A DNA stretch of 64,000 bases. Source: Isurus oxyrinchus. Its lineage: Eukaryota. Shown in pieces: positions 1 through 64,000 of the stretch (the stretch's first letter is position 1; each line of letters starts with the position of its first letter). Position numbers and translations under genes: made by a program. The DNA is taken from contig JANJGN010000034.1 of assembly GCA_026770705.1 (NCBI GenBank), positions 4,092,001 to 4,156,000 on the forward strand, in the 5' to 3' direction. The notes beneath the pieces are model-generated. The model was not told where the DNA came from. It did not search any database and saw nothing but the letters and a program-made list of their open reading frames with translations.

Positions 1-3000
1 TAACTGACAAATTAAGTGTTTGTTCTTGCTTGGGGCCATTGGTTTAAAAACGCGTGAGTAATCGAACAGAAATTCTATTGACATGGCTATTAAAAATGCA
101 ATGGTTGTCCGAAACTGGCCGGGAAATTGGAAGGTCTGGTATGGCGAGGATCGGATATAAAGTTTTGGAAAATCAATCAAAATTCCTTATTTAATGCGAA
201 AGAGATACCTAGTAATAGCTCCATGATTTAGAGAGAACGGGAGCCTATCAAACATTCATCAAACATGGCAATATATTTTAGCAGTGATGGACTTTAACAG
301 AGAATATGGAACAGAAAAAACGTGAGACCACACTGGACTCCTGCCTTGCTCTATGCCGTTCTGCTTGCGTGGGTACCGCCAGAAGTCCCAAACGCACGTT
401 TCTCTGTAATGCAAATGTCATTCCTAACATGCAAATTAATCTCCAGAAAACCAAGAGAATTCCGAACATCAAATACACTATCTAGGATATTCTGCTTGAA
501 CAGTGCTTTTTTGAGCCCATTAAAATTCAGAGCATTCACGACACAACAATCATCAGGTTACTTGATCGGTTGCAAATGCTCTCACGACAACCATTTGAAA
601 AACGAAGGACACATTTAAGCAACCAGAAAAATCAGAATTGAGGTCATGATTTAGGCTGTTAATGCAATTTTTAATTTTGATCTCCAGAGACCAAGGAACA
701 GAGTTTTTTTTTCAATTTATGTCATAATAATTATTCAGGTGTAATGTGGCAAATATTTATTTTGGACGTATGCATTGGAATTTGATGGAATGGCATTGAA
801 TGGCTATTTGCAACACGATTGCCACGTTCTGGTATTTGAATTTAGTGAGCTAGGCTGACATGTATGTTTGATCCCGCTGATTTGCAATCGCTGTCATTCA
901 GAAAAGCTTGATTTTTAAGGTGTAATTCCAGTTCCCAAACCTTATTTTATTCGCTTCAACGGTCTTTTACATTCTCATCCCTTTAGAATTTTAGAGAAAT
1001 TGGGTGGCTCGTTTCCAAAACAATATTGAATTCTCGCCACCTTGTGTCCAAATTTCAACTGCTATAGCAGAATGTGTAAACATATTCTCAGAAATTCATT
1101 TATCATTCTGCTTTTCAAAGACTGATCAACTAGACAAATAATGGACTAGTTGACTTGATGTAGGATCTTGTTTTTTGCAATCCCTGAATGATTTTGGGAA
1201 GGTTCACCTTACTGTGAATAACATTCATTCCGATTTGATATTGTTGTTGTTCTACATGAATGATTCCATAACAACAAACAACAAATACTCAAATACGTCC
1301 AATGTTTTGCATTTATCAAACTGTGAACTGTGGGAATTATGATGCAAAACACGTTACTAAGTTTATGAAAAGCATAAAAATTCTCCAGATCATCCAATTA
1401 TCGGCCATTTTATTGAAGATTCCTCCCTTTCAAACTTTTTTGACTGAATATTATCATTGTTTATCCAAATCATTTTTACAGCTCTACAAAATGGACGAAG
1501 CTGTGTCTGTGAATGATGCTCTGTCTGGGAGTGTCAACGGGATATGAAACGGCGAGCGGCCTTGCCAAATTGTACGTGAAATATGGGTTAGTTTTCAGGA
1601 CGATTTGGATATTCAGAAGTATAAAGTTGACTCTGGCAGAACTGACAAAATGCAAGGAATGTAAAGCTATACCTTTGTGCTTTTATTTCTATATACTTGT
1701 CTTTCTTAAGCTTTGGGAGAAATTGAGAGATAGTCTGAGATGAAACAATGAGCGAGGCAGACAGAAAGAGAGTGAGAATGTTGGATTACAAAGGGGTGAA
1801 TTGGAAGGAGTTTGATGGGGAGAGAAATCTTCGCCAGGATGAAGCGATTGCCAATATTGGACAATTGGCTTTCAGTGAAGTCACATCATAACCAATTTGA
1901 TGTGTCATCTCATCAAACGAGTGCCCTGGGACTGTTTGTACTTTTGATGCTGTGCTAATTGTTCAGTTAAAGTTAAATGTTTAGAGAAATACACGTTTTA
2001 ATGCATTTTTTACGACTCACATTTAAAGAAGAAAGGAGACATAAAGGATTTTTCTTTTGGAACAATCGCATAAGACAGCCTTGGCCAGCGACTCTGTTTC
2101 AAATGCATGCATTGGCAAATGTTAGGAAGGAAATTACGGCTTTTAGCATGAAGTTCGTCAAAGGCGATTTGCTTCCTCTTCCACATAATTAATTGCAGAA
2201 ATATCTACCCGTCAAAATCCGGTCAAGGAAATTGCTCGCCCAACAGGCAATCAATTAAAAAGCAGGTAAAGTTCGAAGTGACGTATACCTTTTGGTGATG
2301 AAATGTCTGCTAATTTACATAATTTTTCTGAATAGCAGCACGTAAATCAGATGAGGAAATGAACTAAGTATACGTCTTCGGATGCAAGGGAGGTAAATGT
2401 ACATGGAACTGAAGACAAAACAATACGTGAGAGTTTTTAAGCACTGTGTTGATAGCAAAGGCAACTGTTGCTAAATTTTACTCGAGCATAATGAAGGCCC
2501 GTTGAAGGAGGGTCACCTTTTTTAAGGTAGGATTGAAGGAATTGCTTTTCTAATTCGCAGCAGTTTCATGTAATTTCTTGCTACTTATTCAAGCATCGTT
2601 TTAACATGATATATAAAATTTGATATAATGATACTTGGAGTTAAATTATGGAGTTCGTTGAACGACAGACTACACATTGGAAGGCAACAGTACAATTTTT
2701 GTTGGAAAGCAGCACATGGAGTTGAAATGATTGTTGTTTGGAATGGACTGAATTGTCAACTGTATGCCCCGCGTGATGTTAATTCATTTGAAGGTAATAG
2801 TACAGAAATTGAGATTTGATAGCAATATAAAATAAAGCCATCATCCAAATCTGAACTTTTAATTGAACTGGCTGTAATGATCACGAAAAGGAATATTGGA
2901 ACAGCATTCAATATTCCATAATGGAAAATGAGATCCTGCAACAACTTTCGAAATCAATCAAGCAAAAATCTACATTTTCACTGAAAAGGAGGCACAGTAA

Positions 3001-5133
3001 CATCTAAATGATTTAGAAAGTATTGGCTCCAGTGAAGCTACCATCTTCAACAGAGATAGTGAAACAGAAATCTCTTGCTCGGAATCTCTACACGTGGAAT
3101 AATGTCTTTCAGTTTGAGTGGGTTCCCTCGCATGTACCAAAACCATGTGTTCCAGAAATGCATGCGTCATGCCCACAACGTAGGTGATACGTTAGAAAGC
3201 GAGATAATGTGCCATCCTGACATTTTTTTTCAGAATGTTTGAGCAGCCCCTGAATCATCACCCTTCAAATTTAGGGCAATCGTTGCAACAGCAGTAATCA
3301 GGAAATGTGATGCCTTGGAAATGCTTCCACCGCAATCGATTGAAAAATAAAGCACACAGATTTAATGAGTTGATAATATTCCAGGTGTGAGGTGATTATT
3401 GAAGCTGTTGATTAAAACGATTAATTTGAAGTACAAACACCAATTTAAGGAGCTGTTTTCTACGTGTAGATTCACAAATATTAGATTGGGATACATGCAA
3501 CCTGCCTTCATATAACAGAAGTTTACGACTTATTGCTTAAGATTGAAAAAGTCCGGATATATGAAAGGATTGAGAGAGGACTTTGTTTATTTTACCCCCG
3601 CTGATGTACACTAGCTGTTCGTGCAAAATGTTTTAACTTTTTCATAATGCCCATGTTTGACACAAAAAGAATACAGAGTAAGATCAAAATGAGTCAGAGA
3701 GTGTGGACGCAGCCAATTATTCGACAACCATTATAATATATGCAACGAGTAATGGGTTGTGATGTGGGTTGTGATATATAAAACATCCGAGTGGAAAGTG
3801 GAACGGTGCCTATATTTATGCCCTTCTGTTCGTGTGGGTTTCCACTGGTACTCCAAACTGATAAGGCTCAGGAATGCAGGCACCACACCTGAAATGCACA
3901 TGAATTTCCAAGAAGGCAGATGATTTCGAATCTCCACATGACGTAGCAAGTGCATGTTGTTTCAGCAGCACTCCATTTAGAACCATTAAAATGGAGAGCA
4001 ACCTAGAGAAAATCAGCCATCAATACATTTGATCTCTGGGAAAGGTTGCCACTGCTATGGTTTGCAAAGGCAATGGGCACAGATTTACCAGGCTGATAAA
4101 TATCCAGGTTTTGAGGTGATGAATTATTATGGTAATGCAATTAGTTATATTGATCAAGTCACATCAATTGAAACTGCTATTTCAGATGGTTCCATAATGT
4201 GCTCCCACGATTACGGTTTCAATTATCTAATTGTGGCAGATGAACTCTAAGTTGATATAAATACATTGTGGGGCTAATTGCAGGTAAATTTCAAAGCCCC
4301 ATTATATGGATGGAGTGAGCTCGGCCTACATTCATATATGGGCACGGTTGAATTTCACTGAATATGGATTCAGCTTATCTTGATTTTACATTTGTTTTTT
4401 TCAGGTCCCAAATCTCATTTAACAAGCGTCAATGCTCAATAAGACCCTTCTCCTGCCACTAAGTATTTACAACCCTTGGCCACATCATTTCTAACTTAAA
4501 ATTCAACTGCCCGACCTTGAACTCGGGATTTAAATTACTGATAACAGTATCTGGCACATGTCTGCAAAAGTTCCACTGAGCATGGTTCTTCTGGAAAACT
4601 GTTAACAACATAATTGTAAAAGATCTGATGATTGGCACAAATATAGAGCTTGTCGACCTGACGTCAGGTGTTGAAAGATCCCTGAAGCAGTTTGGGATGG
4701 ACCATCTTATTATGAATACGATTCAAAACAATTTGATGTTCTTTTTTTTTACCTTTATAGCATATTTTGCAAAAGCAAACAACTCAACTGTACATAAATA
4801 TTTCCAACTTAATCTTTGTTGGGAGAGTTTGGTTGTGAAATACTTTGCTTAAGTTATTAAAATTCTGATGATTCTCCAGGTTCTTCCAACCATCAATCGC
4901 ATTGTTATTGTTGAATTTTCCTGTCTTGAATCTTTTGTGAATAAAATATAGTCTTTGAACTGTCAAGAAATTTTTGCAAGCCAAATGGCTTGAAGCTGTG
5001 CCCTTTAATGTCACCTTGACATCAGGTGGCATGAGACATCTATCAAAGTAGAACTAAAATATGGGTGTGTTGTCAGGATGGTTTGGATTTTTACAAATGT
5101 AGCTCTCACAAAACTGACAGGATGTCCAGGCAT

Positions 5134-5363
5134 TAAAAACAAAAAAAACTGTGGATGCTTGAAATCCAAAACAAAAACAGAATCTGGAGAAACTCAGCAG
5201 GTCTGGCAGCATCGGCGGAGAAGAAAGGAGTTGTCATTTCAAGTCCGCATGTTCCTTCAACAGAGCTCTGTTTAAGGGTCCTGAGGACTCGAAACATCAA
5301 CTCTTTTTTTCTCTGCCGGTGATGCCAGACCTGCTGAGTTTTTCCAGGTAATTCTGATTTTGT
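5134..5363. mobile_element. Palindromic non-autonomous Penelope-like terminal element
   Basis: Inverted arms 'aaactcagcaggtctggcagcatc' / 'gatgccagacctgctgagtttt' are centred on 'cagagctctg' (5261-5270). The sequence belongs to the same family as the termini of the PLE at 6455-8847. Confidence 0.85.
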
Positions 5364-5870
5364 CCAGTTATTAAGTACCATTTACATTTCTTGAATTACA
5401 TGTAATTGAATTTTGTGCAACATACAAGTTGTTATTCAGAAGGAGGAAAAAGGGAAAGAGAGAAGAGGCGCTTCCAGTCAACGACCAAATGACCCAGGGA
5501 TATAAATTTCAATGTTGCCTTATCAGCTATTAGTGATGTATCTTCAGGAGCAACTTGACAAATTGCACTACAACGTCCCGTCAAAGCAGTGTCCGCATTG
5601 ATGTTAGCTGTCGCTCCTGTGGTAATTGATCAACTGAAAAACATATAGATGCAAATAAATCTTTGTTTTTCTTTTTATGATTCAGAGTTAAAGAAGAAAG
5701 GAGAAGGTGGGGGTCACAACATTTCCTTTATATCAAATGCATAAACAAGATTGGCGAGCTAACTGTTTTAAAAGTATCTAACTGTTCACTTTGGTAAATA
5801 GCTTTCCAGTGTCAGGAACAATTTTTCTGTCGGAAATCATAAGCAATGCGTTTTCTCTCACTAATGATTA

Positions 5871-6450
5871 GTGATTCGGTGGTAGAATACTTGCGGGTTG
5901 CTGAAAAAAACTGTGCCCTGTCTAAGCTTTTTTTGTTACACTCATCAGGACACTTGGAAAAATATCAATCACAAGCAGAAAACGTCTATTTGTGAGGAAT
6001 GTGTGGAGAGTGTAGATTGCTTGACAACAGGCATCACAATGGCGAATCAACCCACTCACGGTGATTCACAGATAAATTCCAAGTTTTGCTTGACAATTAA
6101 GGCAAGCCGCATGAATACAACTGAACAATTTATTGCACTTGGAAATGTGTCTGCGAATGGCTATCTCCACTTTGGCTTAGATGAAACTGGAGAAATCCAT
6201 GTTCATGTCCTAACTATAAGCAAAGAATAGCTGTATTATGACATCCGGCATGCAGCTGACACAACTGTGCCACATTGCGATGCTTACTGTAAATCTTAAA
6301 TTGTTTGTTATCAAAGCTCTTGGTATGTTGAGCATTATTTAGCAAATGTTGTCTAATCGCAGAACGCACCTATTGTGGGACAGTAGTTTTAAGTTTTGCA
6401 AGCACAGGCTGGTTGGGTCCCACTGATTCCTGTCCCTTATGAAAAGGTGC
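5871..6450 (-). mobile_element. Old Penelope-like element, 3' part (continues at 8848-9215)
   Basis: Homologous to the left ends of 43868-45290, 53015-54450 and 58070-58550. Contains 'cactcatcaggacac' (CTGATGA on the - strand). Confidence 0.7.
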
Positions 6451-6454
6451 TGCG

Positions 6455-8847
6455 ACAAAAACAAAAATACCAGGAAAAACTCAGCAAGTCTGACAGCATC
6501 TGTGAACAGGGATACAGTTGACATTTCGAGTCCATATGATCCTTCATCAAAATTAAGTCATATAGAAATGAGATGAAAAATAACTAGTAGAGGGGATGGC
6601 TGGGCAGGTAGAGCTCTGTGGGGGGCCAGAGATAGTCGGAGGTCAAGGTAATACAGCCAAATATGTCATTCATCAAAGGAGAGAGGGGAGCCAAAGCTGG
6701 CGCCACTATCCAAAAAATGTGGCAAAGTCGGACATCAAGGGCAGAACGCCAGACAAGGAAGTGGGAGATGAGCCTCGTGGGGTTGGAGTGGAGGGAAGGA
6801 TCCTAAATGGGCCAAAAGGTGGAGGTGAAACAATGGATGGAAATAAATTTAAACATAAGAGGGTAAATAAAAATGTGTTTGTAAAAAAATGATAATTTTT
6901 TGGAAAAAAACGGGATCGGAATGGGCGGGGATAGAGGAGAGAGTTCAAAATATGAAACTGTTGAACTAAATATTAAATCTGGAAGGCCGCAAAGTGCCTA
7001 GTCGGTAGATGATATGCTGCTTCTTCAGATTGCTTTTAGCTTCACTAGAACACTGCAGCAGGCCAAGGATGGACACAAGGACATTAAAGCATGGTGGCAC
7101 GCCGAAACGGCCAGTGACAGGGAGATCTGTGTCATGTTTGCTGACAGACCGAATGTGTCCTCCGAAGCGGTCACCCAGTCTGAGTTTAGTCTCTCCAATG
7201 TACAGGACACTGCATCATGAGCAGCAAACACAACAGGCCAAACTGATGGAAGCGCAAGTGAAGAGCCACCCAAGTCGAAAGGAGTGTTTGGGCCACTGAA
7301 CTCTGAGGAGGAATGAAGTAAAGGGGTAGGTGTTGCACCCTCTGTGGATACATTGGAAGGTGCCGTGGGAGGGGGTTGACGTGTAGGGGCTGATGAAAGA
7401 ACGGACCAGAGTGTACCGGAGAGAGCGATCCCTGCAGATATCCGTGAAGGGCAGTGAAGGGAAGATATGCCCTTTGGCAGAACTATGCTGGAACGGACAG
7501 AAATTTTGGCAGACGATCCCCCGATCGCAGAGGCTGCTGGGACGACAACCCAGGACAATTGGGACCCCACCACGGCTCTGGTAGGGAATGAACATTGCAA
7601 GGGCGAATGCGCGGGAGATAATTTGGACATGCTTCAAGACCCTGTCAATCAACCTGGTGGGAGGAAACCCCCTTTTAAGGATAAAGGAAGGCATGACAGA
7701 GGAAGTGTTTTGGAAAGTGGCATCATCAGAACAGATGGAGGGGTGGAAATTGGAAACAAAGCCAACAAATTCTTCTGCAACTGTAAGAATTTGTTGGTAT
7801 TGTTCTGATTTAAACCCTCCAATGTTTCGACATGATCCTTCTCTGTCAATTCCCTACCCATCGTTGGCCCCTCTGCCTCAATTTCTGCTGATAGACTGTC
7901 CACCAAATTTCATTGCAGCCCTGCCGACTCCCACAGCTGCCTCCAATGCAGCTCCCCACCCCTCGCCACCGGTCGGGGCTCGGTCCCAAACTCTCAGTTC
8001 CCTCCTCTCCGTCACATCTGTATTTTTTATGATGCCACTTTTCTAAACACTGCATTAGAGGATGGGGTGCGGGCCGGACAGAGACTGGGTGACCGCTTTG
8101 CGGAACACCTTTGGTCTGTTGGCAAGCATGACCCTGACCTCCCTGTCGATTTTCATTTCAACACTCCAACCTGCTCTCATGCCCGATTGTCCATCGTTGG
8201 CCTGCTGCATTGCTTCAGTGAAGCTAAATGCAAGCTGGCGGAGCAATGCTTCATCTTCTGACAGGGCACTTTACAGCATTCCGGACTTAATAGTTAGTTT
8301 AAAAATTTCAGATCGTAAACTCTGTCATCCATACCCGCCCCCTTTCCAATCACTTTATTTTTTTCCGAGCATTGATCAAATTTTACAAGTGTATTCTCTC
8401 CCCCCTCCTTGTTTTAAATTTATTTCGATCTGTTGCTTCGTCTCCACCTTTTGGCCCGTTTCCGTCCGTACCCCCCACCCTACCACCGCTAGGGTAATTC
8501 CAACTTGCTCGTCCTGCTTTCTGCCCTTGGTGTCGCCATTGACACATCCTGTGGATAGTGTCACCACCATCGGCATCACTTTGTCCTTTTGTCTATGACA
8601 TTTTTGGCGGTCTCATCTTGTCCTCCACCTATCACTGCCCCCCTCTCGAGCTCTAACTGTCGCATCCACCCCCGCCTACCAGGCTATATTTCATCACATT
8701 TCTGTGTGTCTTATATCTGATGAAGGGTCATACGGATTTGAAACGTCAACACTATCCCTCTCTGCAGATGTTGTCAGACCTGCTGGGTTTTTCAAGGTAT
8801 TTTGATTTTCTTCTAGATTTTTCAGCATCCTCAGTATTGTGCTTCTA
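6455..8847. mobile_element. Younger Penelope-like retroelement with inverted structure (degenerate RT C-terminus/GIY-YIG)
   Basis: Inverted termini 6455-6552 / 8716-8812. The - strand reads 'MPSFILKRGFPP..IDRVLKHV..ISR' (7694->) and 'YIGETKLRLGDRF' (~7200). The + strand carries a second GIY-YIG fragment 'RLGDRFAEHL.SV.KHDPDLPV..HFN' (8080-8260). Frameshifted. Confidence 0.92.
8717..8747 (+). ncRNA. Minimal hammerhead-ribozyme-like motif in the PLE terminal repeat (degenerate helix II)
   Basis: CTGATGA-a-gggtc-atacg-gattt-GAAAC-GTC. PLE terminal repeats are known to carry minimal hammerheads. Confidence 0.55.
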
Positions 8848-9215
8848 TCTGAGTGTTTAGGGCATGTTGTTTGATGTGATCCACCAGTCTCTGTATGTAA
8901 GATGTACATACCTAGAATCACACAAACATTGAAATTCATATACCTCATTACGCATTTGCGTGATTAGCTGAATGTTCATTTGGCTTGACGCATCATCCTG
9001 TTAGAGGAGAATAGCAAATCGAGTGTGAATCAGCTCACTTCACCTGGTGCTCAAATATTTGAGAAGTCTTCAAATTATGGGGAATTCTGAGGTAGAATAG
9101 GCACTTTTCAGGGTTTCAACTTAATGTCATAGCCACGTTCATGAGTATGGCTGAAATAAAATGCGAAATAACCTGATCAGCTTAGCGTCACAGTGAAGGA
9201 CCAAGAAGTGGACGG
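8848..9215 (-). mobile_element. Old Penelope-like element, GIY-YIG region
   Basis: The - strand reads 'PEKCLFYLRIP...SQIFEHQVK' and 'NEVYEFQCLCDSRYV', matching the PLE motif VYEFQCxCDxRYVGRTSQRLxDRIKQH. Confidence 0.88.
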
Positions 9216-9311
9216 ATATGCTTACAACTGCTGGCTTGTGTATTTTCTCGATGAGCCGTCATGAAATATGGAGTAAATACATGTTTTGTGCATTATTTGT
9301 TTACGATTCAG

Positions 9312-9332
9312 AGCTAAAGAAGAAGGAAGAAG
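9312..9332 (+). pseudogene. Putative 21-nt micro-exon (representative copy), ELKKKEE in phase 1
   Basis: tttacgattcAG|agctaaagaagaaggaagaag|GTaata. AG/GT are retained in ten copies (see findings). Confidence 0.45.
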
Positions 9333-12027
9333 GTAATAACATCTTACCTTTTTTTTCGGATGCATAAAGCACCAATGGCGAGCAAACTCTTTCCAGTATA
9401 TAAACTGGCCACTTGGACGAATGGCATTCCAGTACCTGGAATGGTGTTTGTGCCGGAGATCAAAGGCAATGTGTTTCCACTTCCTTATGATTAATTGCAT
9501 GAGATTTCTGTCTGTCCATGTCTGATGACAAAAAGTACTCTCGCAACTGAGAAGCAATGCCTAAGCACAGGGTGGTGAAACTGATTTGGAGCTACGGACC
9601 ATTAAATTGAATGAGGGTGAAGTGATTGCTAATTTATGTTACGCTTCTGAGTAGCAGACTGTAAATGAGTGGAATAAATGTGCCAAGTTTAATTCTTCGC
9701 AGCATTGGAGGTAAAGCTGGATAGAATTGAAGATAAAGCAATTTTGTGATTATTTTCCTGTAACTGTGTGGACCGCCTTTGCCCAATTCAGCTCGACCAT
9801 CATGAAAGCCTGTTGAAGGAGGATCATCTATTTAAGGTGGAATCGAGTGAATTGCCTTTTTCTCTATTTCACAGCAGTGTATCATAATATATTGGGACTT
9901 TTTCAAACAACCTTTCAATATAATGGCAAAAGAGGTAAATTTAAATATTGCTTAAATACTGAGGTTCATAGAAAGACATATTCATTAAAAAAGCAAAAAT
10001 AAATTTTCTGGGAATAAAGCACACGAGTTTGAAATGTCATTTGCTATTTCGAAGGGCAAAATTAGAATTGTATTTTCTTCCTTAACGTTGCTGGCACAAT
10101 TCTTGTTTATTGTACAGAACATGAGATGAGATGGCAAAAAAAGAAACACAGGACGAACGTCAGAGCCTGGACTTTTAATTGCACGGGCTGCAATGATAAG
10201 GAACAAGGTTCTTTGGAAGGCGTACAATCTTCTTTAATGGAAATCTGATCCTTTAATAGCTCTCAAAACTTCAAACAAAAATCCACATTTGATGTGAAAA
10301 GGATGCATGGTAATCGCTATGCTACACGATGCAGAAAGAAAGGTCGCCCGTCATCCTTGCATCAAACTTCGGAATCAATATTACCAGAAATGGACTTTAG
10401 CCGTGATTGTGGAGCAAAAAAAATCCTTAAGAATATGGACTTTTGACCTGTGTAGCTTCATGACTTTCGGCTCTTGCGGGTTTCCTGTGATGTTCCAAAT
10501 GCATGTGGTTCAGGATTGCAGATGTCATGCCAGATTGCATGGGAATTCAGAATCTCTTAAACAAATAATGAGGATATGCTGTTTTAGCAGTGCTTGATTT
10601 AGTAACAATCAATTCAGGGCAACCTGGACATTTGATGTTTTGGAAATACTTTCATCATTTTCGTTTCGAAAATAAAAAGACACAGGTTGATAATACTCCA
10701 CATTTGAACTGATAATTAACGTTGTTAAGCAAGTTACGTACGTTGATCCCCACACACCAATTTAAGGAGCATATACAGATGATGCCATAAGGCTTTTCCA
10801 CCAATACTGTTACAATATTTCATGGGCAACCATGGCGTCTATCTAGATATAACAGAAGTGTAGGGCAAATGGTTCAACGATTGCAAAGTCGCTGAATATG
10901 GAGGAAGTGAGTGAGGCCTACATTTACATTTTCCGGTGCTAAATTGCACTGACTGTCGATTCAGAATCTCTTCATTTAAATAAGATATTTAAGTTTTCAA
11001 AACTGTTTTATTTTGCTTCCAAGCTATTGATGATTCTCCTCGCTTCAATTTATATGAGCCGTTTGCTATCTCCATTCTTACTTAAAATGAAATTTCCCCG
11101 TTCCTGTTGTCTGTTTTTCTTTTGTCATTAACAGAATCTAAAACAATATTTTCACAAAATTAATTTACCATAATTCATTTCAACAACATAGCGAAACATC
11201 TGACTCTCTATGCATATGTAAAACGAGGTGTCTTGACGTCAGGTGCTGATTCAAGCACGTTGGGAAGATTCATCTTATTATGAATGACATTAAGAACACC
11301 TTGATGTTGCTTTTTAACTTCATCGCTGTTTACGACCAACACTGTTCCGAAATATTTCAACAGTTATATCAAACGCCTAAGTAGAAATATTAATGCAACA
11401 TACATTATTGAATTTCTCAAAAGGCTACAGGATCCCCAGCTTCTTCCAACCATCTATCAAGTTGATGAAAATTGCTGTCTTTTAATTCTTTCAGGCTGAA
11501 GTAGTGGCGTGAAGGGCCGAATCATTGCTACATCTCCACCAAACACCTTGAAGCTGTGTTTGCGAATGACAGCTTGACACGACATGGCCTGCAGGGCGAT
11601 TTCGATGTTCAGAAGTATGCTGCTAATTCTCACAAAACGGAAAAAGTGCCAGGAATTTTAAGTAATAAATCTGTGTTTGATTTTCTATTCAATTGATTTG
11701 CAAACAAGCTGCAGAACATTATTGGCTTAAACGTGGAGAATTGGGGATCGATCTTTCTATTTAAAATCGGCAAGATAAATTATTTTGTGAGATGGTTAAA
11801 CATTCTTCTAACAGTATAGCAAGTGAGATAAATTGTTAGCAGAGCTTTGAACAACTAGGTTTCATTGAATGGACAGTGACGCAGGTTTTAGTGATGTAAA
11901 ACGCATTGAGCTGAAATATAATTTGCTGTAAAGAGGAAACATTTGGATCAATTCTTAATTCTAAATTCGTGATGCTGGCTCATTTCAGGGTAATATCCCG
12001 GATCATAAATGACATAGCGATTTATGT

Positions 12028-12224
12028 TTTAATTCTTACAGGCTGAATTAGTGGCATGAAGGGCCGAATCATTGGTACATCTCCAGCAAACCCCGTGAAG
12101 CTGTGTTTGTGAATGTCAGCTTGACACGACATGGCTTGCAGGGCGATTTTGATGTTCAGAAGTATGCTGCTAGTTCTCACAAAACGGAAAAAAGGGCCAG
12201 TAATTTTAAGTAATAAATGTGTGT
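12028..12224 (+). repeat. ~197-nt near-identical direct copy of 11481-11676
   Basis: 'tttaattctt.caggctgaa.tagtggc.tgaagggccgaatcattg...ttttaagtaataaat.tgtgt' is present at both sites. Confidence 0.95.
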
Positions 12225-13548
12225 ACAACAAAATTCAGATTCTGGACAAGCTATTGCATGCTTATGAAATTATTTTGGTTGGTGCATTGGGAAGCTTTTC
12301 AATCTTCTGCAATGGAAATTTATAACCCATACCAACTTCTGGAAAATCAATGAATAATCCTTTAAAATTAAGGCCATCTAGAGAACAGCATTTACTGGGA
12401 CATTTGATCTCTTGGTCATGAGCACACTGCTAATATTTGGGGAAAAAGTGGATTCAGGTATTACAGACTGTTTAAAAAGGCTAGAATGTATTCTCAAAAT
12501 TGAATTAGATATTTTGATATAGGCAGATAAATTTAAGGAGCTGAAATTCATGGTGCCATTATGTTTTTCCATATTGACGGTGACATTTTTTTTAGAGAAG
12601 GAGATAGTTTAAATTCATAGAACCGGAGATTAAGGGCCATTTGCAGAGCGAAGACAAATTCCCGGAAATTGAATGGATAGATTGACACCTTGAACAACAG
12701 TTGTCCCCACTGAATGATACTAAATGTGGATTCAAAATGTCTTGATTTCAGCAAGATATTACAGGGCACAAAATCCAAATGTAACTTTTCAACAGTGTTC
12801 AACATCCCCCCGACTTAACGCCTTTCAGCCCTTGCCCATTTCATTCTATTCCCACCTTCAAGTCTATTGTTCATTTGATTATAACATCATCTCACAGAAT
12901 ACTTTCTAAAATCAACGTGTCATAATACATTTTCAATATTAGTATCTAATAATACATACATATACCTGATCATCTGCCAAGATATAACACTATATGGCTG
13001 GTTACGTGATATTGATTGATTACATTCCTGCAAGCAGTTTGGGAATATTAACCAGGTTATTAATAATATCCAGATAGGTGGATGTTGTTTCGTTTAGTGT
13101 CTAATTCAATAACAGCATGCACCACCACTGTACATTCCTAAGATATGGCATACATCAAACGCTCCATTCGGTGAAATATGACCCAATACACAATACTAAA
13201 TTGATTAAAGAGCTGATAATCTCCCTTGTTCTAACACGTACCAGTAAAGTTGTTGAATTTCCCCGAATGTGAAACCTTTCTCACAGACTAGTTGACTTGG
13301 AAGTGCGAAATTGTTGGTTAGTCCTGGACATTGGGCTCAAGTTTGTCTATGAATGCCAGCTGCAGAGGAATTTGCCAAATATGATGCCAAAATATATTTG
13401 AGATATGCGTACCTGCAAAGTTGATTTGGCTATTAACAAATGTACTGTTAACTCTCACAAAACTCAAAAAATGCCACGGAGGTAATGCAGTAATGTTTCG
13501 ATTCCATGAATATATAATTACATTTTGTACAGGTCGTCTGGAATTGCT

Positions 13549-13640
13549 GAGCGAGAAAGAGAGAAATAAATAGAGAGAGAAAGGGAGAAAGAGATTGAGA
13601 GAGAGATAGAGAGAAGGGAAGAGAGGACAAGGAGAGAGGG
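13549..13640 (+). repeat. (GA)n-rich microsatellite, one per monomer (representative)
   Basis: Homologous tracts start at ~1726, 15414, 16972, 21447, 25836, 26397, 29114, 31060, 34768, 36903, 38725, 42975, 43393, 45965, 51338, 52488, 56332 and 57573. Confidence 0.95.
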
Positions 13641-15567
13641 ATCCTCGAAGTGAAGGATGAATCGGAATACATTGAAAGTTGATAATTTTACTCCAAAGTC
13701 TTTCAGAGAATTATTTTCAAGAATAAAGTGATTAAGCGAAGTTTGATACCTCATCAAAGTAGTGGCCCGCGTTAGTTTCTACCCTCGATGCTGTCTGGTT
13801 ATTCCCAAATCGAAAATTAAGGTGAATACATTTTGTATGCCATTTTAAACATCAGAGTTAAAGAACAAGGGGGACGGTAAGAATATAACTTTCTTATTAT
13901 TACATAACAACTGCTTACAACCTGGTTGGCGACCAATCTGTTTAAAGTTTAGGCTCTGGTTACATTGACGAATAACCTTCCAGTATCTGCAATGATATTT
14001 GAGTCTGAGATCAAAAGCAAAGCATTTCCCTTCCTAATGACTTACTTCAGGAAATGTATGTCCATCAATTACTGAAGTAGGGACAATCAACGACAACGCA
14101 GAGGGAGGAGGGCGTGATTTTGAGCTGCGGGCCGTCAATGAACAGTGGCAAATTGACTGTTGATCTTATAAATTTTCCAAAAAGGAGAGCGTAAATATAA
14201 TAAACAATGGGCAACATTTAGATCTTCGCAGGCACTAGAAGTAATACTGCATGAAGTCGAAGCCAAACCAATGCTTGTGATTTATGACTCAGCTGGGTGG
14301 GCAATCAAGCTCCTGTTGGCCAATGTATTCATGAATAATTAACCCATGTTCAAGGGGATTCAACTGCTTAACGTGGAAACGACAAGTGTCTCTTCTATTT
14401 CGCTGCATTGCCATGGAATAATTTGTGAATTTGTCAAGTAGCCTTTTAATATGGTTGCAAGTGAGGTAAATTGATAGTACGACTTACAGACTGGACAAGA
14501 AATACGTAGCCTGGATAGGCAAAAACAGTGTCTTGACTGGAATACAGCAAATGTAGTTCAAAAAATGCTCTTAAATAGGCACTGATGAGTCAAGTGTTTT
14601 CTGTTTCTAGGTGTTGCTTGCTGTATTGAGCTTAAGAGAAAACAACCTGTGATGGGATAGCAATTAATGATACAGCAAACTTCCGGACATCGGCACGAAA
14701 TTGGACGGTCATTCCGGACATTCAAAAGCACTTATTCCGAAAGGCTTCCATCTTCTGTAATGGATACTTACTTCGTGCGCAAACTGTAGACAAATCAGTC
14801 TGGCATTTGCATTTGATGCGAGAAGTCTGCACAGTACGCCATAACTTTGGTAGTATGAGCCAGACAGTCTTCTTTCATACATTAGATTTTGTGCCACGAA
14901 TAACATACTTTAGCAGCGATTTTGAAGCAGATAATAACTTACTGCTGGCAAGAGACTTGGCTTTCAGCTTGCGTGTGTGTTCACTCCTATATTAAAAATC
15001 TTGCAGTTCAGGCTTGCAAGCGTAATATTGAAATGAACATGAATGACCAGAAACACAGATATTTCAGCATATCATGAAAACATGATGAGCACCTGCTGAT
15101 TTTGCAGTGATTGGCTGAGAAACGATTTCAGTTAAGGGCAAACTGAAGAACAGCAGTCTTCTGGACTTTTGATCTAATAGAAAAAACATGCACTGCAACC
15201 TGTTGAAAAGCAGAAGGCACAGGCGTTAGAAATTAATATCAGTCCAGTCATGAGGTGAAGGATTATGTTTAAACTAAGAAAATTCACTGTGCGAATTTCA
15301 TTTGGCTATTTGCAAGTGTACCGTTAACACTCACAGATCTGAGAAAATGTCAAGAAGGTAAGTCAGTGCCTTCATATTTGCGTTTCTCGGGAAGTGTTAT
15401 TTGACCAGGACAAGACAGAGAGAGAGACAAAGTGACAGAGATTGAGAGACCAGGAGAGAGAGGATAGAGAGAGGGAGGGAGGGATCTTTGTAATGATGTA
15501 CCGAAAGGGAAGAAACGCATGTTTGCCCATGCTGTTTTTTTTTTCAATGATGTTGCTTCATGAACCT

Positions 15568-16165
15568 GATGAAGCTTTAAAACTGGGCGACATCTGTGAC
15601 ACACAACGTAAGCATCAAACCATGGACGAAGCTAAGTTTTGCAACAACCAATAGACCAAATCTTAACTCTGCAGTCCTCCCACATTCAGCTGTGAATGGT
15701 GGTGGACAACAAAGCAATTCGCTGGATGAGATGTTTCAACATGTATCACCATCACCAATGATGGACTCGCCCAACAGAGCATTGTGAAATTTAACTCCGA
15801 AGCATTTGCAACAAACATTAACCAGAAATGCTGAGTGCAATATCCTGCTCGGAATTTCTCCGAATTAGACAGCTTCACACATGTCAGTCCAAAGAACTTT
15901 GTATTCACTCCATGTGATATGGAGTAACGTCTGAAGGCAATCGATACTGAAAAGGCTAAAGTCCTGTCAAAATTCCAGCAGTTGTAAAATAGGCTGCTGC
16001 TCCAGAACTTTCAGCGCACGTCACTGATCTTTTCCAGCACAGCTAAAACATTGGTATCTGACCGACTCAGAGCAAAATCGAGCAGGTATGTCCTGTAAGC
16101 AAGAAGAGGGACAATCCCATATCGACCAATAACCGCCCCATTAGCCTAAACTTGATTATCTCCAT
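15568..16165 (+). mobile_element. CR1-type LINE ORF2 fragment
   Basis: 'gtgaatggtggtggacaa', 'ttcactccatgtgatat' and downstream RT-proximal sequence; colinear with 38950-40922. Confidence 0.85.
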
Positions 16166-16814
16166 TGTGCATAACCCATTTTTAACTGTGTTTAACGTCC
16201 CGCCGGCTTAACATCCTTGAGCCCTTGCCCAATTTGCTTGGATCGTAACATTCATTCTATTCCCAACTTCAAGTCTAGTGTCCATTTAATTATAAATCAG
16301 TTCACTGAATACTTTCTAAAATTAACGTGTCGTACTAGATTCTCAACATTCGTTTCTAATAATACTGTCAAACACCTGATCATCAGCCAAATTATAACAT
16401 GTTATGGCTGCTTGCATGATATTGAGTCAATACATTCCTGCAAGCAGTTTGGAAAGTTTCACCATATTAATATTAAATTCAGAATAAGTGGATGTTGTTT
16501 CTTTTCATGTCTGATTCTTTAACAACATGTAACGTCTCTGTACAGCAACATTTCTAAGCTATGACATATATCCAACACTGCAGTCCGTGAAATATGGCCC
16601 CATACACGATACTAAATGGATCAAAAATCTGAAAATCCCCCTTGTTCTAACACGTATCAGTAAAGTTGTTGAATTTCCCTGAATTTGAAAACCTTCTGAC
16701 AGAAAGGTTTCCCCTGAGAAGCGAAATCATAGTTAAATCTTAAACATTGGCCTCAAACTGTGTCTGTGAATGCCAGCTGCACAAGAATTTGCCAGATATT
16801 ATGCCAAATTTAAT

Positions 16815-16899
16815 TTGAGATATGCGTACCTTGCAAAGTTATTTTGGCTATTAACAAATGTATTGTTAACTCTCACAGAACTGAAGAAATGCCAGGGAG
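16815..16899 (+). pseudogene. Putative leader/hydrophobic exon relic (representative copy), LRYAYLAKLFWLLTNVLLTLTELKKCQG, phase-1 donor
   Basis: Open frame ending at GTAATG (16900). Homologous GTAA donors at 1661, 13482, 15358, 26327, 29044, 30946, 36836, 38654, 51269, 52420 and 56250. An in-frame ATG was seen only in the copy at ~51184. Confidence 0.4.
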
Positions 16900-17329
16900 G
16901 TAATGCACTAATTTTTATCATTTCCATGAATATATAATTGATTTATATACATGCCGTCTAGAATATCTGAGGGGGAGAAATATAGAGAGAGATAGATTGA
17001 TAGAGAGAGAGAAAGAGACCGAGACAGTGAGAGAGATAGAGAGATATAGAGACAGAGTGAAATGAAGGGAGAAGTAGAGAGGGAGATCCTCGAAGTAAAG
17101 GATCAATCAGAGTAGAAGGAAGATTGCCATTGTTGCTCAAAAGTCTTTGAGCGAAATCTTTTGAAGGATAAATTGATTGAACGGGGTTTGATGCCTCATT
17201 AAAGGAGTGTTCCGCGTTGGTTTCTTTTGCCGATGCTCTCTGGTCATTCCAAAATCGAAAACTAATGTGAAGGGAAATACATTTGTTATGGTATTTTTTT
17301 GCTTTTCATTGAAGTCAGTTCATGAACCT

Positions 17330-19245
17330 GATGAACCTTAAAAACGGGGCTATTTCCTTGACACAAAGCATAAGCATCACGAGATGGACGAAGCTAAGCT
17401 TTGCAACAACCAACAGACGAAATTCAAGCTTGGCAGTCCTGACACGTCCATCCGTGAATGGTGCTGGACAACAAAGAAATTCGCTGGATGAGATCGTTCA
17501 ACATGTATCAACATCCTCAATGATGGATTAGCCAATATAGCATTGCAAAAGATAAGGCCGAAGCATTCGCCACATCCATTAACCAGAAATGGTGAGTGCA
17601 ATACCAACTCGCCCTTCCTCTGTGCTACGCAGCTACAGAAATGCCAATCCTCAAGCCAATTTTATTCACTCCATGTGATATATATTAACGACTGAAGGCA
17701 ATCAATACTGAAAAAGCTATTGGCCCTGTCAAAATTCTGGCAGCTGTACTGAAGGCTTGAGCGCCAGAACGTCCAGCGCACCTCACTGATCATTTCCAGC
17801 TCAACTAAAACAGTGGCATTTTCACAGCTCTGTGCAAAATCGCCCAGGTCTGACCTGTACGCAAATAAAAAGGACAATCCATACTTGGCCAATAACCGCC
17901 CCTTTAACCTACTCTCAATCATCTGTGAAGTTATTGACGTGGTCACCAACAGTGCTAACAAGTGGCACTTGCTAAAAACTAACACGTCTCTTTGATGCCC
18001 TGTTTGAAACCTAACAACGCTATTCAGCTTCTGACCACGTTACAGTCGTGGTTGAAACATGTTCCAAGGAACTAAACTGACGAGGTGAGGTCAGAGTAAC
18101 TGCGCCTGTCATCAATGCAGCTTTTGACGGAGTATGACATTAAAGAGCCCGAACGCAACTGGAGTCAATGGGGGGTGTGGGGGGGGGGGGGGGGGGGGGG
18201 GAATCTCCGTTGGTGCAGTTATACCTAGCATAAAGAAAGATGGTTGTGGTTTCTGGAGGCCAGTCAACTCAGTTCTGGGATTTCATTGCAGGAGTTCATG
18301 AGCGTAGGCTCAACAATCTTGAGTTCCTTTATTAATGCCCTTCCATCCATGAAAATTTACTATGTGGTATGTTCGCTGCCGACAGCACAATGTTCAGCAA
18401 CATTCCCGACTCTTCAGATACTGAAGCAGACCACGTCCAAAAACAACAAGACCTGGACAATATGTCAGTTTGTTTTCGCTAGTGGAAAGCTGTATTCACG
18501 ACATACAAGCATCAGGCAATTTACCACTTCTTAAAATAAAGAATTTGAGCACAGGCCTTGATGTGCTATGGCATGGCCGTCACTTGGGGTTTCGATTGGA
18601 GAGAAAAATTTCCTGCTAGCCACATAAACACTGTGGCTGCAAAAGCAGGTCAGGGAAGTGATCGCTGTGAGGAGAAACTCCGCTCCTGACTCCCCAAAAT
18701 CTATGCACCCTCTACAAGGCACAAGTCAGGAATTTGATGAACGAATTGGCACTTGCCTTGATGGGTGCTGTTCCTATGGCACTGGGGCAGTTGGACAGAG
18801 TCCAGGGCCAAGAATTACGATTGATTAACAAAACATTAGAAAGGATTGATTCTCTCCACTGCCTAGGCAAAGCAGAAGCAGTGAGTACCATCTTCATGAT
18901 GTACTGCAGGAATTCAGCGAGGCTTCTTACACAATACTTTCCAAATTCTCGATCTCTAAAAACAAGAAGGTCAAGGGCAGCAGAAGGCTGGTTACACCTC
19001 CACCCGGGAGGTCTCCTCCAATTCAATCAAATTTCTGTCTAGGTAATATGTCGCTTTTCCTTAACAGCATCTACATAAAAAATCTGGAACCGCCACTCAC
19101 TAACATCGATGTGGAGCTACATAAACCAAATTAACTGCAGCAGGTTAAGAATTCAGCTCAATACCACCTTCTCAAGGACAACTAGGAGGAGTCAATAAAC
19201 AATGGCCCAGCAAGCGAAGCTCACATCCCTTGAAGGAATAAAAAT
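17330..19245 (+). mobile_element. CR1-type LINE, 5'-truncated, degenerate RT
   Basis: 'NNRPFNLLSIICEVI', 'atgttcgctgccgac' (MFAxD) and a 3' end 'gctcacatcccttgaaggaataaaaa'. Confidence 0.92.
18170..18201 (+). repeat. Poly-G tract inside CR1 (homologous tract at 32185-32224)
   Basis: Direct reading; both follow the CR1 'ctgga(g/a).caatggg' site. Confidence 0.9.
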
Positions 19246-22200
19246 GAAGAAAATTGTGGGAAAACGCAGTGTCACCACTGGACAAAGCAATGTCCCCCTT
19301 ATATCACTGTTGTCTGTCTTTAGCAATTGCTGAATCTCATATTAAACTGCAATGAAACACTTTCGCTGGACCATTCAGATCTGAAAAAGAACGGCGAAGG
19401 TTAAGAGATTGCAGATTTTTTTTACTATAATGAGGAATGCATACAATTCTTTTCGAGAGCAATCTGTTTCAAATGTATGCATTGGTCAAATTGACGAAAG
19501 ATATTCCAGTATCGGCAATGATGGTTGTTTCGGAGATCAAAGGTAGTGTGTTTTCTCTCCCTAATGGTTATTTGCAGGAAATAATCTGCTCACCAATATC
19601 CGAGGCAAAGATTGTATTAATCAACCACAAACAATGGTGAACACAGATTGCTGGATGTTATGGTGAAACGTGTACCGGCAGCAAAATCTGGATTAATATC
19701 TGCTAATTCCGGTTGCATGTCTGAACAGCAGAGTGGCAATCGGAGGAGGGTTTGCACCGATTTGAGGCTCCTGAGGCATCAGATTTAAAGGTGCATCAAT
19801 TTCAAGAGGAATCGATGAAAGTGTGGTTCTTGCTACAACTACTGCGAAAAACATTCAACTCTTGCCCAATTCAGGTTCAGCATAATGAAGACACGTTGAA
19901 GATCAATCAACTTTTAAACGTGGGAAAGTGGGGATTGATCTTTTTATTTAAAATCGGCTAGCTGTCGTATTTTGTGAGTTGTTTAAATGTTCTAAAAGGT
20001 TGTCATTTGAGATAAATTGGTAATAGGGCTTAAATACCGGATTTCTTTAAAAAACTGCATTTGATTGAACAGTAAATGATGGGCATTTTAGTGGCATAAA
20101 AGTCATAGAGCTGAAATATAATTTGCTGTAAAAAAAGAACATTTCGATAAATTCGTAATTCTAACTTAGTGATGCTGGCTCAATAGAGGGTAATATACAG
20201 GATCACAATTGACATAGCAAATGATAATACCACAAACGTCCGAGTCTGGACAAGCAATTGCATGATAATGCAACTATTGGGGTTTGGGGTATTGGGAAGG
20301 CTTTCAGTCTTCTGCACTAGAAAATTAGATCCCCTATCAACTTTTGGAAAATCAATGAGAAATCCTTTAAAATTAAGGAAATCTACAAGACAGTAGTCAT
20401 CTTCGCATTTGATCTCTTGGTCATGCATGCATGGCTAATATTTGAAATAAAGTAGATACAGGTATTGCAAACTCATTAAAATCAACATGATAGGCTATTA
20501 TTTATGCAGCTAATTAAACTAGTTATTTTGATATAGACAGTCCATTTCAAGGATAGCATCAGATGGTGCCAGAATGCTTTTCCACATTGAAAGTGGCAAT
20601 TCTTTTTTTTTGGAAAGCAGACAGACTCAATTCATAGAACTGGGGTGTTAGGTCCACTTGTAGAGCGAAAGCAAAGTCCCAGAAAACGAGTGGACTGATT
20701 GACAACTTGATTAATATTTGTCACCGCTGAATTACACAGAATGTGGATTCAAGATTTCTTGATGTCAACATTTACTCCATGGCGCAAAATCAATTTTCAA
20801 CTGTCTTTAAAATCCGCCAACATAACGCTTTTGAGGCCTTGCCTATTTCTCTTCGAACGTAACATTCATTCGATTCCCACCTTCAAGTCTAATGTTCATT
20901 TGATGATAACATCATCTCACACAATACTTTTTAAAATCAAAGTGTCGTACTACATTCTCAATATTGATATCTAATAATACTGCCAAACACCTGATCATCA
21001 GCCAAGATGTATCACTTTATGGCTGTTTGTCATAAAGTATGTCATATATCAAACGCTGCATTCAGTGAAATATAACCCAATACGGATGACTAATTTGATT
21101 AAAAATTTCATAATCCCCTGTGTTCTAACACGTATCAGTAAAGTTGTTGGATTTCCCTGAATTAAAAAAAAAATCTTACAGACAGGTTGCCACTGAAGAG
21201 CGAAAACATTGTTTAATCCTAAACATTCACCTCAAGCTACGTCTGTGAATGCCAGCTGCACAAGAATTTGCCAGATATGATGTTAAATTACATTTGAGAT
21301 ATGAGTACTTGCTAAGGTGTTTTGGCTATTAGCAAATGTACTGTTAACCCTCACAGAACTCAACAAAGGCCAGGGAGTTAATGCAGTAATTTATAGTTCC
21401 TATGAATATATAATTGATTTATGGACATGTCTTTTAGTTTTGCTGATAGAGATTAATATAGAGAAAGATAGCGAGAGCAGGAGAGACAGAGAGAGAGAGA
21501 GAGATATAGAGAAGGGTGCAGAGAAATAGAAAGAGAGATCCTCGAAGTGAAGGATAAATCAGAGTACATGGAAGATTGTCAGTGTTGCTCCAAAGTCTTT
21601 GTACGAAGTCTTTTCAAGGATAAATTGATTAAAGAAGTTTTGATGCCTCATTAAAGCAGTGTCCCGCGTTGGCTTCTGCTGTCGACTCTCTGGTCATTCC
21701 CAAATCGAAATTTAATGTGAATGTAAATACATTTGTTATGCCTTTTTATTCATCAGAGCTGAAGAAGGAGGATGGTAATGAAATATTATTCTTATTTTTA
21801 AATAACAGTTGCATAATAACACGGTTGGTGACCAATCTGTTTCAAGCTTAGAGACTGGTCACATTGACGAACAACCTTCCACTGAATGCAATGAAATTTG
21901 AGCCCGAGGTCAAATGCAATGCGTTTTGCCTTCCTAAAGACTTACTTCAGGAAATTTCTACTGTCAATTTCCGAAGAAGGGAGTTATTTGCCCAATTGAC
22001 AATCAAAGATGATGCAGCGAGAGGACGGCATGATTTTGATCTGTGGGCCGTCAATGCAAAGTGGTGAATAGACAGTTAATTTTATAACGTTTCTGAATAG
22101 CAGAGCGCAGACAAAATAGATGATGACCAAAATTTAAATGTTCGGAGGCATTGGAAGTAATGATTCATGAAGTTGAAGCGAAGCCAATGCCTGTGACTTC

Positions 22201-23319
22201 TATGACTGAAATGATTGGACAATGAAGCGACAGTTGTCCAATTTAATCGTGCATAATTAGGTCATGTTCAAGGGGGTTCATCTGTTTAACGTGGACTGGG
22301 CAGTTATGTTTTCTATTTGAGTGCATTGTCATGGGATAATTTGTGACTCTGTCAAGAAGCCTTTTAATATGATCGCTAGTGAGGTAAACTGATAATAGCA
22401 CTTGGAGCCTGCAGAAGACATACGTTGGCTGGATAGGCAACAACAGTGTCTTGACTTGAATACAGCAAATTGAGTTCAAAACAAAATTAGCTCTTTGTCA
22501 GGGACTGATGGGTCAAGTGTTTTCTGTTTCTCGGTGTTGCTGGCTGTTTTGAGCTTAAGAGTACACAGCCTGAGATGCGATAGCAATTAATGATACAGCA
22601 AACGCATGGACATCAGCACGAAATGTGACGGTCTGAAATGACATTGAACAGCAATTTTTTTCAGAAGGCCTTACATCTTCTCGACTTGAGACTTAGGTCC
22701 TGTGCAAACTGTAGACAAATCAGCCTGAAATTTGCCTTGATATGAGAAAGGCTGCACAGTAATTGCTACATACCTTTGGGAGTATAAGCCACACAATCTT
22801 ATATCGCACTTTAGAGTATATGCTGTGAGTAACATATTTTAGCAGAGATTGTGAAGCAGAAAATAACTTAATAGTAACTAGAGACTAGTCTTTCATATTG
22901 TGTGTGTGTTTACTCCACTAATCAAAAGGCTTGCAGTTCAGGATGGCAGGCGTCATATTGAAATGAACATGAATGATGAGCAACAGAGATTGTTCAGCAC
23001 ATCGAAAAAAAACTAGCACCTGCTGTTTTTGTAATGATTGGCTGAGAACCGAATTCTCTCAAGGGCAAGCTGATGAACGTCAATGTTCTGGTCATTTGAT
23101 GTATTGGAAAAAAAAAACATGCACTGCAATCTTTTCTAAAGCAGAAGGCACAGGCTTTCGCAACTATTGACAGTACAGACAAGAAGTGAAAGAGTATGTT
23201 ATTAATCTAAGATAATTTAAGTTGTGAGTTTCATTTGGCTATTCACAAGTGTGCCTTTAACACTCACAGAACTGAAAAAAATATCAAGAAGGGAACGGAG
23301 TAACTTCATACTTGTGTAC

Positions 23320-24746
23320 TTAAGGCTTTTGCTCCAGAACTTGCAGCGCACCTCGCCGATCTTTTCCAGCACAGCTAAAACAGTGGCATCTTCCCGAATC
23401 TGTGCAAAATCGCAAAGGTATGACCTTATGCAAAAATAATGAATATCCCCACTTGGCCAATAACTTTAGCCTACCCTCGATCATCTGTGTAGTTATGGGA
23501 ATGGTCACCAACAGTGCTCCCAAGTGGCACTTGCTTAACAATAACATGCTCACTGATGCCCTGTTTGAAAACTAACAACATAATTCGGCTTCTGACCACG
23601 TTACAGTCGTCTTTGAAACATGTTGCAAGGACCTACACTCAGGAGGTGAGGTGAGAGTTACAGTGCCTTTCATCAATGCAGCATTTGACTGAGTGTGACA
23701 TTAAGGAGCTCGAACACAGCTGGTGTCAAAACGGGGAATAGTCTACATTGGTGTAGTTATACCTAGCATAGAGAAAGATGCTTATGCTTGCTGGAGGCCT
23801 GCCAACTCAGCTCCAAGAGTTCATTGTAGGAGTTCTCCAGCGTAGAGTCCTAGGTCCAACAACCTTCTGCTCCTTCATGAATGCCCTTCCTTCCATCAAA
23901 ATGTACTAAGTGGGTATCTTCACTGCCGTCCACAACATTCCCCACTCTTCAGATACTGAACCAGCCCATGTCCAAATGCAGCAAGACTTGAACAATTTGT
24001 CAGTTTGGTCTAAAAAGTGGAAAGCTGTGTTCACCGCATACAATTGGCACGCAATGACAGCCACTAAAAAGAGGGAATCCGAACACTTGTCTTTAACATG
24101 GAGTTTCCAATGGAGAGAAAGTTTACTATGCTAGCCACATAAATGCTCGGACTGCAAGACCAGGTCAGGGCCAGGATCCCTGCGTGGAGGAACACGCCTG
24201 CTGAATTCCTAAAGTCTGTCCAACAACTACAAGGCTCAAGTCAGCAATTTAATGGAATATTTCCCACTTGCCTTGATGATTGCAGTTCCTGTGACACTGA
24301 AGCAGTTGCACACCGTCCAGGGCAAACATTTATGCTTTATTGAGAACTCATCAAAAAGGATTCACTCCTTCCAATGCCGACGCACAGCAGAAGCAGTGAA
24401 TCCCATGTTCATGATGCACTGAAGGAACTCAGCGGTGCTTCTTAGACAGCACCTTCCAAATACTCGTCCTCTACTAATGAGAATTGCAAATGGTAACACC
24501 TCCACCTGAGTGGTCCCCTCCAAGTCACTCACAATACAGTGTTGGTACTATATCGTTTTAACTACACTGCATCTACGTAAAAGTGCTGAAACGGTCCCTC
24601 CTTAACATCAAAGTGGAGGGAATAAAGTAAATGAGCTGCAAAAGTTTAAGAGGGCAGCACACCCCAACCTTCACAAGGGCTACAACGTGGTGTCAATATA
24701 TGCTCGCCCAGCTAGCGAAGCTCACATCCCATGAAGGAATAAAAAC
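23320..24746 (+). mobile_element. CR1-type LINE fragment
   Basis: Colinear with 17750-19245, with the same 3' junction. Confidence 0.9.
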
Positions 24747-26579
24747 GAAACCATGTGGCGAGATGCAGAGTCACAAGTGGTCAAAATATACTCCCCTCTA
24801 TGTCTCTATTGTCTGTCTTTAGCAATTGCTCAACCTATTATTAAACTGGGATGAAACAGTTTTGCGCAACCCTTCAGAACTTAAAAAGAATGGCGAAGGT
24901 TCGGAGACTTCAGATATACATTTTTTTTTTAAATAAGAATGCATACTACACGTTTGGCGAGCAATCAGTTTCAAATTTGCCAATTGGTCCAATTGACAAA
25001 ATATCTTCTATTATTGGCAATCAAGTTTGTTTCGGAGATCAAAGGCCGTGCATTTTCTCTCCCTAATTGTTATTTGCATGCAATATCCTGCACGCTAACA
25101 TCTGAGGCGAAGATTGTATTAGCCCAAGGACAAGCAATTGTGAAACAGGCGGTGTTGGATGATATGCTGAAATCTGCACCGGCAGCACGTTATGGAGTAA
25201 TATCACCGAATTCCGGTAGCATTTCTGAACAGCATAGCGTTAATCAGATGAGGGTTCTGACCGAGCTGAGGCATTGAGCCATCAGAGTTAAAGCTACAAC
25301 AATTTGAAGAGGATTCGATGTCTGTGTTATTCTTGCCACAACTGCTGTGCAAAGATTGAACTGTTGCTGAATTCAGGTTTAGCATAATGAAGACACGTTG
25401 AAGGTCGATCAAACCTTAAACGTGGAAAAGTGGGGATTGATCTTGCTATTTAAAATCGGCTAGATACACTTTTTTGTAAGTTATTTAAACATTCTTTTAA
25501 TCGGATAGCAAGTAAGAGAAATTGATAATAGCACCTAATGCCTCGATATCTTCAAAAAACTGATTTCGATTGAACGGACAATGACGCAGATTTTAACGGT
25601 ATAAAACTCAGGCCAAGTTAATGAGCTGCATCAAATGGTGCCATAATGCTTTACCTGACATGAAGTGAAAGATTATGTAAAGAATCTTAGATAATTTTAA
25701 TTGTCAGTTTGATTTGGCTATTCACAAGTGTTCCGCTAACACTCACAGAACTGACAAAATTTCAGGAAGTTAAGTCAGTAATTTCATATTTGCGTTTCTC
25801 TGTAATTGGTATTTGACCAATACATAACGCACTGTTAGAGAGAGAGAGAGAGAGAATGACAGTCACCCAGACAGATGCACACACGGGGTGACAGACAGAA
25901 GGAGAGAGAGCGAGAGAGAGAGAAAGAGAGAGAGAGAGACAGAGCTTTGCAATGATGGACCAAAACGGAAGAAATGCATTTCTGCCCATGCTGTTTTAAA
26001 TGGAGACGGATCATGAACCTGATGAATCTTTAAAACGGCGACTAGCGTGACAAAAAACACGTGCTGTTTTTGCAGTGATTGGCTGGGAACCGATTACACT
26101 TAATGGCAAACTGCAGAACAGCAGTATTCCGGTCTTTTGATCTAATGAAAAAAGCACACACTGCAACCTTTTGAAAAGCAGAAGGCACAGGCATTAGAAA
26201 CTAATGTCAGTCCGGACATGAGGTGAAGGATTATGATATATTCAAAGAAAATGTACTGTGCGAGTTTGATTTGGCTATTCACAAATGTATCGTTAACACT
26301 CACAGATCTGAGAAAATGTCAAGAAGGTAAGTCATTAACTTCATATTTGCGTTTCTATGGAATTTGTATTTGACCAGGGCATAAAGCATTGTTAGGGGGA
26401 GAGACTGACAGGCAGAGAGAGATAGAGAGACAGATGGACAGACAGAGAGACAGAGAGAGATAAAGAGCAACAGAGATTGAGAGACCAGGAGAGAGAAAGA
26501 GAGAGAGAGATCTTTGCAATGATGGACCAAAAGGGAAGAAATGCATCTTGTTTTTTTTTTCAATGAAGTCACTTCATGA

Positions 26580-27735
26580 ACCTTTTGAAGGTTTAAAACA
26601 GAGCAACTTCCGTGACACACAACATAAGAAACAAACGGTGGACGAAGCTAAGCTTTGCAAAAACAAACAGATCAAATCTAATTTCCTGCCATTTCCAAGC
26701 GTGAATGGTGCTGGACAACAAAGGAACTCGCTGTATGAGATGGCTGAACATGCAACATCAGCCTTTAGTGATCGATTAGCCTAGCACAGCTTTACAATAG
26801 ATAAGGCCGAAGCATTCATATCTAACATTAACTTGCAATGCTGTGTTCAATATCCAGCACGGACTTGCTCCGAGGTACGCAGCTTAATGGATGCTAGTCT
26901 AAAACATTTTTTTATTCAATCCATGTGATATGAAGTAACGGCGGAAGGCAATCGATACTGAAAAAGTCTATTGGCTCAGTTAAAATTCCGGCAGTTGTAC
27001 TGAAGACTTGTGGTGCAGAGCATGCACGGCAGCTCGCCGTTCTTTTCCTGCAGAGCTAAAACATTGGCATCTTCCCATCTTTCTGCAACATCGCCCAGGT
27101 AAGTCCTGTGCCAAAAAAGAAGGGCGCACCCAACTCGCCAATACCTGCCCTATTAACCTACTCTCAATCATCTGTGAAGTTATTGAAGGGGTCACTAATA
27201 GTGGTATCAAGTGGCAGTTGCTAAGCAATAACCTGCTCACTGACACCCTATTTGAAATCGAACAGCACTCCTCAACTCCTGACCACGTTACAGCCGTGTT
27301 TGAAACATTTCCCAAGGATCTGAACTCACGAGTTCAGGTGAGAGTAACTACTCTCGTCATCAATGCAACATTTGACAGATTGTGAAATTGAAGGGCACGA
27401 ACACAACTGGAGTCAAAACTGGGAAAAATCTCATTTGGTGGAGGCAGACCAAGCACAAACGAAGTTGGCTCTGATTGCTGCATGTCAGTCAACTCTCAGT
27501 TTCCGGACCGCATTGCAGGAGTTGCTTAGTTTCGCATCCAAGGCACAACAATCTCCAGCTCTCTCATCGATGCCCTTCCTTCCAGCAAATGGCCCTAACC
27601 CTAACACTAACCCTAATCCTAACCCTAACCCTAATGTTCACTCAATATTGCCCAATGTTCAGCCACATTCCAAACTCTTCAGATACTGAAGCACCCATTG
27701 TCCAAAATGCAACAGGACCTGGACAATATGTCGGT
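26580..27735 (+). mobile_element. CR1-type LINE fragment (contains a telomeric tract)
   Basis: ORF 27008-27385 'CPINLLSIICEVIEGV..HSS.PDHVTA..VRVTTLVINATFDRL' matches CR1 RT motifs. Confidence 0.92.
27593..27634 (-). repeat. Interstitial telomeric repeat (TTAGGG)7, 2 variant units
   Basis: The + strand reads ccctaa ccctaa cactaa ccctaa tcctaa ccctaa ccctaa. Confidence 0.95.
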
Positions 27736-30700
27736 TTCAGCTGTCTTTAGCAATTGCTCAACTTATCATTATTCTGCACTGAAATACTTTTGCTTAACCA
27801 TTCAGAACAGAAAAGGAACGGTGAAGGTTAGCAAATTTCGTTTTTTTGTTTGTTTTATGAGGAATGCATACAACACCTTTAGCCAGCAATCTGTTTCAAT
27901 TGTATTCATTGGCAAATTGACGAAAGATATTCTAGTATCAGCAATGATGTTTGTTTGAGAGGTCAAAGGCAGTGCGTTTTCTATCATTAATTGTTATTTG
28001 CTGGAAATATTCTTCATGGCAATATCCGAAGCGCAGATTGTATTCGCGCAACCACAAGCATTGGTGAAACAGTGAGTGTTGGATGATATGTTGAAATGTG
28101 TACCGTTAGCAAACGTGGTGTATTGTCAGCTAATTTCGGTAGCATGTCTGAATTTCAGAGCTTTAATCAATGAGGGTTTGGAACGAATTAAGGCTTCTGA
28201 GACATCAGAGCTAAAGGTGCATCAATTTGAAGTGGAAATGATGTTTCTGTCATCTTGTTACAACTGCGATGCAATGACTCAACTGTTGCCCAATTCAAGT
28301 TTAGCATACTCCAGGACTCGAAACTAATTTATGACGCTATAATGGTGTTTTTGATCCGCCCGAGTTAAGACCTTTGAGCTCTTATCCGTTTCGCTTCGAA
28401 CCTAAAATTAATTATTTTCCGAACTTTAAGCCTAGTTTTCATTTGAGATAAAATAATCCCACGGAATAATTTCTAAAATCGATGTGTAGCGCTACATTCT
28501 CAAAACCACTAACTAACAATATATCCAAACGCCTGTTCATCTGCAAAAAGTGCTTGATGCGTGATAATAATTAATTTCACCCTTGGAAGCAATTTGGGGA
28601 GATTCACTTGTTATTAATGACATCCGAAATAAGTGGAATGTGTTTTATTTCGTGTCTGATTCTTTACTAATAAACATCGCATGCTTCTTTCATGCAACAC
28701 TTCATGCTATGATCAACATAAAACGCTGCATTAGGCGAAATATGGCCAACAATAAGTTACTAACTTGATTAAATAAGCCAATGATTCCCAATATTCCTAA
28801 AAACGTCATCGTTTCTGAAGCAACCTTAATTTGAAGAATTTCTGGCAGAACCGATGCCCCTGAAGAGCGAAATCATTGCTTAATGGTTATCATTGTCCTC
28901 AAGCAGTGCCTTTGAATGTCAGGTTGACGTTGTATAGCCTGCTATGATGCCAAATTACATTTAGATATTCTTGCCTTGAAGGTTGATTTGGCTATTAACA
29001 AATGTACGGTTTACTCTCACAGAAATCACAAAATTCCAGGCAGGTAATGCAATAATTTTTCGCTATCAAGAATATGTGCTTGATTAATGAACTGCTCATC
29101 TGTTATTATGGAGGGAGAGAGAGAGTGAGAGAGAGAGAGAGAAAGATAGACGTAGAGAGAGAGAGAGAGAGACGGAGAGAGAGAGAGAGAGAGAGAGGGA
29201 GAGTTCCTCAAACTGACAGATGAATCGGAAGAATCATATCATTGCCAACCATGAACCGCAGGCTTTGATCTCAACCACTTGATGAATAATTTGACAAAAT
29301 GAATCTTGACGCCTCATTAAAGCATTGTCCTGCGTTGGTTTCTGTGTCGATGCTTTCTGATCATTCCAAAATCGTCAATATTTCTGGAGGGAAATACATT
29401 TTTGTTTCTCCCTAATATGCATCAAAGCTAAAGAAGGATGGCGAAGGTAGCGCATATCAATTTAGGTTTATATAACAACTGCATAAAACATGATTGGCAA
29501 GCAAGCTGTTTCAGGTTTATCTATTCCTCAATTTGACGAATAAAATTCCAGTATCTGCAAAGATTTTTAAATCGGAGGTCATAGGCAATGCGTTTCCCCT
29601 TCCTAATGATGAACTGCAGGGAGTTCCTGCCCATAAACTTCCAAAGTAGGGAAGCATTTGCGCAACTGACAATCATTCATGGTGCAAGTGGAGGAGGACG
29701 TGATGTTCAGCTGTGGCTCATCACCACAAATGCATTAAATCGACTGTTAATTTTATAACTTTTTCGAACAGCAGAGCGTAAACAAAATAAGTGATTGGAC
29801 AAAGCTTAGATCTTTGGAGGCATTGCAATAAAATGTTAATGAAGTTCAACTGAAACCAATGTTTGTGACTTTTTTTAATTCAACTGGTTGGGCAAAGATG
29901 AGACTGTTGTCTATATCATTCTGGCATAATGAGCACATGCTGAAGTTGTTTGACCTGTTTAACGTGGACATGAGACTTCTGTTTTCTATTTCACAGCATT
30001 GTGATATAACATGTTGTGACTTTGACAAGAAGCCTTTTAATATTGTTGCAAGTGAGGTAAAATGATAGTTGGACCTAAAGCCTGGAGAAGGCCGATTTCG
30101 ACTGGAGAGCCAACAACAGTCTTTAGTGGAATACATGGAAATGAAAAATAATTTATCGTTTGGCAGCAACTTACGGGATAAGTGTTTTCTGCTTCTAAGT
30201 GATGCTAGCTTATTTGAACTTATTAGTGCACAACTTGAGATGGGATAGCAATTAATGACACAACAAAGTTTGGAATTAAATTGGACGGACTAGAATGCGA
30301 TGAAATAGCACTGTTCAAAAGGCGTTCCATCTTCTATGCTGGATAAATTGGCCCTGTAGTGACACTAGAAAAATCCACGTAAAATTTGCATTTGATGTGA
30401 GAAATGCTGTACAGTATGAGCTACATGGTTTCGAGGGTATGAACGCCAGACAAACTTGTATGAATCTTTAGAATATCTGTGACGAGCAATATTCTTTAAC
30501 AGAGACTGCCAAGATGAAAATTCCTCAGTTCACAACAGTCTATTGGCTTTCAGATTGTATGTGTTCACTGCACTGTTCGAAAATCTTCTAGATCTGGAAT
30601 GCAGGCATCATATAGAATGCAAATTATTGACCAGAAACTCAGATAATTCTGCCCTTGGAAGTCCCATGTCTGGCAGCTGATGTTTTGGCAGTGATTGGCT

Positions 30701-31209
30701 CAGAACGGTTATCAATTAAGTGAAAACCGAAAAACAGCAGTGATCTGGTCATTTGATGCATTGTTAAAATCACCCTTGCTATTTTTTTTGAAAAGGAGAA
30801 GGCACAGGTATACGGAACTAATGGCCGTCCATATGGGAGGTGAAGAATTATGTTGTTAATCGAAGATATGTGTACTGTGTGAATTTGATCTGGCTATTCA
30901 CATGTGCATTGTTATCTCTCGCAGAAGTGACAAAATGTCAAGATGGTAAGGCAATAATTTCATGTATGCATTTCCCTGTAATTGATATTTGAGCAAGACA
31001 TTAAGTGTTGATGAGGCGGGGTGGGGTGTGCAGGATTGTGGGTGATGGAGGGGGGTGATAGAGAGAGTGAGATACAAGAGAGAGAATTAGAGAGACAGAG
31101 AGACAGAAAGAGTGAGATCGAAAGATCTTTGCAGTAATGGAAAAACATAAGAAGCGTGTGGTTACCCATATTCTTCCTATAGCTTGAAGTGAAGTCGCTT
31201 AATCAAACT

Positions 31210-32960
31210 GTGGAAGCTTTAAAACAGGACTACTTGCATGCCAAACAACATAAGCAACAGATGATAGACAGAGCTAACCAACATGATAACTAATCGATCA
31301 AATGGATCCTCCGCAGTCCTGTGTCATCCAGCCATGAATGGTGTTGGACAATAAACAACATCGCTGGACTTGTGGCTTCACTAATATCCCCATCTTCAAT
31401 AATGTAATAGTTCAGCAGAGCAATGCAAGTATTACTTATTAAGGCCGCAGCAGTCGCAACAATCTTTAGCGAGAATTGTTGAGTGCAGGATCCAACTCCG
31501 CCTCTCCGGAGGTCCCCAGCATGACATTTACCAGTCTAAAGGCAATTCGATAGAGCTTGGCCTAATTAGCCACGTGGTTTTGGTACTGCGTTTCTAACCC
31601 CAAGATCAAGAGTTCAAATCTCACAATGGCAAACTATGAAACAATGTAACTTCATCTGAAACAGATGGAAAGGATTTGTGTTTGAAAGAGTTACTTCAAG
31701 AAGGATTGAATGCACCTGACACTGCAAATACTTTTGGCACTGACAAAGTTCCGGCAATTGTACTGAAGTCTTCTGCTCCAAAACTTGCAGCACACCTAGC
31801 AGATTTATTCCATACAGCGAAAAACACCAGCATCTATAAGCTGTGTGGAAAATCGCCCATGCATAGCCTGTAAACAGAAATCAGGGCAAGTCCAAGCCTG
31901 CCAATTACTGTCCCATCAGTGTACCCTCGATCATCGGTTAAGTAATGGAAGGGGTCACCAACAATACTATCAAGCGTCAATTGCTTTGGAATAACCCGCT
32001 CAATGAACACCAGTTTTGCATCTTTACAGGGCTGCAAATCTCTTGAGCTCGCTACAGCAGTTGTTCAAACATGGTCAAAGAACTGAACTCCCGAAGTGAG
32101 TTGTGAGTCGCCGTTGACAACAAGGCTGCATTTGACCGAGTGTGGCATCAAGGAGCCCTAGCCAAACTGGAAGCAATGGGAATCGGGGGGAGGGGGGGGG
32201 GGTGTTGTGGCGGGGGGGGGGGGGAATTTTTAGATTTTTGGATCCATACCTAGCACAAAGGAATTTGGTTGTGGTTCTTGGGATTCAGTCATATCAGCTC
32301 CAGGACAGCACTGCAGGTTTCCCTCAGCGCACTGTCCCAGAATCAACAGTCTTCAGCTACTTCATCGATGCTCCTCCTTCAATCAAAAGGTCAGAATTGG
32401 GGATGTTCGGTGATGATTGCACGCTTTTCAGCAACATTAACGACTCCTCGGATACTGAAGCAGCCCATGTCCAAATGCAACAAGACCTTGAAAATAACCA
32501 TGTTTTGGCTGACAAATGGAAATTAACATTCACACCTCAATAGTGTCAGACAGTTGACCACCTGCAGCTAGTGAGATCCAAACCATTGGTGCTGGATGCT
32601 CCACGACATTTCCATCAATGGTGTTTACCATTGCTCAAAAGGGTTTCCGGGCGAACCATATAAATATGCTGGATACAAGAGCAGGTTAGTGTCCAGGAAC
32701 CGGGCAACGAGTAACTAGCCTCCTGTTTACCCAAATCCCGTCCACCATCTACAAGAAACACGTCAGGAATCTGATTTAATACTTGTCATTGTCTACCTGA
32801 ATGCAGCTCATATATTATTGGAGAAGACGAAAACAGTCCAGGACAAATCAGTTCACTTGATTGGCAACACAGACATAAACATTCACTCCTTCCACGACCG
32901 ACACACATTAGCAGCAGTGAAACACATTTACATGATACAATGCAGGAATTCAACATGAAG
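31210..32960 (+). mobile_element. CR1-type LINE fragment (contains a SINE)
   Basis: ORF 32142-32543 'YLAQRNLVVVLG.QS...GMFGDDCTLF..QMQQDLEN...ADKWKLTF'. Confidence 0.93.
31552..31705 (+). mobile_element. tRNA-derived SINE-like insertion inside CR1
   Basis: A-box-like TAGCCACGTGG (31567-31577) and B-box GTTCAAATC (31612-31620). Absent from the homologous site in the other CR1 copies. Confidence 0.65.
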
Positions 32961-35900
32961 CATGAAGCTGAAATATAATTTGCTGTTTAGAAGAAACTTA
33001 TGGATCAATTGTTTGATCTACCTTGGTGATGCAAGCTCAGTTGAGGTTTACATCACAGAATGTGAGATGAGTTCGCTGTTAATAATGCCAGGAACGTCGG
33101 GGCCTGAGCGGAAAATTGGACTGCGTGCAACTATGGGGAAGTGGGATATGTCAAAATTATTTAACCAGCTGCAATGCCAATTAGCCCTGAGGGGAACTCT
33201 CCAAATATCAATCATCAGTCCATATTCGATGCGAAAATGATACACAGTGTGAACTACAAAATTCAGGCTGTGATGACCCAAGTCAACCTTGCATTAATCG
33301 TTAGACTATATGATACCAGTAATTAGGTATAACAAAAATTGTGGAACAGAAAACACTTTAATGGATCTGGACTTTTGATTATTGTAACCTCATGCCCTTC
33401 TGCTCATGTGTATTGAGTCAAATATTCCAAAAGCATGAGTTTCAGGAATGCAGGCACATAACCGGAAATACCCCTTAAAATTCAGAATCGCAGAGCATTT
33501 TGAAACTCGATAGCAACTATTCATAGCCTATGGAGTTTCAGCACTGCATGATTTTTCAGCATCAAAATACTTTGCAATCCAGATTTCAGAAATCATCAGT
33601 GAATTTGATTTCTTGGATATGCTCCCATGCCTATCGTTTGAAAAACAGAGGACACAGATAAAAGAAGCTGATGAAAATTAAGTGAAGCTTCATATGTTAA
33701 TTATATTGGTCATTTCGATCTAAGCACGGCAATTGAATAATTTGATTCTGGACGTGTCATTTTGCAATTCCAAATGTCCTATTACAAATATTTGGGTCGA
33801 AGGTAGTCTACCCAAATATTGGTTCACGGCCTAGTCTATTGTAGAATGGTTGAAAAATTCCAGAATATGAATGGAATCAGCAAGGCTTACATCTTGAATT
33901 GTCCCCACTGAATGACATTGAATGTGGATTGAGAATGCTTTGAGGTTCAAGAAGGTTTTACCAATCTGCATTATTTCCCCTCAACACCTTTTAATGTCCT
34001 CCTGCCTTGGAAAACGTTGAACAGATATTAATTTATTTTGTAACTTAAATTGTTATTCTTCTGACCATGAAGTCGGGAAGTCTTGATTTCATATAATGAC
34101 AAGAGACACTTCCAAAGTAATTTCGAAAATGCCTGTATTATGATACATTTGAAAGGCTATTACCTAGTAATATAGAGAAACACCTGATCGTCTGTGCCAA
34201 TACAGGACAAGGTGATCTGATTCCAAATTTTCTTTTATTGAAATTATTGATGCCGTTTTTTAAGATTAATCTTATTATAAATAATAATCAGTCCCAATTG
34301 AGGCTGTAGTTTTTCGCTGTGTATGACTCTACAACGACAAGCAACGTCACATTACTGAAACATGTACACGTTTTGACGCAAATGAAACGCTGTATTTAGG
34401 AAAGTATGATGTAAATTACGTTGGCAAATTGTGAATTAGACGGACAATTCCATAAATACTTCCAGGCATCTGTCAAGTTGAAGCTTAGGTGCTTAAAATA
34501 CGTCTGGCTGAATCACGCCACGGAAATCCAAAACATTACTTCATCTGTAATAAATGGCATGCAACTGGGCCACTGAATGTAAGCTTGAAATGAGCTGGCC
34601 TGATAACTCAGCAGAATTGAGATGTTGATACGTTGTCGGGTCGATTTGGATATTCACATGTAAACTTTTTACCCTCACTGAACCGTTAGAATGCTATGAA
34701 TTAACACAACACCTTTGCATTTCCATGTCTATGTAAGTTACTTTTGAGCAATACGCCTGATATTATTGAGAGAGAGAAAGTGAGAGAGAAAGAGAGTGAG
34801 AGAGTATATGTGTTATGTGTGAGAGAGACAGAGAAGGCCCGGGGTCGGGGGGGGCGGTGGTGTGGTGCGGGGGGGTGGAATTGGTGGAGGGTGTTGGGCA
34901 CTGTACCAGAGAAATTACCCGAAGTGAAGACCCAGCTCGAAGACTGAAATGGTTGACAGTGCAGGCCTCTTGCGTTTTACCACAACTTGCACAAATTGTC
35001 AAAACACAGCGTGACACCTGGTGAAAGCAATCCCCCATGCGTCTGCCTTCTTTTGATGTGCCGGCTATTGGTTAATTGAAATTATATGTGGAGCCGCTTT
35101 CATAATGTATCACTTTTTCACATTCAGCGCTAAAGGAGAAGGGAATTCTGATGGACAAAACAGTGTTTATACAAATAAAAATAAGCATAAACACCGTTGG
35201 CTACCAATTTCTTTGAAATGTATGCGTTGGTCACAGTGACGAAGTGCTTTCCAATATCTAGAATGGTGTTTGCCATTGGCATCAAAAGCAATGCCTCGTC
35301 AATTCGTAATGGTTATTTGCTGGAACATTACGCTCATCAGTTTCCAACTGACAAACAATGATGAGGCAGGGGAAGATGAGCATGATATTGAGAATTGTAT
35401 CCCCAAAATACAGTGCGAACTGGCCGGTAATCGTCACAAAAGTTATGATTTCCAGAGCTAAATCAGATAAAGGATTGGACAAAGCTCATAGGTTTGGAGG
35501 CATCAGAGGAAAACGTACATGAATACCAGGAGAAACTAATTTTTCTGACAAGATTGCAAGAGCTGTGTGTGCAAAGAGTAAACTGTCGCTCAATTCATCT
35601 CGAGCATAAAGAGAATTGGTACTCTGGAGGATAATCTCTTTCAGGTTATAAAGGGGGAAATGCTTTCTTCCATTTATTAGCAGCGCAATATATTAATCTA
35701 TGTGATTGTCAAACTGCCATTTGCATGATGGCAAGTCAGGAAAATATGATAGTAGGCTTTAAATCCTAGATTTATTAGAAACAGGCTTCAATTGGAAGGG
35801 CAACAACACACATGTCAGGTGATGTTTTATGCTATAAATTAAATTAGTTATATTGTTCTGGGCACATCAATTGAAAGAACTTTTACAAATGGTGCCATAA

Positions 35901-38900
35901 TGCTTTGCCATATGGAGGTTGAGAAATATTTGTTTGGGACACATAAAGCCTCAATTCATGGAATGGCAGTGTAAGGGCGTTTGAACATTGGAAAGTTAAG
36001 TCCCAGCATATGACTGGAGTGAGTTAGGGCTTCAAAAATGTTCATCCCCGTTGAATAACACTGATAGTGGATTTGAATGTCTGGATTTCAAACATCCTAT
36101 TCCAGAATCCAAAACCCATTAACGATGCTTCGACGGTGTTCCAGATATTTCGGAGGATACCAAGGAACACTTGACTTTTTCCTTTCGAAACTAAAATTAC
36201 ATTTTACTTCAAACTTTAATGCTAGTTATCATTTGATGATAACAGATTCTCACAAAATACTTTCTAAAATCAACGTGTCATGCTACATGTTCAAGAGTGG
36301 TAACTAATAATTTAGCCAAACACCTGATGACCTGCAAAAATATAACACAATATATCTTGATGCGTGATGATGATTGATTACACTACTGGAAGCAGTTTGT
36401 AGAGGTTCATGAAATTATTAATAACATACAGAATAAGTGGATTTTGTTTTTGATTCTTCAACAACAAGTGACGCCGCTGCAAAACAACATTTCTATTTTT
36501 GGCATGCATCAAAATCTTCTTTAGGCGAAGTATGGCGGACCAGACATTACTAAATTGATTAAAAAGCTGCTGTTCCCCATATTCGCACAAACAGCAATAA
36601 CGTTTTTCAAGTTCCATTCATTGGAAAGGTTTCTGACAGAAAAGTTCCCCCAAACAGAGAGATCATTGTTTAAGCTTTGCCAATGACCTCGAGCTGTGTC
36701 TGCCAATGTAAGCTTGACATGATTGGCCAGATATGATAGCAAATTACAGTTGTGCTATGCGTACCATGCCAAGTTTATTCGGAATGTTCACAAGTGTACT
36801 GTTAACTTTCATAGATCTCACAAAATGCCAGGCAGGTAATGCATTAATATTCTGTTTCCATGACTATGCAATTGACTTTTGAACAGCTCACCTGGTATAA
36901 TTGAGATACAGAGAGAGAGAGAGAGAGAGAGGCGGAGAGAGAGAGAGAGAGAGTGAGATCCTCACTGGGAGGAATAAATTGGTAGACACCTATGATTGCC
37001 AGTGCTGATCCAAAGTCTTATAAATTTGTCTCTTCATGAATAAAGTGACAAAACGATGCTTCAATCCTCAGCAAAAAGGTGTTTCGTGTTTGCTTCTGCT
37101 GTAGATGTTCTCTAGTCATAACACAATCAGAAATACACGTTGAGCAAAATACAATATTTGATCCATGTTTGTCCTTCAGAGCTAAAGAATAAGGAGGACA
37201 GTAAGAATATTTCCATCTTATTATTAAATACTTACTGCATATAACACGGTTGGCGAGAAATGTGTTTCAAGTTTTGCGAATGGTCATATTAATATATAAC
37301 CTGCCATTAACCTAAATGATATTTGAGTAAGAGGAAAAGGGAAATGCGTTTTCGCTTCCTCATAACTAACTTCAGGAAATTTATGTCAGCCAATATCACA
37401 AGCAAAGAGAGGAGGGCGTGATGTAGAACTGTGTGTCCTCTCAACCCATGTGGATAATTGTTTATTCATTTTATAATGTTTCTGAATAGCAAAGCATTAA
37501 CGAAATAAGAGGTTGGGCAACGTTCAGGTCATCAGAGGCATTAGAGTTAAAGTTTCATGAAGTTGAAGCGAAATCAATGCTTGTGAATCTTTGATTCAAT
37601 TAGTTTGGGCAAAGGAACGCCTGTAGCGTATAAGAAGCAGATGTTGAATTGGGAACACCTGTTTAAAGTGGAAACGAGAATAGTGTTCTCAATTTCACTG
37701 TATTGTCATGTAATATATTCTGACTTTTTCATGAAGCCTTTTACCTTGGTCGTAAATGTAGTAAAATGATGGTGCTACATACAACCAGGAGAACGTCAAA
37801 TTCGTCTGGAGAAACAACAAAACTGCCTTTAGTGGAATTCGGCACATGGAGTTCAAAAACAAGTTGCACTTCGCCAGGGAGTAAAGGGTCAAGTGTTTTA
37901 TGTTTCTTGGTGATGCTGACTCATTTGAGTTAACACTGCAGAACTTCAGATTATACAGTTATTAATGATACGATAAACGTCCGGGCATAAGCAGGAAATT
38001 GGGCTGCCTGAAATGATGTGGAGCAGCAATGTTCAGAAGGCGTTCCAACTGCTGCACTGGAAAATTAGGTCCTGCAACTCTATAATAATCAATCAAACAT
38101 TTACATTTGAAGCGGGAAAGGATGCACGGTAAGAGCTACATTACTTAGTGATTATGAATACCAGACAATCTTGTGTCAAACGTTTCAATATATGTTACGA
38201 GCAACATTATTAAACAGAGATTGTCAAGCAGATAATACATTAGTGGAGACTAGAGTCTTGGCTTTCAGCTTGTGTGAGCGTTTACTCGATGGTTCTAAAA
38301 GCTTGTCGTGCAGGAATGCCAGCGTCATATGGAACTGCACATGGATATCCAGCAGCCAAGAGAAGTCCGAACCTCGAAACCCTGTGACTAGCACCTGCTG
38401 TTTCGGCAGTTATTGGCTTAAAATTATGTGCAAACATAGAAAGTGCAGTGATACGGTAATTTTTATATATTGGACAAAGCACCAACTTCTACCTTTTCAA
38501 AAACAGTTGGTACAAGTATCAGAAACTAATGACAGCCCAGATGTGAGGTGAATAAGAATGTTGTTAATCTGAGATATGGGAACTGTCTGAGTTTGAATTG
38601 GCTGTTCACAAGTATACTGTTAACCCTTACAGAGCTGAAAAAATGTCAAGATGGTAAGGCAGTAACTTCATGTTGGCTTTACTCTTTAAATGGCATTTGA
38701 CCAAGACATAAAGCATTGCACGGGTGAGACAGCAAGAGCGAGAGAGCGAGAGAGAGAGAGAGAGAGATAGACAGCAGACAGACAGACGGAGAAACAGAGA
38801 GATAGAGAGATAGATAGATATAGAGAAAGAGCAGAAAGACTGAAGACAGAAAGAGCGAGAAGGATAATTGCAGTGATGGGCAAAATGTAAGAAAAGCGTG

Positions 38901-38949
38901 ATTGCCCATCTTGTTCTCTTGGCTTTAAGTGAACTCGCTTCATGAACCT

Positions 38950-40922
38950 AATGAGGCATTGGAAGAGGACTGATTGTGTGCCGAACAACATAAGCAGTAA
39001 ATGATAGACAGAGTTAAGCGATGCAACAAACAACAGGTCAAAGCTTTGCTCTGCTGTCCTCCCAGATCTAGTTGTGAATGATGTTGGGCAATAATGCAGC
39101 ACAATGACGGAGGTGGCTCCACGAATATCCCTATCATCAGTGATGGAATATCCCAGGACAGCAGTGCAAAAAATAATGCTGAAGAATTTGCATCAAACTT
39201 CAGCCAGAAATGCCAGAAGGATGATCCATCTCGGCCTCCCCAGGAGGTCCCCAGCATCATAGATGCCAGTCTAAAGCCAATTCGATTCAGTCCACGTGAT
39301 ATCAAGAAGCAACTGAATGCATTGGATGCTCCAATGGCTCTGGGCCCAGATAACACTCGTGCAATTGCACTGAAGGCTTGTGCTGCTGGCTACAGCACAT
39401 ACGACCAATCTGATCAAATACATATACAACAATGCCATCTACCCGCCTGTATGGAAAGTCGCCCAAGTTTATCATGTCAACAACAAGCAGAATAAGCCCA
39501 ACCCGCCAAATTAACGCCCCATTAGACTACTCTCGATCATCTGATAAGTCATGGAAAGGTTCACCAATAGTGCTATCAAACAGCACTTGCCTAGCAATAA
39601 CACTCACTAAAGCCCAGTTTGGGTTCCTCCAGGGCTATTCAGCTCCTAACCTCGCTACAGCCATGGGTGATACACGGTCAAATGGACTGAGCTCCATAAG
39701 TCTGTTGAGAGTAACACCCTTGAATTCAAGGCAGCATTTGAACGAGAGTGTCATCAAGGAGCCCTAGCAAAACTGGAGTCAAGGGAATCAGGGGGTAAAT
39801 TTACTTTGGTTGGAGTCAAACATAGCACAGAGGCAGAAGGCAATGATTCTTGGAAGTCGTCATCTCAACTTCAGACAGCACCACAGAAGTTCTTTAGCGT
39901 GGTTTCCGACGCTCAAGTGTCTTCAGCTGCTTCAGCAATGCATTTCGTTTCATCAAAGGCTCAGAAGTGAGGATGTTAGGAGATGATTGCACAATTTTTA
40001 GCAGAATTCACGACTCATCAGATAGGGACGCAGCCCACGTCCAGCAAAACTTGGACAATATCCAGGTTTGGGCTGACAAGTGTCATGTTACATTGGCACG
40101 CAATAACGTCAGGCAAATTCCGTCACCAACAAGAGAGCATTCCAACAGCGACCCTTGATGTGAAATGGCATTTCTATCACTGGGTGTTATCATTGATCTG
40201 AATGATTACTGGGCTAGCCATATAAAGAGAGTGGCTACAACAGAAGGTCAGAGGCTAGGAACCGTATAGCGATTAACATGCCTCCTGACTGGCCAAAGCC
40301 TTTCCACCATCTACAGGCACAAGTCAGGCATGTGATGGAATAATTCCCACTTGCCTGGATGAATACTGTGGATATAACACGGGAGAAGGTACACACCATC
40401 CAGGACAAAGCAGTCTACATGATTAGCAAAACATCCATAAATATTTACTTTGTCCAGCACCAATGCACAGTAACAGTGGTGAGAACCATTTACATGATAC
40501 ACTGCATGATCACAGCTTTTGTCACGCGTCAGCGCTGACTCGATGGGCCGAAGGACATGCTCTGCATTGTGCAATTCTGTGATTGTGTGAATTCACCAAG
40601 ACTCCTTAGACAGCACCTTCCAAACCCACAACCAGGACCAACACGATGGACAAAGGCAGCATGTGGTGAAAAAAGCTAAACTTGTAAGTTCCACTCCAAG
40701 TCACATAACATCCTGACTTCTAAATATATCACTGTTCCTTCACTGACTCCGGGTAAAAAGCCTGGAACCCCCTGACTCACAGCTCTGTGGATGGACCAAT
40801 ACCACATGAAGTGCAACAGTTCAAGAAGGCAGCTCACCACCACGTTCTTAAGGGGAACGGTTTAGATAAAATAAACACTGGCGCTAGGCAGCAAAGCCTA
40901 AATCCCGAGGGTGAACAAGACG
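38950..40922 (+). mobile_element. CR1-type LINE, 5'-truncated
   Basis: ORFs 39094-39495 'IRFSPRDIKKQLNALD..ALGPDN', 39432-39767 'AQFGFLQGYSAP' and 39967 'MLGDDCTIF'. Confidence 0.95.
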
Positions 40923-41253
40923 AAAGAACCATATTGCCAAACGTAGAATGCCACCTGGCCAAAGCTGCCTGTCCTGTATTTTTCTATTGTCTGTCCTTGG
41001 TAATTGTTCAATCTCAAATAAATCTGGACTGAAAAACATTTTTATTTTTGTTTTAACCATTCAGACCTGAAAGTGAAGGAGGAAGGTTAGGACATTACAG
41101 TTTTTTTTTTATGACGAATGCATGCAACACCTTTAGCGAGCAACTAAACTTTCATCATTGATAAAATTAACGAATGATATTCCAGTATCCACATTGATGT
41201 TTGTTTCAAACGTCATTGGCAGTGCATTTTCTCTCCCTAATGATTATTTCCAG

Positions 41254-41600
41254 GAGATTTCTTCATGCCAGCTTCTGAGGCGAGGATTGTGCTGGCCCAA
41301 CAACTAGAAACGACGAAACAGGGATTTTTGGACGAGATGGGGAAATGTGTTTGGTTATCAAAATGCGGGGCAGTGACAGCTAATTTATATAGCATGTCAC
41401 AATACTAGATCTTAAATCGGATGAGGGTTGGGAACGAGTTAAATGTTCGGGAGGCATCAGAGTTAACACGGGATCAATCTGTAGAGGAAACGATGTTTGT
41501 GTTATTCTTGCTGCAACTGGCTCTGCAAACATTCGACTCTTTCCAAGTTCAGGTTCATCATAATAGAGACACGTTGAAGGATGATCATTTCTTCAACGTG
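41254..41600 (+). pseudogene. Putative ~340-nt exon relic (possibly V-type Ig domain)
   Basis: Preceded by ttttctctccCTAATgattatttcCAG. Reads ~115 codons in phase 1 with one stop. The domain assignment is weak. Confidence 0.25.
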
Positions 41601-42351
41601 CAAAGGGTGGATATATTTTTCTATTTTAAATCAGCTTGATGTCGTATTTTGTGACAAGTTGAAACATTTTTCTAATACGACAAGAAATGAGAAAAAAACC
41701 ATAGCCGTACTTGGAGCCTGGATTTCGTCGAAAAACTGAGTTGAATTTCAAGGACACTGATGCAGGTGTTAGTGCGATAAAATAAATGGAGTTTAAATAT
41801 CATTTGCTGTTTACAAGTAACATTTGGATCACCTGTTTCATCCACCTTGTTGAAGCTGGGTAATTTGAGGGTAACAGCACAGAACGTGAGGTGAATTAGC
41901 CGTTAATAATGCCAGGAATGACGCGGCCTTAATGGGAAATTGGACTCTCTGGAAGTATGTGGAAAAAGGGCTTTTAGAACAGTTTTATGGGATAAAGAAG
42001 AAAGAAAAAGTTTACTGCAGGTCTTAGATCTCATTTACTCAGCTTCAAAGCACTTTGTGTTTCAATTGCCATTTAAACTTTTGAGTTCTTGTCCATCTTT
42101 CTAAAAGCCTATAATTCAAAGGTTCTAATCGTGAGGTGGCGATTTTACATGCGTTTATCAGAATTCCCCCAAATTTTTAACAAAACAATGTTGTCATTCC
42201 TCATTAGAATGGCTAGTAATAACAGCTTAGCCAAACATCTGATTTTTACACAAATACAGCACTAGGTGACTTGATACCAGATATTGATTAAAGTAGTTTG
42301 GGGACTTCATCTTCTAATGAATAACATTCAGAACAAGTTCATGATGATAAA

Positions 42352-42487
42352 AGCAAAATACACTGGATTTGGGAAATATGAAACTAAAACAGAAAACGTG
42401 GAAAAAAAAATCTCATTGCGAATGACAGCACCTGCAGAGAGGCAGGTGGAATTAAGGTTTCGTGTCAGCATGACACATCATCAGAGC
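42352..42487. mobile_element. Old PLE terminal half-palindrome fragment (also ~46580-46712, 51873-52000, 56952-57085)
   Basis: 'aaacagaaaa..tggaaa..tcagcagg...agagaaac.gagttaacgtt..gtcagc..ttcatcagagc' resembles the left arm of 5134-5265. Confidence 0.75.
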
Positions 42488-43867
42488 AGTTGATCATGGT
42501 GTTTATCCTGATCGATGATTTAATTATAGAAAGCATCGCCAATGTCCCTAAATGTATCCAATGTTTAACATTTATCAGAGGCCGCATTAGTGGAAAAATG
42601 ATATAAGATGCATTACTATAGTGATAACAGTGCTCATGAATCTCCAAGTTCATTAAACCAGCTATCTTGATGTTGAACATTCATTCTTCTAAATTCTATC
42701 TTGCTAAATCAGTGTCCTTGGCGAGCCATATCATTGTCACTTCTGGACTACGTGGTTTGAAGCTGTCTGCCTGACTGACAGCTTGATATGAGCTGGCCTG
42801 ATTCGTCTACAAAGTCGATTTTAAACATGGATTTGTGTTCGTGATTACTTGGATGTTCACCAGTAAAATGTTAACATTTTACATAACTCTGAAAATGCCA
42901 GGAGGTTAACGCGGTAACTTCGCTTTTGCATTTCTCTGCAGTTTACATTTCAGTAAGCCGTATTATAATTTTCAGAGCGAGAGTAGGTGAGAGAGAGAGA
43001 GAGTGCTAGTGGAGATGTGTGTTTATAACAAAGAGAGTGAGACAAAATCCTCGCAGTGAACCACCAACCGAAAGACGCACATGATTGCCAGTAGTGGCCT
43101 ACTACATTTAAACACGGGGCTCTTCATGGTCAAGTCGACATTATGCAGCGTCACATCTCGTCACATCAATGTACGGCGTTTGTTTCACTTGACGATATAA
43201 TGGCAATTTTACAATGGAAAATTAATTTGGAGGGAATTACAATTCGTTTTCCTTTTAAAACTTCATAGCAAAAGAAGAAGAAAGAAGCCATGTGCATGGC
43301 ATTTGTCCTTTTGTAATTAATGCATAACTTCTGATTGGGGACCACACTGTGTTTTATATTTTTTCAACTTTCGGACATGAAATTATTTTTCATAGAGAGA
43401 GGGTTTGAGACAGGCAGTGTTTGTTTGTGTGTGTGTGTGTCTGTCTCTGTGTGTGTGTGATAGAGTGAGAGAGAGATCCTCGTAGAGAAGATCCGACGTG
43501 AAGGCGCACATGCTTGTTTATCGTGGCGTATTATCTTTCAGCAAGGCCTCTTCATGAACAATTCGGCATAGCGTAGCGTCATATCAGGTCATACCACTGT
43601 CCTGTTTTTTGTTCCTGATGACAATGGTGTGGTAATTTTTAAACGAAAAGAAAGAAGGAGGTAATTTCAATTCATTTCATTTCGAACAAGTTCTGAGTTA
43701 AAGAAGAGAGAAGGCAGGGATATATTATTTTTATTTTTACCATGAATGCTTATAACACGATTGGTGAGCACAATGTTTCAAACTTTGACTATGTTCACAT
43801 TCGAGTATCCTGTGCGGCGTTTCTTTTGGAACCCAAGCACTACACGTTTTCTGTTCATGTTGATTAA

Positions 43868-45290
43868 TCATTTGCTTGCAAAAATCTTCTGTATTTCTGA
43901 AAAAAATACACAAATGCCTACTCTTTTTCGTGTTGCTCTCAATAAAACACTCGTGAAATTAACAATCACGGTGTAGTATTTGCAATTTCTACTGTAAAAT
44001 GAAAGCAGCGCTGATTGGCTGGCCGCGGTGCCATGGAGAATGCACCACTCGTGATGACTGATGGTTAACTGCCAAACAATGCTTGGACACACTGAGCATT
44101 ATTCAGCAAACGTGATGGATTCGCAGAATAACATCTAATGTTCCATACTGTGTCTAGATTTTCGCAAGGAAGCATTGGTCAGGCACGTGAAAGGAATAGC
44201 CGCTGGACTGTGGATTTTGATATGATCCGGCAATCATTGGGGCGTATTGCCATCATTCTTAAAATCAGAAAGGCATTGAATTTCATACACAGGTTTACTT
44301 CTTTGTTTCAGAAGCAGAACAACTTTGTGGGATGACAGCAGAATCCACTGAAAGACGAAAAGCAATCCAACTGGAGTGCAGAATAGCAACGTTAGGAATC
44401 GATCTGCATCCCGCTCTCAATTGTTCCGATTTAGATGATGGAAGCTGTGTACTTCGTATATCGAAAGTTAACGGTATGAGGGCAGCCCATGAGATTGTGT
44501 AATATACAGCACATAATGATCTGATCAGGGTAGCCATTAACCTGCAGGGGGCATTTGATAACAGCCTTATGTCAACGTGGAAGTTGCCAAAAATACAAAT
44601 GTTATAGTGTGTTGGTTTCTAAGGAAATCTAAGGAAATCACACACATAGAACAGGGAATGAACGTTTGCGGTGGACATTGGCAGGGAATCGCCTGGCTAA
44701 TGTCTCAACCTATCAGTGATGAAGGGGCAGTTCATCTGAATGCTCCAATTTCAAAGGCGATTGGGAGAGCAAATGTGAGGCCATTATGATAAGTAAGGAG
44801 ACTGCTTTATGCTACTGTGGTTTAACTACATGCTAAACATTATTCTCAACTCGGAAAATATACAAGAGAGGAGATTCGGTGTAATTTCCCCAAGCCATGT
44901 TTCTCTTGGAACCCCAAAATATTGTTTGTGAATTCTGGGCCTAGCACGGATCCCATGGCAAACTTCTCTATTTGGGCATGGTGCCTTTAAAAATGAATTC
45001 AACTGAGTGACCTGCGGACTTCACAATATCCAGAAGTATTAATTCATGCAATTGTTGCCGGTCTAGATGGTCATCGTAAATTCTGTTAGCGCAAATGCCG
45101 CTGTTTCCCTTCAGCGCCACATTAACGAAATGGCCAGTAACATCAGTTGAGCAAATGGCCACAGCATTTTGTTCAATATATTAGCCATGGATGCACTTGG
45201 CAAACATTAGTGAACCAATGGCTATGTTCAGGTAGCGAACTGTAAGACGCACTCTGGCAAAAGTTTATCACCGTAGATAAGACATGTCTC
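43868..45290 (-). mobile_element. Old 5'-truncated Penelope-like element (RT + GIY-YIG relic)
   Basis: ORF 44968-45162 'ICSTDVTGHFVNVALK...VEFIFKGTM' resembles the RT motif SFDIxSLFTNVPL..EFSFN. 'AMGSVLGP' at ~44940-44962 resembles GVAMGSPLGP. Confidence 0.88.
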
Positions 45291-47212
45291 ATTTTAGAAA
45301 CCTTAATTACTAGTTGTAAAATATTCATGATCGAAATATGTCGATGTAGGAAAGTATTCTTCAAATTGAAAGGCAAAGACAAAGCACAGAATGGTGTACC
45401 TGATGTATAGCTGCCTATCTTCAACATAAATGTCGAGCAAATCACTGTTAATAAAAAAAAACGATTTCAAATAGCAGAGCGAACATCAATGATGGAATTG
45501 GACTAACTTAAGATCTTCAGGGGCCTCAGCGTTAAAGAGGGATGATGTCCAAGACAAAGCAATGCAGGTGACAGTTTTTGTTGCTCCGACTGGATGACAA
45601 TGAGGCGATTATTGCTCAAATGAAATGGAGCATAATGATAACTAGTTAATGGAGGATCACGAGTTTAAGGCTACAAAGAGAAAATAGTTAATTCTCTCAA
45701 TTTTGCAATTGTGGAAAGCAGAATTTATTCATTTCTTCAAGGAGACATGTAACGTGGTGCCAACTGAAATTCAGTGACAAAAGTCCATTGAGCGTCGATT
45801 TCGCACCAAGCTAGACTCCGACTACAGAGACAACAACACAATCTTTGATGCAATACAGCACGTGGATTTTAAATATTTTGATTCGAAGGGCCTGAACGGT
45901 CAAGTATTTGCTCTTCCTAGGACATGCTGCCTGATTGCAGGCTAATAGAGCCGACAACGACAGCGAGAGAGAGAGAGAGGGAGGGAGAGAGAGAGAGAGA
46001 GAAGGACAATGCCAGAACTGATGGACAAACCGGAAGACGCATATGATTGGTAGTTCTGACCTATTAAAATTTAGCGACGTGTTATCATCTACATATTGAA
46101 AAGAACGCAGCGCCACATTTCAGCAAAACAATTCCCTGCGCTGATTTCTGCGTTAAAAGTTGAATCGAAGATAGGTGGGAATAGAAATACCCTCTTTTAT
46201 TCCGTTAATCCATTAAGAGCTAAACAAGAAGCGATCACTTAAGGAATACTGTCAAATCATATAAAATTTGGATCAGCGCTAGCTACGATGCTTCTGCCAC
46301 TTAAAACATTGAGTAGATTGCCATCTTATTTCTGAAATAAAATTCAATTGTTCCGATGCTGAAGCGGCGATTTCATTTGTGGTTTTCAGAATGCCCAGAA
46401 ATATATAAAAACAAAATATTGTCATTCCTCTTTCTAACGGCGAGTAATAACAACATAGCCAGACTTCTGATGATTGCACAAATATTTCACTAGATGACGT
46501 GATGCCAGATATTGATACAAGCAGTTTGAGAACGTCCAGCTTATAATGAATTACATTCAAAGCAAGTTCATGATGTTAATAACAAAATACAACGGACGCT
46601 GGAAATGTGAAACAAAAACAAAACATTTGGAAAAAATCTCCGCAGGTTTGAGAGCACCAGAAGACAGAGAAATCGTGTACAGATTAGGAGTCAGCACGGT
46701 CCTTCATTAGAACAGTTGATGATATCGTTTATGGAGAAGATTGATTCTAGAACAGCAACCAGCGCAAGTGCTTCAAAATCACGCAAAGGTTTCACGTATA
46801 TCGAAGCCCCATTTGTGGAAAGTTGATGTAATCTACATTACTAAAGTGAGTAAAGAGCTCATGAATTTCCAGGTGCTTCCAACCAGCTACCTTGTTGTTG
46901 AAGGTTTTTGCCTCTGTATACCTTCTGAATGAACCAGTGTCCTGGACCAGCCAAATCTTTGTCCTTGATGCGCCAAATGGCTTAAAACTGTGTCTGAGAC
47001 TTGCAGCTTGAAATTTCCTAGCATGACACATCGGGAAAGTAAATTTTAAATGTGTTTTCTTTTGGGATTCATTCGATTTTCAACAGCATTCTGTTAACAT
47101 CTTACACAACAAGCAAAATGTCAGGAAGCTAATGCAATAACTTTGTGCCTGCATTTAATTCCAATTCACATTTGAGTAAGCCATATAGTACTTTTTAAGA
47201 GCGGGGGCGTTA

Positions 47213-47420
47213 NNNNNNNNNNNNNNNNNNNNNNNNNNNNNNNNNNNNNNNNNNNNNNNNNNNNNNNNNNNNNNNNNNNNNNNNNNNNNNNNNNNNNNNN
47301 NNNNNNNNNNNNNNNNNNNNNNNNNNNNNNNNNNNNNNNNNNNNNNNNNNNNNNNNNNNNNNNNNNNNNNNNNNNNNNNNNNNNNNNNNNNNNNNNNNNN
47401 NNNNNNNNNNNNNNNNNNNN
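47213..47420. other. Assembly gap (208 N)
   Basis: Run of N at the position where other monomers have the (GA)n tract. Confidence 0.99.
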
Positions 47421-47784
47421 AAGAAGCAACCGGAAGACACACATCATTGCTTATGGTGGCATATTAGTTTTCAGCGAGGGCTCTTCATAAACCATTCAGC
47501 ATAGTGCGGCATATATCGTCATATCAATGTCCCTTTTTTTTTACTTTCAGTTGACAATACTGTGGCACATTTTTAATCCAGAAGAAAATTGGAGTCAATT
47601 TCAATTAATTTTCTTTTTATAAATACAGACTTAAAGAAGAGGGGAGAATGGAGGGACAAATATATTTTTCTTCTTACAATGAATGCATGTAACACTATTG
47701 GTGAAAATACGTTTTCAGATTTTTTTCAATGTTCACCTTCCCGTATCGCAAGGCAATGGCAAAACACTTTCTCTTCATAATGAT

Positions 47785-48975
47785 TTGATGTTGGATTGCA
47801 CAAATCTTCTGTATTTCTGAGAAGAAAAACAAGAGGGATGCCTCATCATTCGGTGCTGCACTCATAAGAACACTCGCGAAATTAGCAATCACAGTGGGGC
47901 ATTTGCAAATTACAAGGTAAACAAAGACAGTGCTAATTGTTTCGCAGGTGTCAGCACACTTGAGCCTTATTCAGCCAATGTTACCAAATGAAGGAATCGC
48001 ATCTAATGCTTGTAAATGTGTTTTAATTTTTGCAAGCCTGGACTGTTCAGGCATGTGCTGTTACCAAGCCCTGTATGGTTCGGAGGTTTTAATTGATAAG
48101 ATCCGTCAATACGTGGGACGTATTTCCTACATACCTAAAGTCACAATGGCTCTCAAACTGATACGCCATTTTACTAATTTTTTCCACAATATAATGTCTT
48201 TTTTGGTGATAACAGCACGCATTCAGAGACGATTGGCCATCTAGTTGGAGTGCAGTGCAGTCACGTGAAAAATTTAGTTTCACCTCGTGCTCAACATTTT
48301 TGATATAGCTGATGTAGACTGGGCAATTTGCAGGGCGAATTGTGATTGCCTGAGCCCATCCTTGAGTTTGCGCGATATACAGCATGTAATGATCAGATCA
48401 AAATCGCCTTTAACCTACAGGGTGCACTTGACTTCTACAAGAAGTTTGCCTGGTGACCAAGTGACTCGTGCCTTGTTTGCAAGTTTGCCTATAAGACAAA
48501 TGTAATAGCATGTGGATCTCCCAGAATCTCAATGCATGGACTGGGAACTGAATGATTGTTTTCGGCAGTCATTGACAGAGAATTTCCTTCTAGATGTATC
48601 AACCATTAGCTCAAGGATGGGCAGTTGAGCTACCTCAAAGATGAAAATGAGCACAAGATGGAGCCCTTGATGGCAAGTAATCAAATTGATCCAATCAACT
48701 GAGATTTAGGTACATACCAATAATCTTCAGCAACTCGGAATACATGCAAGGGGAGGAGGTCAGCTGTAATTTATCCAAGACAGGTTTCTGATGGAATCCT
48801 AAAAAAAGATTTGGGAGAGATGGACATAGCGTGGATCACACGGCAAGACCATATATTTGGATATACATGGCGTCATTAAATGCGAACTCAATTGTGCCTG
48901 TTGATGGCTTTATAAGGTAAATCACCATTGATTTACAAAAAATGTTGTGGGTTTGCACCGCGTAGGTCAGACATG
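47785..48975 (-). mobile_element. Old Penelope-like element copy
   Basis: ORF 48089-48385 'EHEVKL..SR...YQFESHCDFRYVGNTS..LTDLIN' carries the GIY-YIG motif and is colinear with 43868-45290. Confidence 0.88.
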
Positions 48976-51900
48976 TCTCTTCTTAGCAAAGTAACGAAAA
49001 GTTGCAGGAAATTCCGGCATGTTAATATTCAATGTAGGCAAGTATTCTCAGAGTTCATTGGCAATGCGAGGGAGAGACCTGTGTACGAAGTGCAGTGCTG
49101 TGTATCGTGAACATGCATGTCAATGAACTCAGTGTGTATTTTAAAACATGATTTTAAATAGCAGAGCATAAAGCAGAGAAGGGCTAAGTTTTGATCTTGA
49201 CAGGCATCAGAGGTAAAGACGCTTGGCCTTCCACTGGAATCACTAACGATGACATAGTTTTTAGAATCCATCTGTGTGATAGTGAGGCGACTGTTGCTCA
49301 ATTTAGCTTGAGCGTAATGAATACTCGTTAAAGGAGGTTCACGTGTTCAAGATTAAATAAGAGAATGGTTATATTTTCTCCATTTCACAGCAATCCAATG
49401 CGATATTTAATGACTTTTAAAAGAAGCCTTTTAATGTGATGCATAGTGAGAAGAAAACACACTGGGTCTCAGAGCCTGGAGTTCGCACAAAGGCAGAATT
49501 CAATTGGAGAGACAAAAACATATTATTTAGTGGAATACAGCACATGAAGTTGGAAGGGTGAAGGTTCCAGTTTTTGCTCTTCCTAGGTGAAGCTTGCAGG
49601 GTAGAACATGATGTTGGGCAGCAATTGACAACAGAACAAATGTCTGAGGCCGCACTGGAATTTGTACTGTCTGCAAAGATCAGCTGCAGAGACAATGTGA
49701 AGTTAACTAATCTTCTGTAATAGAAAATTAGTCCATACAGTATCCGTCGAAAACACAATTACAAATCAGCTATTGATGAGAATTGAATGCTCAGTAACAG
49801 CTGCATGCTTTATGGAATAAGCAAGCCAGTCAAACTTGCACAAAACTTTAGATTGTACGCTTCAGGGAGCAGAAACTAATGAGTAGATTGTGAATCAAAA
49901 ATCACCTTATTGGGCACCGACCTCTCAGCCATCATAGCTCCAAGCCCTGCAGATCGTGTGGGTTCCCTTTCACACTCCATATGAATGTGCTGTAGCGATG
50001 CACGTGTAATACAATAAATGCACATTAATATTTCGAAACACAGGATTTTTTTATGTTCAAATACCCATATCTCATGTCTGCTGTGTGAGTAGCTGTTTGA
50101 TCTATCATCATAAAAGTTCAGTGCAATATGGAGAACTGCAGTCATCAGAACAATTGATTTGTTGGAAATACTCCCACAGCTACCATTTGAAATACAAAGG
50201 ATGCAGGTATAACAAAATGGTGAAAATCCAAAGGAGAAGAGATGATTAATGCTGTTACATAATTACTTATTTTGACAATTGCATCAGTTGAAGAGCTTTT
50301 TCCTTTCTGATTGTGCAATAATCCACGTTAACGGTGGCAACTATTTGTTTGGAATGCATGAATTTAATATCAATAAAATGGCATTATAAAGACAACTTGT
50401 TTTGTGATGGCAGACTCCTTGAATATGAATGATGTGCGTGAGGCCTGCATCAAGATGTTTCCCTGCTGAATTACACTTACTGTGAATTCAGAAAACATTG
50501 ATATTAAACATGATATTCCAGGTCACAAAAGCTATTTATTGTGCCTTGATACAAATTGATATTACACTGCGTCTAAACCATTGACCTCTTGGCCAATTTG
50601 TTTCTAACCTGAAGTTCATTTTTTTTCGCTCCTGAAATCGAGTTATCATTTGAATATAACATTATCTCACGTAATATTTCAAAAAGCCATGTATCATACT
50701 ACATTCGAAATACTAGTAATTAATAACTTAGCCAAACACCTGATCACCTGAACAAATAAAGCACTCGAACGGCTTGGTGTGTGAAGTTGATTGACTACAA
50801 TCGTAGAAGCAGCCTGGGAAGGATCACCTTGTTATGAACAATATTCAGAATATGTCGATGTTTTTATCTTGTTGTCTGATTCTATAAGAAAAAAAAAAAC
50901 AAGGCTAGTGTACAGGAACATTTCCAAAGTTTGGCATATGTCAGACGCTGCATTTGGAGGCATATAACATAATATACGTTATTAAATTGGTGGAAAGACT
51001 GATGAATCATTATATTCCTCCAAAGATTATTCAAGTTAATGAAGTCTTCTGCCTATGAAACGATTCCAACTGAAACGTTCCCCTGAAGAGCGAAAACTTT
51101 GTATAACCTGTACCAATGTCTTTTTCTTGTCTCTGTGAATGTCACCTTGACAACAATTGGCGTCATATGATGCCAAAGCAGAGATGAGATATGCCTAAAC
51201 TGACCGGTTCATTTGTTTACTAACAAATGTACTCTTAACTCTCACAGAACTGACAAAAAACCGGGAAGGTAATGCTGCATTTTTTCTTTTCCATGGATAT
51301 AGATTTGATTTTTGAGCAGGCCGCATGGTGCTACTGATAGAGAGAGGCAGATAAAGAGTTAGAGAGAGAGAAGGGAGAAAGAGCAAAACGTAGAATGGCA
51401 TCTCAGCAAAGCGTTTCCCCGTGTTGCTTTGCGTTTTATATACTATGTTGAATTGAACCTAGCTGAGAAGAGAAGTATTTTCTTCAAATTTATTTTACCC
51501 GTTCAGAGCTAAAGCAGAAGATAGAAGGGAATGAAGGGAGCTGCATGCCTCATTTAATTCGCTTGAACGCTTTTTTATGATCCACCGGCCTTTATAATCA
51601 TTTGAGTGCTTGACCATTACTTTTCAAAAATAATATTCAAATGCTCTATTTCTAATGTCAGGACATCATTTGATGTTAACAGAATCTCCATCATGGTTTA
51701 AAAACATCAAAATATTAATCCTTTTTTGAATGACGAGTAATAACAGCAGAGTCAATAATCTGGTCATTTGAGCAAATGTAGTACGAAGTGACTTGATGCC
51801 AGATATTGACATAAGTATTTTGGGAATGTCCACCTTTTTATTAATGTAATGCAGAATAGGTTTATGATGTTAAAAACAAAACAAAAAATGGATGGCTAAA

Positions 51901-52539
51901 ATCAGAAACAATAACAGAAAATGTGGAAACATCTCAGCAGGCCTGCGGATAGAGAAACAGAGTTAACGTTAAGTGTCAGCATGACTCTTCATCCGAGCAG
52001 CTGATGATATTATTTATCTTGATGGATCATTCTGTAACAGCAAGCGACGCCACTTTAATAAAATTTATCCAACACCTCACATTTATCTAATGCTCATTAT
52101 CGGAAATATGCTGTAATATACGTTTTACAAAAGGGGTTAAAGAGCAGAAGATTCTGCAGATTCTTCCAACCAGTTCTCGTGATATTGCAAATAGTTGATG
52201 TTAAGTTATTTGTTACGGCAACAGCGTCCTTGACGAGCCATATATATTTAATAATCCTGCATCAAATGGCTTGAAACCATGTCTGTGAATATCCGATTAA
52301 CATGAGATACCCTGAGATCTCGTCAGACTAGATTTTAAATATGCGTTTGTTTTATGGATCACTTGGATATTCACAAATACACTATTAACAACTTATGGAG
52401 CGCAAAACGTGCCACGAAGGTAATGTGGAAAATGTGTGCTTGCATTTCTATACAATTGATATTTGAGCAACCCATGTGCCTTTTTTCAGAGAGAGAAAGA
52501 GAGCATTAGAGAGAGGCAATGGGTGTATATGTGTGTTTG

Positions 52540-52597
52540 TGGTGGTGGTGGGGGGGGGGGGGGGGGGGGGGGCGGGGGGGGGGGGATGCGGTGGGGG
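52540..52597 (+). repeat. G-rich/poly-G tract within the monomer microsatellite
   Basis: (GGT)n followed by long G runs. Confidence 0.9.
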
Positions 52598-53014
52598 AGA
52601 AAGAGAGAGATACGGAGATAGAGAGAGTTCCTCACAGAGAAGAACCAACCCGGAAGTCGCACATGGTTGATTAGGGTGACCATAGCTTCCATCGAGGGAT
52701 CTTCATAAGCAATTCGAATTAGCCTATCGGCAAATCTCGTCATACTGCTGCCCCCTTTTGATTTTTGTTGGCAATGCTTTGGCAAATTTTGATCGGAAAA
52801 TAAACTTGGAGGGAATTTCCATTCGTATTGCTTTTAAAAATTCAGAGTGAAATAAGAAGGCAGGAGTTAAATGCATGACATTTTTTTTCACTATGAATGC
52901 ATGTAATACGTTTGGTGAGCACACGGTTTCAGAATGAGTCAATGTTGAACTTCCAGTACCATGTATGGCGTTTCAGTTGGAAGCCAAAAGCAACACATTT
53001 CCTCTTCACAAATC

Positions 53015-54450
53015 ACAGTGTTGCTTGCACAAATTTTGAATATTTCTGAAAAAGAAACAAGAGACCTGAGTAATATTTTGGGCTTGCCCTGATATGGACA
53101 CTCACGAAATTAGCAATCATAGCGGCGATCTTGCAAATTATACTGTAAATGAAGGCAGTGCTGTTTTTTATCACTGGCAACGTTGCCATGGTTAATGCAC
53201 GAATGATGGTTACTGTCGCTTACTTGGCAAACAATATTTGGAATTGAAACCTTGCAGTTTTATCCTAACTGGTCTAGGCATTTCCCTGAGAAATAAATCA
53301 GCGGGTGACAGCCCTTATTTGGCACAGCTGAAACTGGAACAATGTACATACATGTTCTTTCTGACTACAAAGGACTGCGTGTGGTGTATTAATGACGTTA
53401 ACTTCCAGTGAACGCAAATGTGCCACATTGTGAGTCAGACTGATATTCTTAAATTACGTATTAGCATAATTATCAACACACATAAGCATTATTCAGTACA
53501 TCTTTGTGAATCGCAGAATCATGTTTAATCTTGTACAGTTTCTCTTACTTTTTACAACCACGGTCTGTTTGGGCATGTTTCGTTATTGCCTGAGCAGTGG
53601 TTGGGCTGTGTGGCTTGATACGTTCCACTTATGCTTGTGGCATAATGCCTACATACCTAAATTCACAATGGCGCTGAAATTCAAACATCAGGTTACTAAC
53701 TTGTGTCACAAACATAAAGATTTTTTCGGTTGATGGCAAAATCCTGTTAGAAGCATTTCTCAATGCAGTTGGTTTGCAGAGTAGCCATGTTAAGAATCTA
53801 GCTTCACCTCGTGCTGCATTTTTTGATATAACTGATGCAGATTGGGCACTTTGCAGAGCGAAAGGTGATGGCCTGGACCTGTCTTTGCGTTAGCATGAGA
53901 TACGGCACGTAATGATTTGATGAGGCTAGCCATTAAAATACAGCTGTATTTGATACGCCTTATGACTACATGAGGTTAGTTTGGCGAGAAATTGGTCGTT
54001 TCCTATTTACACATTGGCCAATGAGAAAAAATGATATAGCGTGTGGATCTCTAAGACTCTCAAAGTAAATACAGGGAACTGAAAGTATGTTTATGCTAGA
54101 TATCGACAGGTAACTCACTGTCTTGATGCCTCAGCTACCGGGTGAAAGATGGGCAGTTGATCTTACTGTTCAATTTCAAAGATGAATATGAGAGCAAGTT
54201 GGAACCTACTAAGACAAGTAAGCAAATTGTTACTTTGTACTCAGATTTAGGTATAGACTAAACATCATCCCCAAATTGGAAACATACAAACTTGCAGGTT
54301 ACATCTCATTTCTTCCAAGACACGTTTCTCTTGGATTCCTACAATAAAATGTTCGCGAGGGCTGGGCCTAGCATGGATCCCACGGCCACACCATCCATAT
54401 TGGCGTACATTGCGTCATAAGTGACTTTTTCTAAAGGTGTTGCCAGGGCA
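53015..54450 (-). mobile_element. Old Penelope-like element copy
   Basis: Colinear with the other copies. 'ctgggcctagcatggatcccacggc' at ~54362 (GSxLGP on the - strand) and a degenerate YxDD region at ~54260-54290. Confidence 0.85.
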
Positions 54451-57400
54451 GATTATTTATTAGCCTGCCTTAAAGCCTGGAGTTGCACAAAGACAGACTT
54501 CAATTGGAGAGACAGCCACCCATGCTTTTGTGGGATAGCACATGGACTTGAAATATAATTTTCCTCTTTGAAAGGTCTGAAGTGTCTATTGTTTGCTATC
54601 CTAGGTGACACCTGCAGGGTAACATAGTAGAACACGAGCCCTGGCAGAAATGAACAAAACTACAAGCGTCAAAGGCTGCAAGGGAATTTTGAATGTCAGC
54701 AATGATCGGCAGGGACATTGTGAAGGCAATCTATCTTGTGTAATGGAAAATGAGACCCTATAGCACCTCTCTGATAAACAAGTGGAAATCTGCATTTGCT
54801 GAGGAAAGAATGCTCAGTAATATCTACTTAATTTATAAATTAAGGATGTCACTCAACCTTACATGAAACTTTAGTTTATATGCTACAGGCAAAATACAAT
54901 AATAGAAATTATGAAAAAGACAGCACCTTATTGGAAATTGCACTCTCAGTCAGCGTTGCTCCATGCAACGGTGCTGATGCGGGTTCATTCTGACACTCCA
55001 AAGCCAGGAATGCAGGCGGCAAGCACTAAATGGACATTAATTTCTAGAAAAACTGAACATTATTAAGTTTCAAATACCCGTATCTCAAATATGCTGTTTG
55101 AGCAATGCTTGATTTTTCATCATAAATATTCAGGGCAGTCTAGAGAACAGCCGCTATTGCATCTGCTGGAAATTCTCCAATTGCCTGCATTTGAAATACA
55201 AAGGACGCATGAATAACAAATTGATGAAAATCCAACTGTGATGAGATGATTAATGATGTTTATTAAATTACTCATTTTGATTTTTACATCAATTGAAAGA
55301 GCTGTTTTTGATGGTGCAATGACGTTTTCACACGCTAACGGTGACAAATATTTGATTGGAATGCATACAGTCTGCACTCATATTAGGACAGTGCAAGGAC
55401 CAAATACTTAGCAATAGCAGATACCCAGAATGTGAACGAAGTACATCAAGCCTGCATCGAAATGTTTCCCCATTGAATTGCAATTACCCTGGATTCAGAA
55501 TGCCTTGATTTTGAACAAGAAATTCCACGTGTCAAAAGCCATTATTACGCTTCCACACTAATTGAGGTTACAATGCCTCTAAGCCTTTGAGTCCTTGGAC
55601 AATTTGGTTCTAACCTATTTTTTTTTCCTGGTTGAAGACGAGTTTCCGTTTAATGATAACATTATCTCACAAAATATTTCTAATATCCGTGCACCATGCT
55701 ACATTGGCAACGCCAGTAACTAATAATTTTGCAAACAACTGATCATCTGAACAAATACAGCACTAGAATTGTTCGGTGTGTTATGTTGATTGATGACAAT
55801 CGTGCAAGCCCTTTGTGAAGGTACAACTCATTAGGAATCCCATTCACAATAATTTGAAGTTGTTTGTCTTCTTTCATGAATGTATAACAGCAAGCAAGGC
55901 CACTGTACAGGAACATTTCCAAGGTTTGGCATATGCCAAACGCTGCCTTAGCAAAAATATAACGTAATTAACAGTATTAAATCTGTTCAAATACTGATGG
56001 TTCCAAATATTCTTCTAAAGACTAGTCAAGTTGATGAAGCATTATGACTTTGAAACGTTTCTGACAAAAATTGTGTCCTTGAAGAGCGCAAACCTTGTTT
56101 AATCTGCATGAATGCCTTCTAGCTGTCTCTGTGAATGTCGGCTTTACATGTTGCCAAGGTAGAGTTGAGATATGCGTACATTGTCTGTTTGATGTGGTTA
56201 TTAACAAGTGTACTGTTAACCCTCACAGAACTGGCAAAAAGCCAGGAAGGTAATGTTTTATTTTTATCTTTTTCCATGGCTATGCAAATGATTTTTGAGC
56301 AGACCGTCTCGTCTTATTGATAGCCCGAATCAGAGGGAGAAAGAGAGAGAGAGAGAGAAAGAAGAGAAGTAATTCCAGGAAGTGATGTTACCGTTGGGAG
56401 ACGCAAATGCTAGCCGTGCTGCCTTTTAGACATTTAGCTTAATCTCTTCATGTGCAATTGGACAAAACACTGAGTGACATGTCAGCAAAGCATGTTGCCC
56501 CGTTGTTTGGATTTGTCGGAGCATTGGCGATTGTTGAGTCGAGGACTGCCTTGAAGAGAAATATATTTTCTATACCTTTTGTCCATTCAGAGCTAATGAA
56601 GAAGGGAGAAGGCAAGGGTAAGCTTCAAGTCTCATTTAATTCGCTTCAACCATCTTTATGATCCTCCAGCATTTTAAGCTTTTGGGATGTTGACCATCTC
56701 GTTTCTGACATTACATTCATGTGTTCTTATACTGAAACAAAGACTTAATTTGCTGTTAATGGAACATCTTCAAGTAATTCCAAAACATCAAATTCTTATC
56801 GTTCATTCGAACTGCGAGAAATAACAGCAGAGACAAACAACTAGTCACTTGCACAAATATTTGCACGAGGTGACTTAATTCGTATATTGATAGAAGCAGA
56901 TTGGTAATATCCTGTTTATCTGAAGCACATGCAGGAGAAGTTTATTATGGTAAAAGAAAAACACAAGTGATGGGTAAAATGTGGAGCTAAAACAACATAT
57001 GTGTTAGAATTTCAGCAGGTCCGACAGCACCTGGGAGAGAGAAACTGAATTAACGTTACGAGTCAGTGCAAATCTTCATCAGAGCAGTTGATGAGGCTGT
57101 GTGTCTTCATTAATGATTCTATTACAGCAAACAACACCTCTGTATCAAAATCTAATCAACATTTCTATATATCAAATGTTCATTATTGGAAGCATAGTGT
57201 AACATTCATTGCTAAAGATATTGTGGAGCTGATGAATCTGCAGTTTCTTCCGACCACTTTCTTCAAGTTGAATACACAAGTCCTTAGAAGTAATTCTAAC
57301 TGAAACAGTGTCCTTGTAGAGCGACATATTTATCACGTCTACACCAAATAGCTTGAAGCCGTGTCTGTGGAAACCTGCTCAACATTTAACGGCCTGAGAT

Positions 57401-58069
57401 CTCGAACAGTGGATTGCAAATATCGTTTTGTTTTCGGGATTATTAGGATATTCACAAGGATGCTGTTAACTTCTGACAGAACTGACAAAATACCAAAAGG
57501 CTGAGGCAGTAGCTTTGTTTTAGCTTTTCTATTTAATTGATATTGGAGCAAGGAATATGGTATTAGTGAGTAAGAGAGAGAATGTCAGGGAGAGGCAGAG
57601 TGAGTATGTGTTGTATGTGTGTTTATCAGAGAGCAAGAGAGGGAGAAGGTGAGAGAGAGGGTGAGAGAGAAAGAAAGGAAAAGATCCATCCTCGCAATGA
57701 ATAACCAGCTGGCAGACGCATATATGTGCCTGTTGGTTTTCATCGAGTTCTCTTCATGAACAATTCAGCTTCACACCTTCTCAAACCAGTGCCCCATGCA
57801 TGCTTATGTGATGATGCTGTGGTAATATTTCAATCGAGGAGGAACCTGCAGAGAAATACCATTCGTTTTATTTTTAACCAGTCAGAGCTAAAGAAGATTC
57901 GAGATGGTAACAACATCATTTTTTTTTTCTTTTTCATAAAGAATGCAATATACAAGGTAAGTGAACAAGCTGTTGCAGAATCTAACAATGCTCAAGTTGC
58001 CAAAATAACTTCCAGTATCCATTATGTCAGAGGCCAAAGGCAACAAACTTTCTCATTGTAATGATTAGC

Positions 58070-58550
58070 CATTTGCTTGTGGAAAGCTTGAGTGCTTCTG
58101 AAAGAGCATATATGTCTTTGTTTTTCCTGTTGCATTCATCAGGACACTCACAGAAGTACCAGATTTAGGCGGGTGGATGGGGGAGGGGGGGGCGTGGGGG
58201 CAGTGGGGGTGGAGTAGGGAGGAATTTGCACGTTACTCTCTCAATTAAGTCAGTGCTGATTTGTTGCAAGTGGCAAAGCCATGAAGGTTGCGCCACTAAT
58301 CGTGAATGACAGTTATATTCAAAGCAATGCTTGGAAATTAAACGAGGCAGCTTGCCCCGAAATTGGCAATGCATCGCCATGAAGAATGAGTCATGTTTTA
58401 TGTGAAACTAATGCAATGTATGAACACCTATTCATGATTGCAAAGAGCAGGGACTGGTACCTTTAAAAATATGCTTTCAAGTAAACGCAAGTGTGCCAGC
58501 TTGCAAGCTCGACTGATAGGGTGATTCAATATCGTATTGGCATTGTCGCT
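58070..58550 (-). mobile_element. Old Penelope-like element, 3' part (split by CR1)
   Basis: 'ttcatcaggacactc' at ~58135; homologous to 5871-6300 and 53015-53450. Confidence 0.7.
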
Positions 58551-58559
58551 CATCTAGAA

Positions 58560-60596
58560 ATCCAAAAAACTGATTTCGCATCCTACAGCTGGAATTTGAA
58601 TTGTAGAAAGAGTTGGAGTTCTGCAGGCAGTTTTGCCGATTGTTTTAAAAAAAAACAATGTGTTTCAGTAATGCCTTTTAGTGAAGGAAAACTGTTGCCC
58701 TTACCTAAACTTGGCTCCACAGCAATTTTGTTGACTCTTAAAAGCCCTGTGAAATGACCTCAGCTGTAACAAAGTGCTACAAAGACAGGGATGTCCACCC
58801 ACCACGACGACTGACAGATTCGTAAACAGTCCGGAGTGGGCTGACCTTTGACTCTTCAACATCGAAACCTGACCCCATGACATCAGCATAAAGATGAGTA
58901 TGGAAATCACTTCGGGGAAGCACTGAGCATGGCACGGGGATGAATATTCTATGCATGGGAGACATCAATATCCATCACCAAGAGTGGCTCAGTTGCAATA
59001 CTGCTGGCCGAGTTCTAAATGGCATAATTAGATTCAGTATGCGATAAATTGTGTGAGGGTAAACATTCTTGACCCCATCCTCACCAACCTGCAAGCCATA
59101 GATTAATCTATTCATGACTGTATCGATGGGAGTGAACACCTTGCAGTTAAGTTGAAGACATTGGCCCGACTTCACATTGAGCATACCCTCCATCGTGTTG
59201 TGAGGAGCTACGACGATGCTAAATGTTGTAGATTTAGAAGGGGAATAACAACTCAAGTCTGGGCCTGAGGTGCTGTGTGCCACCAGCAGCAGGCGAGCTG
59301 TACTCGAACATGGTGTGCAGCCTCATGGCTGGGCATGTCCCCCACTCTTGCATAACCATCAAGCTGAGGGATCAACCCTGGTTCAAGGCAGTAGTGCATA
59401 CCAGGAGCAGCACAAGGTATACCAAAAATGAAGTGTCAAACTGCTGAATTATACTGAAAGGACCACTTGTGTGACCAATAGCATCAGCAGCAGGTTATTC
59501 ACAGCGCAAACGTGATGCAACAATCAACAGATCAGATCACATCTAGCCGTGAATGGTGCTGGACAATTTAACAACTCACTGGAGGAGCTCGGTTCAGAAA
59601 AATTCCCATCCCCAAAGATAGAGCAGCCGAGCACAGCAGTGCAAAATACATGGCTGAAGCATTCCCAACAATCTTCAGACACAGGTGCCAAGTGGATGCT
59701 GGACGTCCCCAGAATAACAGATGTCAGTCTTCAGCAAAATCGAATCACTCCACGTGATATCAAGAAAGGGCTGAAAGCACTGGATACTGCAAAGTATATG
59801 GGCCTAGACAATATTGTGGCAATAATACTGAAGACCTGTGTTACACATCTTGCCACATCGCTAGCCAAGCTGTTACAATGCAGCTGCTAGACTGGCATCG
59901 ACTACTTTATATGGAAAATTGCCCATGTATGTCTTCTACACAAAAGGAGGACTAATCTAAACCTATCAATTTTTGTCCAATCAGTGCATTCTTCACCACC
60001 AGTAAATTAATGGATGGGGTCATCAACAGTCCTATGAGGGATACCTACTTAGCAATAAACTGCTCAAAATGCTCCATTGTGTTTCGCCAGGACCGCTCAG
60101 TTGCTGTTCCGAATACAGCCTTTGTTCAAACATGGACAAACGAGCTGAAGTCCTGATGTGAAGTGACAGTGGCTTCCTTGAAATTCATGGCGGCATGTGG
60201 CCGCTTGTGGCATCAAGGAGCCTTTGCTAAAGTGGAGAGAATGGGATTCAGGAGAAAAATTCTACGCTGGTTGCAGTCGTATCGAGCCCAAAGAAATGTG
60301 GTTGCAGCTGATAGAGGTCAGTCATCTCAGCACCAGGGCACCACTTCACGTGCTCCTGAGGGTACAGTATGAGGCCCAACCATCTTCAGCTGCATCATCA
60401 AATACTTTCCATCCATCATATGTTCAGAAGATAGGATGTTCACTGATGATTTCACCTTTCTAATTGCACTCTAAGGGTACTTGTACCACATGGAATGCAG
60501 CTGTTCAAGAAAGCAGATCACCACCGCCTTCTCAATGGCAAGTAGGGATGGGCAATAAATGCTGGCCTAGCAAGTGAATCCACACCCCATGAATTA
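58560..60596 (+). mobile_element. Independent longer CR1-type LINE (5' UTR-like region, APE and RT relics, internal deletions)
   Basis: APE relic 'GDINIHHQEWL' at ~58957-58990, ORF 59549 'ITPRDIKKGLKALDTAKYMGLDNI', 'MFTDD' at ~60437 and a CR1-like 3' end. It sits inside an old PLE. Confidence 0.9.
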
Positions 60597-60609
60597 AGTT
60601 AAACTATAT

Positions 60610-61900
60610 TAAATAGTAAATTGGGTGTCAGCATAATTCTTAGCACGCTCAGGATTACTCAGCAACTGTATCGAGTCATGGAGGCACATGTAATGTTGGA
60701 TACTTGTGAGTACGTTTCAGAAACATGATCTTCTTTGGACATGGTTGGTACTGTGCACTGTACGAAGAGTGACTGGGTGGTGTTGTTTGATACGATCCGG
60801 CAATCTTGGGAAATTTTGCCTAGGTACCTAACATTACAATGGCACTGAAGCCCACAACTTAATTTTGTCACATGCAGAACGTCTTTTTGCGTAATGCAGC
60901 ATTCAATTAGGGGCAAAAACCAATCGAGTTGGACTGAGCAGTAGCAGCGTGAAGAAGATAGATTCACATCGCGCTCAATTTGTTTTGATATACCTTGCAC
61001 TTCTAAGGGATTCTGAGGTAGCATGGGTACTATTCATGTAGATAGGTTGCATTCTTTTTACCGTTCATGGGTTTGCGTGACAAAGAGCTCATACTGACCT
61101 GATTACATTAGCCAGTAACTTGCAGAATTGTTTTTATCCTTCTTATTTCAAAATTTAATTTGCATCATGAACAAATATTTCGTGCACCATTTGCAATTTT
61201 GCTGCTGAGACAAACGTTATAGAATATGGAACTCTAATTCTCAATGCAATTAATGAACATTGAATGTATGTTAGCGGTAGACATTGGTAGACAATACCCT
61301 CGCGTCTCTCTCAACTGGAAAGTCAAGGAAAAGGTGATCATCACATTGCTCAATTTAAATGGCTGATTTGAGTGCTACATAGAGGCAATTAAGACATTTA
61401 AGGGAATTTGGCCATGCAACTGCTATTTATCGACAGAATCAACATTTTCCACATATGAAAGGGTTAGGAGATTAGGTGTCATTTCATCCAAGGCATGCTT
61501 CTCATGGAATCCTACAAAGATGTTTGCAAGAGTTGGGCCTCGCGGTGAACCCACAGAAAAAAATAAAAACATCTACTGGGAATATATGTTGTCATTCAAA
61601 CTAAACACAACTGCGGTAGTTGCCAGCTTCATATGGCCAATGAGCAGTGATTGACACAATGGTTGCAGATCCGGATTGCCTTGGTATGTTGCTGGAACCT
61701 ATATTTCTATGTTTTCCTTAAATGGAGAATTAGTGAAAAGGCTAGCTTTGCCAAATGAGCAGATGGACAAAGCATTGCTATCGATATGAAATCATAGATT
61801 GCAAATCTGAAGGAGTCCATGGTTACGTGGAATTAGTGAACAATGAGACTGAACCCCGGCATATATATATATATAACGGGCTAGGCTAGACATGTCTCAG
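60610..61900 (-). mobile_element. Old Penelope-like element, RT/GIY-YIG part
   Basis: ORF 60659-61024 'SRCY...QKDVL..QCHCNVRYLGKISQ', plus 'MDSFRFA' at ~61800-61822 resembling KDSFTFA. Confidence 0.88.
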
Positions 61901-64000
61901 TTTTGTCAGCATTCATAATAATTAATTGCAGGAAATTTATGCTTGTTAATATCCGATGTATCAAACCAACTTAGAAGCATTGCCAAAGCAGAGTGCTATG
62001 AACATGATGTAGTGCTTCATATCGACAACACCAAAGTCGCTGAAGTCACTGTTAATTCATGAAAGATTTTTTCAATAGCAGAGTTTAAGTCAGGTAAGAG
62101 ATTGGGCAAACCATAGATCTAGAGGCAAGAGAGGGAAATAGGCACGACGTTATATTTTGCTCCAAATGGGGTTATGTCTTTGCTCCATATGGATGGCAAT
62201 GAGACAAGTGTTTCACAATGTAGTTCGAGCATAATGGATACTAGTTAATGGTGGGTAATATGTTTAAGGTGGAAAGGACATAATATGTTTTTTTAACCTA
62301 TTTCACAGCAGCATAATGCAATATTAATTGACTTTTTTGTTTTAAGATGCCTTTTAATATGATGCCATATAAGATTAAGTGAGGGCAGGGCTTGGGGCCA
62401 AGAGGTCAAACAAAGGCAGTCCTCGATTGGAGAGGCAGCAACCCAGTTCTTGGTGGAATTCAACAAATTGCGTCGAAATACCATGTTCTGTTTGGAAGGT
62501 ACTGAAGTGTCAAGTGTTTGCACTTCCTCATTAAAACTGTCAAATTGAGATAATAGTGTAGGAAGTGAGATGAGACAGCAACTGACAATATAACGAATCG
62601 CTGTGGCTGGACGGAAAATTGGCAGGTCTGCAACCAACGGCTGCAAGGACATCTCAAAGGCTCTTGTCTTCTGCGATGGAAAATAAGATCATTTAGCATC
62701 CACCGAAAATCAATTAAAATCCAGGTTTGTAGTGAAATGGAAGCTCAGTAATAGCTATATGCTTTAGAGAGTAAAGACGCCAAGGCAGCCTTGCATGGAT
62801 CTTTAGAAGATAAGCTAAAATAAATGTATTTTGACAGACATACCCAGGCAGAGAACAACTTACTGGAAACTGCACAATTGTACAGCGCAGCTTTTTGCTC
62901 CTTAGCACTTGAGGGTTCATTTTGAAGTCACAAAGGCTTGTGCTTCAAGAATATAGATGTCATAGTAGAAATGCACGCAAGTTGCCAGAAACCCAGCTTA
63001 TTGAAAATCTCGCAAACAGGTGTGTAGGTTATGCTGTTTGAGCAGTGTTTGATTTAGCACCATTCAAATTCAGGGCAGTCCAGAGATTAGCAGCGTTGAG
63101 AACACTCGATGCAACAGAAATGTCCCCAGTGCTATCGTTTGGAAAACAAATAATGGAGCATTTTTAAACGGATAAATATCGAGATGTGAGGAGTAGTTTA
63201 AAGTTGTCCATTCAATTAGTCATTTTGATCTATACATGTCATTGAAAGAGCTGTTTCAGATGATTCAATAATACTTTACCTTCTCTGCGATGACACAAAT
63301 TTGAGTGGGACACATGCAGTCCACATTGATGACAAAAACAGTGCCGGTTTGATTGCTTAACAATTGCAAAATCCTCTACGACTGGAATCTGGATTTTTCC
63401 CGTTGAATTACTCTGAATGTCGCCTCAGAATTCCATGCTTTTAAGTAAGAGATTTAAGTTCTCAAACTGCATTTAATTAGCTTCAACTCAGTCCAGTTCA
63501 TCCTGCTCTTAAAATTCTTGATATATTGTCCACCTCTCTTCTTCAGTAAAAATCTATTAGTCCGCCCACAAAGTCGTTGGGATTACACTTGCTGCTATTC
63601 GAATATAACACAAGTTTCAAAGATCCATTCATCACGCTTCATTCGTTACAGTCGTAACGACCAAAACACCCAAACACCTGATAATCTGCCCTAAATATCA
63701 CGAGATAACTTGATACCAGATCCATCTTGATGACAGTCCTTGAATACAGTTAGGAGGATTCATCATATTATCAATAAAATTCAGAAGAATTCGATACCGT
63801 GTTTTCCTTAGTGTATGAATCTGGAACAGCAATCAACGCCAGTGTAACCAAATATTTCCATCGTTTGTGATATGTGAAACGCTGCTGTATTAGAAAGATG
63901 ATTTAATATATATTCTACCGTTACTAAAAGGCTGATGATTCTCGAGATGTTCCCAAACATCTGCAAAGTTGTTGTAGTTCCCTTTATTTGTGAAATACTG

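Follow-up and report, generated by a model that had tools for sequence, protein, structure and literature searches.

About half of the duplicated micro-exons in a tandem array of shark DNA keep selection on their protein code, while the others are decaying at a near neutral rate. The array was found in Isurus oxyrinchus, and the stretch that we analyzed (the window, 64,000 nt, 1..64000 of the + strand) is its middle part. What is new here is that intact and broken heptad exons lie side by side, under measurably different selection. We consider it quite probable that the window consists of tandem copies of a two-exon segment of one ~820-kb gene, predicted to encode a coiled-coil rod of ~2,300 residues that ends in a B30.2 domain.

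Two types of micro-exon in a tandem array

The array is built of ~3.5-kb monomers, the copies of which are about 57-80% alike. In window coordinates it extends from about -22 kb to +103 kb, inside one predicted gene. Two types of 21-nt micro-exon, each with its own acceptor, are present: the K-type (e.g., ELKKKGE) and the T-type (e.g., ELTKCQE). Splice sites, scored with our own simple weight matrices, are kept in 21 of the 43 copies in the window and broken in 22 (Table 1); over the whole array 40 of 75 copies are broken, in agreement with the original prediction that about half had decayed. On the + strand of the array span, 21 nt was the sole length peak of AG...GT candidates (29 vs 0-8 for the other lengths between 15 and 45 nt), and 2 candidates of this length were found on the - strand. 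As the copies share descent by duplication, these counts do not represent independent events.

Nine intact 21-nt sites had been listed in the original prediction, and all nine are flanked by AG and GT and stop-free in phase 1, as is the 18-nt variant. The 27-nt variant is also stop-free in phase 1, with an in-frame GT 6 nt beyond its old donor. These are the two length changes among the window copies with both sites, and both are in frame. Five copies listed as broken are indeed broken (5/5), three of them starting one base later than predicted (at 2021, 35128 and 43267). The presumed hydrophobic exon upstream of the K-type exon turned out to have a real donor, but its body is mostly intron: the true exon is the last 21 nt, i.e., the T-type micro-exon, preceded by a CACAG-type acceptor. 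A stop lies within 24 codons upstream of the T exon in 9 of the 18 intact T copies, and these 24 codons show 0.160 changes per non-synonymous site vs 0.122 per synonymous site, and hence no coding constraint. No good in-frame upstream acceptor common to the T copies was found. A leader or membrane exon within the monomer was rejected because of these stops and the lack of coding constraint. We also dropped the idea that each monomer retains just one of its two exons, either T or K (15 of 26 pairs vs about 13 expected, by hand count).

Table 1. Micro-exons and pseudo-exons of the window
Feature	Position	Strand
T-type 21-nt exon, intact, weak sites	1640..1660	+
K-type pseudo-exon, AG and GT lost	2021..2041	+
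T-type pseudo-exon	5112..5132	+
K-type 21-nt exon, intact, ELKKKGE	5686..5706	+
K-type 21-nt exon, intact	9312..9332	+
Two T-type pseudo-exons (11636, 12183)	11636..12204	+
T-type pseudo-exon, acceptor lost	13461..13481	+
K-type 21-nt exon, intact	13856..13876	+
T-type 21-nt exon, intact, DLRKCQE	15337..15357	+
T-type 21-nt exon, intact	16879..16899	+
K-type copy position, truncated, exon part replaced	17317..17337	+
K-type 21-nt exon, intact, weak sites	19379..19399	+
T-type pseudo-exon, donor lost	21357..21377	+
K-type exon, in-frame 18-nt variant, intact	21757..21774	+
T-type pseudo-exon, donor lost, 22 nt	23270..23291	+
K-type 21-nt exon, intact, weak sites	24878..24898	+
T-type pseudo-exon, donor lost	25749..25769	+
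T-type 21-nt exon, intact	26306..26326	+
K-type 21-nt exon, intact	27806..27826	+
T-type 21-nt exon, intact	29023..29043	+
K-type pseudo-exon, acceptor lost	29426..29446	+
T-type 21-nt exon, intact	30925..30945	+
T+K pair, both pseudo-exons	34681..35148	+
T-type 21-nt exon, intact; intron to next K exon 344 nt	36815..36835	+
K-type 21-nt exon, intact	37180..37200	+
T-type 21-nt exon, intact	38633..38653	+
K-type 21-nt exon, intact	41065..41085	+
Six pseudo-exons in a row (T 42885, K 43267, K 43696, K 46218, T 47108, K 47629)	42885..47649	+
T-type 21-nt exon, intact	51248..51268	+
Three pseudo-exons (K 51507, T 52399, K 52846 with in-frame stop)	51507..52866	+
T-type 21-nt exon, intact, ELAKSQE	56229..56249	+
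K-type exon, in-frame extension to 27 nt, old donor GC	56591..56617	+
T-type pseudo-exon, donor lost	57480..57500	+
K-type 21-nt exon, intact	57886..57906	+

Selection on intact and broken copies

On their terminal branches, the intact array copies carry 41 amino-acid-changing substitutions vs 86 expected (p = 4e-8), and 21 silent ones vs 21 expected, so that amino-acid change proceeds at 0.47 of the neutral rate and silent change at 1.0. In the broken copies, the corresponding numbers are 93 vs 104 and 28 vs 24. A purely neutral satellite was rejected, as it does not fit a halved amino-acid rate at a neutral silent rate in the intact copies. The splice signal outside the positions by which "intact" was defined had changed at 15/210 positions in intact vs 60/237 in broken copies (p = 2e-7), and AG and GT are retained jointly (35/19/5/16, odds ratio 5.9, p = 0.002). 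The flanks of intact copies are no closer to the consensus than those of broken ones (0.63 vs 0.66).

In a tree-free check, with the consensus of broken copies only as the reference, the intact window copies had changed at 39/298 non-synonymous vs 30/77 synonymous sites (p = 1.5e-6). The broken copies had fewer non-synonymous than synonymous changes in this check as well, and the contrast between intact and broken copies was not significant (p = 0.15 for all copies, 0.07 for the window). Over all 75 copies, core splice columns did not change significantly less than flank columns (39 vs 46, p = 0.14; 37 vs 43, p = 0.24). Since selection is averaged here over long branches (~0.17 changes per site), these values do not prove present-day use. 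Judging from the sequence, the copies with kept splice sites likely remain in use, and the selection on them supports, for about half of the copies, the earlier suggestion that the micro-exons still function.

The predicted gene and its relatives

The window likely lies within the 5' portion of a single predicted gene of ~820 kb. In this gene, every monomer makes up an internal segment of two exons, with the exon chain unbroken on either side, and one gene per monomer was rejected for this reason. The predicted chain has 239 phase-1 micro-exons of 21, 27 or 36 nt, 38 of them of 21 nt, and encodes 2,337 aa; the number of exons is approximate, because the exon scorer was trained on + strand candidates (10 null matches on the - strand). 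Downstream of the array, 195 more micro-exons, mostly of 27 and 36 nt, are predicted between +103 kb and +722 kb. Length peaks appear there on the + strand only, with 79 candidates of 27 nt and 88 of 36 nt vs 4-20 of other lengths, and 11 and 13 on the - strand. Stop-free in phase 1 are 83/88 (27 nt) and 87/95 (36 nt) on the + strand vs 7/17 and 10/16 on the - strand. The predicted product is rich in K, E and L, has 6 prolines in 2,337 aa, and shows a hydrophobic period peak of 3.5. The terminal B30.2/SPRY exon (G000:C34:4816507-4817027), 660 kb downstream of the window, is intact; it matches the SPRY profile PF00622 (E = 2.9e-14), and its top PDB match is the B30.2 domain of BTN3A1 (E = 2e-20).

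RNA was uninformative either way. No run with RNA over positions 27500-37400 of the window was listed, and the assembled contigs of runs X1, X3, X4 and X5 left the B30.2 exon uncovered. In a 10-kb locus with many 36-nt exons, the contigs of runs X1, X2, X3 and X5 matched nothing but short stretches outside the exons. The 21-nt exons are shorter than the word length of this search. Micro-exons like those of the predicted chain were present in all 20 of the 10-kb stretches sampled between 2.7 and 7.5 Mb, always on the strand of the next B30.2 exon, and ~4.8 Mb of the contig seems to be taken up by five genes of this kind.

The predicted gene belongs to a cartilaginous-fish clade of coiled-coil and B30.2 proteins: its B30.2 domain lies in this clade, and its last micro-exons are homologous to a skate model. 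The clade (16 rows, support 100/100, midpoint root) is separate from the sampled shark BTN and TRIM domains, and includes XP_055510696, XP_038668997, XP_038672306-10, XP_069775384-90, XP_042191566-8, GCB73088 and GCC29436. These models, of 178-945 aa, have a coiled-coil N-terminal part and neither RING nor B-box, although most of them are listed as "TRIM39/58/69-like" or "A33-like"; all six that were checked carry only SPRY/PRY, without RING or Ig. Searches for proteins longer than these models, which covered lengths of up to 2,000 aa, returned TRIMs, BTNs, multi-SPRY proteins and a single family member, of 945 aa, but no relative near 2,300 aa. In the skate model XP_055510696, the portion ahead of the SPRY domain aligns to the final 121 aa of the predicted chain with a score of 125, reached by none of 200 exon-order shuffles (best 124); the shuffles were not beaten by the other 4 of 5 relatives. 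For relatives from chimaera, catshark and electric ray, the databases hold isoforms that are distinguished by internal blocks of 6, 7 or 9 aa, which is what the skipping of such micro-exons would give.

A membrane or secreted protein resembling butyrophilins or B-G, with a leader, Ig or membrane exon missed upstream, seems unlikely to us, although the first identifiable coding exon (111 nt, G000:C34:4005537-4005647) is in phase 1 and has at its start a short hydrophobic run that is also conserved in a paralogue with its ATG at a different position. Three paralogues share an open, Ile-rich stretch near -97.4 kb, which would also fit such a protein but is without conserved splice sites. A search for paired donors and acceptors shared by the gene and its paralogue yielded a single clearly conserved donor (-93372) and did not reveal any coding exon; the stretch closed by this donor has a stop in the needed frame. 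Neither Pfam Ig nor RING was matched by the ORFs (119 on the + strand, 117 on the - strand) in the interval that separates the two head-to-head genes, and the neighbour gene starts on the opposite strand within about 10-30 kb. The skate model does begin with a signal-like hydrophobic stretch (12-aa hydropathy 2.66), but 5 of 6 relatives have no hydrophobic segment.

It is still less probable that the gene is real while the 21-nt array of the window is now skipped and decaying, so that the selection signal comes from the past. The broken half of the window copies, the near-flank rate of base loss in core splice columns over all copies, and the weak sites of the "intact" copies at 1640, 19379 and 24878 would fit this, but the halved amino-acid change on the intact copies' own terminal branches, their kept extended splice signal, and the in-frame nature of both length changes speak against it. 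The least credible reading is the main one of the original prediction, in which the cluster would hold separate, decayed FcR/FCRL-like genes, each monomer being one of them and having a leader exon followed by a second exon of 21 nt. FcR/FCRL genes do have a 21-nt exon, such phase-1 exons are in tandem here, and the T-rich stretch reads as hydrophobic and is stop-free in 9 of the 18 intact T copies. That stretch, however, is intronic, with neither coding constraint nor a common in-frame acceptor, and so differs from a leader exon with a start codon and hydrophobic core, and compared with the FcR/FCRL definition (PMC7940838) the 21-nt exons encode charged heptads, dozens in series, rather than half a leader. 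None of the 103 window ORFs falls in any Pfam family, a pattern search of ORFs of at least 85 aa across the gene span found no Ig domain, and the same style of exon runs on into a chain ending in one B30.2 exon.

A predicted heptad-built rod and its significance

The array as internal segments of one gene resembles several known systems. Enterophilins, which are mammalian and far shorter, combine a soluble heptad-repeat rod with B30.2. TRIM proteins of the B30.2 class differ in having RING and B-box, which were not found upstream (Pfam) or in the six relatives, nor was a RING pattern found across the gene span. A 27-nt exon is a feature of the butyrophilin family, and, as predicted by sequence, the shark gene shares with BTN/BTNL genes phase-1 heptad micro-exons followed by a 27-nt exon and a terminal B30.2 exon. 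In contrast, the heptads of butyrophilins are few, and these proteins carry Ig domains and a membrane helix. The shark B30.2 domain lies in a separate clade, and no IgV/IgC ectodomain was matched in the upstream ORFs or the six relatives. Heptad exons followed by a terminal B30.2 exon are described for butyrophilins in PMC4046983. According to PMC4046983 and PMC5938342, the chicken BG tail is made of many 21-nt exons (some of 18 or 24 nt), 13-36 in number, each encoding one heptad with a split first codon, and there is a Cys in the coil. The shark exons resemble those of BG genes, and of the BG-derived zipper protein, in all of these respects, including the variable number. The earlier pointer to butyrophilin and B-G heptad exons proved apt. 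BG genes have a single IgV exon, a membrane exon and no B30.2, whereas the shark gene is predicted to have about 240 exons (21, 27 or 36 nt) that are spread over ~820 kb and end in B30.2. It has yielded no Ig exon, and its live exons are interspersed with dozens of pseudo-exons.

All of the exons would be spliced into one mRNA. The rod would be a dimer of parallel chains, in which exon residue 2, a Leu, takes position "a" and exon residue 5, a Cys or a polar residue, takes position "d". As a 21-nt exon is exactly seven residues, its gain or loss would keep both the frame and the heptad register, and the rod could change in length through exon birth, death and skipping. Coiled coils rise by 1.5 Å per residue, which would give a rod of ~350 nm. 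Tentatively, the protein may be a cytosolic tether or spacer holding a B30.2 binding head, working like a butyrophilin tail or the chicken B-G "zipper protein", minus the membrane part.

We found no paper on such genes among open-licence papers. On balance, we favor the view that cartilaginous fishes have an undescribed gene family whose members span 0.5-1.5 Mb and rank with the most exon-rich genes of vertebrates. In their products, the B30.2 head would sit on a rod that is adjusted in length one heptad at a time, via the duplication, death and alternative splicing of micro-exons; the window would record this turnover, with live next to dead heptad exons. Because nearly all of their exons are shorter than 40 nt, annotation misses or truncates such genes, which would form a whole class of very large ones; on one contig they seem to account for about 4.8 Mb. 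With its 75 related copies of two exons, the array is a natural experiment on exon birth and death, and, since intact and broken copies can be separated by selection, questions of the splice code and of micro-exon recognition become testable. The array is also relevant to the question of how butyrophilins and chicken B-G genes came by their heptad-exon tails.

The tandem array and its 21-nt exons

The window holds a tandem array of multi-kb monomers with a similarity of about 57-80%. All nine 21-nt sites named in the original prediction were present at their positions, flanked by AG and GT and without a stop in phase 1. The 18-nt and 27-nt variants were likewise borne out in position, AG and GT, and stop-free phase-1 reading, and five out of five copies named as broken had indeed lost AG or GT. 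A scan for AG...GT candidates showed that 21-nt exons also end at the predicted upstream donor. Over the interval from -22 kb to +103 kb, profile searches seeded with intact copies, which retain both dinucleotides, detected 37 copies of the predicted K-type (ELKKKGE-like) and 38 of this second, T-type (ELTKCQE-like), 43 of them (21 K and 22 T) inside the window. These exons are symmetric, phase 1 and seven codons long; position 2 is hydrophobic (87%), mostly Leu, and position 5 is either Cys or polar.

The "hydrophobic exon" predicted upstream turned out to be the T-type exon plus intron, as no coding constraint was found on the codons upstream of it. A stop occurred within 24 codons upstream of the T acceptor in 9/18 intact T copies, the three codon positions of this stretch were conserved about equally (0.74/0.80/0.74), and in intact copies its non-synonymous sites changed at 0.160 versus 0.122 for synonymous ones. 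Judged by its sequence, the stretch is T-rich intron that reads as hydrophobic codons by accident.

The array also contains related insertions with reverse-transcriptase-like peptides, presumably LINE-like. Four occupy the T exon position upstream of K copies 19379, 24878, 27806 and 41065; as these K copies form one clade, the insertion was likely multiplied together with the monomer. Further repeats are listed in the table, including a match to a retrotransposon frame that we take to be Penelope-like.

Features in and around the window (C34, contig JANJGN010000034.1; C21, another contig of the same assembly, G000; w, window coordinates, extended beyond the window)
Feature	Position	Strand	Remark
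Window, part of tandem monomer array	G000:C34:4092001-4156000
111-nt exon	C34:4005537-4005647		Upstream part of gene; homologue at next paralogue's 5' end
Terminal B30.2 exon, intact	C34:4816507-4817027	+	Matches SPRY and BTN3A1 B30.2; ends micro-exon chain
Five close B30.2 exons	C34, 2.71, 3.47, 4.82, 6.40, 7.50 Mb
Upstream block shared by two downstream paralogues	C34:4827800-4850400 vs 6433700-6455800		~20 kb, ~78% identity
B30.2 cluster	C21, ~83-118 Mb		~140 of best 150 B30.2 matches, ~30% identity
Ile/Val-rich open stretch	w ~-97400; homologues C34:4833600 and ~6439500		Kept in three paralogues
Decayed coiled-coil-like coding fragment	w ~115900-116400		Several stops; within gene intron
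Insertions with reverse-transcriptase-like peptides	w 17300-18900, 23300-24400, 26900-27700, 31700-32950, 38950-40500, 59500-60600
Dispersed-repeat fragments	w 5134-5363, 6455-8849		Inverted arms, 6458-7181 vs 8082-8809
Match to retrotransposon frame	w 7239-8048		Matches frame at +593 kb
CCCTAA x7	w 27593-27634		Telomere-type repeat, intronic
Near-identical retrotransposon fragments	w ~-12000 to -9700, ~+250000, ~+593000 to +596000		Inverted pairs, intronic
Younger sub-array	w 74200-79200		~1.2-kb units

The predicted micro-exon chain around the window

In the 1.06 Mb surrounding the window, the + strand carried phase-1 micro-exons between about -82 kb and +722 kb. Beyond the array they were mostly 27 and 36 nt long and frequently alternating, a pair amounting to 21 residues, or three heptads, and the peaks in micro-exon length were strand-specific. 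An exon scorer trained on strong + strand candidates returned 260 raw hits on the + strand versus 10 on the - strand. The chain predicted after overlap removal comprises 239 exons, of which 106 are 27 nt long, 86 are 36 nt, 38 are 21 nt and 9 have other lengths. Joined together, they would encode a peptide 2,337 residues long that contains 6 prolines and shows a hydrophobic period of 3.5. Among the best 150 matches, no further close B30.2 exon lay within the gene span, predicted at about 818 kb. At the upstream end, the next paralogue has clear homologues of both the 111-nt exon and the first 36-nt exon at its own 5' end, and the donor at -93372 is kept in three paralogues. The Ile/Val-rich stretch near -97400 lacked conserved splice sites in three paralogues; it may be DNA of low complexity or else a membrane exon that was overlooked.

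The predicted feature is real, but its reading as fossil receptor genes was rejected for the array: from the sequence, the window appears instead to be the zone where a giant, predicted micro-exon gene turns over its exons. By analogy, this gene would work as a several-fold enlarged version of the tail half of a B-G or butyrophilin gene. Ig domains, expected of BTN, BG and FCRL, and the RING, expected of TRIM, were not found in the ORFs searched upstream or across the gene span. We take enterophilins to be an additional system for comparison. The comparison with butyrophilin, B-G and FCRL genes draws on PMC4046983, PMC5938342 and PMC7940838.

Substitutions in intact and broken copies

Intact copies made up 35/75 in the array and 21/43 in the window, the 27-nt rescue included. 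AG and GT were retained jointly (p 0.002), and the flanks of intact copies were no nearer to the consensus. The substitution analysis used trees built from intron flanks, ancestors reconstructed by parsimony and home-made splice scores. For terminal branches to intact copies, the flank rate predicted 86 amino-acid-changing and 21 silent substitutions, and 41 and 21 were observed; for branches to broken copies, the predictions were 104 and 24 and the observed numbers 93 and 28. Splice-signal positions outside the definition of "intact" had changed at 15/210 in intact versus 60/237 in broken copies. In a tree-free test with the consensus of broken copies as reference, the N and S rates were 0.134 and 0.336 in intact copies versus 0.195 and 0.337 in broken ones; N differed between them (p 0.008), but the N/S contrast was not significant (p 0.15). 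Counting against constraint, core splice columns over all copies changed only slightly less than the flanks (p 0.14 and 0.24), a result consistent with exons dying often. In the younger sub-array, 4/4 short units combine an intact T exon with a K exon that lacks its donor.

The gene family and its predicted product

Each of the 20 sampled 10-kb stretches between the C34 B30.2 exons yielded 1-7 raw hits to micro-exon candidates on the strand that the next B30.2 exon occupies, compared with 3 in total on the opposite strand, and one neighbouring gene is head to head with the window's gene. Past the block shared by the two downstream paralogues, the farther one has 21-nt T-like exons, and its 111-nt exon was not found in the 80 kb examined. 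The cluster of B30.2 matches on C21 is likely an ordinary TRIM/butyrophilin cluster.

Relatives occur, as database models, in chimaera, skate, electric ray and sharks, and the six scanned all had SPRY or SPRY+PRY only. In a midpoint-rooted tree of 29 chosen B30.2 domains, 16 family rows split from 13 TRIM/BTN rows with support of 100/100. A skate model aligned to the last 121 residues of the predicted chain and beat 200/200 exon-order shuffles, narrowly (125 versus 124); the other four relatives tested aligned no better than the shuffles. In database models of three species, the differences between isoforms are internal blocks 6, 7 or 9 residues long. Literature searches of open-licence papers found no published description of the family.

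We infer that the segment of about 3.5 kb with T and K exons was multiplied by unequal crossing-over. Since every exon amounts to a single heptad, splicing of any subset would keep both frame and register. Copies losing a splice site would become intron, now drifting, while those still included would stay constrained. The product is predicted to be a long dimeric rod that carries a B30.2 head and most likely resides in the cytosol. Its closest working analogy is the B-G zipper protein, for which PMC4046983 reports regulation of the actin-myosin interaction.

Follow-up and report, generated by a model that had tools for sequence, protein, structure and literature searches.

A divergent head-to-tail array of a 2.8-kb unit in Isurus oxyrinchus, probably a dead composite macrosatellite

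Here, we show that a ~2.8-kb unit, which includes a GA microsatellite, recurs head to tail throughout a 64,000-nt stretch of DNA from Isurus oxyrinchus (hereafter, the window). We suggest, with a probability of roughly two in three, that this array is a dead composite macrosatellite, which expanded in situ through unequal exchange before homogenisation of its copies ceased. Three retroelements recur in several copies, each at its own fixed monomer position; hence, each of them integrated once and was subsequently multiplied with the array, i.e. a Penelope-like segment (segment X, core column ~2060, five copies), a Penelope end of 135 nt (~1090, four copies) and a CR1-like LINE (~1745, six copies). 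Deletion junctions are likewise common to several copies.

Extent and unit of the array

An earlier sequence-only reading had described the whole window as a tandem array in a single orientation, with many internal deletions and running past both edges, and all of this is borne out. Sensitive self-BLASTN gave periodic diagonals with 408 direct versus 7 inverted alignments, and with stricter settings three inverted alignments were obtained, each within private Penelope-related inserts. All matches to a one-monomer profile (53/53) are on the plus strand, and they reveal the many internal deletions in the monomer copies. The profile spans 42,254 nt, corresponding to 98.3% of the non-transposon, non-N sequence, and leaves 732 nt (1.1% of the window) unassigned, mostly as ~30-nt seams at the profile origin. 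The array exceeds the window on the left (3-148, columns 2613-2750) and on the right (62710-63990, columns 1-1290).

The proposed unit of ~3.5 kb did not hold up. The base unit is ~2.8 kb with a period of 2785 (173 to 2958), and the apparent 3.47-kb spacing at the left edge is the sum of a full monomer and a partial repeat of 0.7 kb. The estimate of about 20 copies is correct only as an upper value, since each position is present in 11-20 copies, amounting to 15.1 monomer-equivalents in about 28 partial passes. Similarly, the idea that the repeating sequence is one monomer is valid for 98% of the non-TE part but fails for segment X, which is a decayed Penelope-like element.

The array is beyond chance expectation. 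The reversed window gave 14 profile matches at E<=1, and the 10 listed were all on GA microsatellite columns; in global alignments, unrelated sequences are 41-42% identical versus 57-61% for deep copy pairs. An assembly artefact is ruled out because the copies differ by 20-45%. The monomer has 38% GC and a CpG o/e of 0.59. TRF detected nothing but arrays of microsatellite scale or otherwise short period. Scores of 91.5 and 82.5 (null maximum 77) hinted at a monomer built of ~520-bp sub-repeats, an idea that was rejected because profile-profile comparison did not bear it out. The core sequence is arranged as follows.

3..148, plus strand: monomer tail cut at the left edge, core columns 2613-2750
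173..2957, plus strand: complete uninterrupted core monomer, period 2785
2958..5136, plus strand: partial monomers, columns 1-743 then 10-1505
5441..5871, plus strand: core columns 1632-2058, ending at the segment X insertion site
9234..12316, plus strand: deep-lineage monomer and rearranged fragments, including the youngest duplication here (11480-11676 / 12027-12224, 92%)
12359..41985, plus strand: middle domain, ~7.7-8.2-kb higher-order units
13425..13640, plus strand: one instance of the best-conserved block (core 1446-1505) and, after it, the GA microsatellite (core ~1550-1670), which recurs at this same monomer position
42012..62680, plus strand: right domain, four ~5-5.5-kb higher-order units
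47213..47420, unstranded: assembly gap of 208 N over the GA microsatellite position
61911..63990, plus strand: core columns 2044-2791, then 1-1290, truncated at the right edge

Divergence and higher-order organisation

Most copy pairs are 50-65% identical, with a median of 56.6% for deep pairs, and none of the 377 pairs of at least 300 columns reaches 80%, the exception to this divergence being one local duplication of 198 nt at 92%. The copy tree is star-like at its base, with 0.25-0.35 substitutions per site from root to tip, while neighbouring copies cluster with bootstrap values of 97-100. Insertion and deletion markers delimit later higher-order units of ~5 kb and ~8 kb, and these units group in spatially compact clades. 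The units of the middle domain share a core deletion (485->~1420) and the CR1-like insert, and this domain also holds one deep-lineage monomer (33208-35813). In the right domain, the unit order is a long core pass, a shared 1898->761 jump, a short core pass with the 135-nt insert, and segment X.

Together with the pN/pS values given below, flat conservation along the monomer (0.52-0.64 per 100 columns) and deletions of 1, 2 and 3 nt that become progressively rarer (127, 60 and 30) form a neutral pattern. The substitution spectrum of the copies has a kappa of only ~1.65. No fixed element end is visible, because the 41 junction ends are without clustering (p 0.48-0.71); a candidate end near column 750, where four junctions fall, was rejected on the same grounds, the clustering being not significant. 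Private TEs make up only 7.4% despite the large divergence.

Retroelement passengers

Segment X is an in-register repeat of 1.2-1.9 kb that resembles a monomer and constitutes 10.5% of the sequence. It is an ancient, decayed Penelope-like insertion that was amplified with the array and is present in five copies. Core columns ~2049-2060 are duplicated over ~12-14 nt at its flanks. Penelope proteins gave three matches on one strand (27.4, 6.3 and 4.9 bits) with RT followed by GIY-YIG in collinear order; reference Penelope proteins carry RVT_1 and GIY-YIG. A word-based protein search with one segment X copy gave no match. Segment X and a private element at 6453-8841, the arms of which are 72.6% identical, are members of the Penelope-like retroelements (RT + GIY-YIG) travelling as passengers of the array. 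By contrast, the core monomer is without Penelope similarity: compared with 120 Penelope proteins it gave no match (best -5.1 bits), and the idea that the core is a decayed Penelope ORF was rejected.

5137..5440, unstranded: short private insert with inverted arms inside, composed of Penelope-type end sequence
5872..9233, minus strand: segment X copy 1, split by a later Penelope-like element
6453..8841, minus strand: private Penelope-like element, C-terminal part of RT and GIY-YIG, with inverted partial copy
42347..42484, 46578-46712, 51871-51995 and 56950-57082, unstranded: co-amplified ~135-nt Penelope-end fragment
43893..45300, minus strand: segment X copy 2
47814..49000, minus strand: segment X copy 3
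53037..54419, minus strand: segment X copy 4
58090..61910, minus strand: segment X copy 5, interrupted by the private CR1-like LINE listed below

The remaining inserts are putative LINEs, for which, both the six co-amplified copies and the private one, we keep the CR1 label of the sequence-only reading.

15576..16166, plus strand: co-amplified CR1-like copy 1
17303..19244, plus strand: co-amplified CR1-like copy 2
23317..24748, plus strand: co-amplified CR1-like copy 3, 5' part deleted
26589..27728, plus strand: co-amplified CR1-like copy 4
31210..32944, plus strand: co-amplified CR1-like copy 5
38955..40924, plus strand: co-amplified CR1-like copy 6
58557..60601, plus strand: private CR1-like LINE, separate insertion

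Five of the six co-amplified copies have a common 5' start point, with pairwise identities of 62-78%; the private LINE is 52-61% identical to the six. Core and LINE have diverged in step (78.5/78.6% and 68-69/65-70%). RT-type motifs are visible in single CR1-like copies. Searches of these copies against Pfam and PDB gave no confirming match, the Pfam scan of single copies being insensitive, and PDB searches with three LINE pieces returned only weak unrelated matches and none to RT.

Coding, RNA and other functional signals

In agreement with the earlier description of a monomer core without recognisable TE or protein, no protein match was found. The copies evolved without coding constraint: codon periodicity is absent (4 of 53 windows at p<0.05), all six frames have shared stops (35-57 per frame), pN/pS is 0.8-1.1 in all 24 frame tests, and no ancestral ORF or exon with codon-position constraint was found. 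Consequently, of the two possibilities raised by the sequence-only reading, the ancient macrosatellite-scale array stands, while a cluster of long coding genes is disfavoured by the absent periodicity, the shared stops, the pN/pS values and the flat conservation. Compared with shuffled sequence, the minus strand of the majority reading, one of two strands analysed, is slightly more open (p=0.03), with one stop in 137 codons in one stretch and two stops in 153 in another. Profile searches against PDB, and with one reading frame, frame B, against 1.84 billion representatives, were empty. Pfam scans of single copies were also empty and say little, because the same scans missed all five known TE copies given as positive controls. 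A TRIM-like coiled coil in a 147-aa ORF (29849-30289) was dismissed, having no Pfam or PDB support.

The best-conserved block comprises 60 nt (columns 1446-1505), with 69% identity between deep lineages versus 56% overall (p=0.005-0.006 by column permutation and 0.06 by block permutation). Its translation is hydrophobic and contains 1.0-1.6% stops, its pN/pS is 1.04, and a 1-nt insertion in it is common to four right-domain copies. The block ends in a donor-like AG|GTAA, which is altered in about half of 22 copies, and an acceptor-like site lies at column ~2063. These sites prompted the idea of a leader exon and an Ig/TCR V exon, which we rejected because the segment downstream is the Penelope-like insert on the other strand; moreover, pN/pS is ~1, there is no V-domain reading downstream of the acceptor-like site, and no recombination signal was found, neither an exact 12-spacer form in the copies nor a heptamer in the majority reading. 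The block yielded neither a predicted consensus RNA structure nor an Rfam match. Across the window, Rfam gave no match at the gathering score and six scattered weak matches at E<=10, none recurring at one unit position, and the tRNA scan found none; hence, we see no array of structural RNA genes (tRNA, 5S, U snRNA, snoRNA or miRNA).

Discussion

Based on these data, we suggest that unequal crossing-over, or homologous exchange of another kind, would have enlarged the array in situ. The star-like base of the tree could stem from an early phase in which the copies were homogenised or arose in a burst, with block duplications following later. Once the copies had become too divergent to recombine, exchange would have stopped, and neutral decay and three private insertions would have followed. 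Most likely, the array does nothing sequence-specific today. The slightly open minus strand, the raised conservation of the 60-nt block and the small share of private TEs weigh against this overall reading.

We also considered that the monomer derives from an unrecognised mobile element of old age, non-autonomous or decayed, e.g. a Helitron/Helentron derivative, whose tandem insertion or replication founded the array before unequal exchange enlarged it. Helitron-type elements form tandem arrays, and the star-like tree base would fit a burst, as would the internal microsatellite and the mildly open minus strand fit such an origin; we nevertheless regard it as unlikely, as the breakpoints lack the clustering that would mark element ends, inverted bands are at about the null level of direct repeats, no terminal repeat or hairpin was established, and the Penelope protein, PDB and frame B searches were empty. 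Similarly improbable is a dead gene cluster, in which a gene or exon per unit (TRIM, protocadherin and Ig/TCR V were considered) was lost before or early in amplification. The donor-like end, hydrophobic reading and few stops of the best-conserved block, the acceptor-like site and the two ~140-150-codon nearly open minus-strand frames would agree with it, but the pN/pS and 1-nt insertion in this block, the missing V-domain reading and recombination signals, the stops common to copies in all frames and the empty profile searches argue against it. The unit may still harbour a very small exon, or a gene that had died before the array was amplified.

The higher identity of the 60-nt block would be expected if the array were still functional through a small repeated element, i.e. 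the block as a putative protein-binding site or tiny exon within neutral spacer; its block-permutation value, the lack of predicted RNA structure or Rfam match and the frequent change of its donor-like site make this very improbable. Finally, we are doubtful that the array stems from early cartilaginous-fish or jawed-vertebrate history, is orthologous across sharks and rays, and was kept, colinear and with relatively few private insertions, over several hundred million years because it marks a locus with a structural or regulatory role, either the relic of a centromeric or boundary domain or a repeated 60-nt element that serves in binding or as an exon.

The array shares with macrosatellites a kilobase unit arranged head to tail in one orientation and the copying of TEs and simple repeats with the unit, here segment X, the CR1-like and 135-nt inserts and the recurring GA tract; the high inter-unit identity that comes from ongoing homogenisation is absent. 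By the values given in the respective sources, human T2T composite repeats have within-array identities of 80-100% (LSAU composites) and eight of them contain coding sequence (bioRxiv 10.1101/2021.07.12.451456), whereas here most pairs are 50-65% identical, none of at least 300 columns reaches 80%, and no coding sequence was found. D4Z4 (3.3 kb, overlapping DUX4) and DXZ4 (3 kb, CpG-rich) are described with a similar unit size and head-to-tail layout (PMC8122249), but the unit described here has 38% GC and a CpG o/e of 0.59, is without ORF and is not homogenised. As in the monomeric layers and HORs of alpha-satellite, divergent monomers are regrouped into higher-order blocks; however, the 2.8-kb monomer is much larger, and the blocks are only 65-80% alike compared to the 97-100% reported for live HORs (PMC8122249). 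The literature that we searched held no earlier description of such an array.

Ordinary repeat finders miss tandem arrays of such divergence, and annotation would list them under unique sequence or assign them to false TE families. The array records the life cycle of a large satellite, i.e. expansion, retroelement capture, higher-order regrouping and loss of homogenisation, and its 11-20 neutrally diverged copies together with the co-amplified LINE and Penelope inserts provide a local neutral clock and substitution spectrum. If it is orthologous in other cartilaginous fishes, it would allow a direct test of the survival of non-coding tandem DNA in slowly evolving genomes. Were an ancient orthologous array to prove true, it would be a “fossil macrosatellite” that satellite finders overlook and in which dated TE insertions serve as internal clocks.

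An ancient single-orientation array fills the window

In self-BLASTN, the window gave 115 direct and three inverted alignments under strict settings and 408 direct and seven inverted alignments under sensitive settings, with diagonals spanning its entire length. A monomer DNA profile of 2791 columns, made from window copies and iterated once, matched 53 stretches, 53 of 53 on the plus strand, and covered 42,254 nt, which amounts to 66.0% of the whole window, or 98.3% once transposons and N are set aside. The 732 nt without assignment are chiefly ~30-nt seams where the arbitrary profile origin falls. When the reversed window served as a control, 14 profile matches were obtained at E<=1, and the 10 examined all lay on GA microsatellite columns. 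Global alignment identity was 57-61% for four deep copy pairs vs 41-42% for three unrelated controls. The left and right window edges each cut a monomer. These data bear out the sequence-only reading in that nearly all non-transposon sequence belongs to one monomer, repeated in one orientation and extending past both edges. The sole assembly gap (208 N at 47213-47420) is located where the GA microsatellite is expected.

The unit size of ~3.5 kb in that reading did not hold. The monomer recurs with a base period of ~2.8 kb (2785 from 173 to 2958), and the spacing of 3.47 kb at the left edge spans a full monomer and a further partial one (columns 1-743). By contrast, its estimate of about 20 copies was fair: copy depth is 11-20 per 100-column bin, the array sums to 15.1 monomer-equivalents in the window, and ~28 partial passes were counted from the profile match table. 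A hint of ~520-bp sub-repeats in the monomer was unconfirmed on further comparison.

A trapped Penelope-like element within the apparent monomer

Segment X, a decayed insert that makes up 10.5% of the window, recurs in register five times, each time at column ~2060. On the minus strand, its majority reading matches a Penelope-like reverse transcriptase (RT; E 5e-8 to P0002) and has three collinear matches to a 120-protein RT/GIY-YIG profile (27.4, 6.3 and 4.9 bits), against which four single X copies also score (iE 9e-5, 2.5e-4, 0.019 and 0.32). Core columns ~2049-2060 are present on both flanks of segment X, the pattern expected of a target duplication. The earlier observation is largely upheld, with the unit size corrected and part of the seeming monomer being this trapped Penelope-like element. 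The farthest-apart X copies are 57% identical, which matches the divergence of the deepest core pairs and places the entry of X close to the beginning of the recorded history. The core itself reached at best -5.1 bits against the Penelope profile that detects X.

At column ~1090, four copies carry a ~135-nt insert (66-70% alike) that resembles the ends of a private Penelope-like element, i.e. one present in a single array place, which has an inverted partial copy:

6453-8841, minus-strand part: RT C-terminal part and GIY-YIG
6453-8841, plus-strand part: RT piece and GIY-YIG end

The arms of this element are already 27% apart, and no young transposon was seen in the window. Private insertions sum to just 7.4% of the window despite an age of ~0.3 substitutions per site.

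Column ~1745 carries six LINE pieces that were co-amplified with the array and are 62-78% identical to one another; all but one of them have a common 5' start point. A seventh, private LINE (58557-60601) is 52-61% identical to these six. RT-type motifs are visible in the LINE copies, but Pfam and PDB searches gave no match confirming them; the inserts are putatively CR1, the label used in the sequence-only reading. One LINE copy contains seven degenerate telomere-type hexamer repeats (27593-27634). Long G runs occur in a LINE copy (18170-18201) and in a core copy, where the run (52550-52597) occupies the microsatellite position.

The core is apparently non-coding

The sequence-only reading had left open a dead gene cluster or a large satellite. 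Several properties of the core argue against a dead cluster of long coding genes: conservation stays level (0.52-0.64 per 100-column bin), 35-57 stops per frame are common to copies in six of six frames, and pN/pS falls within 0.80-1.10 for each of the 24 region-by-frame tests. Period-3 signal was found at p<0.05 in four of 53 sub-windows, and deletions of 1, 2 and 3 nt occur 127, 60 and 30 times, respectively. As a counterpoint, the minus strand is slightly more open than shuffles (p=0.03; X control 0/100), with two near-open stretches holding one stop in 137 codons and two stops in 153 codons. Profiles of these stretches, made with 13 and 14 pieces of the window, respectively, had no match in PDB, and the second had none among 1.84 billion representatives. 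Two of the three longest non-transposon stop-free frames (29849-30289 and 62296-62688, minus strand) map to a single region and strand of the monomer, the one in which the majority reading holds one stop in 137 codons.

Pfam searches of one copy in six frames, of alignment A1 and of the 144 longest of 338 non-transposon stop-free frames returned nothing credible; these negatives are weak because the search was insensitive on transposon controls, also missing six transposon frames and five of five transposon copies. Rfam gave no match at the gathering score and six scattered weak matches, ARAGORN gave none, and an exact scan for the recombination signal gave none. Overall, we regard a cluster of long coding genes as unlikely. 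The majority reading of the core holds 16 CCAAT pentamers over its two strands, perhaps above the composition expectation.

The best-conserved block (columns 1446-1505, e.g. 13425-13485) lies immediately upstream of the GA tract and has a donor-like site at its end. Its identity between deep lineages is 69% vs 56% overall, with p=0.005-0.006 by column permutation and a borderline p=0.06 by block permutation. It has a pN/pS of 1.04 and a 1-nt insertion in four copies, no structure was predicted for it, and its conservation may be chance.

Probable growth in place and loss of homogenisation

Among 377 fragment pairs with at least 300 columns of overlap, 291 are under 60% identity and none is at 80% or more; the median identity of deep pairs is 56.6%. 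Four trees have a star-like, poorly resolved base and root-to-tip distances of ~0.25-0.35, and the divergence of core and LINE runs in step. Neighbouring copies group into well-supported clades: the middle copies at bootstrap 100 in three trees out of four, the short passes on the right at 97-98, and the segments after the LINE at 100. Common inserts and common deletion junctions define units of ~7.7-8.2 kb at 12.4-42.0 kb and of ~5-5.5 kb at 42.0-62.7 kb. The 41 junction ends, compiled by hand from profile matches with common junctions counted once and transposon-internal ends omitted, did not cluster (p 0.48-0.71). Only one event is young: a local duplication of 198 nt (11480-11676/12027-12224; 92% identity). 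We infer that the array grew in place through homologous unequal exchange and that homogenisation was lost afterwards.

The host is presumed to be a cartilaginous fish, in line with the sequence-only reading and with its repeats. At the epaulette shark rate of 7x10^-10 per generation (PMC10587355), the array depth would correspond to 4-5x10^8 generations, which is too many for multi-year generations, so that rates must have been higher in the past or at this locus. With 0.5-1x10^-9 per year as an assumed rate, the age would be 250-700 million years. Transition bias is low over all copy pairs, with raw ti/tv at 0.6-0.9 and kappa at 1.6-1.8, and is the same for core, LINE and X copies; the corresponding figure between the arms of the 6453-8841 Penelope-like element is 1.14. 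CpG observed/expected is higher in core copies (0.59) than in LINE copies (0.37-0.47).

Discussion

We found no description of such an array in the mostly open-access literature searched. In the portions consulted, a vertebrate megasatellite survey covers coding repeats only and lacks the word shark (bioRxiv 10.1101/2021.07.19.452908), while a shark comparative genomics study reports abundant Y-linked satellites and has no such unit in the text seen, and its supplementary satellite tables may bear on novelty (PMC11406177).

The composite repeats and macrosatellites described for the human T2T assembly combine transposons, simple repeats and unknown subunits and are attributed to unequal crossing over (bioRxiv 10.1101/2021.07.12.451456). 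The array described here works like these, and its unit size is that of D4Z4 and DXZ4 (PMC8122249). However, living macrosatellites are homogenised while this array is not, and it is therefore classed as a fossil variant. Altogether, we conclude that the array is real, very old and a composite macrosatellite relic that is apparently non-coding.
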